This document shows positions 1 to 64,000 of a DNA stretch of 64,000 bases, in pieces. This DNA comes from Rhizaria sp. SCN 62-66. Lineage: Eukaryota. The stretch is taken from positions 1 through 64,000 of the forward strand of contig MEDY01000117.1 in assembly GCA_001724265.1 (NCBI GenBank), written 5' to 3'. How positions within the stretch are numbered: position 1 is the stretch's first letter; every line of letters begins with the position of its first letter. Under the pieces are notes generated by a model, which saw only the letters and a program-made list of their open reading frames with translations, was not told where the DNA came from and made no database searches. The position numbers and the translations under genes were made by a program.

Positions 1-3000
1 CCGCCTCCGCCGCGCCCCCCGCTGCGGCCGTCGCTGCGGCGTCGTCGGCCGAGGTCGCGAGCGCCATGGCCGCCGTGCGCGCGCTGCTGCTCTCGCGCGC
101 GGCGCTGCTCTCGGCGCCTGCCGGCCGCCCCGCCGCGCGCGTCGCCTGGGCGCCCTTCGCGGACGCGCCCGCCGCCGCGCCCGCATTGCTGTCGGCCGCC
201 GCTGCGGCGGAGCTCGTCGGCCGCGACCGCACCGCCGCGCACCAGATGCTGTGGCGCGCCGTGTGCGTGCCTGCCGCGGCGCTGTCCCCCGCTGCGACCG
301 CGGAGGCGCTGGCCGCGGCCGCCGCGGCCGCCGACGCCGCGCCGGGCGCCGCGCTGGCCGGGTCCCCGCTCACCGTGCCCGCGGGCGCTCCGCTGCAGCT
401 GGCCCTGGCGCTGCCCGCCGCCGCGCCAGACAGCTGGACCGCGCTCGCGCTCTTCTACCTCCGCTGCGGCGACGCGCTCATTGACGTCGTCAGCGCGGTC
501 CCGCACGCTGACGTCGACGACGAGGCCGAGGCGGAGGCCGCTGAGGCTGCCGAGGACGCCGCTGCTGTCGCTGCCGCGGGCGGCGACTACGAGGCTGCGC
601 TGCGCGTGGTCTTCAGCGCCGATGCCGTCGCCAAGGCCGCGCTGGCCTCTGCCGCCGTTCTCGCGCCGCACGCACACGCGCACGTGCATGCGCAGCCGCT
701 GCTGTCGGCGTTCCCGTTTGCGCCGCTGTCGTGGCTGCGCCGCGCGCAGCGCTGCCGTCGCGCACGGCTTGCAGCTGCGTCCTTCTGCCTGTCGCAGGCG
801 CTCTCGCTCGCGCCCGACTGCCCCGCCGCGCTGTCCGCTGCCGCGCTGGTCGCGCTCGAGCGCTGCCTCGCCTCGGCCGCGCCCGCGCCCGACGCCCCGG
901 GCGTCGCGCTCGCCGCGCTGCTGCGCCTGACCTCGCTCCCGCTGCCGCTCTCCAGCGAGGGCTCGAGCGTTAGCGACCGCACCATTGCTAGTTCCGGTGC
1001 GGGCGTGCTGGGTCGCGCGGCTGCGCTGGCACTGGCTGTGCCCGCGCTCTCGCTCGCGGGCCGCCGCATGGACAGCCTCGAGGCGCGCGCCGCCGCTGCC
1101 GCAGCGCAGACCGCTGCTGAGACCGCTGGCGCGGCCCCGCACCTCGCTGGCGCGGCCGCGGGCAGCGCGCTGATTGCTCACGGCACCTTCCTCTCGCTGC
1201 CCGCGGGTGCGGGCGGCGCGGGCCCGCTGTCTGGCGGCAGCAGCAGCGGCGCGACCACCGTGCCGCTGTCGCTGCGCGCGGCGACGCCGCTGGCGCGTGC
1301 CTTCCTGTCCGCTGCGGACGCCGCGCTGGTAGCGCAGTGCCCGCTCGCCGCCGCGCACCTGGCCGCGCGCGCCGCCGCTGCTGACGCCGGCACGGACACG
1401 CTGCTGCCGCCAGCGGCCGCGTCGGCCTCGGCCCCGGCCTCTGCCGCCGCAGCTGTCGCAGCGTTGCCCCGCGCGGCGTCGCTTTCGTACGACTGCCTGC
1501 TGCGCGCCGCCCGCGCCTCGCTGCAGCTGGCGCTTCAGTCCTCGTCCTCGTCCGCTGCGCTGCTCGCCAACGGCGGCGGCGGCGGCTACGGCGGCGCTGA
1601 CCCGGCCGCCGAGGCGGAGCGCGTGTGCCGTGCTCTGGCCCGTGCGGTGCCGCTGCTGGCGGCCGCGCTCGTGGCCGCGGGCGTGGACTCCGCCGCGCTG
1701 CCCGTGCCCGCCGCGTGGCGCGCCCTGGCCGACGCGCTGGCGCACCCCTCCGCGGCCGTCGTCCCCGGCGCTGCCGCGCTGGCCGCCGCGCTGGGCTCGG
1801 CCGAGGCCCTGGTCGCTGCCCTGCGCCCGGCCTCGGCCACGCCCCCCATGCTCGGCGACGCAGCCGACCCCGCCGCCGCAGCCGCGGCCGCTGCGCTTGG
1901 CCTGCCCGCCGCGGGCGCGGGTGTTGACGCCGCCGCACTCATCCCTGCAATCGGCTCCACAGGCACCGCTTCCACAGCTGCTGCCATGGCACCCACTGCG
2001 GCCTCTGCTGCAGCGAGCGCTGCTGCCAGCGCTGGCGGCTCTCCGCCCGCGCGCGGCTCGACCTCGCGCACCGCCGCGGCCGCTGCGGCTGCTGCTGCTG
2101 CTGCCGCTGCTGCCGCTGCTTCCGCTGCCGCCGCCGCTGCTGCTGCCGCCGCTGCCGCCGCGCCGCGCTCGTCTCTGCCCGTGGCGGCCGCGACGCCCGC
2201 GCCCTCGGTCGCCGTGCGCGCCGCCGCCGCGCGGCCCGTGCTGCTGCTGCTGGCGCAGGCCTTCGCCGCTGCGCGCGCTGTCTGGCGTGGGACCCACGCA
2301 GAGCTCGCCCGCGCCGCCGGCCTCACCGCTGCCGTGCTCGTGGGCGCGCACCAGGCCTGGGCCAGCGTAGCCGCCGCTGCCGCCGCGGCCGCTGGCAGTA
2401 GCCGCGTTGGCGACTGCGGGCTCGAGAGCGCCGCGTTCGCGCCCCTCGCCCTCGCCGCTGCCGCCGCGGATGCTGAGGCCGACGGTGACGACCACGAAGC
2501 CGCTGAGTTGTTGGCCGCGAGCGCCAGCGCGTGGCATGCCGTGCGCGCGCTCGCGCCCGCGGCAGCGTCTGTGCCTGCCGCCGCCGCCGCCGTCGCCGCT
2601 GCCACTGCGCGCGCGTACCTGAGCGCGACTGCGATCGCCGCGCGCGCGGGCGACGCTCACGCTGCCGCTGCTGCCCTCGCGCGCGCACAGGCTGCCGCGA
2701 CGGAGGCCGCGTCTGCCGCTGCTCGCACCACTGCCGCGGGAGTCGCCGTGCCCGCCTCGGTCACGGCTACGGTGCGCGCTGTCACTGCCGCCGTTGCCGC
2801 TGCTGTCCCCGGTGCGGAGTCCGTCACTGCGGCCGTCGGTGGTGGCGCGGCTGGCGCCGTCACGACGGCCACGGCCTCGGGTGCGGTTGCGCTGGCCTCC
2901 GCGCGTGCTGCGGCGGCCGCTCAGGCCACGGTGGCGACCGCGGAGGCCGCTGCTGCTGCGGGCGGCGCCGGCGCAGTGCGCGCGGGCCCCGGCACAGGCA

Positions 3001-3077
3001 AGCAATTCTCTGGACCTGGTGCCACGGTTAACGTGACTGTGGGCGTCGGGCGCCGCTTTGCTCAGCTCAAGATATAA
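1..3077 (+). CDS. 5'-truncated Ala-rich protein with possible TPR-like helical repeats; function unknown
   Basis: The frame of ORF 66..3077 is open back to the window start, so the real start is probably upstream. It ends at TAA 3075-3077, followed by an AT-rich spacer. Segments DSWTALALFYLR and AASFCLSQALSLAPDCPAALSAAALV look TPR-like, but only weakly. Confidence 0.6.
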   Translation, partial: ASAAPPAAAVAAASSAEVASAMAAVRALLLSRAALLSAPAGRPAARVAWAPFADAPAAAPALLSAAAAAELVGRDRTAAHQMLWRAVCVPAAALSPAATAEALAAAAAAADAAPGAALAGSPLTVPAGAPLQLALALPAAAPDSWTALALFYLRCGDALIDVVSAVPHADVDDEAEAEAAEAAEDAAAVAAAGGDYEAALRVVFSADAVAKAALASAAVLAPHAHAHVHAQPLLSAFPFAPLSWLRRAQRCRRARLAAASFCLSQALSLAPDCPAALSAAALVALERCLASAAPAPDAPGVALAALLRLTSLPLPLSSEGSSVSDRTIASSGAGVLGRAAALALAVPALSLAGRRMDSLEARAAAAAAQTAAETAGAAPHLAGAAAGSALIAHGTFLSLPAGAGGAGPLSGGSSSGATTVPLSLRAATPLARAFLSAADAALVAQCPLAAAHLAARAAAADAGTDTLLPPAAASASAPASAAAAVAALPRAASLSYDCLLRAARASLQLALQSSSSSAALLANGGGGGYGGADPAAEAERVCRALARAVPLLAAALVAAGVDSAALPVPAAWRALADALAHPSAAVVPGAAALAAALGSAEALVAALRPASATPPMLGDAADPAAAAAAAALGLPAAGAGVDAAALIPAIGSTGTASTAAAMAPTAASAAASAAASAGGSPPARGSTSRTAAAAAAAAAAAAAAAASAAAAAAAAAAAAAPRSSLPVAAATPAPSVAVRAAAARPVLLLLAQAFAAARAVWRGTHAELARAAGLTAAVLVGAHQAWASVAAAAAAAAGSSRVGDCGLESAAFAPLALAAAAADAEADGDDHEAAELLAASASAWHAVRALAPAAASVPAAAAAVAAATARAYLSATAIAARAGDAHAAAAALARAQAAATEAASAAARTTAAGVAVPASVTATVRAVTAAVAAAVPGAESVTAAVGGGAAGAVTTATASGAVALASARAAAAAQATVATAEAAAAAGGAGAVRAGPGTGKQFSGPGATVNVTVGVGRRFAQLKI

Positions 3078-3435
3078 TGCTCCTTGAGCTATTTCATCGA
3101 TGACCGCCACCACAGTCAACTAACCTTCGCTTTCTTAGTTCTTTTATCAAATGACTCAATTTCATATTGCTCATCTGTACACATAATCAATACAACAACA
3201 CTAATTATAGTCGTTATTTTCTTCTGCTGATGTAAAAAATAAGGCTATGTATCCGTATTGTTTATGCTTAGACACACAACTGCAGCTTGAAAGATGATAA
3301 GCGAGGTGTCTGAAATAATAACATTGTAAGACATAAAAAAAAGATTTTCATAATAAAATAACTCAAAAACAATGTTGGGGTCACATCGTACTACGTTAAT
3401 ACGACATTCACCCAATTTAATGTCAGATAAAGTGC

Positions 3436-4726
3436 TCAGTAGCGCTCGCACCAGTCGTCGCCGAGCACTTCGAGCAGGAACTGCATGACGAGCCCGCGCG
3501 CCTCGTTGGCCTCGAACGTGGACGCGATGCTGTCGTGCGACAGCCCCTGCAGTACCTGCCAGCGCCCGCGCACGCCGCTGCGCGCGAGCACGCGTTCCAG
3601 CTTCGCGCCGTCGCTCTGCAGACCCAGGTCTCTGGACGCATTCAGCAGCAGATGCGGCGGCAGACGCAGCAGCGGGCCCACCCACGTGTAGTCCGCCGAC
3701 GCGGGCGCCGGCTCAGTCGCGGACTCGGAGTCAGCGCCAGCCTCGCCGGCAGTGACCACTGCGCCCGTCGCAGACGAGGACGACGGCTCGGGACCGCCGA
3801 GGCCGCTACCGCTCGCGCTGCTGCTGGAACGGCTGCTTCGGGCCCGGACCGCGCTCCGGAAAGCGTCATCGTCACTGGCGGCGCCACTGCCCCGCACGCC
3901 CTTGTCGTCGGGCTCGCCGTCGCTCTTGCCCTCGCTCTCGCTGTCGTGCTCGCCGTCGCGCTGCCCCACCACGGCGTTGGCCACCACGCCCACCGCTGCC
4001 ACTGCGGACGCGGGCGGCGCGCGCGGGGTGGCCTTGCCCGCGGCGACCGTAGCTGCGGCTGCGCGCGCGTCAGCGGCAGCTGTGACAGCACGAACCGTGT
4101 CCGGAGACACGCCCGCAGCTGCGAGCGCGTTGGCGATGGCGAAGACGCGACGCTGGATAATGTTAGGAGGAGAGGCGCGCTTGAGCGACTCGGTTGTCAT
4201 GCCGAAGAGCCCAAACAACCAGAGAGAGCGGAAACTCACGTTCTGGATGTGGAACCACGAGCGCGAAACCTGTGAAAGAAGATGGACGAATTCAAATAAA
4301 ATGAGCAAGATATAAGCGGAGATATCTGGAGGAAGATAGTGTTCATCTCATTGCGTTCTTGATCTAAGTCGAACATGAAACATACCGGTTTGTGAAGAGA
4401 ATAAACACCGCTGACGCAAACGATGCCGCGCACGGCGGCCCTGAGCGCGTCGCCGCGTCCACGCAGCAGCGCCACGGCCCTCGCGGCCGCGGCGGCGCGC
4501 GCCTGTTCAGGACCCATCGCCTCGGCCTCGCGCGCTATCTGCGCTGCAGTCTTGACGAACGGCGCCGCAGCCGCTGCAGCCTCGGCCTCGGCCAGCAGCG
4601 CGGGCGACACGGTGGCCGCAACCTGGGCCGCCAGTGCGCGCGCCGGGCCGACGATGCTCCACGACGCGGCAGCAGCGTCCGCGGTAGGCGCAGCGACGAC
4701 AACGGCACTGCTGCTTGAACGACTGA

Positions 4727-4757
<31 letters not shown>

Positions 4758-6032
4758 ACCGGAGAGCTGATCCACTTCCTCTGACTGCGCAAGCTGCGCC
4801 TGTGCGCGGCTGTGCGGCGAGTGCGTGTGCGCGCGCGTGAGCGAGCGGTCGACGAGGCGCAGCGCGGCGACGTGCTCCGCGGCGGCGTCCAGGAAGCGCG
4901 GGTCCGACAGCGCTAGCGAGGCGAGGTGGCCGCCCGCCGAGTGGCCCGACAGCACAATGCGCGACGTGTCCACCGCGCTGCGCAGCGCAGAGCCGCTGCT
5001 ACCGCTCCTCGCAGCACTGCTGTTGTCGTAGTTGAGAGCCTGCGCGCCGGGGAAGATGTCTGCGCCAAACTCCCAGACCCAGGCGAGCGCGTCGGAGCAG
5101 TCCGTCACGTGCGCGGGGTGCTTGATCCCGCCCGTGCACACGCGCATCACAGCGAAGCTCACAGCCACGAACGCGAACGTGCCGAGCAGGAACCACCACA
5201 CGGGTGGCCAGCCGCCGCCGGCGAGGAGCTGGATCACAGCCACGGGCGGGTACGTGAGGCAGAAGAGCACCAGCGCGCGCAGCGGGGCCTGCGGCAGCGG
5301 CGGGTCGGAGAGCCGGTACGACACGGCCACGGCCACGCAGCCGGCGGCGGCAGCGGCGCGGCAGGCCGCGGGCGCGCCGCGCCACTCGTTGGCGTGCGTG
5401 CCGCGCTGCCAGGAGCCGCCGTGGATGTGCACGAACAGCGGGCGCGGACGCACGGGCGCGGGAGAGCCGCGCATCACGCCGCCGTAGCCGAGGTCGGAGA
5501 CGCGGTACGAAGCGTCCATGGCGTCGTAGGCAACCGCGGCGGCGGTGTTGGCGACAGGGACTGGCGCTTGAGTGGCGGCGGGGTTGGGCGTGCACTGCCA
5601 GTCGCCAAGGGGCAGCGGCGCAAACAGTGCAGCAGGGTCATCAAGCAGCGCGCGCACTTCATCGGCGACAGCGTCGGCACTGTCTCCGGTACGGTCGAAG
5701 CAGCTGCCCGCGAGCGAGGGCGGGATATAGACGTCGATGACACGCTTACGCCGCTGGGTGATCCAGTCAGCGAAGTTGCGGCGAAAGCTCGCGATGGTGC
5801 CGTCACCGGAAAACTTGTACCACGCGCGGCGGCCGCAAATGGGGGAGCGTTGCTAGACGACGCGGCGCTGGAAGACTTCGTCGCATTGAGCGATATACTC
5901 AGTCTCGTACAGCACATGGGCTCGCTGCGGCACAAAGGGTTCGTCGATAGAGATGTTGCGGAGTACGCGAATTTGCTCGCGGTGGATCGGTGAGCTTGCC
6001 AAAAGCTCGGCCGTAATAGGGGACTCGGCCAT
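3436..6032 (-). CDS. Alpha/beta-hydrolase (HSL-like / isoprenylcysteine methylesterase-like esterase); exons 6032-4386 and 4269-3436; in-frame TAG at 5853-5855
   Basis: Motifs VIDVYIP, HIHGGSW, VAVSYRL, HPAHVTD, GHSAGG (nucleophile elbow), SGVY, ASP, PPHLLL..D and a C-terminal SH, plus two hydrophobic segments. Phase-0 intron 4270-4385 (GTATGT...CAG). ATG at 6030-6032 is in frame with ORF 4236..5657 across a single TAG. Stop is TGA. Confidence 0.85.
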
Positions 6033-7632
6033 CAAAGGCAGAGAGGGCGGGATTAAAGCCGCGCTATGCAGGAGAGATGATATAACGGCACAAAAAGAGG
6101 GTTCGAGGAGGAAGCTCTGTGAGCGTGCTCTCGGAGGATAATTCCATGTATAGAACGATGATTATGGAGTGTGCGTTTTGTATACAGGGTTTTCACATAA
6201 TTGAAAAAATAGATAATCTAAATCCGACCCGTACTGCCGACGTCTCTTGCCACATCGAGTTTGCTTTTTGTGCGGCTGGCAGGCGTGTTCGTCTGCAGCT
6301 CGGTGATTCAGAATCAATTTGTGGTGGAAATCATATTTAATAGCGTTTCACCCGCATACATGCAGTCTATACTGCATCAACGTGATAAAAGCACATCTAA
6401 AGCTACGTTCAAGCAGATAATCCTATTTTTGTGACACACAAGCGTGCATTTTCAGCACGAGATATCGATACAAAGGCAGGGAACATATGATGGAGCCTCA
6501 GTGTACATGTTGTTTAGAGACACATTAATGAGAGCAACGTGAATTTTTGCGCTAGAAAGCCGCTTAGTAACACAATAAAAATGCACCGACTTGTGATCGA
6601 TGCATTTTACACCAATATACGGGGTTTTACCGCGAGATTCAGGTTCTTTTCAAGTTGCACTCTCTGAAGACTCCTGCATCAAAGCGGTGACTCCAGTGAA
6701 GTGCATATTGTGTTCACAACATATAAACTTCAGACATGCTATCAAAGCAGTGTTTGAGTTTACTATATTTAAGATTCAGACGTGCTGGCCTCTGTTGTGT
6801 CATCGAGAATGCAAGTATATACTAGTAAACGCGTATCTACCAAGGCGATTTCGCTGCTACAAGCTGAAAATGAGATTTATAAGAAAGATGACCGGTTTTA
6901 TTTGGCATAGCAGGCTGCCATACATTTTAAATTCCAGTAAAAAAACTATGCGTTGCAGTCTCAAAGATATAGTCCTCTGTTAACCTTGATCAACACGCGT
7001 TCTACCGTTAATACATGGCATCTGTTACTGGCAGCGCGATACTAAATCAGGGATCACATCAGGTGGTGCTTGCCATTCAGAATAAAATTTGTATATACTA
7101 TATTAAAAATCAGCATTCATTACAAGCAATACAGTTGCATTAAAACATACAAATGAAGACTCTACGCAGCTGATGATGGTTTCGTGCTCTCAGCATGACT
7201 CTTCGCACGGTCGCCCAGCCACCTACCCCCCACGCGACCACCACTCAATGACAACCCAAGCTGAGCGTGTGGGGGCAATTTAGCGCGATCGATCACACAT
7301 GGTTTGAATGTGATTAAGAACTGCCAGTCACTCTCTATAATTTAAGAGCCGGTTTTCTACACCCACATTTAATAAGATTCTATTTCATGTCTCGTGAGCG
7401 CTAAGGTCACACTTTTCTTCTGGCTGCATACCTCCCAAAGCAATCGTCTTTCCGAATTGCATCTTTTTGCGTCTACCTCTTCTGCCTGACCTCGTATGGA
7501 GATTTAATCAACATGTCATGTAAATTCAGACTGCTAAATACCACGCGATTGCGGTTGACAATCTACAACACCACACGCTTCACCTTCACACCAACTTTTT
7601 CCTTAATCATTGTTCCTCCCTCCAAACCTCAG

Positions 7633-9787
7633 ATGTCTCGGCCGTCCCCTCTCGCGCCGTCGTCGTCGTCGGTGCGCATCCCGATTGCGTCTGATGGCTC
7701 GAAGAAGTCTCGCAAGCTCGGTCAGCAGTACGAGGAGCTTATCATGGAGACAGAGAAGAAGTCCAACCTCGTCATCGAGGGCCTCAAAAAGTACTACCGG
7801 GACTACATCAAGCCCATTGAGGCGACCTATCGCTTCGACGCGTGGCACTCGCCTCCACTCAGCGACTCCGATTTCGAGTTCATTTTGGTGACTGTTCTGG
7901 GTAACTTCTCCTGTGGTAAGACAACATTCCTGGAGTATATTCTTGAGCGCGGCTTCGGTGGCCGCGTTGGCCCCGAACCGACTACTGACACCTTCACCGC
8001 GGTCATGTACGGCGACCGTGAGCAGCGCATCCCGGGTAACGCACTCGCCGCGATGCGCGACCGCCCCTTCAACGCGTTGCAGCGTTTCGGTATGAACTTC
8101 CTGAACCGGTTCGACGGCGTGATGCTGCCGTCGCCGATCCTGCGCAAGCTCACGTTCGTCGACACGCCCGGCGTGCTGGCCGGCGAGAAGCAGCGCGTGC
8201 ACCGCGCCTACGACTTCCCCCAGGTCATCGAGTGGTTTGCCAACCGCAGTGACCGCATCTTGGTGTTCTTCGACGCCCACAAGCTCGATATCAGCGACGA
8301 GCTCAAGTCCACCATCGAGGCGCTCGGTGGCAACGAGGAGAAGGTACGCGTCATCCTCAACAAGGCCGACGCCGTGTCCGCGCAGGAGCTCATGCGCGTC
8401 TACGGCGCGCTCATGTGGTCGCTCGCGCGCGTGTTCAAGTTCCCCGAAGTTGTCCGCGTTTACGTCGGCTCCTTCTGGGGCAAGCCGTACGCGCGCGCGG
8501 ACAACGAGTCGCTGCTGATGCAGGAGGAGGCTGAGCTGCTCGCCGACCTCCGCTCGCTGCCCCGCAACGCCGCCATCCGCCGCGTCAACGAGATCGTCAA
8601 GCGCGCTCGCCAGGTACGATATATAGGACACATAATACGCAATATAAAGCTCAGCACTGCAATGATAATGAACTGAACACAATGCGCCTCGAGAGGGACA
8701 ACTCACAAAAAACAATTTCAATCCATTTTTTGTTCTTTGATCACAGGTCCGCACTCACGCGCTGATCATTGACCACCTGACGAAGCAGTTCTCCTTCTTC
8801 GGCAAGGCCAAGAAGCAGACGAAGCTGATCGACCGCATGCAGGAGGAGTTCATGCACGTGCACAAGACGCACCAGATCCCCGTGGGCGACTTCCCCCACA
8901 TGTCGCGTTTCTGCGACGTGCTCAAGGAGTTCGAGATCCACAAGTTCCCTGAGGTCGACAAGAAGGCCATGGCTAAGCTCGAGTGGACGCTTGACACCGG
9001 CATTCCCGAGCTGATGAAGATGATGCCCCCGGAGCTCAACTCCGGCGACGCCGCGCACTTCTCGTCCTCGGCGCTCGCCCACGAGGCGCCCCCGGCCTAC
9101 GGCGGCGCCGCGGGCGGCGAGGAGGGCGGGCTCATCCCGGCTCCCTCGGCGCTGGGCGCGCTTCACGTGCCCGGCGGCTTCGGCGACCAGGGCTCTGCCA
9201 ACCCGTTCGACGACGTCGAGGAGGCCCCCATCTCCTGGGTTATTTCCGACACCGAGCGCCAGCGCCACATGAACACCTTCTACGGCCTCAAGTACGTCGT
9301 TAATTTGACACATTGATATGACATCAGTCAGCTGAACATCTTTTAACTCAATATTGTCGATCTCACCTTGTGTTTTTTTGCTTTTCTGTCCCTGGCTCAT
9401 GGTCTCTGTTTCCACGATTGTTTCTTCTCTTTACTTGTGTTATTCTCTAGGCTCGTGTCCGGCAAGCTCTCTGGCGCCAACGCCAAGTCACTGCTGATGC
9501 AGTCCGGTCTTCCCAACAGCGACCTCAAGCTGCTGTGGAACCTGTCCGACATCGACCGCGACGGCTCGCTCGACGTGGACGAGTTCGTTTTGTGCAGCTA
9601 CCTCATCGAGCAGATCCGCACGCGCCCCGACTTCAAGCTCCCCGCGCAGCTCGACATGACCTACGTCCCGCCGTCCAAGCGCGAGATCTGGCTTAACAGC
9701 AACAGCGGCAGCAGCGCGCAGATGGCGCCCCCCGCCGCCGGCTCGCCTGGTGGCCCCAAGCCACCTGCGCGCCCCGCCCGCGGTTAA
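7633..9787 (+). CDS. EHD: EH-domain-containing dynamin-like ATPase (EHD/RME-1 family); exons 7633-8613, 8747-9291, 9451-9787
   Basis: P-loop GNFSCGKTT, GPEPTTD, DTPGVL, FDAHKLDISDE, LNKAD, RVYGALMWSL, VYVGSFW, and C-terminal EH domain GKLSGANAK...WNLSDIDRDGSLDVDEF...VPPSKR. Both introns are GT-AG and restore the frame. Stop is TAA. The ATG is directly preceded by CAG, so an upstream exon is possible. Confidence 0.95.
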
Positions 9788-10415
9788 ACACAACGACGAC
9801 ATGCCACTTCAGTTATTTGGGTTAAGTTAAGCTTGATCGCAGATGGCGTGGTGTTTATTTGTATGTGTGTGAGTACGTGTGCGTGTGACGACGATTGTGT
9901 TGGCAACTGTGCCGCTCTCGCTGTGCTTGAGTTACAGGCGCTGTTGTGCGCCATATTATGTTTCATGTTAATGTATGAGTTTGTTATTTCTATATTTGAT
10001 TTGAATGGAGTATTCAAGTGTATTTTGACTTGTGCGGTATACGTGCGGCATGTATTGTCCGTCTCTGTTATCACACTCTTATCGGTTATGATGCAGGTGT
10101 ATTTTTGTGTTCATGTGTGTTTTTGCTTGACCTGCAAAGATAGTGATTCTAGACGCACATTGTTTATGTTTGTTTTCTTTATGACGCAAGACCCATGAGC
10201 AAATACAAAGATGAAAACCCAAATGTCTGTTTTATCAACTCGAATATTTAACCTAATGAAGAACGCGATGGTTTATTGTTTTAACCATAATGTTGACATT
10301 CGCTTTTGTGTTTCTGACAATACTCAATATTTTTTCAAACTATTGTAACTACGGAGCCATATAGTCATAAGCGTGCACCAAGTGCATAGAGAAAGTGCCT
10401 GCCACGTATGGCGAC

Positions 10416-13400
10416 TTACATGTTGTTGCCCATTGTGCTGCGCTTGGCGCCTGCAGCGAACGCGGCCGCAACGCCCCCCAGCATAAGCCCGCCGCCGGCA
10501 GCAAGCGCCGCCGCAGAGCCAGCCACGCTGCTCCGGTTGCCGAGCACCGGCGTCTTCACCGCAGCAGCGCCAGCGCCCGCACTCCCGTTGGCCGTGGCGG
10601 AGACAGCTGCCGCAGCGGCCGCGGCGGCGCTGTCGGCGCTCTCCAGCCCCAGCGCGGCGCCCGAGGAGGGCGGCGGCAGCGCGAGCGCGAGGTACCGCTT
10701 GCGCAGCAGCACGGCGAGGAAGGTCTTGAGCTTCGCCTTAAGCGCGGGCGCGATGGGCGCGGGTGTGAGCGAGTAGCCTTCGAGCATGAGCGAGTACAGC
10801 GTCGCCAGCGGCAGCACGCGGCGGAAGTGCGGCATCGACGGCGCGGCCGGCACGGACTGCAACAGCGACAGCAGCTGCTGCTCGGTCATCACGCCCAGCT
10901 CGCCCGCGGCCGCGGCAGAGAGCGCGGGCAGCGCCGGGGGCGAGCCGGGCGGGCCGGACTGGGAGCCCGGACGGGCGCCCTGCCTCGAGCCCGCGCCGGC
11001 GCCACTGGCGGTGCTGGCGCTGGCGCTGACAGCACCGACGCCGCCGGAGAAGCCAAACGAGCCAAGGAACCCGCCATTCGCACTGGGACCAGTGTTGCTG
11101 ATGTTGCCGCTGTTCGCGTCCGCATTGGCACCAGCCTCCTCGTCAATGGTGGCGGGCCCTGTGCGCCCGGCGCCCGCGATCGACCGTGTGAAGCCGGAGA
11201 CGGACTCGAGCGTGAGCGCGGAGCGCATGTCAGTGCCCGCCCCGCTGTGACTGCGTCCGTGGCCGCGTGAGCTGCCCCTGGCACTGCCACCGCCGTTCCC
11301 ATGCTCGCCACCGCCACTGTGGCCGTTGAGGTGCATCATGTTGCCACCGCGCGACGCCTTGCGCGCGTGTCCAGCCCCGGCCCCTGCGCCAGCCGCTGAG
11401 CCAGCGTCTGCTTCGGCTTTGGCGCGCGCGGCGTTGCTGAAAGACACGACGGCCCCGCGCAACGCGTGCAGCCGCTGCCACGCGGCGCGGCGGTAGGCGA
11501 AGTCGCGGACACTAGCGCGCCACTGCGCGCGCTGGCGCTCGAACAGCGCGTGCAGCAGCTCGTGCCGCAGCGCGGGCGGCACCACGGGCACTGCGATGGC
11601 CTCGGCCGCGGCCGCGCGCTGCGCCGCACCCGAGCCGCCCGCACGCGTGAGCAGTCCGCGCTTGCGGGACTTCTCGTGCGCGCGCCGCGCCTCGGTCTCG
11701 CGGAAAGCCGCGATCGCGCGCGTCTCTTCAACTTCCCACTGCGCGTGCGCGGCGAGCAGCAGCAACTGGCGTCGCGCGCGCGCCTCGCGCCACCAGCGCT
11801 GGATGCGCACGGCGGCACCGCGCACGCGCCGCACGGCCGCGACCAGCGACGCGCGCTCCTTGGCCATGTCACCGACGGACAGCAGCACGGACGCGGCCCA
11901 GCGGCGGCGCGCGCGGCGGCGGCGCGCAGTGTGCGCCCGCATCGCACGCACGATGACGCCCGCGGCGTGCTCCTCCACGCGGCGCCGCGCGCGCAGCAGC
12001 CAGCCGCGGATAGCGTTCTGGATCGTGCGCGCGGCGCGGTTGAGCTGCGCAATGCGCTCGCGCTCGGCCTGCGCCGCCATGGCGTGCGCACGTAGCGCCA
12101 GCGCGGCCGTGATAAGCGCGCACTGCGTCGCCCACGCGCCCGCCGCCGCACTGGCCTCGGCGCGCGACGCCGCGTCCGCCTTGCTGCCGCCGCCGTTGCT
12201 GCCGCTGCCTGACGCGGACCCCGCGCCGCCGCTGCCACCGCCGCCGCCGTTCATGGTGCCAGTACCGCCGCCGGGAGCCGCGAAGACGGTGCTGAGCGCG
12301 GTGAGGTCGCGCACGCGCTGCGAGCGCGCGGCGTCGCACTCTGCGCGCGCCAGCAGCACGGCCTCAGTGCGCGCTGCGCGCTCCTCGCCGCGCTGCCGGA
12401 GCCGCTCACGCTCGCCCGCGCGCAGCCCCGCCGCGGCGGCCAGCTGCGCGCGCACGCGCCGCCGCATCGCCACCTCCTCGGGCACCGCGGCCTCTGCGGC
12501 GGCGGCCTCCGCGGCGGCCAGCAGCGCCGCGTCGGACTCGGCGCTGCCGACGGTCCCCAGCGCCTGGCGACGGCGCAGGTCCGCGGCGGCCGCGGCGGCA
12601 CGCTCACGCGCTGCGGCGGCCGCGGCGGGCTGGTGGGGCGCCAGAGAGCTGCCTTCATCGCTCGCGCCCCCTGCTGAGCGAGATGACTTGTTGCCCTTAC
12701 TGTTGATGCTGTTGTTGTTGCCGAGACGTTGGGAGCGCATGAGTGCTGCTTCCTCAGCGCCAGACAGTCCACCGTTGCCATCGTTGCTGCGACCGGTAGA
12801 GCCTTCCTCTGGATTGTCACCAGCGCTGTCCTGATCCTTGCTGCCGCTCTCGTCACCGTCGGCGTCGCCCTTGCTGTTGCCGTCGTCGCTGAAGTAGTCG
12901 TCGCCGTCGTCGCCGTCGTCGCCGCTGCCGGCGCCATGACTTTCCCGGCTCACGCCCACGCGCTCCAGCAGCCGCCGCTTCATGCCCTCCAGCGCGGCGG
13001 CGCGGTCGCGCGCGTGCCGCCTCCGCCGTGCCTGCGCCAGCAGTAGCGCCTCGAGCGGCCGCGGCTGCGGCGCGTCCCCGCCGCTGCTGCCTGTGCTGGG
13101 CTGCGTGAAGCGCGGCTGGCGCGCGAACTGGTGGGTGCGCTGCACTGCGCGCGAGTCGCCGCCGCCCGTGGTGTTGAGAACGGCGCCTACGGCCGCAGCG
13201 CCCGCGGCGCCGGCCCCCGCGGCGGCGACGGCCCCCGAGGCGACTGAGGCCGCCATGGAGTAGTAGCTCGACTCGGCGCGGTAGTAGGAGCCCGGGCCCA
13301 GCCGGGAGCCCGCGCCACCGCCGCCGGACGTTGTGGCGGCGGCGGCAGCCGCGGCGGCGGCCGCAGCAGCAGCGGCGCCGACCGCGCCGGCGCCGGCCAG

Positions 13401-14696
13401 GTGCAGCGTGGCCGCAGCCGCGTCGCGCGCGCCCAGGGCGAAGCGGACGGACGGCACGTGCGCGCGCGGCGGGGCTGCGCTGTACCAGCCGGGCCCGGGG
13501 CCGCCCGCGCCCGCAGCCGAGCCCGCCGCGCCGCCCGCCAGTGCGGCCGCGGCGGAGGCCGAGCCGGGGACGGGGGCGGGCGCGCCGGCGCCGGTGACCT
13601 GCGCCCCCCCGAAACGCGGCGCGCGCGGGAAGGTGTAGGTCGCCGCGGCGGGCTCGGTAGCGTCGCGCGCGGGCGGCCGCAGCACCAGCGCGGCGTCGGC
13701 GGCACGCGCCGTGGCGGAGCGCGAAAGCGGGGCTGACAGCGCGGCGCCCGAGTCCGCCGCGGGCGCCGCGGACGCTGAGGGAGGGGCGAGCACCGTGGCG
13801 GCGGCAGTCCCGGGCACGCCCAGCGCGGACACGCGCGGGAGCGCGGACTGGCGCGCGGAGGGCACGTGCGGGGCTGTGGCGGCGTCGAGCGCGGCAGCCG
13901 AGGCGCGCGGCATGTAGGGGGCGGGCACGCAGTCGGCGAGCGGCTTGGCGGGCGCCGGACGCGACACGCCGCGGGCAGTGCGGGGCATTGGCGCGCTCGT
14001 GAGCGGCGCGCCGAACGAGCCGGGGCCCGGGCCCGCGCGCGGCGGGAACAAGCTGCGCGTTGAGGCTGAGGGCGTCTCCGCGGCGGCCGCTGCGGCGGCG
14101 GAGACCGAGGCGGGGGCGGAGGAGCGCGACGGGGAGTGGCGGCGCGCGGTGCGGGCGCTCAGCGGGCCAGTCGCAGACATGCCCGAGGCGGAGGATGAAG
14201 ACGAAGATGAAAACAGCTGCGCGGAGGAGGCGGAAAAAGACGCGGCGTCGGGCGCGGCGGGGCCGTAGCGCGTCTCGGTGTAGGTGCGGACGAGCGCCTT
14301 ATGCTCTCCCGTGCCGGGCCATGCGACCAGGAAACGGGGTGGTACCAGCGCGTCGCCGCCGCTGCCTGCGCCGCCGGGACCGAACTCACTCGCCAGCGCG
14401 GCGTCAGCAAGCCGACGCGCGGTCATACCTGTGGCTGTGTCTGCGGCCGTGGAGAGCGGCGCGGCGCGGCGTGGGTTGAGTCGCAGTGAGAGGTCTTGAC
14501 GTGGGAGTGCAAGGGTGGCCGAGCCACCGGATGCGACGGTGGCCACGTCGCGGCGTTTCTCGGCACGAGCGAGGTTCTAGCCGCGGGAGCGGAGGACGTC
14601 AGCTGTAGCGTCGGCTTTGAGGTCGTGCATCCAGCCATTGCTCCAAGCGTCGTCTCTGGGGCCTGCTCGGGGGGCGCCCGGAGCGCGACGACTCAT
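10416..14696 (-). CDS. Large low-complexity protein with PGPGxY (SHIPPO/STPG-like) motifs, coiled-coil and IQ motifs; possibly flagellum-associated; in-frame TAG at 14577-14579
   Basis: GPGPGWY, LGPGSYY and GPGPGSF motifs; IQ-like AARTIQNAIRGWLLR and AAVRIQRWWREARAR. The ORF track starts at a GTG. An ATG at 14694-14696, near the edge of the AT-rich spacer, is in frame across one TAG. Stop is TAA. Confidence 0.7.
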
Positions 14697-15165
14697 GTGT
14701 GAAAACCTGGGTGGAGGTTACGGGCCAGTCTGGGATAGATTGAGAGTTTTGAAACCTATAAAAGAGGGAAAGTAAAATATACTCTATTAGTCATCTGTTA
14801 AGGAGAAAACAGGCGATTGCACAGATGTTATACTCAGATCCGAGCTGTTTGAAAGTGGACATAATGATCCGTTACAACTTCGGCAGAGCGACCACAATTT
14901 TTTCCCGAGTCGTCAGCACTCTTCAGCATAAACTTTGCAGAGTCCATCATCACAGCTATGAACGACCAATAGTCACAATCTTTGAACTATCTACACGAGT
15001 AATGCGTTTAATTATTATTATTTAACAACAGCTCACAGATCCTTTATGAACCTACCCAACTTGCTATCGCCTTACGCAGACATTTCCTTGCCGTAAACGG
15101 CTCTATCAGCGTCCTTTTCCCCTCTGTCTGTTACCCTCAGATCGCGTTGAGCGTTTTCCGCAACG

Positions 15166-18100
15166 ATGAGCAGCAGCTCTGACGTGGCGAAGCTTGAGGC
15201 GGCGCGCCTGGTTGGGCTCGTGATCGACGCGAGCGGCATCAACGACAAAGACTTTGCCGACTTCATAATCGATCTCGCGCACAACCAGTCCTCGTCCCGG
15301 TCAGACTTTGTCGACAAGGTCCACGAGATGGACGACACACTTGGCCGCGATTTCGCCGAGAAGCTCTACTCCGTCATCATGGACAACACCTCACCCGCGC
15401 GTCTCGCTGAGCTTGCCCGCGCCCGCAACAAGTCCCTCTCTGCCGCCTCGTCCGGCGGCGAGGTCAAGTCCGAGCACGGTGACTACAACGACGACCACGA
15501 CGGCCACGGCTCTGGATCGCGCCCGACGTCGGGCCCCATATACGCGGCGGGCGCGGTGAAGCACCCCGAGCGCGCGGCCGCGTTCCCCGGTCTGGCGGTG
15601 CCGGACGGGCTGCTGTCGCGGGATATGCAGAAGGGCGACGGCGCTAGCTTCACCGGGCTCAAGCCGGAGGACGACAAGTATGACAAGAAGACCGACAACG
15701 CGAGCAACACCGCCAACAGCAACCGGTACAACAACAACAACAGCAACAACAGCAGCAACAGCTACAGCGGGGGCCGCGACCGCAACGACCGTGACTCTGC
15801 ATACGCCCCCGGCTCTGCTTCTGGCTCTGGCGCGAACAACAGCTACTCAGACCTGCCGCGTCTGTACGGTGTGTACGAGGCCGAGGTGGTCAAGGTGGGC
15901 GACTACTCGGCCACCCTGTCGATCCTCGGCTACGCCACTGAGGCGTCCCGCCGCCCCGGCGGCATCCTGGAGGCGATCCTGCCCGCCGCCGGCCTGCGCC
16001 ACTCCGGCTCCGCCGCCAACGCCGGCTCCGTCCCGGGCGCCGCGACGGCCGCGGGCGGGCTGTCCGGGGGCGCGCTGGGCGAGGGCGGCCGCGTCGAGCT
16101 GCGCTCCGTGCTGCGGCCGCGGCAGCGCGTGTGGGTCAAGGTGCTTTCTGAGCAGAACGGCAAGTACAGCGTGTCGATGCGCGACGTCGACCAGGAGACC
16201 GGGCGCGACCTGCGCCCCATCGACCCCGGCATGCAGCGCCAGCAGACGCGCACCACCCCCTACGGCAGCAGCGCCGACGGCGGCGGCGGCGGCGAGCCGC
16301 CTGCGCGGCCGCCGCTCGACCCGCAGCAGAGCCAGCAGCGGCAGCGGCGCGTGTCGTCGCGCGAGCGCTGGCAGTCGCAGCTACTCTCTGCTAGCGGCGT
16401 CCTGGGCTCGACCGCCGAGCTGCAGCGCCAGCGCGCGCACGAGCAGCAGCAGTCCTCGTTGCCAGGCTACGCGTACTCGGCCCTGTCCTCGTCCTCGCTG
16501 GCAGGGATCGAGCTGATCGACCGCTCGTCGGCGCAGGCCAATGGTGTGGCGGGCGGCGACGAAGACATCGACATCGAGCTCAACGAGGAGGAGCCCGCGT
16601 TCCTGCGCGGCCAGGTCGCCGCCACGCTGGCCATGCGCGGCGGCGCGGACGGCGCGGGCGGCGGCGACGACGGCGACTCCGAGGCCGTCAAGATCGTGCG
16701 TATGCCACACGGTTCGCTGCAGCACGCTGCCGTGACACAGGCCGCGCAGGCCAAGGAGCGCCGCGCTGCGCACGAGCAGGCGCGACTGGCGGCCGCCGAC
16801 GCGGTGCCCACCGACATCGGCCGCGGCTGGCACGACCCGCTGGCCGAGGACGAGGACCGCATTCTGGCCGTGGATGCGCGTGGCGTTGCGGCTGGGCACG
16901 CGGCGGACCTGGAGAAGAACGAAATGCCAGAGTGGAAGCGCGAGACGATGGGGCGCAACACGACCTACGGCAAGGTGACGACCATGTCGATCAAGGAGCA
17001 GCGCGAGAGCCTGCCCATCTTCGCGCTCCGCGGCGCGCTGCTCAACGCCGTCAAGGACAACCAGGTGCTGATCGTGATTGGCGAGACGGGGTCCGGCAAG
17101 ACGACGCAGATGACGCAGTATCTGGCCGAGGCGGGCTACACCGCGGGCCGCAAGATCATCGGCTGCACGCAGCCGCGCCGCGTGGCCGCGACGTCCATTG
17201 CCAAGCGCGTGGCCGACGAAGTGGGCTGCAAGGTCGGCGCCGAGGTTGGCTACAACGTGCGCTTCGAAGACTGCACGAGCGCTGACACGGTGATCAAGTA
17301 CATGACTGACGGCATGCTGCTGCGCGAGCTCCTCATGGCGCCCAACCTGGAGCGTTACGGCGTCATTATCCTCGACGAGGCGCACGAGCGCACCATCAAC
17401 ACCGACGTGCTCTTCGGACTGCTCAAGGCGACGCTGACGCGGCGGCCCGACATGAAGCTCATCGTGACTTCGGCCACGCTTGACGCAGAGAAGTTCTCCA
17501 AGTACTTCGGCGGCGCGCCCATCTTCACCATCCCGGGCCGCACGTTCCCCGTCACGGTGCACTACGCACAGGAGCCGCAGACGGACTACCTGGAGGCCGC
17601 GTTGGCGACCGTGCTCGACATCCACATCTCGCAGCCGCCCGGCGACATCCTCGTGTTTTTGACCGGCAAGGAGGAGATCGACACAGCGTGCGAGCTGCTG
17701 TACGAGCGGTGTAAGGCGCTGGGCCGCAACATGCCCCCGCTCGAGGTGCTGCCAGTGTACTCGACGCTGCCTAGCGAGCTGCAGTCGCGCATCTTCGAGC
17801 CCGCCGCGCGCGGGTCGCGCAAGGTGGTCGTAGCGACCAACATCGCCGAGGCGTCGCTGACGATCGACGGCATCATCTACGTCGTCGACCCCGGGTTTTG
17901 CAAGATCAAGGCGTACAACCCGAAGCTGGGCATGGACTCGCTAGTGATCGCGCCTATCTCACAGGCCTCGGCGTCGCAGCGCGCCGGCCGCGCCGGCCGC
18001 ACGGGCCCCGGGCGCTGCTACCGGCTCTACACCATGGACGCGTTTAAGACGGAGATGATGCCGTCGTCGGTGCCCGAGATCCAGCGCACGAACCTGGGTA

Positions 18101-19157
18101 ACGTCGTGCTCACGCTCAAGGCGCTGGGCATCAACGACATGCTCGGCTTCGACTTCATGGACCCGCCGCCCGCCAACACGATGGTGACGGCGCTGCATTC
18201 GCTCTTCGTGCTGGGCGCGCTCGACGGCGACGGGCTGCTCACGCGCCTTGGCCGCAAGATGGCCGAGTTCCCGCTCGAGCCGCAGTTGTCCAAGATCCTC
18301 ATCTCCAGCGTCGACCTCGAGTGCGCGGAGGAGGTGCTCACCGTCGTCGCGATGCTCTCGGTCGACGGCGTGTTCCACCGCCCCAAGGACAAGCAGGCGC
18401 AGGCCGACGCGCGCAGGGCCAAGTTCTTTCAGCCCGAGGGCGACCACCTCACGCTGCTCGCCGTCTACGACTCGTGGCAGCGCGCCAACATGTCCGCCGC
18501 CTGGTGCCAGGTACGTATGAACGCACAATATTTATTAACAATATTTAATGACACAATCTTCCTATCAAACTCTAGATTCAACGCTCAATTCGATTATTTC
18601 TATTTCACGATATATTCAAACTGGTTTTGTTGAATACCTCTCATATATGGCTCTATACTCTTTACTTTATGTATCTCTATATTGTTCAGGACAACTTCGT
18701 CATCGCGCGCGGTCTGCGGTCCGCACAGGACGTGCGCAAGCAGCTGGTGTCGATGTTGGACCGCTACCGCCTGCCGGTGGTGTCCTGCGGGCGCCACGTG
18801 CACCGCGTGTGCCGCGCGATCTGCTCTGGGTACTTCATGCACGCCGCCAAGAAAGACCCGCAGGAAGGGTACAAGACGCTGGTCGAGTCGCAGCCGGTGT
18901 ACGTGCACCCATCGAGCGCGCTGTACTCGAAGCAGCCCGAGTGGCTGATCTACCACAAACTCATGCTGACGACCAAGGAGTACATCCACGAGTGCCTGGT
19001 CGTCGACCCCAAGTGGCTCGTGGAGCTGGCGCCGGACTTCTTCCGCAAGTGCGACGAGACGCAGCTCAGTCGCCGCAAGAAGCGCGAGCGGCTCGAGCCG
19101 CTCTTCGACAAGTTCCACGCACCCAACGAGTGGCGCCTCAGTCGCCGCAAGGGCTAA
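15166..19157 (+). CDS. DHX8: DEAH-box pre-mRNA splicing helicase PRP22/DHX8; exons 15166-18510 and 18690-19157
   Basis: S1 domain (RVWVKVL...[15 protein letters not shown]), [49 protein letters not shown], and C-terminus [20 protein letters not shown]. Intron 18511-18689 is GTACGT...CAG. Stop is TAA. Confidence 0.97.
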
Positions 19158-19510
19158 GCCACGAAGCAGGCTTATCGCCGATGTGCCTGTTCGGTGCGGC
19201 AGTGAAGCGGTGTGTGAGATTATTGGTATTAAGTGGAGCGGTGTATTATTATTCTAAAGATTAGTTGTTCGTTCTCCAAGTATTATTTCATAATGTTCTT
19301 GTTAGTATCCAAAAGGTAGTGTCACTATACACGATTCATAATACAACGCCTGTCTTTGTTTTGTATGCATCGACACATGTACGCAAATGTCACAGTCGCA
19401 GATGCTGGCCCGAACAGACAGAGTGACGATTCAGTCGTCTGTTACAATGTACAACACCCATGTTTACTCCTTCTCCTTCTTGTTCATCAACAGCGTGCTT
19501 TTCACTCTTT

Positions 19511-21480
19511 TCATTGAGCCGCCACGTCAGCGAAGCAGAAGGTGAACGCGTCGACCCACATGCCCGACGAACCAGCCACGGCGACCAGTCCGCGTCCGTT
19601 GCCGCCCTCGGCGACGGCGGTGGGCGCGGAGCCCTGCTGCACGGGCGTGCCCAGCACAGGCGAGCTGTGGCCCTGCGCGGTGTGGAACCGCAGCGCGCGC
19701 ACGCCCACATCGTCGGCCCATACGTCGACGCGCGTGATCAGGTCGTCGGGCTGTAGAGAGAAGCTCTCCGTGCGGTCACCCTGCTCGGCGCCGTTGGACG
19801 AGACGCCGCTGTAGCCGAAGGCGAGGTCGAGCCCCTGCACCGTGGCAGGGTCTCCGTTGCGCAGCTTCACGGTCACGGCCGTGGGGAAGCCCCAGACGGT
19901 GTAGCACTCGTCGCGCGCAAAGCGCGAGCCGCCCGTGCCGCCGAAGGGCCCGCTCTCCACGGGCGCGCGGTCCGCCACGGGCTGCAGCGCGCCCGACGCC
20001 GTGCGCCGCGCGGGGGGGCCGCCCGCGGTGCCGGGCTGGGCGGCGGCGGCGGCGGCGGCGCCGTACGGGGCAGCACCGGCGGCGGAGGCAGGGGGGTAGC
20101 CGGGGTAGGGCTGCTGCTGGGGCGGGTAGCCGCCGGGCGGAGGGTAGTAGCCGGGCTGGGGCGGGTAGTAGGTGCCGGGGGGTCCGGGAGGGGCGCCGCA
20201 CGCGCCGGGGGGCGGGGGACCGCCATAGTGGCCGGGCGGGGGCGGGTGGCCGTAGTGACCGGGCGGGGGCGGGTGGCCGTAGGGCCCAGGCGGGCCGTAG
20301 GGGCCGGGGGGGCCGCTGGGGGGCCCATAGGGCGCGGGGGCGCCGTACGGCCCGGGGGGCCCGGGGGGCCCGGGGGGGCCATGAGGCGCGCCGTAGGGGG
20401 AATACGGCGCCGCGTACTGCGGGGGCTCCGCCGGCGCCTGCTGTTGCTGCTGCTGCTGGGGCACGATGAGCACGGTGGTGGTGGCGCCGCCAGTGCCCGC
20501 AGTGACGACGGGGACGGCGACGCCCTGGCTCGGCGCCGCAGCCGCCGCGGCGCGGTGGGCGGCGCCGGGGTAGCCGCCGGCAGACTGGCTCTTGACAATC
20601 GTGCTGCCAGCAGCCGGGGCCGGCGCGGCGGCAGGAGCGGCGGCGGCGGAGGGCCCGGAGAAGGTCTGCGACTGCGGGAGCGGCTGCTGCGGCGGCAGCT
20701 GGCCGGGCGCGGGGGAGAACATGTGCGGCGGCCCGTTGGCGGCGGCCTGGCGCAGCTTGTCGGAGAAGTTGAGCTTCACGATAAGCGTGCCACTGGGCGC
20801 GTTGCGCGAGTTGTACAGCGCAATCTGCTGCGGGATGCCGTGCGTCTGCGGGAGACTGTTGATGAGCGGGACGCTGCCGCGGCCGAGCACAGTGTCGGAG
20901 CCGATCATGACCTTGTCGCACACCTCGAAGGTGAGGTAGGGCTGCGCGCCGTCCAGTGTGAAGGTGAAGCGCGCGTTCAGGTCGAAGTGCGGGCCGTGGC
21001 CGGAGCTGGCCGCTGCGAGAGAGGAACACAAGGGCAGGAGGTGACAGATCAGGCGTGAGTGCGGACAAGCAGGAGGCGACGATGCGAAAGTGCGATTTAT
21101 GGTGAAAGCAACGAGGGGGGCGGGTCAGGTGGTCTTTGGAGGCAGAAATGAAAGACTATGGTGATAGAAGCTTGAGAGTGTTAATGCGGATGGGAGACGT
21201 ACGTTTAGAGGGGACGTTAGCAAGACCACAAAGGACCTTGACGTAGGGCTTGCGCGAGAAAGTGGACTTGCCATCGTTAAACGTGACACCAGTGACCTCA
21301 GCACTCAGGAAGCCCTAAAGAACACAAAGCAAGCGCACATCGTAGTCATGTGAAAAAAATACCGACAATTACAGAAATAATACGTTCGGAAGCAGCGTGC
21401 GGATTAGAGTGGTGCTGGATAAACCGTGTTGGACGTACGACAAGGTTTGCCGCATTCGGCCGGGGAACTTGGCCCGGCAT
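19511..21480 (-). CDS. C2 domain + Pro/Gly/Tyr-rich linker + jacalin-like lectin domain protein (paralog A); exons 21480-21439, 21314-21203, 21012-19511
   Basis: The spliced N-terminus GFLSAEVTGV...KPYVKV...FTFTLDGAQPYLTFEVCDK..GSDTVLGRGSVPL is C2-like. The C-terminus GPFGGTGG...ESFSLQPDDLITRVDV...ALRFHT...GLVAVAGSSGMWVDAF is jacalin-like. Both introns are GTACGT...AG and phase-consistent. Stop is TGA. Confidence 0.8.
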
Positions 21481-21911
21481 GATGCTGTTGATCAAAGAAG
21501 AGAAAGACATACTCTCAGGGTTTTCAGATCTGGGAGAGAATTCCAACTCTGACGCTTTAACAGACGTTCTTCACTCAAAATGAGTCTCGCTCCGCTCCGT
21601 TGCCCGGATACGTCGTCGACGAGGGCTGTTCGGTTCCTAAAAAAGCCACCTCCTGCTTGTTTGCGGACGGACGGAGTGGGTCGAGAACTGGCCACTTCAT
21701 ACTTGCCTCTCGACTTAGTTCTCCCGTCAATGAGACGATGGGTGGTTGTACCAGGATTAAGTATGGATTATCTTTTTAATCTGCTTATTAGGTTTGCTGT
21801 ATATGCGATATGTGCTCTACGCTGAACCCTTCGGTCTTTTCACTTCCTGACTCTGTCACTCACGAACGGCCCCCCGCTTCCCCCCGCTTGCTTCCTTCCA
21901 GACGGCTCATC

Positions 21912-22447
21912 ATGAGCAATGACCCGTTCGAGAACATCAAGTCGCAACGCTTCAGCCGCGGCGTCGGCACCACGAGCTCCAGCCCCAGCACCACGAGCGA
22001 CGAGCCCCGCTGGCGCTCGTGGCTGATGCCCAAGAAGGACAACATCATGCGACCTGGCCAGACCAAGGTTGAGAAGGAGGGCATCAACGTACGCGCATTA
22101 TTTCTCACACATATAATCCGTTTAACATTAACTGCTAACACACCTTTCGGATTCATCGACTGCTGGGTTGTCTTGCTTGACGCGACCTCTGCTCTTGTCC
22201 TTGATCATTACTTACATGTTGTTTTTCTACTTCACTTGACTCTGCCCCGCAACAGTACGCGTCACACGCTGCGCGCCTGACCGAGAAGCTGATTATCGGT
22301 GGTATGATGGGTTTCTTCATCGGCTCTCTCATCCCTATCGGACACGCGCTAATCTCCCGTGTCCCGCTGCGCGCGCGCAAGACGGCCATCCTCACCGGCG
22401 GCGTCTCCATGGCCATTATCTTCGGCTTCGGTGGCCTAGTGCGCTAA
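21912..22447 (+). CDS. Romo1/Mgr2-like small mitochondrial inner-membrane protein; exons 21912-22088 and 22256-22447
   Basis: Exon 2, absent from the ORF track, reads EKLIIGGMMGFFIGSL...KTAILTGGVSMAIIFGFGGLVR*, resembling the two Gly-rich hydrophobic segments and G..IR end of Romo1/Mgr2. Intron 22089-22255 is GTACGC...CAG, phase 0. Stop is TAA. Confidence 0.65.
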
Positions 22448-23583
22448 ACGCGACACACTAACACGCAAATTATAGCAGCCGGCTATCTGTCGCTATGTCA
22501 ACACGCCAACAAGCGTTGCGTTTGATATGCGTGTTTGTTTTACTCCTTGCGTCACATCACTCTCACTATGTCCAAATGGGATTGGCTGCTGATGCTCCTA
22601 TCTATTCTATCTCCGCGCGCCGCATGTCCAGGCGGACGCGCCCCGTTACGTAGTTTCCCTTCCTCTCTGTCTGTGTCATGTCTTTCAGTCTTTGTGCCTG
22701 TCACTAATCTACTCTCTCCGCGATGTCGATCCTCTATGACGCCTCGCGGGCAGCGAGAATACACAGTATATATTTTTTTAAACTCGAGTTGATACTTGCA
22801 TATGTCATGTTAAACTGTCGTACTGATATTATATCTAAAAATTGTCACGATATGACTTTGTTGTCATGTATATAATCGCATTCCAGCGCGAGTGACATTG
22901 CTTGATGCTCTCCGTGGCTGTGCAGCTGTTTGGTGTCGGTCGATGCGAGGTCACGACAAGGGAGTCGAGTTGGCTGAGTTTCGAGATCGTGTACTGCCAA
23001 GAACAGCCGCAAGAAAAGACATTGCAACATTTTCAAATTCCTTGCGGTTATATCTGTTAGTTGCACTTAATTTAATTCAAACTGAATCTGTCAATGAACG
23101 CGTATCTCTGCAGCAGAAGGGGCCACCAATTTTCCTTTCGCGAAGTGCAATTTTGGTTCTTTTAGCTGGCTACAGCGTTTGAATCATCTCTGTACATGAT
23201 TTCATTTTGTAATTGTTAGTTGTATGGCTATATGCACCGGGGTGGCTTTGATTTAGCTTTGACATCCTCTTTCTCATCCTGTATCTACCTCACTTTCAAC
23301 ATCGTCCACCTGTTTGTGTTCGCTCCTTCACTTCCAATCACCTTCCAGACCGACGCCACCCGCTACAGTGGCAGTATTTCCACTTCAAGTACACCCGTAC
23401 AACAACAAAGACAGCTATTTTGTGCATCTGTAGGCGCTCACATTCGCCTTCAAATCGGTTCCGCGCCTGTCACCGCGACCGCGCCCAATCTTCTCTTTCT
23501 TACTCACTTCGACAACTTCGCACTACCCAAGCTCCTGCACCCGCGCGCTTGCTTGTTCGCCCGCCTGACCGCCTGCCCGCAGC

Positions 23584-26500
23584 ATGGATCCGCTCGACTC
23601 GTCTCCGACGATCAACGGGCGCAGCCAGGGCGACACCGCGATGGAGGCGATGCTACTCCAAACCCGCTCTCTCGTCGGCAGCAACAGCAACGGCGGCGGC
23701 GCTAACGGCCGCTCGCTCACTGGCGGCGCGCGCGGCAGCGCCGCCGGCGGGCTGCAACACGAGCACGACGACGCTAGCGACGACGACGGCGCCCTGAGCC
23801 ACCACCACGGCGGCGGGGACGACCTCGAGGACGACGACGACGACAGCTACAACACCAACGGCAGCGGCAGCGGCGGCGGCGGGATGTCGGCCATGGCCGT
23901 CTCGCGACTCACTGCGCGCCGCAGCAGCTTCGTGGTCGAGTCGGTCATGCGCGTGGGCGCGACCGAGGAGGAGGCCGTGGCCGAGGACGACTCGCTGCTC
24001 GACAACGTGTTCGCGGACATGACCAACTCGCGCCAGCACCTCGTCGCCGTGCTCTCCACCGTGTTCCAGCGCAGCGAGATCGACGACGCGCTCTTTGACG
24101 ACTCACCCTCCAACGGCACTGGCAACGGCCACGGCGCCACAGAGGGCGCCGAGGCCGACGCGACGACGACGGGCCAGGCGCACAGCTTTAACAACTCGCA
24201 GCAGCGCGACACGGTGTGCTACGCCGCCGCGGCCGACACGCGCCTGCACCCGACGGACCCGGCGGACGCGGCCTCGGCCTCGAGCGCCAGCGCCGCCGCC
24301 GCGCTCGCCTCGGCCGCCCGCCGCGGCTCCCTGCGCCGCGGGTCGCTCTCCGGCGCGGCCCTGCTCGAGCTGGAGTCACTGCGCGACGAGGTGGCCAAGC
24401 AGCGCGCCGAGCGCCGCGCGCGCGAGCGGCACGAGGCGCGCCTTGCCAACGCGCTGGAGGAGGCGCAGGCGCAGTCGCGCGAGACGCAGAGCCACCTGGA
24501 GCACATGCGGCTGCGGCTGGCTGCGCAGCGCGAGCGCGCGACTAAGGCCGAGGAGGCCGCGGCCGAGGCCCGCCGCGCGCGCCTCGAGGCGCTGACCAAG
24601 CCGCAGAGCGAGGCCGCCGAACTGCGGCGGCAGGTCGCGCGGCTCACTGAGGAGCGCGCGCTGCTGCAGGAGCGGCTGTCGGAGGCCAAGCTCGACGCCA
24701 AGCGCGTCGCCGGCGAGGCTGACGCCGTGCGCCGCGAGATGATGCTGCTCAAGCGCGAGCTAGGGCTGCCCATGGGCGCGCTGGCGCGCGGCGTCGCGGC
24801 CGCCGGCGCCGCCAGCGCGGGGCTCAACGGGCGCGGCGGCGCGGGCGCACCTGCGCCGCCCGTGCTGGTGCAGCAGCTGGCGACGCTGCGGCGCGAGAAC
24901 GCGCGGCTAGCGCGCGAGGTGTGCACGTCGTCGTCGTCGCTGTCGGCGCAGGTGCGCGAGGAGCGCAGCGCCGCCGAGGCCGTGCGCGACGAGACGGACC
25001 AGCTCACGGCCGCCATGCTCGCGGGCGGCGCGCAGCTCGCGGCCGCTGTCGTTGAGGTTGAGGCTGACATGGGGCTGGCCCAGGGCTCGCTCACGGCGAC
25101 CCTGGGCATGGCGTCTGCCTTCACGCCCACGTCGCCGATCCCCACGGCGGACTACCTCAGCACCAGCGACTGCTTCTCCGCCAGCACCGGCAGCGTCAAC
25201 ACCGGCGCGGGCGCGACCGTCGCGGGCACCCCGGCCGCCTCCTCGCCCACCGAGGCCAGCCCCAGCGCTGCTGCCGCTGGCGCTGCCGGCGCGCCGACGG
25301 GCATCAGCGGGCTGACTCTGAACACCGTGCCGTTCAACACCTCCGGCGGGCTGCTCTCCGCGCGCGCCAACGCGGCCGCGGCGGGCGCCGGTGGCAACAG
25401 CTCCGTCTTCGGCTTCGGCTTCCCCGCCTCGGCCTCGGGCGCCAACGGCAACGCGGCGGGCGCGGGCATTGCACGCCGCGACTCGCCGGCGCTCGGCACC
25501 CCCATCTTTGGTGGCCTGGGCGGCGGCCTCAGCGGTGGCCTTGGTGGCGGCCTCACCGGCGGACTCGGCGGTGGCATCGCCCGCCTCGGCTCCCCCGCGC
25601 TGGGCGCCCTGGGCGGCGGCAGCATCACGCGTTTGGGCTCGCCCGCGCTCGGCGGCGGCATCCCGCGCCTCGGCTCCCCCGTCCTCGGCGCTACGGCGCT
25701 GGGGTCCCCCGCGCTGGGCATGGCCGGCGGCGGCGGCTACAACGGCCTCCGCATCACGGCCAACAACGGCGGCGGCGCGTACGGCTACGGCGAGCAGCTG
25801 GGCACGCCCGTCGCCGGCGCCGGCGGCTTCAGCTTCGGCTCCAACGCCGCCGGCGCGGGCGCCGGACCGGATGGCGGCGAGAACCTGGGTGGTGTGCTGT
25901 CGCGGCTAGGCCCCGGCTCTGCGGCGGCGGGGCCCGCGCTGGCGGCGTCGACGTTCAACACGCCCACCCACGCGCGCACCGCGAGCGAGACCTCGGCCGC
26001 GACTACAAGCGCGACTGCAACCGCAGGCACGTCCGCTTCGGCCGCGGTGTCCGCCGCCGCGCAGGCCGCCTCGGCCGCCGCGGCCGCCGCGGCCTCGCTC
26101 GACGCCGTGGCCACGCCCGCCAGGACGCTGCGCAGACCGGCGCTGCGCGGCAGCGTCGCGGGCGCCTCGGCCGCGGGCGCCGCTTCCGCGGCCGCAGCGG
26201 GCGGGCTCTCCGCGAGCGCGGCGGGCGCGGCGGGGGCCAACGGGCAGGTGCTGAGCAACGCGCAACGCCGGCAGCTGCTGCGCGACGTGAGCCTGCGGTA
26301 CTTCCTGGCCTGTGCAGTGAGCGCCAAGGCCGAGTGCCTGGCCTGGCTCATCCGCTCAAACGACCCGTTGCTCCAGCCCTCAGCCAACGGCGGCAGCGGC
26401 GGCGGCAATGGCGCGAGTACGCCTCAGTCGCCCTCGTCGTTGTCGTCGTCGACGGGGTCCGGCGCCGGCGCGGCGCTGCCACTGGCGCTGCCCAGCACCG

Positions 26501-26646
26501 AGGAGCTGTACCGGGACGCGATGCGGCAGCGCGTCCCCTACGCCAGCTACGCGCTGTGGCTGCGCAAGGAGCTCGAGACAGCCGTTAAAATCGCGCGCGT
26601 CGAGCGCACGAAGCGGGCCGGCACCGGCGCTGCCACAGTCGCGTGA
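23584..26646 (+). CDS. Coiled-coil protein of unknown function
   Basis: 1020-aa intronless ORF with the host codon pattern. E/R/A/L heptad-rich region at about 24360-25060, GSPALG repeats, and a C-terminal ordered-looking segment RYFLACAVSAK...EELYRDAMRQRVPYASYALWL. Stop is TGA. Confidence 0.8.
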   Translation: MDPLDSSPTINGRSQGDTAMEAMLLQTRSLVGSNSNGGGANGRSLTGGARGSAAGGLQHEHDDASDDDGALSHHHGGGDDLEDDDDDSYNTNGSGSGGGGMSAMAVSRLTARRSSFVVESVMRVGATEEEAVAEDDSLLDNVFADMTNSRQHLVAVLSTVFQRSEIDDALFDDSPSNGTGNGHGATEGAEADATTTGQAHSFNNSQQRDTVCYAAAADTRLHPTDPADAASASSASAAAALASAARRGSLRRGSLSGAALLELESLRDEVAKQRAERRARERHEARLANALEEAQAQSRETQSHLEHMRLRLAAQRERATKAEEAAAEARRARLEALTKPQSEAAELRRQVARLTEERALLQERLSEAKLDAKRVAGEADAVRREMMLLKRELGLPMGALARGVAAAGAASAGLNGRGGAGAPAPPVLVQQLATLRRENARLAREVCTSSSSLSAQVREERSAAEAVRDETDQLTAAMLAGGAQLAAAVVEVEADMGLAQGSLTATLGMASAFTPTSPIPTADYLSTSDCFSASTGSVNTGAGATVAGTPAASSPTEASPSAAAAGAAGAPTGISGLTLNTVPFNTSGGLLSARANAAAAGAGGNSSVFGFGFPASASGANGNAAGAGIARRDSPALGTPIFGGLGGGLSGGLGGGLTGGLGGGIARLGSPALGALGGGSITRLGSPALGGGIPRLGSPVLGATALGSPALGMAGGGGYNGLRITANNGGGAYGYGEQLGTPVAGAGGFSFGSNAAGAGAGPDGGENLGGVLSRLGPGSAAAGPALAASTFNTPTHARTASETSAATTSATATAGTSASAAVSAAAQAASAAAAAAASLDAVATPARTLRRPALRGSVAGASAAGAASAAAAGGLSASAAGAAGANGQVLSNAQRRQLLRDVSLRYFLACAVSAKAECLAWLIRSNDPLLQPSANGGSGGGNGASTPQSPSSLSSSTGSGAGAALPLALPSTEELYRDAMRQRVPYASYALWLRKELETAVKIARVERTKRAGTGAATVA

Positions 26647-27320
26647 GAGAGCTCGAACTCACGTGTCCGCATAGAGCAGCCAGCACTCGTCTCTGCACCT
26701 TCTCTTCACTTATGGCCGTGGGACTGGTGATGATGCAATGCACAGATATTGACTCAGTTGGCCGTAATATGCAACTTCACTATCCTGCCGTTTCTCAGCC
26801 CCTTCCTTGCGCGCCTGGTTCTGCTCCTATGATGACTTTCTATATTGGGGTGTTTCGTGTGTGTAACACGTGTATATGAGTGTATTTTCTTGCTGTTCGT
26901 ATCAAAGCCTTGTGCTACACCACAAACATCCAATTTGATTTGACGTTTGACTCCGTGTATTCCCTTTATACATTGTTCTTTTGTGATAATACTGCAGCAG
27001 TACAACAGTTTGATCATCGTGAGCTGTATCCTGACCTCCATCTGACAGCAATACTAACGCTACCCAAGTGTTGAGTCACAGATCACATGATCAAAGAGAT
27101 ACCGATTTGTCAGAAAACAGAGTCTATTCAGCGACTGCTGTATAATGTTTAAGAGCAGAACGTGAGGGCTTGTTGATGATGAGAAGCGGAAACTTGTTTG
27201 TGGTGAGGGAAATTAAGCCGCGCCTGGTGCCAGTTTTTCTTTTTTTCATGAGGGCGTTTCGAAACCCTCTTTGTTCTCGCGCTAAACGAACCAGGTGCTC
27301 CTGTTTCTTAGTTTTCCGTA

Positions 27321-29110
27321 ATGTCCAACATTAAGGTACGTCTATTCTTTTTCTTACTGTCGAAAAATCGTCGTTTGTGCGCATGGGAATGCGTTTTCTG
27401 GTTTATCGGCACCACGTCGCTGAGTTCGCGAGCAGGAGACTCGCCGAGATATCTCCCTATTTCGCCCTATTACCGGCGCGTAGTCCACTATTTGGCAATA
27501 GTAACCAATTAAAGACCTATTTCTATTGTCTGGAGCCGACCTCCGTTCACGGAAACACGTACTTAAACAGCTCTATTCACCCTATTTCTGGCTTGCTCAC
27601 CCCCCCTTGCCTCCTCTATCCAATATCCGGTTCGTCGGTCGGTCTGTTGACTGCTTTTTCACGTTGTTGCACTCGCCACCGATCGCTGCCACAGGGTACT
27701 CTTAAGGTTTCCGTCCTCGAGGCGAAGCTTGCCATCGACGTCTCTGGCGTTCTCGGCTCGCAGGACCCCTACTGCCGTCTCGTCATCGGCCAGGTCCAGG
27801 TCAAGACCAAGACCTGCCCGAAGGAGAAGTCCAACCCTATCTGGAGGCAGGAGTTCAACTTCTCGCTTCACGGCGCGGAGGCCTACCTCACCTTCGAGGT
27901 CATTGACGAGAACGTTGGCACCGACGAGCTCATTGGCCGTGGCACCATCTCCCTCGCGGAGGCCCCCCGCAACGCCGAACCTGAGTGGTATGACATCCAC
28001 ACCATGAAGGGTCGTCCCGCCGGCAAGATCCGCCTCGCGCTCGACCACACCCCTCCTGGTGGCAAGCCCGCTCCTGCCGCTGCCCCCGCCGCTGCTCCTG
28101 CCCCGGCCGCTGCCCCTGCCCCCGCGCCCACGCCCCAGTATCCCCCTCAGCAGCAGCCCGGCTACCCCCCTCAGCAGCAGCCCGGCTACCCCCCGCAGCA
28201 GCCCGGCTACCCTCCCCAGCAGCCTGGCTACCCGCCCCAGCAGCCCGGCTACCCCCCGGCTGCCGGCTACCCCCCGGCCGCTGGCTACCCCCCGGCCGCT
28301 GGCTACCCGCCGCAGCCCGGCTATCCCCCGGCCGCCGGCTACCCCCCTCAGCCCGGCTACCCGCCCCAGCACTCGCCCCACGGCCACCACCACGCCCCCC
28401 ACGGCTACCCGCCCCAGCAGCCCGGCTACCCCCCGGCGCCTGCCGCCTACGGCGCTCCTGCTCCCTATGGCGCCCCTGCTCCCTACGGCGCGCCCGGCCA
28501 GCCCCCGGCCCCCTACGGTGCTCCCGCGCCCTACGGCGCCCCCGGCCAGCCCCCCGCGCCCTACGGCGCGCCCGCCCCGTACGGCGCCCCCGCGCCCTAC
28601 GGCCAGCCCGCGGGCTACGGCCAGCCCCCGCGCCCCGCGGGCGGCCGCCGCAACGCGTACAACCTGCAGATGTGCACGCGCGAGACTGTGACGCGCGGCG
28701 TCTACGGCGGCAACGGCGGCTCTACCTTTAACGCCGACACGTGCTTCGCCACCTTTGGCTTCCCCACCGCTGTCGAGGTCCACCACGGCCGCTACGTCAA
28801 CGGCATCAAGTTCCACTACGGCACCGCGGGCGTCTCGACCCTCGCGGGCGCGACTGCGCAGAACTCTGACACCTTCGCGCTGGGCCCCAACGAGGTCATC
28901 ACGCAGGTCGAGATCTACGCCGGCGACTACGTCGAGGCCATCAGCTTCCACACCTCCGAGGGCCGCGTCTCGCAGCGCTTCGGCGCCCAGACCTCCTCGG
29001 CGCGCCTCCGCAAGGCCGAGGCCGACGGCAAGGGCCTCGTCGCCGTGTCTGGCCGCTCGGGCTCCTGGCTCGACGCCCTCACCTTCCACTTCGCCGGCCC
29101 CGTTTACTAA
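27321..29110 (+). CDS. C2 domain + Pro/Gly/Tyr/Gln repeat linker + jacalin-like lectin domain protein (paralog B); exons 27321-27335 and 27695-29110
   Basis: MSNIK|GTLKVSVLEAK...SQDPYCRL...NPIWRQEFNF...FEVIDENVGTDELIGRG is a C2 domain. The C-terminus GVYGGNGG...FALGPNEVITQVE...GLVAVSGRSGSWLDAL is jacalin-like. Intron 27336-27694 is GTACGT...CAG. Stop is TAA. Confidence 0.88.
28130..28630 (+). repeat. Coding tandem repeats: PGYPPQQ(Q), GYPPAA and YGAPAP / YGAPGQPPAP units
   Basis: Repeated cagcccggctacccc and tacggcgcNcc units are visible in the DNA and in the translation. Confidence 0.9.
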
Positions 29111-29954
29111 GCGACGCGGCCGCCGCTGGACAACTGCAGTGGTGTACATTGACAGACCGGCCGTCGGCTGCAACCTGGTTGCGGCGTGTTGACGGGGACG
29201 CTGCTGTGCACTCGCGCGCAAGCGAGAGAGTGCAAAAGTAACAGGACGGAAACAAGGAAGAAGTGTAGTAACAAAATAAGAAAAAGAAAAAATATATGAA
29301 GATTGTTGTTGCCACGCTGCTATGCCTCTCTTGAGAGACTAAGCATTGTTTTTCTGTGTGTATCGAACTGCAATCTATTGAGTTTAGGTCACACAAGGAC
29401 AGCGCGCCCACGCATGAGTTTGTTGTTCGCATGTCTCTTGCTGTTCTGTGTTGCTGCTGTTGTTTGCTAGCTGATGATGACTTGTGATTGCACATGTGAG
29501 TGCGGCGCGACCTCCGTTAAGGTTGAAGTGCACTCACACAGTCACACTCAAAACATATGACAACAAAAAGCAGCAACCGAGCGCACGCCATGGCGGCGAG
29601 TGATTGAGCTCTAAATGCGTGTGTGTTGATGTGTGTGCTCGTACGATATCAATATGTGACACTTGATGAACAGTAAAACGCCCAAATAATACATTCTATC
29701 CGTGAATCAGGAAGTATGAGTCAAAATAAGTGCACTGCAAGAGAAAGCGGGGTTGTTGGCAAGAGAGGGTCTGTATTCGAGAAGAAATCACACCAATATG
29801 ATATTATGCATTTTTACGGGCACATCCAAAATATAAGTAGGAAAGCTTCCAGTGTCGTTATCCTCATCCGATCCGTGTTTTGAACTTCACTCTTATCATC
29901 GTCGTGTTACGAGCTTGGCATTGACTGTTGTGGCAAGCAGCAGCAATCAACAAC

Positions 29955-30760
29955 TTACGCCTTGGAGAGCTTGGAGGGCTTGAGGAAGGGGGGGAAGATG
30001 GAGTCAGCCTTGAGGGGGCCACGGGCACGGCGAACCTTGACGTGGGAGCCGCACTCCATGAACATGTTAGAGTCACGGAGCTTGACGTACTCCTCGGGCT
30101 CGTAGTCGGTGAAACCCCACTTCTGGGAGACGAGGAGGTTCTGGCGACCAGGGAACTTGTACGACGCACGGCGGAGGGCCTCAAGAGCGACAGCCTTGAA
30201 GTTGGGCTTGGTACGGACGGACATGAGGATCTGGTTGATGTGGACACGGGCAACAGATCCCTCGGGCTTACCGTAGGCACCACGCATACCCTGCTGGAGA
30301 CGATCGGCACCGGCGCAAGTAAGCATGCGGTTGATACGGACGAAGTGGTAGGGGTGGACGCGCACACGGAGGTGGAAGGAGTCCTTACCAGCGAACTTGA
30401 TCATGTACTTGTTGATGACGATGCGAGCAGCCTCGAGAGCGTTCGAGGAGATCTGCTCACGCTCACCGGACACGAGGTGGACGCAGGTAGGGAGGAGGTG
30501 GGAAGAGGCGAAGCGGTTTCCGACATCGAAGAGAGCGATCTTGGGCTGTACAGGAAAGTAAAAGAAGAACAAACAGAAACAAGGCAAGCGATGAGCGTGA
30601 GCAAGAGAGCGGTGCAAGGCGCCGGAGTTCGCGAACGAGTCAGCGGAGGAGAGAGGAAAGGCAAGGGAATACGTACCTCAGGTACACCGCGGAGGAAGCG
30701 GGACTTGATGTAGGGCTTGTTCTTGCAGTAGCGGTAGCAGCGAGCGGGACGACGACCCAT
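29955..30760 (-). CDS. RPL10: 60S ribosomal protein L10 (uL16); exons 30760-30677 and 30545-29955
   Basis: [29 protein letters not shown]...ALEAARI...[18 protein letters not shown]...KFPGRQ...KWGFT. Intron 30546-30676 is GTACGT...CAG. Stop is TAA. Confidence 0.99.
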
Positions 30761-31351
30761 GTTGATAGAGTATCAAACCTACAATCGGGCAAATTAGAAA
30801 GCGCGGTGACGGCAGGACAGAGTGAGCGGCGGAACGTGGGCTGCAATGAAAGGCGGCCGATACGCGCTTCGACGATCGTAAACATAGTCTGCAAATTAAT
30901 GAGAGAATACAATGGAAGAGTGGCAACATTGGTAGATGCTGTAGAAGACTGACGTACCACGAGGGAGTGTTCAGAGAAGACGCAAAGAAAGGACCGAACA
31001 TCAACCTTGGGCTTGGACCGGAGTGCGAGGGGGCTGGGGCGGCTTGCTTTTAAATCAGGATTTCGAGCTAATTTTTTTGAGAACTCGATCCCATTTTTTT
31101 TTACGAACTGACTGGATTGTTGACGACAAGATTCGATACCCTCCTCCTTCGTTCGTATGATCTTGCTACTTGAAATGTGCTTGTATTATATTGTGACGCT
31201 ATTTTTTAGCAGCTGTTTTTGTAACTACGCGATTTCGACAGCCGATAAAACCTTTTAAAGCTTGTTGGAAAGGAGTATATGTGCCCTAACCTACAACCGA
31301 TTCCTTCACACTCTTTGAACTCAATCTGGTTCATTGCTTTCAGTTGTACAG

Positions 31352-33409
31352 ATGGACAACAACGGGAGCCCAGCTCATAATATGAGTGGCGACAGTTCCG
31401 CGGACGTTGCAGCACAGTCGACCGCACTGATGCTGGCGTCGCTCGTGGGTGCTGTGGTGCTTGCGGCCGTGGTGCGTGTCGCATTCCGCTCCACAAAGGC
31501 CGCTGCACGGCGCCACGAGCTGGCCGCTCTTGCCGCGCGCCGGGTTGAAGTGCGCAACGCAAAGCGCGAGACACTGCGAGCTCTGCTAGCGAAGCACTCC
31601 GAGGCGTGTACGCTGACTCCGAAGCAACTCTCGCGTCTCGCGCGTTTGCCTGCCGCTGCGTTGGCCGCCGCCGTGCGCGAGGGTGATCTCTCGCGCGTCA
31701 CAATCATGACTGTGTTCTGCATGCGCGCTCTTAAGGCCGGCGAGGAACTCGGCGCCGTTGCGGAGGAGTTCTATGACGAAGCCCTTGCCCGTGCGGCCGA
31801 GCTGGACGCCGCCGCGGACGCTGGGAAAGAGTACGCCGCCAACTGCCTGAGCTGCGACTCGTTCACCGCGACGGCGTCGCTGGTGCCTTCGACTGCGGAC
31901 GAGGATGAGGACGACGGCTCACGCCTGCAGGAGCTGGCCCGTGCCGGCCGTCTGCTCGAGGGCGTGCCTGTGTCGATCAAAGACTGTCTGTTGATGAAGG
32001 GCGCCGACAACACGATGGGGCTCGCTGTGCGATGCTTCAAGCCCTCACAGGAAGACTCTCATTTCGTGTCGCTGCTGCGGCAGCAGGGCGCGATCCCCTT
32101 CGTGCGCGGCAACGTCCCGCAGTCGCTGATGCTGCCCGAGTGCGACAACAACGTCTGGGGGCTGGGCCGCAACCCGTGGAACCGGGAGCGCACTCCGGGC
32201 GGCAGCTCCGGCGGCGAGGGCGCGCTCGTCGCCATGCGTGCCGCGCCCATTGCCATCGGCACAGACATCGGCGGCTCCGTTCGCATCCCCGCGGCGTACT
32301 GCGGCGTCTTCGGACTCAAGCCCACGCCACAGCGGCTGACGCACCACGGTAAGACGGCGCCGCGGCCCAAGGACATCGACGGGCAGCCGCTCATCGTCTC
32401 AACGGCGGGCCCGCTCGCCAACTCCGTCGAGGACCTCACGCTGGTAATGCGCGCGTGGCTGGTGCCCGAGATGTGGCGCCGCGACCCCACCGTGCCACCT
32501 GTGCCCTTCTCCGAGCACCTGTACCGCGGCGTCGTGTCCACTGTGGCCGACGCCGCCGAGGCGCGCGCGCAGGGGCTGCGGGCCTGCGTTGGCCGTGGCG
32601 GGGCGCGCAAGAAGCTCCGCATAGGCTACTACGCCTTTGACGGCTTCGCGGCCTCCGCGCCGACCGGTGCGCGCGCCGTGGAGACGGCAGTCAAGGCGCT
32701 GCGCGCGCTAGGCCACGAGTGCGTGCCCTTCACGCCGCCGCGCGTGGCCGACGCAATGGTGCTATACATCGCCATCATGGGCGCCGACGGCGACATGGCG
32801 GGCTTCCGCGCGGGGCTCGACGGCGAGGCGCTGCACCCGGCCTACTCGCGCGTTGCTACTATGGCCAGCCTTGGCCGCCCGCTGCGGGCCGTGCTGGCGG
32901 CCCTGCTGCGCGCCATGGGGCAGCCCAACCCCGCGCGGCTGACCGAGGCCACGCACGGCAAGACGGCACAGGAGCACTGGGCCGACGGCGTCGAGTTCGT
33001 GCGCTACTGCCGCGAGTTCCACACCGCCTGGGCCGCGGCCGGGCTCGACGCGGTCGTCTGCCCTGGCACCGTGCTGCCCGCCGTCGCACACGGGATGTCG
33101 CGCGACATTTTGCCGATGTTCACGCACTCGTTCCTGTGGAACATGGTGCACTACCCGGTCGGTGCGCTGCCGGTCACCACGGTGCGCGCGGACGAGCTCG
33201 ACTACTCAAAGGCCGAGGGCGCCGGCACGGACGCTTTCAACCAGGCCGCGGCCGAGGCGCTCAAGGGCGCGGAGGGGATGCCGTTCGGCGTGCAAATCGC
33301 GGCCCGGCCGTACCACGACGAGCTCGTGCTGCGCCTCATGAAGGAGCTCGAGGGCGCGGGCGTCGGCAAGGGCATGGTGCCCCCCGCCGCGGAGCTCATC
33401 AAAGATTGA
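31352..33409 (+). CDS. Amidase-signature family, fatty-acid amide hydrolase-like (start ATG at 31352 or 31382)
   Basis: N-terminal hydrophobic anchor, GVPVSIKD (catalytic Lys), RTPGGSSGGEG, GTDIGGSVRIPA and GMPFGVQ. Stop is TGA. Confidence 0.93.
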   Translation: MDNNGSPAHNMSGDSSADVAAQSTALMLASLVGAVVLAAVVRVAFRSTKAAARRHELAALAARRVEVRNAKRETLRALLAKHSEACTLTPKQLSRLARLPAAALAAAVREGDLSRVTIMTVFCMRALKAGEELGAVAEEFYDEALARAAELDAAADAGKEYAANCLSCDSFTATASLVPSTADEDEDDGSRLQELARAGRLLEGVPVSIKDCLLMKGADNTMGLAVRCFKPSQEDSHFVSLLRQQGAIPFVRGNVPQSLMLPECDNNVWGLGRNPWNRERTPGGSSGGEGALVAMRAAPIAIGTDIGGSVRIPAAYCGVFGLKPTPQRLTHHGKTAPRPKDIDGQPLIVSTAGPLANSVEDLTLVMRAWLVPEMWRRDPTVPPVPFSEHLYRGVVSTVADAAEARAQGLRACVGRGGARKKLRIGYYAFDGFAASAPTGARAVETAVKALRALGHECVPFTPPRVADAMVLYIAIMGADGDMAGFRAGLDGEALHPAYSRVATMASLGRPLRAVLAALLRAMGQPNPARLTEATHGKTAQEHWADGVEFVRYCREFHTAWAAAGLDAVVCPGTVLPAVAHGMSRDILPMFTHSFLWNMVHYPVGALPVTTVRADELDYSKAEGAGTDAFNQAAAEALKGAEGMPFGVQIAARPYHDELVLRLMKELEGAGVGKGMVPPAAELIKD

Positions 33410-34114
33410 GCGAGTCGGGTGACTGTGTGAACCGATGAGTGTGAACCGATAAGTGGTCAGGCAAGAGCAGGCTGGGCCAATACCCAATTTCCATAAACTG
33501 ATGAGCTTACTTGTATTGATGGAGACGAATACAATCATTTTGATTTCGATTCACAATGAAGAAACAAGTTGTATTGTAGATTTTGCAATGTTTAGTCGTG
33601 AAATTTGAAATAGTATAACTGTGTGCACTGTACTATCCAACCACACATTAACAATGATTCACTGAGGGAATTGAAGCTTAACGTTAATATTAATTGCGTG
33701 TCGGTGTCAGGACGTAATCACGATGTTGCAACCGAGTTCGAAGGAACGAACATACAGACTAGCAACTTAAAGCTAGCATGTCTCACGAAGTGGAATGCAA
33801 CAATATTACTTTGTACGAAGTGCTTTTGGTTGGCTGTGAAAGTGCATTTTGATCAGATTGTGAGACGCGAAAAAAGGACCACACATGCGGCAAGCAGTGT
33901 CAGTGTAGTTGCGCACGTTGTATGAGTTTGACGGAGCCACTCGTGATATTTTTAGGTCGAGAGCCTCTCACTGACTTCACACTTCAGACAAACTAACTTA
34001 CTGTTCTCCACTATACAGCCGCAGCAATTCTTAACTCGGTCAATCTCGCGTTTTGGTCACCATCGCAGTGCTACATCTCGCCCCCGCTGTCGTTTCGTCG
34101 TCGCATGGCGCGAC

Positions 34115-36491
34115 TCAGAGGTCCAGGGAGAGCGAGTCCGGCAGCGTGGGCGTGTTGGACGAGCTGTTGGGCCGCGGCGCGAGCTTGAGCTGGATGCGGC
34201 CGGCGCTGTGGCCCGCCGCACTGCTGCCCGCCGCGGCGCCGTGGCCGTGGCCATGGTGGCCGTGGGCTGCCTCGAGCCCGATGCTGCCCGACGACGCCGG
34301 GCGGGTCGAGACGGAGCCGCCGGAGCCCGAGGCCGAGGTAGGCAGCGGACTGCGGCCCGAGGCGGAGCCCACGTTGACGTTGACGCCGACGCCGACGCCG
34401 CGCACAGAAAGCCCGCTCGCGGCCGCTGCGGAGGCCGAGGCGGACGGACTGGTCGCAGGACCGTTGCCGGTGGCGTTCTTGGTGCTGGCGAGGCGGAAGC
34501 GCGCGCCCGCGGCGGAGCCGGTCGGAGAGCCCAGCATCGAGCCGCTGGAGCTGGACGCCACCGACGACGCAGACACGCCGCGCACCATCGCCGGCGCCGC
34601 GGCCGCAGCGTTGGCATGGGCGTTGCCGGCGGCGGTGACGGGGCTGACTGCGCTCGTGTCGAGCGCGAGGTCGAGCTCGTGCTGCATCTGGTGCTGCATG
34701 TGCAGCTGCTGCTGCTGGTGCTGCTGGCTGCGGCCGTGCTTGGCGCGCGTCGGCGACGGAATGCGCAGGTCGAGCCCGCCGTCGGAGTCGCTGGCGTCCT
34801 CGCCCGCGCCGCCGCCGCCGCCGCCGCCACCGCCGCCCAGCCCATGGCCGGGTCCAGCGTTGCGCGCGGCCGCGTTGGACGGGAAGGCGCCGCTGTGGGG
34901 CCGCGAGAGCGAGCCGTGGGCCGGCGTGACGTCGCTGACGTCGCCGCAGACGCCCACGCTGAGCCCGTTGCCGTTGCCAGCGCCGGAGAGAGTCAGCGAA
35001 CGCATGACACGCGTGCCGCCCACAGTGACCCCAGCGCCACACGCGCTCGCGGCGGCCTGTGCGGCGGTAGCGGAGGCGAGGGCCGCGGCTGGCACCCAGG
35101 GCGAGGCCCCGGCCAGCGGCGTCGCCGTCGCGGTGCCCGGCACCGTCACCGAGGGCCGCGACGAGGCGTGGAACAGCGTCCGCGGCCCCAGCGTCGGCGT
35201 CGCACTCGTGCTGCTAGTCCCGCAGCCGTTCCCACCGGCGGAGTAGCCGTTGGCGGCCGCAGCGGCGCACACGGCGGCGGTGGTCGTGGCGTCAGCGAAC
35301 AGAGCAGCGGCGGCGGGCGCGACGGGGCAGGGCGAGAAGACGGCCGTGGACGTGCCCAACGACTCGGCGGGCAGCGGGTTGATGATGGCCAGCTCGGGCG
35401 CGTACGTCGCGGCGTTGAACTCGGCGTGTAGGTCGACGAACACGCCCGCGGCCTCGAAGTCCTGGAGCTGGCGCACAAACGACAGGTTGGGCTGCGCGAT
35501 GGCGCGGCGCGACTGGACCAGGTCCAGCGCAGTCTTGATCGACACGCCCTGCACGGCCGCAATGTACGCCACGACGATGGTCGCGGACCGGGAGCGCCCG
35601 GCCGCGCAGTGGACCAGCGCCGCGCCGCCGCGCTGCAGACTGCCACCGCCGGCGCCGTGACCGCTGCCCGCGGGGCCGATGGAGAAGGACGAACACAGCG
35701 ACGGCGCGGGCAGCGCGGCGCTGCCGGCCGTGGACGGGCGCTCGCCCGCGCCGACGACAGTGAGGTTGGTGATAGTGTTGTTGCTTGCGGGCGAGAGCAT
35801 GCCGCGGCCCTGAGCAGCGGCAGCAGCAGAGGCGGAGGTAGCGCCGTTCTGACCGAGGCCAGAGTCAAAGGGGCGGGAGACGAGCGAGACCTCGGATACC
35901 GCGGCGGCGGCCGAGCTGGGGCGCGAGTCAGGCTCCCCCGCCGTGACCACCCGGGAGCCGTCCGCGGCCGCGAGGCCCGCGAGCGCCGCCGAGCCGACCG
36001 AGGCGGCCGAGTGAGCGTGTGGCAGCCTTCCGTGGCCGTGGCCGGCGCTGTTGCCCACATTCACGGTGAGCGTGCTCGCAGCGGCGGGGTTCAGGTCGGT
36101 GTTGGGCGTGGCCGTGGCGCTCGCACTGGAGCCCGACGACGGCGCCGGCGACACCGCCGCAGCAGCGGCCACGGCGGCGGCAGCAGCGGCGGCAGCGGCA
36201 CTGGACGGGTAGGCGGGCGTCATGCGTGTGTAGTGAATCAGGCGCAGACAGTGCAGAACTTCCTCCAGCAGCACTTTCTGCCCCGTCGAGTCGTCCCAGT
36301 TAAGGCAGACGTACGACACGCCCTGGTCCTCAAGGAACTTGACGTGCGCTGAGTACTGCGGCGTCACGTGCAGCCCCTGCGCGCAGTTGATCACGCACCG
36401 CACGCGCTGCTGCGTCAGCAGCTGGTGGTGCTGTGCCGACTTGAACCCGCCCAGCAGCAGTCCGCCGGGCACCACGGTCACCTGGCCCGTT

Positions 36492-36524
<33 letters not shown>

Positions 36525-39500
36525 GCCGTGGCGGCCACGGAGCCCGGCCCCGGCTGCGGCAGCGGCGTGGCGGTGCCGTCAGCGGCCACGACCACCGATC
36601 CTGAGCCCGGGCGTGTGCCGCGGCCGGCGCCGCCCGAACCGGAGCCGGAGCCGGTGCCGGAGGACGAGGACGAGGACGAGACCGAGGTGATGGACACGCC
36701 CGTCGATGGCCGTGTAGAGGGAAAGAACGCCGGCGGCGGCGACCCGTGTGCAGAGCTCGAGCCCGCGGCGTCGCCGTCGCCCATGCTGTTGCCCCCCGCA
36801 GCCGCGGCAGCAGCGGCGGCGGCGACAGCGGCGGCGGAGGACGCGGCCGAGGCGAGCAGCGCGGCGTTGGCCATGTTAAGCGAGGCGCGGCGCGCAACGG
36901 AGCTGCTCAATGACGCCGACATCTCGCGCAGCTGCGACGTCGCGGACGCCGCGCCGGTCGTCGGCGGCACCGGCGACCCGCCGTTCTGACCACCGGTGGC
37001 GTGATGTGGGCCCGGGCCCGGTGTAGTGGAGTGTGCGGCGTAGCGCGCGGCGGGCGGCGGCGAGGCTGAGGGCGAGGTGAAGCCGGACCCGCCGTTGCCG
37101 CGGACGGCAGCACGGGAGACCGACAGTCCCGGCCCCATGTTGAGGCTGGGGCCTGGACCAGGGGAGCCGATTAGCTGAGGGGCGCCGTAAAAGTCGTTTT
37201 GCGGCGATGGCGGAGACGTGTCGGGCATCAGCAGCATGTACGGGGGGCCGTGGCCGTGCAGGCCGGAGCCAGCGCCGCCGCTGATGCTGTAGCTGATGCC
37301 GTAGCCCGGGCTGCGGTACTGCGCCCCGGGCCCAGAGCCTGCGCCGGCGCCGGCGGCGGCCCCGCCCGCGGCGGTGAGGTTGTTCGCAGTGGTGCTGGAG
37401 AGCAGCGAGGCGTTGGTCTCGTCGCAGTCGATGAGCGAGGACACGGCGACCTCGACGTCGACGTCGCCCGGCAGCGCCTCCGAGGGGCCCGGGCCGCTGG
37501 CCAGCGCGCTGGTGAACGCGGGCAGCCCGCCCGCCGAGGCCGCAGCGGCGCCGGCAATGGTGCCGGCGGCCGGGAGCGCGCCGCCGCTGGCCGAGGCGCC
37601 GCCCGCGCCCGCGCCAGTGGAGGCGACGGCGCTGTGGCTGGGCGCAGTCAGCGCCGTGCTGCCGGGGTGACCGTGGGCGGCGGAGTGACCGTGGGCGGCG
37701 AGCGGGTCGACGGCCCCGGCGGCGAAGGAGCCCAGGTCCCTGGGCAGGAGCGGCGGTGACGGCGAAGGCGCAAGCGAGATGTTGGAGAGGCTGCTGCGGC
37801 GGTGGCCGGCGCGCGAGTAGTTGCTCGACACGGACCGCCGCGACGGGGCCGGGGAGGTCGACACGCCCGGCTGCAGCTGGTCCGCGGACACATTGTTGTT
37901 GGTGGTGGCTGTGGCAGGGTCTGGCACATGAGGGCTAGGACTGCCCACGGTCCCCAGTAAGCTCACGCGGTCGGCGTTGTCGAGGCCGGCGCCGGAGAGC
38001 ATGGGGGCCGAGACAGAGGCGCACATCGGGGGACCGAAAAAACCCGACCGACCCCTGCCCGCGCCCCCGCCGCCGGCGCCGAAGCCGCCGCCGCCTGCGG
38101 ACGGGGTGGGAGGCACCGGTCCGCTGCCGCTGGCGGCCACGTCGCCGGGGGTGGCGCCGAAGTGGAAGCCACCGGGGCCCTTACCGCGGGTCGACGGCGG
38201 CGGCCTCGGCGCGCCCCGCCCCCCGCCGCCGCCGCCATTGGCGCGGGCGCCGGCGCCGGGGCGGAAAGAGGCGGCATGGCGCATGTGAGACGGGGAGCCG
38301 ATAGTGTCGGTCTCGTCTTCGTCCTCGGGGCCGCCGCACATGTCGTCGTCGTCATCGTCGTCGCCGTTGTCGTCGTCAATGTCGTTGTCGTCGCCTGAGG
38401 TGTGGAGCATATCCCCGTCGTCTCCGTCGTCGTCCGCGTCTCCGTCCATCAGCGACGCGAACTTGCTGCTGCCCGGGCCCGTTGCGCCCCCGCCGGCGCC
38501 GCCGCCGTTGGAGCCACTGGAGCCGCTGGAGCCGCCGCGGGGCCGGCCTATGTTGCCGGCGTCCAGGGACAGCCCGGCGGCGGCGGCCAAGGAGGCGGAG
38601 ACGCCACGCGCGCCGAGTAGGCGCGGGTCGATCTGCATGGGGAACGTGTCATCGTCGTCGTCGTCGTCGTCCCCCGCGCCCACACCGGTGTGGCGGGCGC
38701 GGCGGGAGCCATAGGCCGAGGCCGACGCGGCGGTAGCGGCGGCGGCGGCGGCAGCGTGTGAGGCCGCGGCGGCGGCGGAGGGCCCGTAGGGGTTCAGCAG
38801 CAGCGACGGCCGCGGGGGCAGCCCCGCGAGCACGGCCGCGGCGGCGTCGGAGGCGGCCGAGGCGGAGGCCGTGGCCATGACGCTGCGGCGCGCGCCACCC
38901 TGGACGACCGAGTCATCCTGCGCGGGGCCCGTGGCCGAGGCGACGACGGACTGCACGGCCGCGGCAGGGAAGCCCGGCTCACCCGGGAACAGGATCGACG
39001 AGGGCAGCTGCGGGTACGCGTGCTGCAGCGCGCGCAGCATGGCGTTGCGCGCCGTGGGGCGGCAGGCGGCGAAGCGGGTGTACTCGGTGACGCGGAAACG
39101 TTCGCTCGTGTCGAGGTCGCGCTTCCGGCTGTGCGCCTTGAACGTGGGGCGCAGAGTCTACGCGAAAAAAGAGTGCAGGGGGCAAATACAAAGTAAAATA
39201 CAACGGGATGTGGAAACGGTATTGTTGTGAGTGGCGACGACAGGTAGATATCCCGGTTTGCAGGAATGAGAGGAGCGAAACGGCGGGCGCGTGCGGGGAG
39301 GGAACGTACCTCGCCAGTGAACTCAACGACGCGCAACACAGGGTCTTTCTCGTTGCGGAGCATCTCGGCCGAGAGCTCTTGCAGGCGCACGCGGAGCTCT
39401 TCGACGGTGGCCACGTGGAGGCGCGGGTCGGGGTCCTGCTGCGCGAGCCGGAGCGCGGACTGCTCGTCATCGGCGGGCGTCCAGGCGTCTGCGTTCGGGA

Positions 39501-39818
39501 CGGCGGCGGGGCGGGAAAACAAAACAAAACGGGATGAGACAGGGCGTGAAAGGTGCAAGTTAAGGGGAGGCACGCGCAAACGTGGTGTCGAACGGAGTGA
39601 TAAAGGAACGGACCGTTTGAAGTGAGGAGAGTGTTGATGGTCATGCCCTTCATCTTTTCGAACAGGGACGAGGTGGGGGCGTCGGCTTGAGGGGCGCGCT
39701 CCGTGACCGACGGAGGTCGCACAATGCTGGAAGGGGAGTCAAGGTTGGTCGACAAACCCAGAGGTGCGAGCAGGGAGGGCCCACCTCGCGCCTCTGGGCG
39801 GACAGAGTCGTGTTGCAT
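34115..39818 (-). CDS. Large dual-specificity protein phosphatase; exons 39818-39614, 39488-39310, 39157-34115
   Basis: GLLLGG...VINCA...NWDD and catalytic VHCAAGRSRSATIVVAY...PNLSFVRQL. The two phase-consistent introns (GTCCGT...CAG and GTACGT...TAG) extend ORF 34115..39040 to an ATG at 39816-39818. Stop is TGA. The 5' exons are less certain than the catalytic exon. Confidence 0.85.
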
Positions 39819-40070
39819 TGTTCGCGTGCTTGCAAACAACAAATCCTCTGCCAAGGCCGTTAGTGATCGATAGCTTCCCAAGAACGCGAGTTCTAGACAC
39901 AATTTAAAAAGGCAAGAAAGAAACGTGAGTGGAAAAATTAATTTCCAAATTAGCGCTCGAAATATCGCCGCCGACCGTCTCTTGAGACCAAATTGTGTCC
40001 CCCACCCGTTCACAGGCCAATGTGATCCGTGTGGCTCGCGCCGTAGGACTGGTGGACTTTGACCAGCCGA

Positions 40071-40087
40071 TTGGTTGGTGGTGGCAG
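40071..40087 (-). promoter_or_regulatory. Candidate upstream element (copy 1 of a 17-mer; overlaps a CCAAT on the minus strand)
   Basis: TTGGTTGGTGGTGGCAG on the + strand is identical to 42528-42544. It lies about 250 bp upstream of the phosphatase ATG. Confidence 0.4.
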
Positions 40088-40478
40088 ACTACTCGGGCTT
40101 CAAGGTTTTGATAACTGTAGAATAGTAAGTTGTTATTTAAGGATATCAGACCTGGAAAATAGTATTTTAAGCTTGTATTTTATATAAACAGCGATATTAT
40201 TGTTCGTGTCCAGTGTCTTGGATGCGTACTGCTCCGAAACTGCGCTCCGCTCAACTCGGTTCCACGCCGATCTCTCTCGCTCGCGCTCAGGCGCTCACTG
40301 CGTTCATTTCAACTTCACAGCAGCTCCCCAGTTAGCACTGACACCATCTCATGGCCCTCTATGCATTATATTCATATTTAGGCGTGCTCTCAAGAGAAGA
40401 AGAAGACACGCGACGGTGACAGCGAGAGTAGAGTTCGTTACATCACTCAACGATGACTAATAAAGCTCGACTCATCAC

Positions 40479-42439
40479 TCAAAACTCCTCCTGGTCCTCG
40501 ACGTCATCGCCCCTGTGTTGCTGCTGCGCTTCATCGTGCACTTCGTCCTCGTGGTAATAGTTCTCCTCCTCATCGACCACGTGTCCGGTGCCATCGCCGT
40601 CGCCGAGCTCGGCCGCGTGCTGGTCGATGGTGCCTGCGCCAACCACGGCCGCCTCGGCCTCGTCCGCGACCTCCTCGCTCTCGGCGCCAACGGCAACACC
40701 ATGCCCGGCCTCGGCCTCAGCCTCGGGTTCGGCCTCAGCCTCGGGTTCGGCCTCAGCCTCAGGTTCGGCCTCATGGGCTGCGGAGGCCTTGGAGTCGTGC
40801 CCACCGGCACTCGCACCTGCGCTGGCGCCTGCGCCAGCATCGGCGGCCGCGGCGGCTGCGGCGGCGTCGGCAAGCGACATCCCGCCCATCTCGTCATCGG
40901 CGTCGCCGCCAAGGTGAGCAGACTCAGCGCTGCCCGCACCGTGGGCGTCCTCAGCGTGTGCGTTGTCGGCGTTCGCGTCTGTGTCGGGGTCCGGGACGTA
41001 GAAGTCGTCACCTTCGTCAGTCTTGTAGAGCAGATGCAGGATCTAGCTTAGGATCGGGTCCGTGCTCCCGGCGGCCTCGGCCTCCTAGGTACGTGTCGGT
41101 CGGAGACAAGCGGCAAGACAACGGTCAGTCGATCGAAGGAGGGGCAGCAGTGAGAATGAGAGGTGAGTTGTTACTGGAATAAAACGTCCTTAATGACATT
41201 TTAGAGAAAATTAGTTACAAAAATATCGACAGTATGCGAGCTTGAATCTATCTTGATGTTCCAAGGCATCCGAATTGACGTGTTTCACTCTTAGTCGTAC
41301 CTGGCAAAGAATCTCGACGTCACGAAGCTTGTCGTAGTACGCCCGCGCCTCGCGCTCCACAACCGGAATCGCGCTCTTGAGCTCCGCCAGTCGGGTCTGC
41401 GCCTTCGCAGCCTCTGTACTGTTCGCAGCAGCGCCAGCCGCGCCAGCGGCGGCGCGGCCGGCAGCAGAGCCGGCGGGGCGGCGTGCGGCGGCGGCGGGCG
41501 AGCCCCCCGCGGCGGCAGCCCCACCCGCGGCGGCGCCCGGGGCGCGTGCGCGTGCGGCGGCGGCAGTGGCGCTGGGGGCGCGGGCAGCGGCAGCGGACCC
41601 CGAGGAGGCAGGCGCGGCGCTGCCAGCGCGGGGAGCACCGGTGCTTGCCCCGGCGGCTGCGGGGAGCGCCTTGACAGTAATCTTGGCGTCCTTGCGGCGC
41701 TGCACGGCGTCGTAGGGGCCCTGGTAGTGCGCGTCGAAGTAGGCCTTGATCCACTGGAGGAACTCGAGGTTGTCCTGGAAGCGCGCCTTGACGAGCTTGG
41801 CGACGTCGATGTGCTTGTTCACGCCCTCAGCAGTGAAGACGGACTGCAGAATCTTGTAATTCGGCAGAAACTCGTGCTCAACTGTACATGTGATGAGTAG
41901 CAAAAGCATATAAAGCGATGTTCGTGATGCATGTGAGCAAGTCAAAGCGGTGTTCGGGGAAAAGGATCTGGGCCGAAGCGAGTCACGAAGGGAGACATTG
42001 CAAGGAGAGGAACGTACGCTTGGCGTTAAAGTTCACTTTGCCGAGAGGGACGCGGCCAGGGAAAACGCTGTCCATAATCTGGCAGTACAAGGCACCTACG
42101 TTATTCGAAAGGGCACAGTGACAAAGTGGGTAAAAGCGTGATGAGCACGCGAATGCATTTTGAGAGAAAACACATACATCTCGCCACAGCCAAAGTTGGT
42201 ACATATTAAACTCGGATATAATATGCAAAACAAGTGGAAAAACTACACAGGCATTGATTCAAAATGAACATATGCATTAATAATTCGCCCGGGATGAAGA
42301 TGTTTGGGGATATCATGTTGCCCCTTCGGGACATAGACGTACCGCTTGCAGCTTGCTCCACGTGGGTGTACCCAAGGTGAAACATTTCGTTGACCCACTC
42401 AAGAAGAGCCTTTTTACCCAAATTCGCGTGCGCAGACAT
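40479..42439 (-). CDS. EB1: Microtubule end-binding protein EB1/MAPRE; exons 42439-42343, 42095-42018, 41881-41301, 41084-40479; in-frame TAG at 41043-41045
   Basis: CH domain LLEWVN...[15 protein letters not shown]...KVNFNAKLEHEF..NYKILQ...[14 protein letters not shown] domain [45 protein letters not shown], and an acidic tail ending EEF. All three introns are GTACG...AG with consistent phases. Stop is TGA. Confidence 0.95.
40709..40772 (-). repeat. 18-nt coding tandem repeat (EAEPEA, about 3 copies) in the EB1 acidic tail
   Basis: ggttcggcctcagcctc is repeated on the + strand. Confidence 0.8.
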
Positions 42440-42527
42440 GTCTGTCGGATTCTCACGACTAGAACTCGTTCGCTATTTGAACCCTCTTCCCTCGACTTCA
42501 CCCAGCCACCTCCAAGCGAGCCGTTGG

Positions 42528-42544
42528 TTGGTTGGTGGTGGCAG
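42528..42544 (-). promoter_or_regulatory. Candidate upstream element (copy 2 of the 17-mer)
   Basis: Identical to 40071-40087. It lies about 90 bp upstream of the EB1 ATG, in the spacer between EB1 and the divergent RRM gene. Confidence 0.4.
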
Positions 42545-43276
42545 GGGTTCGCGAAAATGACCTCTCCTGCCGCCTACGAGCGGACGACGCAAAGCCAAAG
42601 GGGCTGAGAGCGCAGAAAACGGTCGTGCAATTCTCTGCTGCTCAGCGAAAATACCCACAAACAAGGTTTTAGACAGATGTTGGGACTAAATACTTCGTTC
42701 TCTATGCACATCGCTATTCACGATGGATTTGCTTCGCTAGCTTCAATTTTGACATCCCGTTCGCTCTCTTTCGTGCTCAACCCGAACGCCTTAAACGGAC
42801 GCGTCCACTACGTCTATCGGGACTAGTGTGTGCGCGTGAGAACTGCGGACATTTGACTTTGGCAAGGTGCTGCCCTCGCAGTGTTTTATTGCTGCATGTG
42901 ACTTGCCAAACCGACCTTTCTCGTCCCCTAAACCCCCGTCCATCCAACTCACTTCAACATTTCATTCGGCCATTCTCGTGACTCTCCCGCTCTCCACTTG
43001 ATGTTCTTGCTTCTCCCAGCACAGGCGTTCGCCGCGTTGAGGCCCAGCCGCCCCACCGCTAAGCAAAATCTTTTTCTCCGAAGTACCACCCCGGGTCTCA
43101 GTCGCGCACCTCCGCACCGCCGCTCCGCGACCCAGGTCTTCGTTTCGTGTCCCCTAGACAACAACTACACAAAGTAAGAGTATCATAGAGAAAGCGCAAC
43201 ACTCAGCACAACAACAGGTCTTGACAACAAGCACTTGCACCGCCGCTCCTCCACCTTCCTCTCTGCGCTCACACAG

Positions 43277-43348
43277 ATGTACAACAACAATGTCGGCGCC
43301 AACCTCGGCAACGGCGTCAGCAACTTGCCCATGATGTCGTCGATGCAA

Positions 43349-43393
<45 letters not shown>

Positions 43394-45396
43394 CAACATC
43401 AACAATAGCAACTGTCGCAGCCGATGCCGCAGTCGATGCAGATTCCGCAGCAGCACATGCTCAACAACATGTACAATCAAAACTCGCCGCACGCTAACGC
43501 AAATCATAGCAACAACAACAACTCTGCCCTCGCCGCCGCCAACGCCGCCGCGGCCAACGCCGCCGCGGCCGCCGCCGCTGTCGCTAGCCTTACCCTCGGC
43601 GGCCACCACAATCATAACAACGGGCTCGGCCTCAGCCAGAGCCCTGGTCCCGGCAATGGTCCCAACGGCCTCAACACCGGCTTCGCCTACCCCAACTCTG
43701 CTGCCCACGGTCACCACGCGCACGGCCACAGCCACACCCACTCTGGCCTCACCCAGGGACACGGGCTCCCGCACGCCCACAGCCATAACCAGGGCGGCTT
43801 CGGGGCGGATCCGATGGCGCTGGCGAGCATGAACCTCATGGGCTCCTACAACGCCGCCGGCGTCGGCCGCGTGTCTCCCGGCCCCGTCGGCGCACTCTCG
43901 CCCGCCAACGCCAGCGCCGGCGGCGCGGGCGGGCTGGGGGGCAGCACGATCGACCACTACGCGCTCGCGGCTGCGGTCACGGCCGCTAGCGCCAACGCCG
44001 CTGCCGCCAACGCCGGCTTCGGCTACGCCAACGCCAGCTCACTGGCAGCGGCGGCAGCAGCGATGGCAACGGTCACGGCCGCGGCCTCGAGCAACCACAA
44101 CAGCATCATCAGCGGGCCTAGCATCGGCAACAACATCAACGGGCCTCGTGGTGCTGCTAGCGGACGCGGCAACAACAACAGTAATATCGGCAACGTTGGC
44201 CGCTTGTCCCCGGGCCCAATTCCGCAGCCCTCTGGCTCCCAGCAGGCCCTCCAGTCGCCGCAGCTGCAGCAGCAGCAGCAGTCGCAGACTCAGCAGCAGA
44301 TCGATCCCCAGTCCATTTTTGTGCGCAACATGCCGCCCGACGTGAACGAGACCATGATCCGGAACTTTTTCATGTCGGAAGGCCTCCCTGTGCAGAGCGT
44401 TAAGATCCTCACCGAGGACATCAACGGCAAGGACCGCATCAAGGGCGCGTACGTCAAGTTCACCAACGCCGAGGACGCGGTCAGGGCGCTGCGTCTCGAC
44501 GGCACGCCGATGCGGCCATCGGAGTACAACATGAAGATCGTGGCTAAGTACATGATCAACTCTGGCCGCCGCAACAACCCCACGGGCGCGGCGGCCCCCG
44601 GCGGCGGGAACGCCAGCGGCGGTGGCAAGCAGGGCGGCGGCACCGGTCGCCGTAACTCGCCTGGTCCTCACAACGCCGGCCCCAATAACAACAACAGCAG
44701 CAACAACAACAACGGCGACCTCAGCAGCCACTACAGCGGTTCGCCGGGCCCGTACGGCCTCGGCCAGCAGTCCCCCGGTCCCTACACCGGCAGCGTCGGC
44801 CACGGCGTGTCCCCTGGGCCTTACAGCGCCGCCGTCAGCACCGGCTCGCCGGGCCCGCTCGCCGCCGGCGGCGGCGCCGCGGTGTCCAACACGTCCTCGC
44901 TGTCTCCCGGCCCGTCCGGTCAGACTCACGGCCACGGCCACGGCGGGCTCGGGCGCTCGATCACCGCCGCGGCGCCCGCCGCGGCGTCGGGAATGCGACC
45001 GCAGCGCGTGCCGCCAATGCCGCAGATGCAGACGCGCACGCCCTCGCCCGGCCCCCAGGCCGCGGGGGCCTGGAGTGGGGCAAGCGTGCAGCCGCCGCCG
45101 CAGCAGCAGTCGCTGAGCGAGCTGCAGCGCCAGGTCGACTTGTTGCAGCAGCACCAACAGCATCAACAACAGCAGCAGCTGCAGTTACAGCACCAGCTGA
45201 GTCGCGGCAGCGGCAGTGGCGTCGGCAACAACAACGGCGTCACCATGCCGACGCGGCTGGCGTCGTCGCTGTTGATGCCGGAGAACTCTCTCTCTGCGCA
45301 GCAGCAGCAGCAGCAACAGAACGCTCAGCAGCAGTACCAGCAGCAGCAACAGCAGCAGCAACAACAGATGCAGCAGCAGATGCAGCAGCACATGCA

Positions 45397-45433
<37 letters not shown>

Positions 45434-46937
45434 CAACAGCAGCAGCAGCAGCAGCGCAACGCGATGCGTGGCAGCGGCACTGACATCCCGGGCCTCGTGC
45501 AACAAGCACTCACTTCATCAAACTCGCTGAATGCGTCTTCGCTGCCGACGCAGAGCGCGCCGGACTACCCGAACAACAACATGAGCAACCTGCTCCATAT
45601 CAACACCAGCGGCAACAACGGCCTCGGCAACGGCAATCTCAACGACGGCAGCGTCCCTGGTGGCCTGGGCCTCGGCCTCTCGATGGGGCTCGCGATGGGC
45701 GGCGTCACTTCTGGCGGCGGCCTCAACGACTTCTCGACGTTTGACTCGGCACTGGCGAGCCCCACCGCGGCCGCGTCCACGAACGGCCTCAACGGCAAGC
45801 CCGGCAATGGCGGGATGCCGCACCGCAGTTCGCTGTCTTCCACGCTCGCCCTGGGTCACAACAGTCACAACGCCGCACACGGCAGCCACCTGAGTGCGCC
45901 GTACTCGCTCACGGGACCCGGCAGCAACAGCTACGACAGCCGCCTGCACTCGAGCGCCAGCGCCGCCGCGCCGGGCAGCTCCGCGGGCTCTGGCACTGGC
46001 ACGGGCACGGCGGCCTCGTCGGTGCACGCGTCGCCGCTCTCGTCGCCCTCGGCCGTTGCGATGGCGTCCTCTGCCGCCGCCATGGCTGCCGCTGCGGCCG
46101 CCGCCAGCGCTGGGTTCAACAGCGGCCAGCCCGGCGCCACCACGGCGGCCACCGCAGGGCTCACCGTGCTGGAGGACGACAACGAGGGGCGGCTTAACTT
46201 TGATGTCCCTGCCCGGAGTCCCTCGCTGTCGTTCTCGCACAACGCGCACGGCCAGGGCCACTCTGGCGCGCACGGCATGATGGGGCACCATATCGGCCAC
46301 GGCGTCGGCCTTAATGGCTACGGCAGCGGCGCCGGCCTGGGCGGCGCGGGCGTCGCGCCGAGCGACAGCGACGCCAACTGGAACGGGTTTCAGAGCGACT
46401 GGACTGGTAACAACAACAGCAACAACAACAACAGCAGTGCCAATACTAGCACGAGCCACAACAGCTCGACCGCGGGCATCTCGACCAACGTCGCCACGGC
46501 TGCCGCGCTCATCTCCCAGCAGCACGGCGGGCTCGGCGGCTCGACCGCGGCCATGTCCGAGCACGGCGGCGCCGCGCTAAGCTCGATGCACAGCTCCGAG
46601 GCCGACGCGCCGAACCCGGCCCTGCGCGCCGCCGCAGCCGCGCGCCTGTCGGCCACGGGCGTGTCTGGGCTGGGCGCGCTCAACGCCGGCCTGTCGCCGT
46701 CGCCGCCGTCGCCCGCGTCATCGCTGGGCTCAGCCAGCGCGCTGCAGCACCAGCAGCACTTGCAGCAGCAGCAGCAGATGGCCGTCGTCGGGCACAAGGG
46801 CCGGCTGCAGGACCTGCCTTCGGCGCGCAACGCCAGCGGCAACTACGGCGCCACGTTCCAGCAGATGCAGCAGCTGCACCAGCAGCAGCAACAGCAACTT
46901 CAGCAGCAGCAGTTCCAGCAGCAGCAACAGTTCCAAT

Positions 46938-46968
<31 letters not shown>

Positions 46969-48061
46969 GCAGCAGCAGCAGTCGTGGCAGTTCCAGTCGT
47001 CGCCCTACGGCAACGGCGGCTACCAATGCGAGATCCTCTCCCCGCGGCCCGTGAACCCGGCGTTCGACCGCCTGCTGCTGGATCTCAACGTGCCTGACAC
47101 GCTCGAAGACGGCGTGCGGCGCGCGGCCGACTGGGTCACCGAGAACGCGAGCGCGCCGACCGATGACGGTGTGGTGCCGGCGCAACCAGTGATCAGGGTG
47201 CTTAACGCCGTCGAGGCGGGCGTCAAGGCCACGGCTGTGCAGGCGCAGCAGGCGCAGCTGGAGATGCAGGAGCAGCGCGAGTTGGTGCAGCAGCAGGAGC
47301 AGACGCAGAAGATGCACACGGTCGAGATTCTGCTTTTGCTGCGCGAGATCATCCTGCTGTCTGACCCTGCGCGTGCGCGCGGTGTGTACAGCATCCTGCG
47401 CTCGAGCGCGGTCGAAACGCTCAACAGTGAGCCAAATTACCGGTTCACGAACCGCGACGAAGAAGTCGCGCTGATGCTCAACGACGGCGCGAACCAGCAG
47501 TCGCAGCTGCAGCAGCTGCTGCAAGAGCAAGCCCGCCAGGAAGAGCATATCCGCAAACAGCTCATGAAACTCGAAGAGGACCGACAAAACCGGGCGCAAA
47601 CGGGCGCAGACGGCAGCTCCCCTGCCCTGCACACCCACGGCGGCCACGCGGGCAGCCACCCGATGTTCGACGTCGACGGCATGCTCAACCGCAGCACGGA
47701 TCCCCGCGGCAGCGGTAGCGGCAGCAGCACTGTAACGGGGCTGCTCGACACCAACTCCGGCTCTGGCTCCGCGTCGGCTTCCGTTGTTGACGGGCTGACG
47801 GTGTCTCTGGCGGCGCGCGCGCTCAGCAACCACAGCAGCGTCCCCGCGGCCACCACGGGCGGCCCGGCCACGTCGCCCACCAACGCCTCGACCAGCATGA
47901 GCAGCAACGGCGCCAACGCGCTGGGCGCCGCGGCGGGCACTGAGCTCGACAGCAACCGCGGCAGCGGCAGCATCCCTGCGCGCGCCGGCGTCGGGCTCAG
48001 CGCCTCTCCGGGGCCCTTCGGCTCGCTCATGGCCGACATGTGGTCGAAAGACGCACACTAA
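43277..48061 (+). CDS. Poly-Q/N low-complexity RRM protein of 1594 aa when the two in-frame TAGs (43406-43408 and 46937-46939) are read as sense
   Basis: ATG 43277, ORF 43424..46939 and ORF 47051..48061 share one frame and are separated only by TAGs inside CAG/CAA runs. RRM at about 44309-44545 (SIFVRNMP...KGAYVKFTNAEDAVRALRLDG). Stop is TAA, followed by AT-rich sequence. Confidence 0.85.
45299..45453 (+). repeat. CAG/CAA poly-glutamine tract (further tracts at about 43346-43411 and 46860-46981)
   Basis: Directly visible trinucleotide runs in frame with the RRM gene. Confidence 0.95.
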
Positions 48062-50944
48062 GTTAGGCCTCAAGGGTTCACTACTTCAATGTTGCTGATC
48101 AGTTGCATGATGTGCCGCTAATTGCCGCTAATTGTCTAATTTTCTTTGTCACATCAATCCGCAAGCTATGCTACGATTACTGTCGCAATATGACACTGTT
48201 TCTTGACAGTGTACTGTGTATTATTTTCCCCCCTCCCACGCACACACCTGTATAATTCGTAGTTTTCGCTTTAGTTTTTGACATCGTTTCGCTATTGGTT
48301 TATACTTTGCTTGATACGATCCAATTTTTTATGTTGTACCAGAAAAAACAACAGTGTGTAATTTTGTGATATTGTCTATTGTTACATCTATCATTGCACG
48401 TTTGAAGTTGTGTTTTGTCTATTCGTATTTTCATGTGTCATTTCGTTAAAGCCATTTGCTTTTATTCCCCTCGCATTGCTATTTTTCCTTGAAATTTGTT
48501 CTCTCTCTTTTCCTCCCCTAACTATAACAACAACAATAATCGTAGTCGCTTTGCCACGCATGTCTTGGGGATGCTAATTGGTTCTTTTGTTTCATCCATT
48601 AATAGCTTAATGTTTGCCCGGCTTCGCCGTTTTAGTTTGTGCTTGTTTTTGTACGTCCTTAAATCAATAGTCTCGTTTCTCCCACAGGCAGCTTTTTTAC
48701 CCTCCACCACCCTCCCAGCTGCAGTCACACTCACCGTTCCTGTCGCTGTCTCTCTCGGTCATCGCCGATCCTGAACGACGAGCCGCTTGCGGCACTGCTG
48801 TTCCTCCCCATCGTGGTGCAGTCTCGCACGCTTTTATTATATGCATGTTACTTCAATGTTATGGATTTTGTCATTTACTTTGCCATTTGTTTTCTTGCTT
48901 ATCACCCCTTGGTTTCTGATAGCCAATATCCCGTATTATCTCCGTTATCGTAGTCGGTTGTTGATATCGCTCTTGTTCTCGTGACCACTCTCGCTATGCG
49001 TACATTCCGCTCTTGTACTTACGAGTACAGCGTCACCGCAAGTGTTAATGTGTGCATGGCTACGCGTTACAACAGCCGCTACTGGACTGTCCCCCAACTC
49101 CTCTCAGCGTTAGTCATCTTAGTCTCCGATTCCGTCATCAACTCTCCACTTCAACAAACATGTTTTCTCATCAACATCACTTATCCTCGTTAGATTCACT
49201 CAATTCTCATCAAATAATTCATCTTCGATAGTCTCATTCTCTCACACAAACACTCAGACTCGTCCTCTTACTCGTCTCACCTGCACGTCACATGCACACT
49301 ATCTCATCTTTTGTCACGCTGCTGACTGCTGCAGCCCTTCTCTTCTGCCACGCGCCTCGTGGCCACGTGGCGTGAGTTGTTCCTTGCGTGTCATTGTTGT
49401 GCTTGCGTCTCTGGCGATCTTGTTCTTGCCCGAGTGCGGCCGTGGCCCGCCCTTTGTCTCCGTAAGCGTTGTCAATCCCATGTCGCTTTGCATCTGTCCC
49501 TCCTGCTCCTTGGTGTATGATCTTGTCTCGATCCTTGTACTATCACAGTCCCCGACCCATAAGCAGCCCCGCAGTCATATCGTGCACTCTCCCTGTTCTA
49601 AGGGCGAGCGTGACACGTGAGCGCGCGCGTGCGCCTCCCTTGCCACTTATCACTGCGTGCTGCTGCCGAACGGACCTTTTTTTATTCTACGATCTTCTTT
49701 GCATAGCACCGCTTATGCGCTGTCTTTTTCACACACGCACCACCAATTCCCCTGTGCGCCACTTACGCTTGGTTCTCAGTCACGGCCCTTCTGGTTTGCC
49801 GTTTCTGCGTCAGTGTTTTGGTGTTTTGGGTGCTCGCTGCGGTGTTACTGTGAATGCTTGCTGTCTATTTATCCCAACCCACATTTTCTCTCCCCACTGT
49901 CTTTTCCGCCCCTTCTTGATCCATCTCTCACATGCTCGCGTCAATGTCAATCGCGTTTCTTTTCACACCCTCCACTTGCAATTGCGCGTACATTTAGACT
50001 TACGCGTCTTGTCGCCTTTTTCCCCGGACCTCTTCCACTCTTTATTTGCACGCGCTCTTCCGTCAGCACAGATGCACTGCCTTCGACGCATTCCATTACC
50101 CACAGTCCGCCAGCATTGTATTTAACCCCTCTTTCAACCGCCCCCCGTGGTCACGCTCGCGTCAATCAATCGTGGATTGTGGCTCTTTGTTATGCTTCAT
50201 ACTTCAGCTTACTTGCTTATCACTTTCTCCGCTCATCCCCAACATTCCTTCACTCATGTCATCTCACTGTCATCATCGGTGTCATGACTATTCCTTTGCT
50301 GTGCTGACTTGTAGCTGTCGCTACCGTCTGCTAACAATCAACCACAGCCTTCGATCACAAGTCGTGCGTCACAGCGCGAATCCCCCCTTTGACGCTCCGT
50401 TCTCGGATGCGCGCCGCAACTCTTGGCACATGCAAAACCGTTCTTTCTGTCTCTGATGATGCCGCCGGGAAGACTAATATTCGTGCGGACTAGTCTGCAG
50501 TTTGATTCCCACTAGCATCTCTCTTGTTAGTTGTTCCCTTTTCTTTTTTATGTGTCGTTTGTTTGTGGCTCTGTTAAATTGGTTACACCAAACGTAAGCC
50601 TGAAGCCCTGCGGAGGAGTTCAGGCGTCCTGGTACTCGTTAGTAGCGATTGACGAGGAACCCGATTTCGATTTAAATAATAAATTACTGTTATCTTCAAC
50701 TTATTTCCGCGCTCATATCTAGGCCGTCTTTTTAAAGGCACTAAACTTTGAAAAACGACATAGTCTGAGTCAAATTTGGACCGAAAAATGAACCACAGTG
50801 CTCACGAAGAGGAGCTCGCGGTTGACTGCTCCGACCGATTTCTCGACATTCCCATCGTCAAGTCGCTTCTCGTTTAAACACCGAGCGGTTGTTGTGGTAA
50901 TCTTTTAAACCCGTGTTTGAAGACACGCGAAATAACGTTGTAGC

Positions 50945-52004
50945 ATGGCTGAGCGTGCCGTCATCCTCGCGACTGCAGGATACGACCACACGGTCCGCTT
51001 CTGGCAGGCCCCGACAGGCGTTTGCCAACGGACAATCCCATTTGCCGAGTCCCAAGTGAACTGCATCGAGACAACCCCTGACAAGCAGTGGCTGGCAGTT
51101 GCTGGCAACCCGAACATTAAGCTGTTTGAGTGCCACACGAACAACTCAGCGCCCGTCACCACGTTCAATGGCCACTCCAACAACATTACCTCTGTCGGCT
51201 TCCAGCGCGAGGGCAAGTGGATGTTTTCGGGCAGCGAGGACGGCAGTGTCAAGATCTGGGACCTTCGCGCTCCTGGTACGTTGTATTCATTCTCTCATGC
51301 TCTATTTGAGCTCTTTGAGTCTCTTCATGTCTTCCCTATCTTTCTTTATTCACTCATTCTCTTGCTCTTTTCTCAATCACACCTTCCGACTCCCTCTTGC
51401 TGCGCGTATAGGCTACCAGCGCGACTACCGCGGTAAGTCCCCCGTGACCTCCGTGGCTTTGCACCCGAACCAGGGCGAGCTGTTCTGCACCGACGAAGAC
51501 GGCAACCTCCGCGTCTGGGACCTGGCCGCCAACGCCTGCGTCACCGAGGTCGCCCCCGACGGCCAGACCCCACTGCAGTCCGTCACCGTCGCCTCGGACG
51601 CGTCTACCGTCGCGGCTGTGAGCAACCTCGGCACGTGCTTTGCATGGCGGCTGGACCCGGCCTCGACGCGCGGCACGACGCTGGAGCCCGTGCAGCGCAT
51701 CGCTGCGCACAGCACGTACGCGCTCAAGTGCCTCTTCTCGCCCGACGCGCGGTACCTTGCCACGACGTCGGCGGACCAGACGGTGAAGCTGTGGGACTTG
51801 GACAACGGCTTTGCGCTGGCCAAGACGCTCGTGGGCCACACGGCGTGGGTGTGGAGCTGCGCGTTCAGCGCCGACTCGGCCTACCTGGTCACTGCGTCGT
51901 CGGACAAAACGGCCAAGCTGTGGGACCTCAAGAACGGAGAGGTCATTCTCGACTATAGGGGGCACTCCAAGGCGCTCACGAGTATTGCGCTGAACGACTG
52001 TTGA
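50945..52004 (+). CDS. LST8: TOR complex subunit LST8 (WD40); exons 50945-51275 and 51412-52004
   Basis: VILATAGYDHTVRFWQAPTG.C.RTI...SQVN, LHPNQGEL, C.FSPD..YLATTSADQTVKLW, GH..WVW.CAFSADSAYLVTASSD and GH.KA...IALND. Phase-1 intron GTACGT...TAG. Stop is TGA. Confidence 0.97.
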
Positions 52005-52378
52005 ACGCAAAGAAGACGAAGCGTCATGAGTATGACAAGTAAGTCACACGTGACATGCTGTGCCCGCTATGAAGATAAGTTGCAAGTTCGTGGAGATGTT
52101 GCACTTAATAGTGGGATTGCGCATCATAGGGCCGCTGGCCTTGCTTGAGAGAAGCGTTTATAATACATAACAGATTGAATTGCGACTGTATATGCTGGTC
52201 TATCTTACTTTTATGACTAGACAGGATTCTTCTGATAGACGGTCAGCACGCAGCGTGACCACAAGAAGGGTAACTATCATTTGGCATATCTTTATGCAAC
52301 ATCCGTTACTCGTGACACGGAACGAGCTCACAAAGGAAACCATTGCTTTTGTTACTTTCCGATAATTATAGTTTTCCA

Positions 52379-53076
52379 ATGTCTTCTGGGGCTGAGAACA
52401 TCGATGTTCAAGAGAGCACCACAAGTGACTTGACAATCGACGACTCCGTTAAGGTACGTTCTCCCTTCATGCACTACACTAACCCCCGCTGATCACAAGG
52501 CTGCCTCTCACCGGTACACACATTTATGTAATACTGTAATCACTTGCCCTTGCGCAGCGCACGGTTCAAAAAATCCCTCTGTGTAGCATCCGCGCGGGCC
52601 CGCTGGACGACGCGACCGAGTGGACAGCCCGCTTGCGGCAGGAGCTCATCGCTCTCATCGCGTACGTGCAGATGAACAAGGCCAACGACAACGACTGGTT
52701 CTTTATTGAGTCTAACCCTGACGGCACGAAGTGGTCCGGCAAGTGCTGGTTCGTGCACAAACACGTCAAGTACACGTTCAAGATGCAGTTCGAGATTCCC
52801 GTGACGTACCCGGCGTCGCCGTTCGAGGTCGTGCTGCCCGAGCTGGAGGGCAAGACCGTCAAGATGTACCGCGGGGGAAAGATCTGCCTCTCGCTGCACT
52901 TCAAGCCGCTGTGGGCGCGTAACGTGCCGCGCTTCGGCATCGCGCACACGCTCGCCATGGGGCTGGGGCCCTGGCTGGCCGCGGAGGTGCCTTTCATGGT
53001 CGACAAGGGACTCATCACCGAGGAGGTCTTCGGTAGCGGCGGCAAGGGACAATAGCAACAGAACGACGCGGTTTGA
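52379..53076 (+). CDS. UFC1: Ufm1-conjugating enzyme; exons 52379-52453 and 52558-53076 (ends at 53055 if the TAG is a stop)
   Basis: IPL....AGP....W..RL..E...[55 protein letters not shown]. Intron 52454-52557 is GTACGT...CAG. The tail reads CAA TAG CAA CAG AAC GAC GCG GTT TGA. Confidence 0.96.
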
Positions 53077-53364
53077 GGTCACTTGGACTATTTGCCTTCG
53101 CAACTGACCTGGCAAGCAATGGCTTGGTGTGTCATCATCAGGCCACTCGAGACTACATAGTATTATTTGAATCTCATGAATCGCGGTAAAATAAAAACAA
53201 ATCATTGTATTGTACAAATTACACATAATTAAAGAGTTACATTTTTTAAATTCGGTTCAAAAACGACCCCTCACATTAGCAAGTTCTGACGCGATAGGCA
53301 GCAGTTGCCTCCGCGCATGCGCAAGATGAGTGAGTGACTGATGGAGTGAGTTTGCAGTCGCGAA

Positions 53365-56300
53365 TTAGAAGAGCGCGCGGCACATGGGGCAGGTGCTGTG
53401 CCCGGATGACTCGAACCACGTGAGCAGGCAGTTTGCGTGGAACGCGGCGGCACATGTGTGGCACGAGAGCGACGGTAGCGCCACCACGCGCGCCGCGGCG
53501 CCCGATGACGAGCCCGACACGTGGACGGTGCTGAAGCAGATGGGGCAGGCCTCGATGCCCTCGAGGCGATGGCGGACCACGCCGGCCCACACCTGCAGCG
53601 CGCGCAGCAGCGGTGCGCCCTCGCCCGGGGCCGTGGCGCCGCGCATGAGCGTCTTGACCACGGCCAGTCGCGCGCGCAGCACGAACGACGCGCCCAGCGC
53701 GGCCGAGACCTCGCTGCCGCTGCTGCTGCCACGGTCGTCGCCGCCCGCATCGGAGCTCACGGCAGAGGCGGAGGCGTCGGCGGCGCCTACGGCCGCGGCG
53801 AGCATAGCGCGCCCGACGGCGTGCGTCATCGACACGGCCACGCCCGCGGCCGCGGCGAGCCCGCTGGCCTGAAACGGGAAGCCTGGCGTGGGGCGCAGCG
53901 TCAGACACAGCACCACGTCGCCGTCGTTGCCCGCCGCGCCCGCCGCGCTGCCGGTGAACTTGGTCAGCAGCGCCTCTGCCTCGGCCGACAGGCCCGTCCC
54001 GCCCTCGTCCGCCGCGGCGGCGGCGGCCGCGGCGGCGGCGGCCGCGGAGACGTGAGTCGGCGCGCGCAGCGCCATGGGCTTGGGGGTGAGCCCGAAAGCC
54101 TTGGCGGCCTTGCGGACCGCGGAGGCCGCGCCGCCGGTGGCGTAGACGGCGCGCAACATGGGCGCCGAGGGGATCGACGTCGGCGCGCCGGAGATGCTGT
54201 AGCTCGCGAAACCACTGTTGCTGCTACCGCTGCGATGAGACGGCGTGGCAGAGGACCACCAGGTCGCGGCGGGGCCAGAGCTGGCGGCAGCGGCGGCGGC
54301 GGCGGCAGCAAGCGCGGCGTTGGCTGCGGACACAGGCGGCAGCAACGGCGTTAGGCACTTGTACGACGCGTTGTTGTCGCCCGCGGCCGTCGCCGCGAGG
54401 AGCGCCGCGGCGACCTTGGCGCGCTCCACGACGGCGACGGTGGCGATGGCGGCGTCGTACAGTCCGTCCTGGCAGAAGACAGCGAACGCGGCGTCGGCGT
54501 CGGCCACGGCGGCCGCGGCGGCGGCGCGCGCAGCGATGCCCGCCGCCGCGCCCGCGCCCCCAAGGCGCCGCAGCGTCGGCTCCAGCAGCGTGGCGGCCGC
54601 GGCGTCGGGGGCAGCCCCGTGCAGCCCGAGCCGCGCCGTCGCGGCCGCGGCCTGCGCCTTGGCCGTCAGCACCAGGGGGGCAAACGCGCGCGCCATCAGC
54701 AGCGACGGCGAAGCCACCGCCACGTCGGCGTCGCTCGCACCCGCGCCCCCAGAGGCGCCAGCGCCGGCGTTGGACCTGCTGGCCAGCAGACGCGGGTTCG
54801 CCGCGGCCAGCAAACGCAAATGTGCGACGGCGAAGGCCGAGGTCGCGTTGGCGGTGGCGCGTGCGGCGGCAGGATCGCTGAGCGCGAGCGCGAGCAGCAC
54901 GCGCCACGCGACAGGACCGAAAAACTGCGTCTGGAAGACAAGTTCGGCCTCCTGCGCGCGCAGCTTGGCCAGGCGCGCGGCCGCGGCCGGGGACGGGGCG
55001 CCGCACGCCAGCGCGGTCGCGGCGGCGGCGGCCGCGGCGGCGGCCGCGGCGGGGCGGAGGCGGGCGCCGCGCGATGCAGAAGAGCCGGAGCCGGAGCCGG
55101 CGCTGCTGGCGTTGGCCGCGGCCGCGGAGGCGCGGGGCGGCAGCGCACCGTCCGCGAGCGCAACGACAGCGGGGGCCGCAGTCTCGGTCGAGTCATCGGT
55201 GTTTTTGACGCCGGTGGGCTCGGCGACGGCGACGGCCAGCGGCGCCCTTGCAAGGCCTGCAGCCTCCGGGGCGGCGGTACACGCCGTGTGTGAGTTGTAG
55301 AGGAGCGCGGTCATTGACGTGACGTCAAGCCTAATGCTGTCGTCGTCGCCCTCGCTGTCGTCGTCATCATCCGAGGACGACGGCGATGACGCAACGTTGG
55401 CGACGACCACGCCGCCCCGGCCGCCCTTGCGCTTGCTGGCGGTCTTGGCACGCGCCCTGCGCGCCTTGGCGGCTGCAGACCGGGAGCCCCGCGCCGCCAT
55501 GGTCTCGGTCGCGGCGGTGATGGCGCCCGAGAGCGCGGTCCAGCGCGGGCCCAGCCCGGTGCCCACGGCGACGGAGCGCAGAAGCCGCGCCGCGACGGAG
55601 CCCGACGCGAGCAGCAGCGGCCAGTGCCAGCGCCACGCGCCCGCCTCCCACCCGGCTACGGAGGACTCGGTTGAGACGGACTGTGTGGCGGCGCGGTGCG
55701 CGGCGAGCGACTCGCGGTAGCTGATGGCGAAGTACCCCATCGAGGCGTCGGTGGGCGCGACGGCCCCCGCGTGCAGCGAGAGAAGCGTGACGGCAGTGCG
55801 CGCGACGCCCACCGCGCCCGCCGTGTTGGCCGCGACGGCGGCGGCCACGGCGGCGGGCGAGGAGAGAGTGACGTCGCAGGGCGCGTTGGGCGCGGCCTGG
55901 GCCAGCGCGGCCACACTCGCGGCATGGCTGTGCTGACTCGCCACCTCATGGCTGCCGTGGGGGAGCTGCGGCGCGGCAGCGACAGTGAGCGCGGTAGGGA
56001 CGGTACCGAGGAGCGAGTCAAGCAGCACGGCGCCCCACGGCGCGTCCTCGTCGTGGTCAATGCCGCTGTCATAGGAGTAGTCGTCAGTGTCACGGCCATC
56101 GTTGTTGTTGAGACCGCTGCAGAGCGCTGCGACTGCGTCGTCATCACCAGCGTCGCAGTCGCCGTCCTTGCACTCGACGCTGTCGGTGGTGATCGCGCCA
56201 GCAGTGTCAGCGGCGCAAGAGTAGTCGGGCAGCGCGTGCGCCGTCTTGCCCAGCGCGACGTCAATGCCGAGCATCATCACTACGCTCGCCGGCGCCGCGG

Positions 56301-59300
56301 CCTCGACCGCAGCCGCCGCGGCCGCCGCGACGCACCCGGCGTGGCCGCAGCGGCCGCAGCCCGCGCCCGCGCCCGCGCCGCCGGCGAGCCCTGAGCTCAC
56401 GGCCGCGGCGACCGCGGAGGCGGCGGAGCGGACCGAGGCCGCCGCGGAGCCCAGGGCGGCGCGCGCAGAGCTCCACAGACCGGACTCAACCTTCTCAGCA
56501 TCAGCGCCAGCATCCGCCTCAGCGTCGGCGTCGTCAGAGTCCGACCCGTCGACGACCTCAGCGGTCGCGGTCGCGGCAGCGGCCTCGGCGGCAGCGGCCT
56601 CGGCGGCAGTGGCCTCGGCGGCGAGCCCGGCCTCCGCAGCGGCCGCCACTACGACAGACTGCGCGGCGGCGACGAGCGCGGCGTGCGGGAACGCGCACGC
56701 CAGCGCGCGGCGCGAGTAGCTCACGGTCACGTGTTCCGTGGCTTCCGCAAGGAGCCGGTGCAGCGGCGCGTCCGTCGGCAGGCGCAGCGGCAGCGCGGGC
56801 GCCAGCAGCCAGCGGCGCGCATCGCTCGCGGCCGCTGCTGTGGCCGTCGCGGCATCACCGGCGCTGAAAGCGCTCGTGGCGCTGGTCGCGGAGGCGAGCT
56901 CGATGACGGCGGCGCAGGCGAGGAGGTACGCGCGCGCTAGGCACCACGGCGGCAGCACCGCGGCCGGATAATACGGCGCGTCGGCCTCGTTGCCAGCGGT
57001 GCTGACGCTGGCGCTGGCGCCCGCGCTCGTGGCAGACGCCGCAGCAGAGGGAGTGGCAGCCTCGGGCGCGCTCAGAGGGGCGGCGTTCGCGGCGGCGTCG
57101 GCGGGCGAGAGCAGCGACGCGTACATAGGGTTGCTGATGAGGTCGTCGTCACCGCCATTGCCGTCAGCAGCGCTAGCAGCAGCGGTGGCAGCGGAGTTGG
57201 AGTCGCTCGCGAGCGTGAGCCCAGGCAGGGCCAGGCCCTCGCCACTGCCGTCCGCGTCGCCAGTCTTGCCAGCGGCGTCCTGACTGGCCTCCGCGGTGCC
57301 GACAGCCACGCCGGCCGCGACGCCCCAATAGTAGCTGGCGGCGACGCCGCCGCCGTAAGCGTTGCCGTCGCCGGCGCCGACCCCGGCCTCGGCCGCGGCG
57401 TCGGCCTCGGCCTGCGCGGCGGCGGCCGCGGCCGCGGACAGCGCCCCGCCGCGGCCGCCGCGCGCGGTGAGCGCAGCGCTAGCGGCCGCAGCGACCGCGG
57501 CGGAGGACGAGGTCGCGGTGCGCAGCTTGGCGGTCTCGCCGAGCGGGCCCGGGGCCGGGCGGTACAGAGCCAGACGGCGCAGCGCGTGCGGCAAGTACCG
57601 ACCGGCGCGCTTGCTGGGGGCTGCACTCGCGCTCGCAGCGGAGGAGACTGCGGCGGCAGCAACGGTAGGCAGCACAAGGCGCAGTAGCGGCCACGCGACG
57701 CCCGCGGCCAGCGCGGCGGCGGGGTGAGCCAGCAGCGCGATGAGCGTGTCGACGGGGGTCGCAGTGGAGGCGGCGCTGCTGTTGCTGTTGCTGGGCGCTA
57801 CAGCGGCCAGCACGGCGGCCGGCAGCGCAGTCGCGGTCTCACCAGTCGCGCTGCTGCTACTGCTGGACGTGAAGTGCGAGAGAAGAGTGCCGACCGCGAC
57901 CGCGGCGCTCGTCAGCGGCGCGGCCACAGAGTTTCCTCCAGAGGCAGTGACCGTGAGCCCGGTGACCGTGAGCGCGGTGACCGTGAGCGCGGCCGTAGCC
58001 TGGCTGAACGGACTGGGGATGGCGACAGGGCATTGCCACAGCAGCAGCGCGGCTGCGTCGCCCTCGCTCTCCGACACGGCCGCACTCACCGCGTTCGCTG
58101 CGTCGCTGGACGCAGAGGAGCCAATGACGGCGGCGGCGGCGGCGGCGGTAGGCGTGTGGGAGGGCGAGGCGGCGGGGGACGTGGCATAGAGCGAGCGCAG
58201 CACACGGTGCAACGGGGCATGCGCGCAGGCGCCGACCGTGGAGAGCAGCGGCGCGCGCGACAAGGCCGCTGCGGAGCCACTCTGGACCAGCGCCTTCGCC
58301 ACGCTCTGCCCAGTCGCGCCCTCACCGGACGCGGACGCGAGAGACTGGATGGAGGCGGGCAGCGTGGTGAAGGCGGCGAGCGCGAGCAGCAGCGCGCGGG
58401 CCGCGGCGTCGTTGCGCGCGCGCGTGCACAGCGCAGCCGCGGCGGGCGCGGCGGCGAGCGCAGCGGCCACAGCAGCGGTGCCCGTGGGCAGCAGACTCGC
58501 GCCGAACGCGGAGCCCGCAGCGACGGCCAGGGCGCTGGGCGCGGTGTAGCTGTGAGCAGCGAAGCCGGTGAAGGACGACCCGGCGGCGGAGACGGAGAGC
58601 AGCGAGCCCGCAGGCACCAGGATGCCCTCGCCTGCAGCAGCATCGATCGCGTCAGCGTCGTTGTTGGCAGCGACAGAGACGGATGAGGCAGTACGGTGCA
58701 GCTCGGCGGCGCTAGTGAAGATGACAGTCACGACGGCGGCAAGCGCGGCGGCGACTGACGCGGACGGCGCAGCCGTAGCGCGGGCGGCGGAGGCGGAGAG
58801 CGTCTGCAGCAAACGCAGTAACGCGTGTGCGACAGCGATGCGCGCGTCTAAGGGGTTCTTAGACAACGCGCTCGGCAGACACTTAGACTCGCCCGCGATG
58901 GCGGCGGCGACGCGTGCGAGTGCCGCAGCGGCAGCGCGGGAAGGAAGCTTCGCCGCAGCCGCAGTCGCAGCGGCCACAGATACGATGGCAACGTTAGTAG
59001 AAGCTGCAGCGGTCACGGCAGTAACGGTAGCGACCACGCTGTCCACGTCGATGTTGCCACTGTTTGCTGCCACGACGCCCGCCTTCACAGCGGCGACATA
59101 GGCCTCGCGCGCGCTGGCCGCGAGCTCGGCGCTCGACACGCGACTCGACTTCGATAGCGCCTCCGCAGCGGCTGACTGCGCAGCGTCGCGCGCGCGGGAC
59201 ATGGCGGCGACCGCGCAGTCCTCCGCAGCCGCCACGGCTGCCACAGCGCTGTTACTGTTGCCGCTGCTGTTCAGGAAGCGGCTCGCGACCGCGGCGGCGT

Positions 59301-62300
59301 TGGCGACTGCGGTGAGTGGCGCGACCCGGCGGCGGCCTCCGCAGGCGCGCGCGTTGGGCAGCAGCTCGCCCGCGTCGTCAAACTGGTCCGAACCGTAGTA
59401 TTCGTTGCCGCCATCGGGCAGCCACCATCCGTCGCCGTCGGCGGCCTCAGTCAAAGTCTCGGTGCTCGCGTCCGCGTCGGCGTCAGAATCAGCGCCTGCA
59501 TTGGCGAGAGCAGCGGTGAGGCCCTTAGTGACAACGGCGCGGCCATCGACACGGCGGTACTTAGCGGGCAAGTACGTTTGCAAGTCCTCCAGCAGCAGCG
59601 TCTCTGCGGCAACAACCGCGGCCGGCGGCGCACTCGCAGTGTTGTTTGCACCAAAGCCAGAGCCAGAGCCAGAGCCAGAGCCGGAGACGGAGCCGGAGAC
59701 GGGGGGACGCAGCGCGGCGGCGGCCGAGGCGGCGGCAAAGGGGCGCGCAGCGACGGCGAGGATGACGGCGACGGGCGCAAACGCGGCCCCAAGCGGGTTA
59801 CTCTCACTGCAGACAGCGCTAGAGCTCGAGCTGCAACTGATTACGGCGGTGTTGTTTGCGAGAACACCGACGCCCTGGAGCAGCGCGAGCAGCGGGGCGA
59901 ATGCGGGGAGACGCGCAGGGGGGATGACGCCGTTCGAAACAGACGCCACGGTGACGGACTTGAGTCCCTCACTCGCGCCCGCAGTTGCAGTGTCGCAGCG
60001 AGCGTAGCTATGGAAGAGGAGCGGGGTATCCGTAGTGACGGCCGCGGTTTCATGATCCCGCACCGCGTTGTTGAACGCCGTCGCGCCCGCCATCGCCCAC
60101 AGCGCGTTCGCGGCCAGCGCGACCGTGGCCGCAGCGGAGCAGGGCATCCAGCCCGCCGCACCGGCGGCGCCCGTGGCCGCCGCGGCCGCCGTGGCAAAGG
60201 CCGCGAGCGAGGGCGCCGACGCGGCCGCGGTAAGCGGAGGCAGCGGCAGCGGGTGAGCTGGCGCCCCGGCCGCGGCGCGCTCGGAGGCCGCCGCGGTGGG
60301 CAGCGCGGCGCCGGCCAGCGCAGCGGCGGCGAGGCCCGAGTTTAGGGGGTTCGCGGGGGACAGCAGCGACAGCGCGGCGGCGAGCACGGGCGCGGGCGCC
60401 GCGGCCGAGGCGGCGGCGGCCGCGGTGGACGCGGCGGCAGCGGCGGCGGCCACGGCGGCGGGAGACGCGGCGTGCTCGCCGGCGGTCAGTATGCGCGCCA
60501 CGACGGAGCCCAGCGCTGCAGTCGCACCGCTGCTGCTGGTGCTGCTAACAATGGCTGCAGTGCTGCGAGAATCGACAACGGGCGAAAGTGCGGGCAGCAG
60601 CGGCACGGCCTGGCTGCCGCTGTCGGCGGTCACTGCGACAGTCGTGGCGGCCGTGAGGGCGGCGGCGGGCTCAGTGGCCGCGGTCGTGACGTTGATGACG
60701 GCCTCCATCGCGATCAGGTCAGCCAGCACCATCGCAGGCGCAACGGCGTAACTCACTGCACTGGCGCCGAAGCTAGAGTTGGCGTTGGAGGCAGCGGCAG
60801 CGGCCAGGACACGCGGGAGACCGAGGCCGAGCAGCACGGCGCGCCATACAGGGCCGTGGAGCGCGCGGAGGCGTGCGGCGCACTCGAGCGCGCACGCGGG
60901 CGACACGGGTACAACAGCCCCGTCGGCAGGCACGGTCGAGAGTGGCGACGCCAGGGAGGACGACGCCGCCGCAGTTCCATCGATGTTGGTGTTGCTCGAG
61001 AGTGCGGTGAGCAGAGCGCGGGGAATCGCGCCCTGCGCGCCGGCCAGCAAAGCCAGCACGTACGCGCGCGGCGGCAGCAGTGCGGCCAGCACAGTCGCCC
61101 ACGCCGGGGCAGCCTCGCCGCCACACACGGCCGTATCGCGCACCTTGGTGTCGGCGCCGGTGTGCGTGAATGACTCGCAGTGCGCGCGCTCGCCGTCGCC
61201 GGCCAGGCCGACCCCCGCCTCGCCACTATGGCCCGCCGAAGCGGCGGCAGCGGCGGCAAGGAGCGCGGCGGCGCGTGCGACCCAGGCCTCGCCCCACATC
61301 TTTTGCGGCAGCAGCGCGGGCGCGGCGGCACCGAGTCCGGCCTCAGCCTCCACGTCGCCGCCCTCGGTCCCCACAGCGCTGGAGCCAGAACTAGCGGAGG
61401 CGAGGGTGGCGAGGGTGGTAAGCAGCACGCGGTCGCGGCGCGGCATGTCGCGGAGGTGTGGCACCAGGGCCCACACCGCTGCAGATGCGCTCACGGTCGA
61501 GGACGCGAAGGCGCCGGAGCCCGCGCCCACGGTCACTGCACTCGCGCTCGCGCTCGTCGTGGCAGCGGCGGCGATGGGGAGCAGAGGCAGCGCGGGGTGG
61601 CAATGCAGCTCGGCGCGGGTGAGGTGCGCCGCAAGCGGGCGCGCGGCAGCAGCGAGCGCGGCGGCCGGCAGCGCGCCAGTGGGGGCAGCGGCGGCCGCGG
61701 CGGCGACGGCGGCGGCGGCCGCGGCGCGCAGGGCGGGGTCGGGAGCCGTCCACTGCGTCGTGATGAGGGACGCGAGCAGCGCATTGGCCGCGGTCACGGC
61801 AGCAATGTTGTCGCTGCTCTTGTGCGCGCCATTGAGGGCCGCGGCGGCGATGATGGGCGTGAGCGCGGTGATGATGGCGGGCAGCGCGGCAGGGTGCACG
61901 CCCGTCACGGCGGCGGCGCGCGCGGCGGCGGACCTGCCGAACGACGTCGTCGACACGTTGTAATAGTAGCCATCGTCGTCGTCGTCGTCATCCTCGCTGT
62001 CGTCGCCGTCCTCGTCTTCGTCCTCGTCCTCGTCCTCGTTGCCGTCGACGTCGCGGCTACGAGAGCGCGTGAGAGCAAAGCCGCCGCCCGCAACGCGCTG
62101 CAGCCGCGCGGCGACGCGGGCGGACGCGGCGGGAAACAGCCCGTGGCAGCGCAGGGCGCCGGTTAGCGCCTCGGCAGCGGCAGCGACGGCCTGGTTCGCG
62201 GCGGCGGCGCCCGCAATGGGCTCACTGCTAGACGCCGCAGAGGCAGAGGCAGCGGCAGCGGCGGAGCCGGGAGTCAGCAGCAGACGCAGCGTGGCCGTGA

Positions 62301-64000
62301 ACAGGCCGCCGGACGCTGCATTCGCAGTGGATCTAGAGCTAGAGCTGGAGCTTGGGGCGAGCGTGGTCGCGGAGGTGGCAGCGGCAGAGGCGGCGGCGGG
62401 GGTGGCACGCAACAGCGTGGACATGAGAGACAGCGTCAGCTCAGCGGTCTGCGGACCGCGTGCCAGTGCTGCAAACGGAGACATCGCGTTGCTAGCGCAA
62501 GCGCCCTCGGTGGTGATGTAAGTACCTTGGGCGCGTGTGTAAGTGCGCTTGCAGATGAACCCGGCAAGCGCCGCGTGAGCCAGCAGCAGCCAGCGCGCGG
62601 CGCGGGCGCGGGGGCGCGCGGCCACGCCTGCGCGCGCCCGCGGCAGCAGCACGTAGCCCGTGGGCAGCGCCGCAGAGGACGCCGCGGCCTCACTTTGCTG
62701 GATGGCCTGACTTTCGGGGCGGTAGAGGCGCGGCAGCATGAGCAGGCCGGACGGGTCCTGGCTCTCGGCCAGGGTCTCCGCGGCCGCCAGCGCGGCCACG
62801 AGCGCGGCGCTCTCGCCGTCGCCGGCGCTGGCGCTGGCGTCGTCGTCGTAGCAGTCGGCGGCGGCGGAGGCGTCGGGGTCCGTGTCCGGCAGAGTGGAGA
62901 TGAGCAGGTCGACGACCTCGGTCGCGGCGGACTCGGCAGTGAGGCCACCGGCCGCAACGCCGGTCGCCGTCGCAGCAGAAGCACCAGTTGAGCCACTGCT
63001 ATTGCTGTTGCTGTCGAGCGCAGAGACGGAGGCGGCGACCGTGGCCATGACTGAGTAGAGCCCGGCGCACGCCCACAAGCACACGGTGTCGCTGCCGGCG
63101 TCGCTCGCGTCCAGACGCTCGGCGAGGAAGTTAAGCCGCTCGTCCACGAAGTTAGGCCGTGTCGCATCATCAGCAGCAGCCGCGGCGGGATCGGCATGGA
63201 AGCAGACGCGCGGGCGGGCAACGAGGGGCGCAAACGACGCTGCAGCTGCCGGCAACAGCTCGATCGTGCAACCCGAATTCGCGGTCGGATTGGGGCCGTT
63301 GTAGAGCGTGGGAGGGATCACGGTGCATGCGCGCGTGGCAGCGGACGCGGCGGCGGCGGCGCGGGCCGCACGCAGCGCCGCCGCCGCAGGGCCACGGGCG
63401 CCAGCATCCACGGCGCCAGAGCCGCGTCCGCTGCCCGCGCCGTTGTTCTGGCAGAGGGCGGCAGGCAGCGCGGCGGCGGCGGCTGCGGGCGACGGGGCGT
63501 AGGCGCGGACTGCGGCAACGAGCGCAGGGAAAGCCGGGTCGAGCAGGGGCAGCGCGGCGAGGCTGTTGCGGGTCGCCACGGGCACCAGCGGCTCGCGGTC
63601 ACCGCCAGCGGCGGCGAAGCTGCCCTCGGGATGCGAGTTGCTGTAGGACGTCATGTCGACGGGGTCGAGCAGCGAGAGCAGGAGCACGTGCAGGTCCGCG
63701 AAGGTCTTGTTCGCGGTCGCCGCCGGGTAAAACGACAGACGCAGCGGCTGAGAAGACGGCGCGAAAGCGGTGTGTGCATTCAGAGTGACCGTGAGCAGGC
63801 CGAGCAGGTGCATGTTGTTGACGCAGTCGGCGGCAAAGGACGCCAGCGAGGCGGCCGCAACGGGGGCCAGGATGTGGGTGCGCACGGTCTCGGCCACCAA
63901 CGCGCTCACCGCCGAAATCGTAGTCGCACTCATAGCCTCGGTCGCAGAAGCAGAGGCAGAGGCAGAGGGAGTGGCAGTGGGGTTGGGCACAGTGAGGGCG
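53365..64000 (-). CDS. LTN1: Listerin-like E3 ubiquitin ligase, hugely expanded with Ala-rich sequence; the 5' part lies beyond the window end
   Basis: C-terminal EGIEACPICFSTVH...LPSLSCHTC...FHANCLLTWFESSGHSTCPMCRALF* matches the listerin RING. It is preceded by RWD-like VVLCLTLRPTPGFPF and LLRALQVW. The frame is open to the window end. Stop is TAA. Confidence 0.85.
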   Translation of the reverse strand, partial: ALTVPNPTATPSASASASATEAMSATTISAVSALVAETVRTHILAPVAAASLASFAADCVNNMHLLGLLTVTLNAHTAFAPSSQPLRLSFYPAATANKTFADLHVLLLSLLDPVDMTSYSNSHPEGSFAAAGGDREPLVPVATRNSLAALPLLDPAFPALVAAVRAYAPSPAAAAAALPAALCQNNGAGSGRGSGAVDAGARGPAAAALRAARAAAAASAATRACTVIPPTLYNGPNPTANSGCTIELLPAAAASFAPLVARPRVCFHADPAAAAADDATRPNFVDERLNFLAERLDASDAGSDTVCLWACAGLYSVMATVAASVSALDSNSNSSGSTGASAATATGVAAGGLTAESAATEVVDLLISTLPDTDPDASAAADCYDDDASASAGDGESAALVAALAAAETLAESQDPSGLLMLPRLYRPESQAIQQSEAAASSAALPTGYVLLPRARAGVAARPRARAARWLLLAHAALAGFICKRTYTRAQGTYITTEGACASNAMSPFAALARGPQTAELTLSLMSTLLRATPAAASAAATSATTLAPSSSSSSRSTANAASGGLFTATLRLLLTPGSAAAAASASAASSSEPIAGAAAANQAVAAAAEALTGALRCHGLFPAASARVAARLQRVAGGGFALTRSRSRDVDGNEDEDEDEDEDGDDSEDDDDDDDGYYYNVSTTSFGRSAAARAAAVTGVHPAALPAIITALTPIIAAAALNGAHKSSDNIAAVTAANALLASLITTQWTAPDPALRAAAAAAVAAAAAAAPTGALPAAALAAAARPLAAHLTRAELHCHPALPLLPIAAAATTSASASAVTVGAGSGAFASSTVSASAAVWALVPHLRDMPRRDRVLLTTLATLASASSGSSAVGTEGGDVEAEAGLGAAAPALLPQKMWGEAWVARAAALLAAAAAASAGHSGEAGVGLAGDGERAHCESFTHTGADTKVRDTAVCGGEAAPAWATVLAALLPPRAYVLALLAGAQGAIPRALLTALSSNTNIDGTAAASSSLASPLSTVPADGAVVPVSPACALECAARLRALHGPVWRAVLLGLGLPRVLAAAAASNANSSFGASAVSYAVAPAMVLADLIAMEAVINVTTAATEPAAALTAATTVAVTADSGSQAVPLLPALSPVVDSRSTAAIVSSTSSSGATAALGSVVARILTAGEHAASPAAVAAAAAAASTAAAAASAAAPAPVLAAALSLLSPANPLNSGLAAAALAGAALPTAAASERAAAGAPAHPLPLPPLTAAASAPSLAAFATAAAAATGAAGAAGWMPCSAAATVALAANALWAMAGATAFNNAVRDHETAAVTTDTPLLFHSYARCDTATAGASEGLKSVTVASVSNGVIPPARLPAFAPLLALLQGVGVLANNTAVISCSSSSSAVCSESNPLGAAFAPVAVILAVAARPFAAASAAAALRPPVSGSVSGSGSGSGSGFGANNTASAPPAAVVAAETLLLEDLQTYLPAKYRRVDGRAVVTKGLTAALANAGADSDADADASTETLTEAADGDGWWLPDGGNEYYGSDQFDDAGELLPNARACGGRRRVAPLTAVANAAAVASRFLNSSGNSNSAVAAVAAAEDCAVAAMSRARDAAQSAAAEALSKSSRVSSAELAASAREAYVAAVKAGVVAANSGNIDVDSVVATVTAVTAAASTNVAIVSVAAATAAAAKLPSRAAAAALARVAAAIAGESKCLPSALSKNPLDARIAVAHALLRLLQTLSASAARATAAPSASVAAALAAVVTVIFTSAAELHRTASSVSVAANNDADAIDAAAGEGILVPAGSLLSVSAAGSSFTGFAAHSYTAPSALAVAAGSAFGASLLPTGTAAVAAALAAAPAAAALCTRARNDAAARALLLALAAFTTLPASIQSLASASGEGATGQSVAKALVQSGSAAALSRAPLLSTVGACAHAPLHRVLRSLYATSPAASPSHTPTAAAAAAVIGSSASSDAANAVSAAVSESEGDAAALLLWQCPVAIPSPFSQATAALTVTALTVTGLTVTASGGNSVAAPLTSAAVAVGTLLSHFTSSSSSSATGETATALPAAVLAAVAPSNSNSSAASTATPVDTLIALLAHPAAALAAGVAWPLLRLVLPTVAAAAVSSAASASAAPSKRAGRYLPHALRRLALYRPAPGPLGETAKLRTATSSSAAVAAAASAALTARGGRGGALSAAAAAAAQAEADAAAEAGVGAGDGNAYGGGVAASYYWGVAAGVAVGTAEASQDAAGKTGDADGSGEGLALPGLTLASDSNSAATAAASAADGNGGDDDLISNPMYASLLSPADAAANAAPLSAPEAATPSAAASATSAGASASVSTAGNEADAPYYPAAVLPPWCLARAYLLACAAVIELASATSATSAFSAGDAATATAAAASDARRWLLAPALPLRLPTDAPLHRLLAEATEHVTVSYSRRALACAFPHAALVAAAQSVVVAAAAEAGLAAEATAAEAAAAEAAAATATAEVVDGSDSDDADAEADAGADAEKVESGLWSSARAALGSAAASVRSAASAVAAAVSSGLAGGAGAGAGCGRCGHAGCVAAAAAAAVEAAAPASVVMMLGIDVALGKTAHALPDYSCAADTAGAITTDSVECKDGDCDAGDDDAVAALCSGLNNNDGRDTDDYSYDSGIDHDEDAPWGAVLLDSLLGTVPTALTVAAAPQLPHGSHEVASQHSHAASVAALAQAAPNAPCDVTLSSPAAVAAAVAANTAGAVGVARTAVTLLSLHAGAVAPTDASMGYFAISYRESLAAHRAATQSVSTESSVAGWEAGAWRWHWPLLLASGSVAARLLRSVAVGTGLGPRWTALSGAITAATETMAARGSRSAAAKARRARAKTASKRKGGRGGVVVANVASSPSSSDDDDDSEGDDDSIRLDVTSMTALLYNSHTACTAAPEAAGLARAPLAVAVAEPTGVKNTDDSTETAAPAVVALADGALPPRASAAAANASSAGSGSGSSASRGARLRPAAAAAAAAAAATALACGAPSPAAAARLAKLRAQEAELVFQTQFFGPVAWRVLLALALSDPAAARATANATSAFAVAHLRLLAAANPRLLASRSNAGAGASGGAGASDADVAVASPSLLMARAFAPLVLTAKAQAAAATARLGLHGAAPDAAAATLLEPTLRRLGGAGAAAGIAARAAAAAAVADADAAFAVFCQDGLYDAAIATVAVVERAKVAAALLAATAAGDNNASYKCLTPLLPPVSAANAALAAAAAAAAASSGPAATWWSSATPSHRSGSSNSGFASYSISGAPTSIPSAPMLRAVYATGGAASAVRKAAKAFGLTPKPMALRAPTHVSAAAAAAAAAAAADEGGTGLSAEAEALLTKFTGSAAGAAGNDGDVVLCLTLRPTPGFPFQASGLAAAAGVAVSMTHAVGRAMLAAAVGAADASASAVSSDAGGDDRGSSSGSEVSAALGASFVLRARLAVVKTLMRGATAPGEGAPLLRALQVWAGVVRHRLEGIEACPICFSTVHVSGSSSGAAARVVALPSLSCHTCAAAFHANCLLTWFESSGHSTCPMCRALF

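Follow-up and report, generated by a model that had tools for sequence, protein, structure and literature searches.

Six TAG triplets stand in the predicted reading frames of five genes of the window, by which we mean the whole 64,000-nucleotide stretch analysed here, and raise the question of whether UAG still terminates translation in this genome. The contig would derive from the nuclear genome of a GC-rich, intron-bearing protist of wastewater or bioreactor communities. The first-pass annotation had read UAG as a sense codon, probably for glutamine, with UAA and UGA kept as stops. All six triplets are found at the positions and on the strands that it gave, and three have Gln codons on both sides (CAA TAG CAA at 43406, CAA TAG CAG at 46937 and CAA TAG CAA at 53053). 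Its claim that all six lie within coding sequence holds in part. Three of the six, in the esterase (5853), EB1 (41043) and RRM (46937) genes, are firmly placed inside conserved or clearly coding sequence; 43406 is probable, 53053 is ambiguous, and 14577 drops out. The sample is tiny, 14,610 codons with three firm sites. The core reading, translation of UAG, probably as Gln, with termination at UAA and UGA, is supported because three independent genes argue for it, through homology, coding continuity and contigs, and because TAG ends none of 15 genes. We consider it likely, with reasonable confidence, that UAG codes for an amino acid, Gln being the best candidate, and that UAA and UGA are the only terminators.

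TAG triplets in and around coding sequence

The esterase gene (3436-6032, minus strand) has Pfam matches to the alpha/beta-hydrolase families BD-FAE and Abhydrolase_3 and ends with TGA at 3436-3438. Its TAG (5853-5855, minus strand) is codon 60 of the frame opened by the ATG at 6030-6032, in a first exon spanning approximately 4386-6032, whose limit near 4386 is placed where similarity to the homolog P0276 stops. This homolog of 518 aa, 40% identical, aligns without a break across the TAG, from query residue 21 to 406, and the codon-usage score in the same frame is +12.6 before the triplet and +83 after it. The TAG is aligned with a P of the homolog, in a variable stretch. The last esterase exon has no significant match in Pfam. 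Public gene callers using the standard code split the esterase at the TAG into P0277 (59 aa) and P0275 (473 aa).

The EB1 gene, also on the minus strand, has an exon (41301-41879) that encodes the final part of the CH domain, then the linker and the first part of the C-terminal motif, as judged from homologs and from positions 2-22 of the 41 of the Pfam EB1 profile. It is followed by a 216-nt intron (41085-41300, GTACGA...CCTAG), assigned from sequence and frame, and by a last exon (40479-41084) whose translation ends in ...DQEEF before a TGA. The TAG at 41043-41045 is codon 14 of this last exon and falls within the conserved C-terminal motif DP-x-L-x-[TAG]-I-x-x-L-L-Y-x-T-D-E-G. From it, 187 codons lead to the ...EEF end, matching the ...ETF ends of the homologs. 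The first 41 aa of the last exon gave nothing significant in Pfam.

Contigs from three runs of two studies, DNA-like ones as well as those of a cDNA library, cover the EB1 site: X4 (40876-41375), X5 (40731-41083) and X7 (40997-41374) all have TAG at 41043, with no other letter. Reads and contigs were compared with 29500-43100, an interval that takes in the EB1 site alone of the six; the poly-Q gene was omitted on account of its long CAG/GCA repeats. In the X7 and X4 contigs the EB1 intron is present unspliced. The X5 piece stops at the 3' edge of the intron, at 41083, a single base away from the predicted acceptor and 38 nt upstream of the TAG; splicing is deduced here from the end point of the piece, the other 192 letters of the contig being outside that basis. 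An RPL10 contig of X5 at depth 411 lacks its 131-nt GT..AG intron, and the X5 run therefore holds spliced RNA. X5 was automatically classed as 'probably DNA', although it is treated as a run of a cDNA library.

If the standard code applied, the TAGs would have to be errors of the assembly, nonsense mutations in genes that are decaying, or triplets that are edited or spliced out of the RNA. A change of CAG to TAG is the commonest nonsense change expected here (CAG makes 357 of 11,582 training codons), any of the TAGs could resemble a YAG acceptor, and a single base is missing at 41025 in one X7 contig. For EB1, this explanation takes the form of an alternative acceptor at ...CTAAGCTAG|ATC, with the frame kept. 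However, the X5 piece reaches past this point to the first acceptor, the 13 codons between the acceptor TAG and the in-frame TAG match the DP-x-L segment of the homologs, and a protein lacking these codons would have no loop ahead of the I-L-Y helix. The constancy of TAG 41043 in three runs of two studies, the alignment to P0276 on either side of the esterase TAG and the undiminished coding signal past 46937 also speak against the standard code, and three broken genes of about 17, without a frameshift, would be implausible. We hold it to be very unlikely.

The third firm site, at 46937-46939 (plus strand), rests on coding continuity. It lies between Gln codons in a Gln-rich gene (43277-48061, plus strand) with a Pfam RRM_1 domain and a terminal TAA. 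In the same frame, the 399 codons before the TAG score +217 and the 373 after it +143, with no other stop; scores in the other frames lie between -262 and -391. The C-terminal 373 aa have no significant match in Pfam. In an unbiased scan of the 2,743 stop triplets counted in the window, this TAG is the only one with 100 coding-like codons on both sides. A looser scan with 40 codons, superseded by the longer windows, discriminated poorly and also passed the TAGs at 35244 (plus strand) and 25152 (minus strand), which are antisense-frame artefacts. The other TAG of the gene, also between Gln codons (43406-43408, plus strand), is found 43 codons past the first ATG and is a probable sense codon. 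Scores are +3.4 for these 43 codons and +186 after the triplet; in-frame ATGs occur within 5-20 codons after it, and the beginning of the frame may instead be a short upstream reading frame.

The TAG at 14577-14579 (minus strand), assigned earlier to an IQ protein, lies upstream of the coding signal of that gene and carries no weight as evidence. Scores are -5.1 before it and -3.7 after it, rising to +75.7 only beyond the in-frame ATG at 14426, and the triplet is probably in the 5' leader or in a short upstream frame. Two further TAGs were set aside: one in the reading frame 18552-19157, which is inside the DHX8 intron and outside the coding sequence, and one near 39158, in AT-rich sequence upstream of the DSP gene.

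The TAG at 53053-53055 (plus strand), six codons before a TGA, can be read as stop or sense, and is ambiguous because it lies past the end of the UFC1 domain, where the tails of the homologs vary in length. It is an argument for a double meaning of UAG, in which near-cognate tRNA-Gln would read through it inside genes and termination would occur in some contexts, such as the end of UFC1, where the TAG comes right after the domain. The great rarity of in-frame TAG (5-6 in 14,610 codons) would agree with such a leaky stop, and context-dependent codes exist in other protists, according to the available portions of the literature. Yet the read-through tail of UFC1 ends in DAV, as does its closest relative P0002 (73% identity), no other gene of 15 has a TAG end, and EB1 needs both its C-terminal motif and its tail, which follow the TAG. 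A double meaning appears unlikely to us.

Gene ends and the residue probably encoded by UAG

Among 15 gene ends, 8 are TAA, 7 are TGA and none is TAG. If TAG made up 20% of stops, this absence would have a chance of 0.035; the sample is small, and UFC1, whose first stop triplet is a TAG, is ambiguous. Several of the TAA and TGA ends lie 3-25 residues from the end of a Pfam domain or, in EB1, at the conserved ...EEF end. In agreement with the earlier statement that genes have no internal TAA or TGA, there is none in 19 coding segments (14,610 codons), a count that is partly circular because the segments were bounded by TAA or TGA. That only TAG is found within genes is weak evidence by itself, since most nonsense mutations in a CAG-rich genome would give TAG.

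The residue was deduced from context and from homologs. Gln stands on both sides of 3 of the 6 TAGs, compared with 93 of the 538 Gln and 7 of the 1217 Leu residues. With all six sites this context makes Gln at least 236 times likelier than any other residue, and approximately 12,800-fold likelier than Leu; with the three firm sites only, Gln leads the next residue about 5-fold and Leu 19-fold. The EB1 column, the only usable one, has Q in 6 of 15 homologs, D, N and P in 2 each, and E, K and M in 1 each; it is variable, without a conserved residue, and some of the homologs are near-duplicates. On these sequence grounds we favour glutamine, an assignment based on few sites.

Another amino acid might be encoded, for instance Leu, which is the meaning of UAG in the rhizarian exLh and in certain phyllopharyngean ciliates, TARA phyllopharyngeans among them. 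The nearest named relatives are rhizarians in two proteins, a Leu reading of UAG is known in one rhizarian according to the available part of PMC5304391, and the 19-fold preference from the firm sites is modest. However, the Gln-flanked context is rare around Leu, and the EB1 column is polar, with L in 0 of the 15 homologs. We regard a residue other than Gln as quite unlikely.

UAG would be decoded by a Gln-charged tRNA whose anticodon is CUA, and eRF1 would no longer recognise this codon. No tRNA with this anticodon was found in the window, where the sole ARAGORN call is a tRNA-Glu (CTC) at 62781-62868 without Rfam confirmation; Pfam scans found no eRF1 in the window.

Affiliation and comparison with known code variants

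The nearest named relatives are chlorarachniophytes, with weak support. A single-gene DHX8 tree of 27 rows, built with 26 of 120 listed matches that were selected by name and rank, gives the organism no firm position. Searching metagenome contigs with DHX8 gave at least 80 loci, the best listed being 71% identical; the 83%-identical relative P0126, on a contig of 10,721 bp, is not among the 80 loci listed. In the aligned DHX8 core of these 80 loci there is no in-frame TAG, and in three of them a TAA coincides with a gap of the alignment. The same kind of search with the EB1 exon gave no match. A genome-contig search returned two small unrelated matches, one of which, L081, codes for a fungal STE12-like protein. 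The literature searched yielded no description of an organism of this kind, and the available portions of PMC12021597 and PMC13746701 mention no nuclear code change.

Reassignment of both UAA and UAG to Gln (table 6) is found in many ciliates, hexamitin diplomonads, some ulvophytes and Amoeboaphelidium. These codes resemble the present one in reading a stop codon as Gln, presumably through a suppressor derived from tRNA-Gln, and differ from it in also reassigning UAA, which here ends 8 of 15 genes. In the ambiguous code of the Condylostoma type, a stop codon terminates near the 3' end and is sense inside genes; only the UFC1 case recalls it here. The 106-kb parent contig, the GC-rich genes and the long spliceosomal introns are unlike ciliates.

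The phyllopharyngeans Hartmannula sinica and Trochilia petrani probably share table 15 with our case; in them it was deduced from in-frame UAG at Gln positions, with no UAG stop, as far as the available text of PMC11687900 goes. UAA is almost their sole stop in that text, whereas TGA ends 7 of 15 genes here. In the fornicate Iotanema spirale (table 15), whose code our case would probably match, UAG is the sole reassigned stop, read as Gln, with UAA and UGA terminating and UAG never ending a gene, according to the accessible sections of PMC5304391. Iotanema is an anaerobic gut fornicate, while the present organism has very GC-rich exons, introns of 131-216 nt and a small membrane protein labelled Romo1/Mgr2-like in the first-pass annotation, whose reading frame is present. 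In a codon-frequency comparison with Iotanema and the ciliates that is only rough, our case has far fewer in-frame TAGs (about 5 in 14,610 codons, against 204 in 126 Iotanema genes in the accessible sections), and TGA and TAA end genes about equally often, UAA being dominant in Iotanema. The UAG-to-Gln code is already documented in these three species, and what is new in our case is probably the lineage that uses it.

The rhizarian exLh (Sainouroidea) provides another UAG-only reassignment outside ciliates with UAA and UGA as stops, following the part of PMC5304391 that treats it. There UAG is Leu, a reading against which both the context and the EB1 column speak in our case. Should the weak rhizarian affinity be borne out, the two organisms may be members of one supergroup. 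An independent origin of the reassignment is plausible. We advance tentatively, at slightly less than an even chance, that a protist lineage known only from metagenomes, possibly cercozoan, took UAG for Gln independently and recently.

Possible early capture of a rare codon

TAG makes up about 1% of Gln codons (5 TAG against 538 CAG and CAA) and sits mostly in CAG-rich tracts. This rarity and location fit a course in which the codon would have been freed first, new TAGs then arising from CAG by a C-to-T change, and it is because of them that an early stage of capture is considered. For public protein sets there is a practical consequence: gene callers that apply the standard code cut the genes of this organism at TAG (P0277, P0275, P0001 and P0247), and its proteins are therefore truncated in databases.

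Nuclear code changes outside ciliates are few, and those that separate UAG from UAA are fewer, being found in Iotanema, the rhizarian exLh and some phyllopharyngean and oligohymenophorean ciliates. One more case, probably independent, in a GC-rich protist with introns that turns up repeatedly in wastewater plants would inform us on the release of UAG and its renewed capture. The very low use of TAG may mark an early stage of this recapture; if this is true, the genome offers a snapshot of early stop-codon capture in a GC-rich genome, outside ciliates and metamonads.

Coding context of the proposed in-frame TAG triplets

The window comprises 64 kb of eukaryotic nuclear DNA, with very GC-rich coding stretches (GC3 about 0.8-0.9) separated by AT-richer spacers. 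Pfam assigns to it an alpha/beta-hydrolase, an EHD-type dynamin-like protein, a DHX8/Prp22-type DEAH helicase, two jacalin-domain proteins, RPL10, an amidase, a dual-specificity phosphatase, EB1, an RRM protein, a WD40 protein, UFC1 and a giant RING protein. The jacalin-domain proteins (19511-21124, minus strand; 27335-29110, plus strand) both display extended Pro/Gly/Tyr/Gln-rich repeats, with a C2 domain in one of them. The giant RING frame (53365-63999, minus strand) exceeds 3,544 codons, is open at the window end, has its RING finger within the final 60 residues and is free of in-frame TAG. ARAGORN places an 88-nt tRNA-Glu(CTC) at 62781-62868 (plus strand), antisense to this frame; since Rfam gives no tRNA there at gathering score, the call is probably false, in GC-rich sequence.

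The first-pass annotation proposed six in-frame TAGs read as sense. Inspection of the triplets located all six at its coordinates and found Gln codons on both sides at three. Assessed separately for location inside coding sequence, the esterase (5853, minus strand), EB1 (41043, minus strand) and second RRM/poly-Q (46937, plus strand) sites are firm; the IQ protein site (14577, minus strand) is not supported.

The esterase frame starts at ATG 6030-6032 and its TAG is codon 60. In a search among 1.84 billion representative proteins, this esterase came back as two pieces split at the TAG (P0277, 59 residues; P0275, 473 residues), together with the 518-residue homolog P0276. BLASTP aligns esterase residues 21-406 to residues 14-399 of P0276 in a single unbroken stretch across the TAG (40% identity, 47% by phmmer). 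The facing residue of P0276 is a proline within a variable stretch, so the site demonstrates translation without telling the amino acid. P0276, the sole close esterase homolog, bears a long poly-Gln insert and its source may be a relative of the window's organism.

A codon-usage score, trained on eight genes free of TAG sites, gives at 46937 +217 for the 399 codons before and +143 for the 373 after in the TAG's own frame, and -262 to -391 in the other two frames. When every stop triplet of the window was scanned, on either strand, this one alone proved to be flanked both before and after by 100 coding-like codons; no TAA or TGA is so embedded. The TAG at 43406 (plus strand) lies 43 codons downstream of the first ATG, after a weakly scoring segment (+3.4) and with ATGs shortly following, and is a probable in-coding TAG. 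At the UFC1 site (53053, plus strand) the Pfam domain stops 12 residues ahead of the TAG and the tail varies in length among homologs. The closest relative, P0002 (73% identical, sharing an extra residue in ...AGPGDD...), ends in ...STDAV, and the window's tail, with TAG read as sense, ends in ...NDAV; this common DAV hints at read-through short of proof. Both flanks of the IQ site lack coding signal (-5.1 and -3.7), which begins past ATG 14426 (+75.7), so that this TAG probably belongs to a leader or short upstream frame.

Splicing around the EB1 site

In EB1, on the minus strand, an intron of 216 nt (41085-41300, GTACGA...CCTAG) separates the exon at 41301-41879, whose translation ends ...EILCQ, from a last exon (40479-41084) ending ...DQEEF before TGA. 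The last exon aligns with the homolog block DP...L-x-x-I-Q-x-I-L-Y-S-T-E-E-G-F, and many homologs end in ...ETF. Under the standard code, the in-frame TAG could itself be an alternative acceptor (...CTAAGCTAG joined to ATC), which would preserve the frame but remove 13 codons matching the homologs' DP-x-L segment. Aligned contigs from runs X4, X5 and X7 also speak against it. Record 23 of X5 spans 40731-41083 with zero differences and halts one base short of the first acceptor; its other 192 letters lie elsewhere, and the splice is deduced from the stopping point. An RPL10 contig of X5 (depth 411) lacks a 131-nt CT..AC intron (GT..AG on the minus strand), so this run contains spliced RNA despite the tool's guess of 'probably DNA'. 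Contigs of X4 (40876-41375) and of the poly-A RNA run X7 (40997-41374) cross the EB1 intron unspliced, with the TAG intact in both.

Several variations were seen in these genes. One unspliced X7 contig (depth 5.1) misses a base at 41025, 18 nt downstream of the TAG; either faulty assembly or a variant allele could explain this. The acidic tail of EB1 contains EAEPEA units encoded by an 18-bp tandem repeat at 40706-40773, and one X4 contig is short of exactly one unit at 40711, suggesting that copy number varies between populations. Both EB1 introns read (41085-41300 and 41880-42018, minus strand) open with GTACG (GTACGA, GTACGT). For the RPL10 intron (30546-30676, minus strand), GT..AG was judged from contig ends only. 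In the RPL10 exon at 30069-30507, X7 and X4 contigs show many scattered differences from the window and those of X5 and X3 match it; the plants behind X7 and X4 probably harbour co-occurring related strains or species.

Amino acid identity and terminators

Across 19 coding segments (14,610 codons), Gln lies on both sides of 93 of 538 Gln, 7 of 1217 Leu, 5 of 231 Met and 7 of 341 His codons, and of three of the six TAGs. The likelihood favours Gln over any other residue at least 236-fold with six sites, 278-fold with the IQ site omitted and about 5-fold with the three firm sites alone. Fifteen of 27 non-self EB1 matches were picked by rank and length before column inspection; among these homologs, some near-duplicates, the residues facing the TAG are Q6, D2, N2, P2, E1, K1 and M1, with Leu absent, in agreement with Gln. 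TAG is a single C-to-T step from CAG, by far the prevailing Gln codon, with 357 CAG vs 26 CAA in the training set. Gln-flanked context, EB1 column and single change together make Gln the best reading, resting on few sites.

That TAA and TGA remain terminators holds at all 15 gene ends, eight with TAA (9785, 10416, 19155, 22445, 29108, 29955, 48059, 53365) and seven with TGA (3436, 19511, 26644, 33407, 34115, 40479, 52002), several lying a few residues past a Pfam domain or at the conserved EB1 end. Were TAG to account for 20% of stops, its absence among them would have a probability of 0.035, which is supportive of the sense reading but not strong.

Placement and relation to known codes

Parts of the window occur in runs of wastewater, bioreactor and activated-sludge metagenomes from seven studies (2015-2025). 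The closest named matches of UFC1 and DHX8 are the chlorarachniophytes Lotharella globosa and Chlorarachnion reptans. A quick DHX8 tree groups the window with four metagenome-only sequences (SH-aLRT 96), loosely joined (94, unresolved) to chlorarachniophytes and a sequence labelled Ploeotia. This single gene gives a weak hint of affinity to Rhizaria and leaves the organism unplaced. The tree also holds an Adiantum (fern)-labelled protein tight with the fungus Exobasidium (P0178/P0211) and a Nonionella-labelled one beside the amphipod Hirondellea (P0170/P0203), likely mislabelled or contaminant records. Eukaryotic contamination is evident in a bacterial bin, an 'Ideonella' MAG, whose 1.5-kb contig L081, a matched locus, codes for a STE12-like protein of fungal type and part of a DEAH helicase.

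UAG-only reassignment to Gln is described for Iotanema spirale in passages of PMC5304391 and for Hartmannula sinica and Trochilia petrani in passages of PMC11687900; both sources there call the 'Blepharisma' name of table 15 a misnomer, and between them report UAG as Leu in the rhizarian exLh and three TARA ciliates. In the literature searched, no GC-rich protist from wastewater is described as using a UAG=Gln code. We consider translation of UAG in this organism very probable, with Gln as the most likely residue. A tRNA(CUA) would read UAG and an altered eRF1 would accompany the reassignment. The code type itself is already known from other lineages; the organism probably adds a further one, on the evidence of one window, and the interest lies in this lineage and in its very low TAG usage.

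Follow-up and report, generated by a model that had tools for sequence, protein, structure and literature searches.

To our knowledge, changes of the nuclear genetic code outside the ciliates are confined to only a handful of lineages. The first code changes in which UAG and UAA part ways were described in 2017 (PMC5304391). The anaerobic fornicate Iotanema spirale translates UAG as glutamine and terminates with UAA and UGA (Panek et al. 2017, PMC5304391). Its 204 UAG codons are found in 126 genes and its stops are mostly UAA; a code of this type was argued to need a tRNA with the anticodon CUA and probably an altered eRF1. The same paper describes exLh, a rhizarian of the Sainouroidea, in which UAG encodes leucine and UAA and UGA are stops. 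In phyllopharyngean ciliates, as reported in PMC11687900, UAG and not UAA has been reassigned, to glutamine in two lineages and to leucine in another.

The window, that is, the whole stretch of 64,000 nucleotides that was analysed, is present in wastewater and bioreactor metagenome runs. It contains a minus-strand gene of the EB1/RP-EB type whose frame is interrupted by a single internal stop, the TAG at 41045-41043. If TAG is read as sense, four further in-frame TAGs appear, at 5855(-), 43406(+), 46937(+) and 53053(+). An in-frame UAG in an intact EB1 gene, together with like cases in neighbouring genes, suggests that UAG is read as an amino acid, and it is likely that UAG is a sense codon in the source organism. 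Almost as likely is the fuller reading, in which UAG would be a rare sense codon, most probably for glutamine, and UAA and UGA would still be terminators.

Such a code would resemble, on a small scale, that of Iotanema, where UAG occurs in frame within conserved genes, never serves as a terminator, and leaves termination to UAA and UGA. Unlike Iotanema, the present DNA is GC-rich and contains spliceosomal introns; UAG is very rare in it (5 in 13,540 codons), and in a single-gene tree it groups with sequences that include Rhizaria. The glutamine assignment is also of a different kind, being drawn from context and one variable alignment column and not from hyperconserved sites. With exLh the locus shares the reassignment of UAG alone and, tentatively, the supergroup; it differs in that leucine is disfavoured and UAG far rarer. 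The likeness to the phyllopharyngean ciliates lies in the UAG-only change, and the difference in the long GC-rich genes and the introns of 136-247 nt. The codes of Amoeboaphelidium, hexamitin diplomonads, oxymonads, ulvophytes and many ciliates, in which both UAR codons stand for glutamine, are likewise stop-to-glutamine changes, and would, as here, presumably operate through a tRNA-Gln with a mutated anticodon. The code of the window differs from these because TAA ends seven genes and does not occur in frame.

Table 1. Coordinates of the EB1 gene features and of the in-frame TAG codons in the window.
Feature	Position	Strand	Description
EB1 exon 1	42343..42439	-	ATG 42439-42437; phase-1 end; junction predicted from GT..AG and frame continuity, no spliced contig
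EB1 exon 2	42018..42095	-	3' junction (intron 41882-42017, 136 nt, GT..AG) confirmed by X5 record 13
EB1 exon 3	41301..41881	-	End of CH region, Ala-rich linker, coiled coil, first half of EBH motif
EB1 intron 3	41085..41300	-	216 nt, phase 0, GTACG...CCTAG, branch-like ACTGAC at 41129-41124
EB1 exon 4	40479..41084	-	Second EBH half with TAG, long acidic Ala-rich tail, ...DQEEF, TGA 40481-40479
In-frame TAG	41043..41045	-	Last helix region of the EB1 C-terminal (EBH) domain
In-frame TAG	46937..46939	+	RRM protein, inside polyQ run (..QQQQFQ-TAG-Q14..)
In-frame TAG	43406..43408	+	Same RRM gene, near 5' end, polyQ run (Q18-H-Q-Q-TAG-QLSQ)
In-frame TAG	5853..5855	-	Alpha/beta-hydrolase gene, 59 codons after ATG 6032 (..FQRRVV-TAG-QRSPICG..)
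In-frame TAG	53053..53055	+	UFC1 gene, six codons before TGA (..GKGQ-TAG-QQNDAV-TGA)

The EB1 gene runs from 42439 to 40479 in four exons with 1362 nt in frame. Its product appears to have the parts that characterize the EB1/MAPRE family, of which the human C-terminal structures 1wu9, 1txq and 3gjo are examples: a predicted CH region, a linker, a coiled coil, the EBH domain and an acidic tail with an aromatic end (EEY/F), here the final ...DQEEF before the TGA. In EB1 proteins this acidic aromatic tail has a role in CAP-Gly binding. The gene departs from the family in that about 170 acidic, Ala-rich, repeat-containing residues separate the EBH domain from the terminal EEF. With exon 3 as the query, 27 non-self homologues were found, many of them annotated with PF00307 and PF03271, the best at 40% identity. 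The predicted CH region (PF00307) is divided over exons 1-3, and the joined protein aligns with its homologues over the full length. The Pfam profile PF03271 matches the first half of the EBH motif over profile positions 2-20/22 of 41 with 22.3-24.4 bits (E 1.7e-4 for the 22.3-bit match in exon 3). This is below the cut-off of 27 bits because the intron splits the motif. The second EBH half alone gave no Pfam matches, whether the TAG was written as X, Q or L, and a Pfam scan across intron 3 with all stops as X matched the first half and left the second unmatched.

The homology of the second half is seen in direct comparison with human EB1. A phmmer search of the PDB aligns the stretch after the intron with human EB1 ENEGENDPVLQRIVDILYATDEG--FVIPDE, and the top five matches are all EB1; with so short a stretch, the E-value reaches no better than 0.16. 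The alignment from ..ILCQ.. onward pairs with DPVLQRIVDILYATDEGFVIPD of the human protein, and in a shorter view the second EBH half faces DPVLQRIVDILYATDEG--FVIPD. The TAG lies opposite the arginine of human EB1 DPVLQRIVDILY, so that the codon matching a human Arg is UAG here. The earlier note, made from the letters of this DNA, had placed the TAG in frame within the EBH domain and had proposed an alignment with human EB1. The local translation is exactly as it was written there, and the phmmer search reproduces the alignment. The note had further held that, if the protein stopped there, the final EBH helix and the EEF tail would be lost. The present analysis agrees that such a stop would cost EB1 its last helix segment together with the acidic, F-terminated tail. 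The homologues P0003, P0004, P0006 and P0009 terminate in ETF or ESF, matching the EEF of the present gene. When scored with a profile built from 24 homologues, the read-through protein reaches 269.9 bits, the TAG-truncated protein 261.9 bits, and the product of an alternative splice, 41301->41042, 251.4 bits.

The TAG is covered by contigs of several runs. The stretch was compared with the runs X4, X5, X6 and X8, which represent three samples and two studies: the cDNA runs X5 and X6 come from one sample, X4 from a different study, and X8 is a polyA run. Parts uncovered in single runs were given no weight, and the many 90-95% pieces in X8, which lie on low-complexity repeats, were ignored. Both of the cDNA contigs that bear the joint (X5 record 11, 545 nt, and X6 record 19) connect 41301 to 41084. 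The joint of intron 3, at 41083/41300 (cut +1), skips exactly 216 nt, with a side of 192 in X5 and 50 in X6, and the depth in the intron bin 41147-41223 is 0 in both runs. The spliced contigs run on through 41083-40731 or 41083-40942 with 0 differing letters. They keep the TAG, which is therefore present in the spliced EB1 message. The codon is covered in four of the four runs (X4 record 4 and X8 record 29 included), and no other letter occurs at it. The X4 contig is unspliced over 40876-41375 and identical to the stretch. In the X8 contig, also unspliced, the TAG is intact and a 1-nt deletion is found at 41025, 18 nt past the TAG, at a depth of 5.1; this deletion is absent from the other three runs.

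These contigs confirm the phase-0 intron that the earlier note had proposed, and the first AG after the branch-like ACTGAC, read from the sequence at 41086-41085, is where the note had put it. The caveat raised with it, that the TAG might itself be a splice acceptor, is not borne out, as the contigs join 41301 to 41084 and not to 41042; nor does any run carry a different base at the codon, the other point that had been marked for checking. The chance that the TAG is lost or altered before the ribosome reaches it, by its own AG acting as an acceptor (41301->41042), by RNA editing or through an assembly error, is negligible. The AG of the TAG is indeed a possible in-frame acceptor. However, the acceptor at 41085 is the one used and the TAG is unchanged in both joint-bearing cDNA contigs, the four runs agree on its letters, and the alternatively spliced protein scores 18.5 bits lower against the homologue profile. 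Splicing into the TAG is thereby largely excluded at the consensus level, as are an erroneous base and editing, contigs being blind to minor isoforms. The EB1 UAG is kept in the mature mRNA, in frame.

The coding signal continues beyond the TAG as well. In a frame-likelihood test that used a codon model trained on the other genes of the window, the 187 codons past the EB1 TAG prefer the same frame to each of the other five, with a margin of no less than 14.3 nats; two 3'UTR controls put through this test did not favour the coding frame. For the TAGs at 5855, 41045, 43406 and 46937, the two sides favour the same frame, with margins of 8.3 to 100.7 nats. It is very improbable that the organism uses the standard code and that the TAGs are plain nonsense mutations in genes or alleles undergoing decay. 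Such mutations would require a single transition, CAG to TAG, from what is the commonest glutamine codon (449 of 512), and the frameshifting 1-nt deletion just past the EB1 TAG in one X8 contig might be taken as a sign of decay. Yet, of the roughly 15 genes in 64 kb, three to four would have to be affected, by TAG alone and never by TAA, TGA or a frameshift. Coding periodicity and homology are intact past the TAGs, and EB1 transcripts are made and properly spliced. The same TAG is also found in runs of two further studies beyond the likely source runs.

The four other TAGs differ in how much they tell. Past the TAG at 46937 there are 373 in-frame codons, ending with TAA, and the frame margin of 100.7 nats belongs to this site. 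The position-specific GC content of this part is 0.69/0.48/0.86, like that of the gene body, and changes to 0.33/0.40/0.40 after the TAA at 48059. A search for homologues of the RRM tail (46940-48058) gave a self match, P0150, and two weak matches to repeat proteins (E 4e-4 and 8e-4) that were judged spurious. There is no homology proof of continuity across this TAG because the tail has no real homologues. Near the 5' end of this RRM gene, the 44 codons from the ATG at 43274 to the TAG at 43406 favour the frame by 8.3 nats; a standard-code reading could place this TAG in the 5'UTR. The flanks of the TAG at 5855 in the alpha/beta-hydrolase gene favour the same frame by 14.4 and 34.4 nats. Homology to PDB entries begins at about residue 182 of this protein and an in-frame methionine is found at about residue 171. 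The TAG was rejected as homology evidence because the PDB homology begins past this possible downstream start; with a standard-code start downstream, and the TAG in the 5'UTR, being possible, the case for the hydrolase TAG is only moderate. The UFC1 protein, when read through its TAG, has a C-terminal DAV in common with P0031 (...STDAV), the nearest homologue other than itself at 73% identity. The UFC1 TAG is ambiguous and could be a true stop.

The use of stop codons in the window is in accord with a change confined to UAG. Gene ends comprise 7 TAA, 8 TGA and 0 unambiguous TAG, a small sample of about 15 genes. Six TAGs have a terminal-like position, of which five are antisense to modelled genes and the sixth is the UFC1 TAG. 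In the 13,540 modelled codons there are 449 CAG, 63 CAA and 5 TAG, so that TAG makes up about 1% of the glutamine-type codons. None of the modelled genes is interrupted by an in-frame TAA or TGA within these codons, the single TGA counted being the UFC1 terminator. The wider claim of the earlier note, that UAG is read, gains support, at the level of sequence, from the four additional TAGs within coding frames and from the fact that no gene of the window clearly terminates with TAG. Five sites are nonetheless few, the more so as those at 5855 and 43406 might belong to 5'UTRs and the one at 53053 might terminate.

A different account of the same counts would keep UAG as a stop with readthrough or a context-dependent dual meaning, EB1 being made partly at full length and otherwise truncated. 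Leaky readthrough at UAG-CAR is known from plant viruses, where the full motif is CAR-YYA. At four of the five TAGs the next codon is CAA or CAG, reminiscent of such contexts; TAG is very rare in coding sequence, and the UFC1 TAG sits where homologues end and could terminate. The EB1 TAG, however, is followed by ATC and not by CAR, and the full CAR-YYA motif is found at none of the five sites. A mostly truncated EB1 without the last helix and the EEF tail would be an odd default product, and no unambiguous UAG terminator exists among the roughly 15 gene ends. Readthrough or dual meaning is unlikely on balance, if less so than nonsense mutation, and UAG as a regular sense codon is preferred.

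The identity of the amino acid is suggested mainly by the surroundings of the TAGs. Three of the five have glutamine on both sides. This is the situation of 18.3% of the glutamine residues in the window, compared with 0.64% of leucine, 2.3% of histidine and 2.4% of methionine residues, and of the 137 sites with glutamine on both sides 93 are glutamine and 7 leucine. The polyQ-flanked context favours glutamine as the residue read at UAG, although a CAG to TAG mutation inside a polyQ run might be tolerated whatever TAG encodes. The EB1 TAG is the sole one in an alignable column. The family alignment called for in the earlier note has glutamine as the commonest residue at this column, which is variable: Q10, N4, D3, P2 and one each of E, K, M, H and R in the 24 homologues. 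Because of this variability the column cannot fix the amino acid. Reading the TAG as glutamine gives the best EB1 profile score, 271.5 bits, against 268.8 bits for leucine, the lowest of the eight residues tried; the lead is only 2.7 bits.

The case for a residue other than glutamine, such as the leucine of the rhizarian exLh, draws in part on the affinities of the organism. The window is GC-rich (0.46-0.80 per 2 kb, GC3 about 0.85); its genes are eukaryotic, and their GT..AG introns are richer in AT. The closest non-self proteins, which all come from metagenomes, are 40% identical to EB1, 73% to UFC1 and 86% to DHX8 in its core (67% over the whole); the top named matches for UFC1 and DHX8 are from chlorarachniophytes. 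A quick single-gene tree of DHX8, built from 30 rows hand-picked among 120 listed matches and including no stramenopile or alveolate row, groups the window sequence with P0157 and P0158 (support 100) in a clade (SH-aLRT 99) with two chlorarachniophytes. These data tentatively point to a source organism near Rhizaria, as a lead and not a placement. No ciliate signs were found in the window and no ciliate proteins are among the named best matches. Scans of metagenome contigs gave 0 relatives among 596 pattern matches with EB1 exon 3, and three loci (L001-L003) of at most 37% identity with the N-terminal half of DHX8, the close relative P0157 not being recovered.

The position next to the chlorarachniophyte Rhizaria in the DHX8 tree would suit a sense codon other than glutamine, as the sole rhizarian code change recorded in PMC5304391 is UAG to leucine, and leucine does break polyQ runs in the window, at 7 of the 137 glutamine-flanked sites. 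On the other hand, glutamine on both sides, as at three of the five TAGs, is a context far more typical of glutamine (18.3%) than of leucine (0.64%). Leucine is absent from the EB1 column in the 24 homologues and has the lowest profile score of the residues tried. UAG is moreover frequent in exLh, with 384 in 71 genes according to PMC5304391, as against 5 in 13,540 codons here. A sense codon for leucine or another residue is therefore improbable, though the least so of the alternatives considered, and glutamine is the preferred assignment.

With glutamine assigned to UAG, expression of the gene may be pictured as follows. The EB1 mRNA splices at 41301|41084, and the UAG at 41045-41043 would then be read by the ribosome as an amino acid. 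Past the UAG, translation would finish the last EBH helix and continue to the ...EEF-UGA end. By analogy with Iotanema spirale and others, as discussed in PMC5304391, decoding would be performed by a tRNA with the anticodon CUA, which pairs with UAG and not with UAA. This tRNA would most likely be derived from tRNA-Gln(CUG), and the same analogy predicts an eRF1 that is blind to UAG. As to tRNA genes in the window itself, ARAGORN called only a tRNA-Glu(ctc) at 62781-62868, inside a long open reading frame of the opposite strand, and Rfam gave 0 matches at gathering scores; the ARAGORN call was rejected for want of Rfam support, which leaves the window with no credible tRNA. An eRF1 gene is likewise absent from the window.

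Among the main texts of a limited literature collection, none was found that describes a reassigned UAG in a eukaryote from wastewater or activated sludge. The chances are about even that the window belongs to an undescribed, GC-rich, intron-bearing and possibly rhizarian wastewater eukaryote in which UAG alone has independently become a glutamine codon, that this change is at an early stage and mostly within polyQ runs, and that it is the first of its kind outside fornicates and ciliates.

Annotation with the standard code affects the genes of the source organism, giving split or truncated models. The database predictions for the contig do split or truncate genes: P0002 carries EB1 into the intron, P0030 is the UFC1 prediction, and P0150 presents the RRM tail as a separate open reading frame. 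Since standard-code gene callers split or truncate genes in this way, eukaryotic metagenome bins from wastewater need a check of their code. If the reassignment is true, this apparently unrelated lineage would provide an independent data point on the origin of UAG-only reassignment, and, with UAG used sparsely and mainly around polyQ, it would lend itself to work on the early phase of codon capture.

The tail of the EB1 protein, which runs from the EBH motif to the terminal EEF, is acidic, has a high content of Ala, Gly and His, and includes EAEAEP units in tandem. One such unit of the (EAEAEP)n type accounts for the 18 nt that are missing from run X4 in the 40694-40760 region (deletion reported at 40711). 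The loss is a length polymorphism, in frame and downstream of the EB1 TAG (41045-41043, minus strand). The same run also carries an A>G substitution at 42238, within EB1 intron 1. A different variant, a deletion of 1 nt at 41025, lies 18 nt past the TAG and was seen in a single unspliced contig of the polyA metatranscriptome X8, which spans 40997-41374 at a depth of 5.1. When the contigs of runs X4, X5 and X6 were compared with the window, this deletion was absent from all three. Misassembly, strain variation or a defective copy may account for it.

The database proteins predicted from this contig with the standard code are visibly wrong. The EB1 prediction (P0002) extends into intron 3, the UFC1 prediction (P0030) has a late start, and the tail of the RRM protein is predicted as a separate ORF (P0150).

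Other features of the window are listed in the table. The closest relative of the DHX8/Prp22 orthologue is P0157 (86% in the core), encoded on a JGI metagenome contig of 10.7 kb; a pattern scan of metagenome contigs with the DHX8 query did not recover that contig. A C2 domain is also present in one of the two lectin genes. The long open frame of the minus strand ends in a Cys/His-rich stretch, ...CHTCAAAFHANCLLTWFESSGHSTCPMCRALF-TAA, which by eye looks RING-like. The RRM gene is separated from the LST8-like WD40 gene by an AT-richer stretch (48100-50900, GC 0.47-0.55), in which no convincing coding frame was found. The tRNA call made by ARAGORN is probably a false positive because Rfam gives no tRNA at the gathering score.

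Additional features of the window and of the EB1 gene
Feature	Position	Strand	Remarks
DHX8/Prp22 orthologue	15151-19157	+	One intron, 5' of the OB-fold exon 18690-19154; stop TAA
Gene with C-terminal jacalin-like lectin domain	19511-21124	-	
Gene with C-terminal jacalin-like lectin domain	27335-29110	+	
EB1 tail, EBH motif to terminal EEF	40482-41000	-	Unusually long, about 170 residues
Open frame, >3544 codons	53365-63999	-	Continues beyond window edge
tRNA-Glu(ctc), 88 nt	62781-62868	+	ARAGORN; opposite the 3544-codon ORF of the minus strand

Among the five in-frame TAGs, CAA or CAG lies directly 3' of four (5853-5855, 43406-43408, 46937-46939 and 53053-53055), and CAA directly 5' of three, yet CAA makes up only 63 of the 512 Gln codons. 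These neighbours could be the footprint of polyQ mutation, or they could reflect a context preference in decoding.

Follow-up and report, generated by a model that had tools for sequence, protein, structure and literature searches.

The DNA analysed here, a stretch of 64,000 nt to which we refer as the window, contains on its plus strand a long reading frame that is interrupted twice by TAG, and this raises the question whether one gene or several are present. With translation table 11 the frame is split into the ORFs 43424..46939 (1171 aa, ATG start) and 47051..48061 (336 aa, GTG start). When TAG is read as glutamine (Gln), these pieces merge into one ORF, 43277..48061, in which two TAGs are sense codons and which ends with the TAA at 48059-48061. 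The product is a Q/N/A/G-rich protein of 1594 aa with a single RRM; a joined RRM protein of this length had been proposed in the initial annotation, and the two in-frame TAGs are located within CAA/CAG runs as described there. The first of them (codon 44, 43406..43408, context CAACAATAGCAACTG) lies within a poly-Gln run, and the nearest downstream ATG follows five codons on, at 43424; alternatively, this TAG could be the terminator of a short upstream ORF. The second (codon 1221, 46937..46939, context TTCCAATAGCAGCAACAG) is followed by 14 further codons of the Gln run and altogether by 373 in-frame, coding-like codons, the first 108 of which include no ATG.

The RRM domain (residues 347-410, 44315..44506, plus strand) matched Pfam PF00076 (RRM_1) above the curated cut-off (E = 1.2e-7, 31.9 bits vs 20.7), and the closest solved chains are the RRMs of poly(A)-binding proteins (best E = 5.2e-10). 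Judged by this match, the 1594-aa protein is a member of the RRM proteins, its orthologous family being not assignable. Its last 359 residues, encoded behind the second TAG (46982..48058, plus strand), are predicted to be helical at first and to end in a tail of low complexity; AlphaFold2, run on 46982-47650 as a single sequence, returned mostly helices with a pLDDT of 59. No known family was detected for this C-terminal region, and a search among 1.84 billion representatives returned, besides the 336-aa ORF itself, only a single weak match (E = 7.3e-4). The look-alikes in the Atlas scored 0.80, which is at noise level.

An open frame alone is little evidence in this region, because the strand opposite to the RRM gene carries an ORF of 447 aa (46730..48073). 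The GC content at the three codon positions (GC1/2/3) is 0.36/0.36/0.95 in the 22 codons from ATG 43277, upstream of the first TAG, 0.65/0.54/0.87 in 43424..46936, 0.73/0.46/0.89 in the 94 codons without ATG behind the second TAG (46982..47263) and 0.65/0.51/0.86 in 47264..48058, while it is only 0.29/0.43/0.46 in the 3' flank. According to codon likelihood, the frame of the RRM gene ranks best of six in each of the three segments (margins of 0.25, 0.67 and 0.41). The coding signal continuing across both TAGs exceeds chance. In other parts of the window, five introns were mapped; their lengths range from 104 to 216 nt, their GC content is 0.30-0.50, and they begin with GTACGA, GTACGT or GTATGT. 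The RRM gene contains only two GTAYG sites (44449 and 44752), neither close to a TAG, and no 60-nt window with a GC content under 0.43; introns over the TAGs were rejected on the grounds that a nearby GTAYG and an AT-rich stretch are missing. Coding-style sequence on both sides of the TAGs and no splice signals had been reported in the initial annotation, and periodicity, best frame and the intron-signal scan agree with this.

These data also bear on the possibility that 43424..46939 is a gene with a true TAG end and 47051..48061 an independent gene or exon. The table-11 caller indeed yields the 336-aa ORF with its GTG start, and this ORF is stored as a protein of its own. However, GTG is unexpected as a start codon in a eukaryote, and the first ATG behind the second TAG is found at 47264, whereas the periodicity starts directly behind this TAG (GC3 of 0.89 in 46982..47263) and the Gln run spans it. 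Moreover, neither an AT-rich spacer nor a splice signal is present between the two parts, whereas the flanks beside four sampled genes are AT-richer; in the initial annotation it had been remarked that no promoter-like spacer precedes the GTG start. Among the explanations considered here, separate genes are the least probable and have almost no chance of being correct.

The 336-aa ORF was recorded on seven contigs and, in a variant differing in the first letter only, on one more, and thus the stop upstream of it is not an error of one single assembly. The copies on the contigs are near-identical and provide no conservation depth. Taken alone, the two TAGs of the RRM gene could also be explained by fresh CAG-to-TAG nonsense mutations or by readthrough in a Gln context, and the TAGs found in three further genes are of importance for the distinction.

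The first of these genes encodes EB1 and is located on the minus strand. Its intron (41085..41300) has canonical borders (CAG|GTACGA ... CCTAG|GAG), and exon 2 (40479..41084) comprises 201 codons and a TGA stop, the encoded protein ending with an acidic tail (...QEEF). A C-terminal E-x-F/Y is present in eight of nine EB1 homologues. After splicing, exon 2 carries an in-frame TAG (41043..41045) 14 codons from its start. This TAG belongs to the conserved C-terminal EB1 domain, where it follows DPILS and precedes 187 open codons and the TGA. Its neighbours are AGC and ATC, which do not constitute a Gln context. We scored the protein with a profile built from eight of the nine homologues, P0135 being omitted as a near-duplicate. 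The score was 203.6 bits when the TAG was read through, 182.3 bits when the protein was cut at the TAG and 177.4 bits for exon 1 alone; the alignment crosses the TAG, and the sequence behind it adds 21 bits. In addition, GC1/2/3 behind the TAG is 0.85/0.45/0.75 as compared to 0.50/0.50/0.47 in the 3' flank. An alternative 3' splice site at the AG of the TAG itself would remove the TAG from the mRNA and leave the frame intact. Such a site is disfavoured, because this AG is not the first one behind the pyrimidine tract and because the 13 codons that would be lost are coding-like (GC3 of 0.92) and raise the profile score by 4.9 bits. Conserved sequence would thus continue behind an in-frame TAG in EB1, given the predicted splicing, and coding-like sequence behind the second TAG in the RRM gene.

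The second gene encodes UFC1 (plus strand; Pfam UFC1, E = 3.3e-77) and contains a TAG near its end (53053..53055, context GGACAATAGCAACAG). This TAG is part of a Q-TAG-Q-Q run within CAATAGCAACAG, and a TGA follows seven codons later (53074-53076). Taken alone it is ambiguous, since it could as well serve as the terminator. The strand opposite to UFC1 carries the ORF 52540..53226. The third gene, on the minus strand, encodes an alpha/beta-hydrolase with a probable N-terminal extension, in which codon 60 is an in-frame TAG (5853..5855, context GTCGTCTAGCAACGC). Before and behind this TAG, GC1/2/3 is 0.66/0.37/0.69 and 0.68/0.58/0.76, as compared to 0.51/0.48/0.45 in the flank, and the ORF behind the TAG recurs on four contigs. 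The homology search with the extension returned the sequence itself only, and Pfam gave no match to it. Matches in the PDB begin at residue 182, which implies that the hydrolase fold does not depend on the extension. A start at ATG 5519 is also compatible with this fold, and the TAG could be the end of an upstream ORF. Strictly, read-through is required only at the second TAG of the RRM gene (46937) and at the TAG of EB1.

We compared these sites with stop codon usage in our own models of 17 genes (15,795 codons) in the window. The models terminate with TAA (nine genes) or TGA (eight genes) and never with TAG, while five TAGs but neither TAA nor TGA are found in frame, in four genes (RRM, EB1, UFC1 and hydrolase). 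None of the coding-like ORFs of at least 70 codons elsewhere in the window ends in TAG. The base following the 17 true stops is G in eleven cases, A in four, T in two and never C; following the five in-frame TAGs it is C in four cases and A in one. Standard-code eukaryotes with GC-rich genomes usually end at least a fifth of their genes in TAG. The count of 0/17 depends in part on the hypothesis, because the standard code would make TAG the terminator of the RRM and UFC1 genes, and two of 17 would be an unremarkable share; nevertheless, TAA or TGA terminates all 15 genes in which a stop other than TAG comes first in frame. In this small and partly circular sample, UAG does not act as a terminator, and UAA and UGA terminate genes and stay out of frame. 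The initial annotation had asked for TAG and TAA to be counted inside poly-CAR tracts, and within the window the outcome is in its favour: three of the in-frame TAGs have a CAR codon on either side, and in-frame TAA and TGA are absent. Scanning by codon log-odds with flanks of 40 codons had little discriminating power, since GC3 is high in antisense frames as well; on inspection, two TAGs flagged in this way proved to be located in a 5' leader (39160) and at an intron or splice site (21158). The GC content of the window is approximately 65%, and GC3 of exons approximately 0.85.

With these numbers at hand, the idea can be weighed that the standard code applies and the TAGs are nonsense mutations of recent origin, according to which the RRM, EB1 and hydrolase genes would be truncated alleles or young pseudogenes with a still undecayed coding signal. 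Where a gene has 158 CAG codons, a single mutational step will most commonly create a stop by turning CAG into TAG, and with near-identical copies purifying selection behind the TAGs is not demonstrable. However, four or five independent events in four of 17 genes would be needed, all of them leading to TAG and never to TAA or TGA, with not a single frameshift in 15,795 codons. Furthermore, EB1 would be among the affected genes, and the TAG of UFC1 lies exactly inside a Gln run terminated by TGA. We consider this explanation highly improbable.

Context-dependent readthrough under the standard code deserves more attention. In plant viruses, CAA-UAG-CAA is a readthrough context. A near-cognate tRNA-Gln could partly decode a stop codon between Gln codons and with C at position +4, giving rise to truncated and full-length isoforms, and CAA-TAG-CAR is present at three of the five TAGs. 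According to PMC13192750, this is the strongest readthrough context in standard-code yeast, where a CAA-flanked stop is read as Gln in Gln-rich mRNAs. The low frequency of TAG fits as well: it accounts for five of 569 Gln-type codons, whereas a TAG/CAG ratio equal to TTG/CTG (0.096) would predict approximately 48, a roughly tenfold deficit relative to a neutral Gln codon. On the other hand, the full-length protein in yeast amounts to just approximately 1.6-8% in the same paper, and in EB1 the TAG between AGC and ATC is followed by conserved, presumably needed sequence. Programmed readthrough does not describe the window, in which the leaky context is found at three of five sites and is absent at EB1, while outside a Gln context none of the other 15 genes terminates at TAG. 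Readthrough is therefore unlikely, and we favour the view that TAG is a sense codon.

Which amino acid is then encoded by TAG? Gln codons flank three of the five TAGs on both sides and one on one side. In a likelihood analysis of the neighbouring codons, Gln ranked first, at least 100-fold above any other residue. Relative to Gln, the values were 1e-2 for Cys, 6e-3 for Met, 4e-3 for His, 6e-4 for Glu, 2.5e-4 for Leu and 1e-4 for Lys. These values were obtained by pooling into two classes, a per-gene version being dominated by pseudocounts. The only TAG that can be aligned with homologues is that of EB1, where the residues in the variable column are R, K, Q, D, E, Q, Q, H and R, i.e. Gln in three of nine homologues, two of which are near-identical. 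The composition of this column leaves some room for another amino acid, such as Leu (as in the rhizarian exLh), Glu, Lys or Arg. A single-gene DHX8 tree, which groups the window in a clade including chlorarachniophytes, and the existence of an uncultured rhizarian with UAG = Leu (PMC5304391) point in the same direction. Against this, the column contains polar residues throughout and no hydrophobic one, the context likelihood favours Gln over every other residue, and a single transition suffices to turn CAG into a TAG within a CAA/CAG run. Besides, 384 in-frame UAGs in 71 genes are given for exLh in PMC5304391, as compared to five in 17 genes here. Another amino acid is thus very unlikely. Gln, which the initial annotation had suggested, is well supported but not proven, the support coming from EB1, UFC1, the lack of TAG among 17 terminators and the context likelihood.

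Based on these observations, we propose that the window is nuclear DNA of a GC-rich eukaryote, represented by metagenome-type contigs, in which TAG is no working terminator but is translated, most likely as Gln, while TAA and TGA end genes, and that 43277..48061 is one gene; we assign this reading a probability of roughly 0.78. By analogy with UAG-only reassignments, a tRNA-Gln with the anticodon CUA would be expected, which differs from CUG by one base and would pair with UAG and not with UAA, along with an eRF1 in which UAG recognition is lost or weakened. No credible tRNA gene was detected in the window (ARAGORN predicted a single tRNA-Glu of 88 nt, within a coding region, and Rfam none), eRF1 is not among its 17 genes, and a search of genome contigs found no further sequence of the organism or a relative. 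The TAGs probably derive from CAG by C-to-T transitions, which would be synonymous in the variant code, and their rarity may reflect a recent change or inefficient decoding. It is tempting to speculate further that the reassignment is at an early, ambiguous stage in a lineage not known for a variant code: TAG would be lost as a terminator, and its decoding as Gln would be inefficient and would compete with eRF1. Under such conditions TAGs might survive only at about one tenth of the neutral expectation, mainly in CAA-TAG-CAR, where termination would be weakest, or near protein ends. We regard this refinement as a tentative possibility with the odds against it.

To our knowledge, nuclear codes in which UAG and UAA differ in meaning are confined to a handful of lineages, mostly ciliates. 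A literature search, with subscription papers mostly outside its reach, found no GC-rich non-ciliate eukaryote with UAG = Gln, and such a case, if true, would represent a further independent origin. For annotation this is relevant, since the standard code would split or truncate genes, as exemplified by two stored ORFs with lengths of 336 and 473 aa. If TAG is truly rare and biased in its context, the route of reassignment via an ambiguous intermediate would be directly testable at a few defined sites.

UAG-to-Gln with UAA as a stop is an already known variant of the genetic code, to which the present case would add a member. NCBI table 15 has the same assignments as the UAG-only Gln codes. 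According to PMC5304391 and PMC11687900, such nuclear codes are used by the fornicate Iotanema spirale, the ciliate Protocruzia tuzeti and two lineages of phyllopharyngean ciliates. The window resembles them as described there in that UAG is a sense codon, most likely for Gln, UAA and UGA are the terminators and no gene ends with UAG. Unlike them, it stems from a GC-rich non-ciliate (exon GC3 approximately 0.85) with few, AT-rich introns, and its TAGs are very rare (5/569) and mostly adjoin Gln codons.

Codes with both UAR codons reassigned to Gln are described for Amoeboaphelidium protococcarum, hexamitid diplomonads, Streblomastix, ulvophycean algae and many ciliates in PMC11687900 and PMC6299283. 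They share with the window the reassignment of a stop codon to Gln, but here TAA terminates nine of 17 genes and does not occur in frame. Additionally, Amoeboaphelidium genomes have a GC content of approximately 40% according to Table 1 of PMC10608142, in contrast to approximately 65% in the window. Rhizaria sp. exLh shares with the window the reassignment of UAG alone, with UAA and UGA as terminators, and the DHX8 tree suggests that the two may be loose phylogenetic neighbours. According to PMC5304391, however, UAG is frequent in exLh and stands for Leu, whereas here it is rare and its context favours Gln. Finally, the readthrough of stop codons between Gln codons in yeast resembles three of the five TAGs, which are likewise flanked by CAA/CAG, followed by C at +4 and would be read as Gln. 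According to PMC13192750, the effect in yeast is in the range of a few per cent and extends to all three stop codons, which still terminate. In the window, by contrast, TAG alone is affected, no gene ends with it, and the TAG of EB1 lacks this context.

The window, which holds no N bases, has a GC profile in which stretches of 0.6-0.8 alternate with AT-richer ones. Housekeeping genes of eukaryotic type (among them DHX8/Prp22, EHD and an amidase) are found on both strands, and the eukaryotic gene set further comprises two C2-jacalin genes, a dual-specificity phosphatase, EB1 (reverse strand), an LST8-like WD40 protein, UFC1 (forward strand), uL16/RPL10 and a giant RING protein (reverse strand). 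The introns are few, AT-rich and of the GT-AG type, with lengths of 104-216 nt, and all mapped ones have GTACGA, GTACGT or GTATGT as 5’ splice site. These genes and introns show that the window is nuclear DNA of a eukaryote, with an exon GC3 of about 0.85. The ORFs called with table 11, in which TAG is a stop, recur as exact copies in ENA, MGnify and JGI/IMG, on as many as 7 contigs of up to 106,170 bp. The closest non-self DHX8 among the matches listed is 84% identical, the closest non-self EB1 55%. In a DHX8 tree of 37 rows, a single-gene tree with biased sampling, its rows hand-chosen from 120 listed matches, the window groups with these relatives in an 11-row clade (SH-aLRT 96) including two chlorarachniophytes.

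Several other features of the window deserve mention. The two C2 and jacalin-lectin genes (19511..21400, reverse; 27383..29110, forward) are alike in architecture and separated by about 6 kb; in the reverse-strand copy the C2 domain is divided over upstream exons. The giant ORF (53365..63999, reverse) is a single frame that stays open for over 3544 aa and past the window edge. It has a RING finger at its C-terminus with no further Pfam match, and contains no in-frame TAG in 3545 codons. Antisense to it, ARAGORN called an 88-nt tRNA-Glu(CTC) at 62781..62868 on the forward strand; Rfam found no tRNA there at gathering score, and the call is probably spurious. In the region 3..3077 (about 80% GC), each strand has a long open frame (1024 aa forward, 845 aa reverse); the forward one has no Pfam match, and this strand was counted as coding on codon likelihood alone. 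Finally, the RRM gene and its LST8-like neighbour are separated by about 2.8 kb of AT-richer DNA (48100..50900, GC about 0.47), unusually long for intergenic DNA of the window and without a convincing coding frame or Rfam match.

The initial annotation had proposed TAG as a third Gln codon, mainly from TAG1 (43406-43408) and TAG2 (46937-46939), two TAGs in poly-Q runs of the RRM gene (43277..48061, forward), and both have the positions and contexts it gave. Table 11 divides this gene into 43424..46939 (1171 aa) and 47051..48061 (336 aa, GTG start), while with TAG as sense the three segments indeed form one ORF of 1594 aa from ATG 43277 to TAA 48059; its single RRM_1 domain covers residues 347-410. 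Since a 447-aa ORF lies over the same place on the opposite strand and open frames are cheap in GC-rich DNA, codon periodicity was used as a test. The first 22 codons have a GC3 of 0.95 and the middle segment one of 0.87; behind TAG2, the 94 codons without an ATG reach 0.89 and those after them 0.86, versus 0.46 in the 3’ flank, and the frame ranks first of six in all three segments. Just two GTAYG sites exist in the gene, neither close to a TAG, in agreement with the claimed lack of splice signals, and no AT-rich stretch resembling the real introns was detected within it. Periodicity, best frame and the missing intron-like signals make introns over the TAGs or a separate downstream gene unlikely. 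No known relatives of the part behind TAG2 were found. Separate genes, as in the table 11 calls, are the least credible explanation. If TAG is sense, 43277..48061 is best read as a single gene encoding a Gln-rich RRM protein.

Although the Gln reading is supported by other genes of the window, TAG1 and TAG2 alone do not suffice for it, because CAG to TAG is a single transition and the RRM gene has 158 CAG codons; a nonsense mutation would very likely look just the same. Moreover, according to PMC13192750, standard-code yeast decodes a stop between Gln codons in a Gln-rich mRNA as Gln, at only about 1.6-8%. Therefore, independent evidence was sought elsewhere in the window.

Exon 1 of EB1 (reverse strand) ends with ...EILCQ at 41301, followed by GTACGA, and the intron extends to CCTAG at 41085. 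In exon 2 (41084..40482), 13 residues precede an in-frame TAG (41045-41043), and reading continues to ...QEEF and a TGA. In an alignment with the 9 homologues found, of which 8 have E-x-F/Y at the C-terminal end, the EB1 C-terminal domain is matched on both sides of the TAG. A profile built from 8 homologues (one near-duplicate left out) scored 203.6 bits through the TAG, 182.3 when cut at it and 177.4 for exon 1 alone. Recent nonsense mutations, for which the RRM pattern could be taken, appear very improbable. The neighbours of this TAG are AGC and ATC, with no Gln codon on either side.

UFC1 (52379..53076, forward; Pfam E 3.3e-77) has as its first in-frame stop a TAG within CAATAGCAACAG, with a TGA 7 codons further. 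A 228-aa ORF (52540..53226, reverse) overlaps this real gene, and intron-blind ORF callers may choose the wrong strand here. In the alpha/beta-hydrolase gene, the frame from ATG 6032 runs with coding periodicity through a TAG (5855-5853) into the domain. This site is only probable, since no homologue covers the N-terminal part and a start at 5519 is also compatible with the fold. The remaining TAGs flagged by scans are located in leaders, introns or splice sites.

Across 17 gene models, which total 15,795 codons and omit some small exons, in-frame TAG occurs five times in four genes and internal TAA or TGA never. The models terminate with TAA (9) or TGA (8), none with TAG, and the TAA of DHX8 coincides exactly with the conserved C-terminus of its homologues. 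No additional coding-like ORF of at least 70 codons ending in TAG was found in the window. This tally has a caveat, as a standard-code reading would make RRM and UFC1 count as TAG-ended genes (2/17). Independently of the code, TAA or TGA terminates each of the 15 genes in which a codon other than TAG is the first in-frame stop, and both TAG "ends" lie inside Gln runs with the frame open onward to TAA or TGA. The base after the true stops (G 11, A 4, T 2, C 0; purine in 15/17) is a strong termination context; in-frame TAGs are followed by C (four) or A (one). The best reading, with a probability of roughly 0.78, takes TAG as a sense codon, in all likelihood for Gln, and TAA and TGA as the stops.

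Readthrough in Gln contexts under the standard code is the foremost rival, albeit an unlikely one. Three TAGs stand in the context CAA-TAG-CAR, though CAA is a minor Gln codon (63 versus 501 CAG), and this context is described in PMC13192750 as the strongest weakener of termination in yeast; the EB1 TAG lies outside any such context.

Regarding the amino acid, Gln codons flank the TAG on both sides in three of five cases, on one side in one and on neither in one. A neighbour likelihood, based on the Gln-neighbour frequency of each amino acid's codons with the RRM gene and other genes kept apart, fits Gln best; relative to it, the runners-up C, M and H reached 1e-2, 6e-3 and 4e-3 (pseudocount-influenced), and Leu 2.5e-4. 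The sole alignable column, in EB1, reads R, K, Q, D, E, Q, Q, H, R; it allows Gln and speaks against a hydrophobic residue, without settling which residue it is. The anticodon CUA is one base off the Gln anticodon CUG. UAG reassignment is usually to Gln (PMC5304391, PMC11687900). A sense TAG for another amino acid is quite improbable.

TAG makes up 5 of 569 Gln-type codons, while about 48 would be expected if TAG/CAG equalled TTG/CTG (62/648). The change may be recent; alternatively, decoding may compete with termination, in which case TAG would be tolerated chiefly where termination is weakest or harmless. The same code variant is already known from Iotanema spirale and some ciliates; in the literature searched, no GC-rich non-ciliate case of UAG as Gln was listed.
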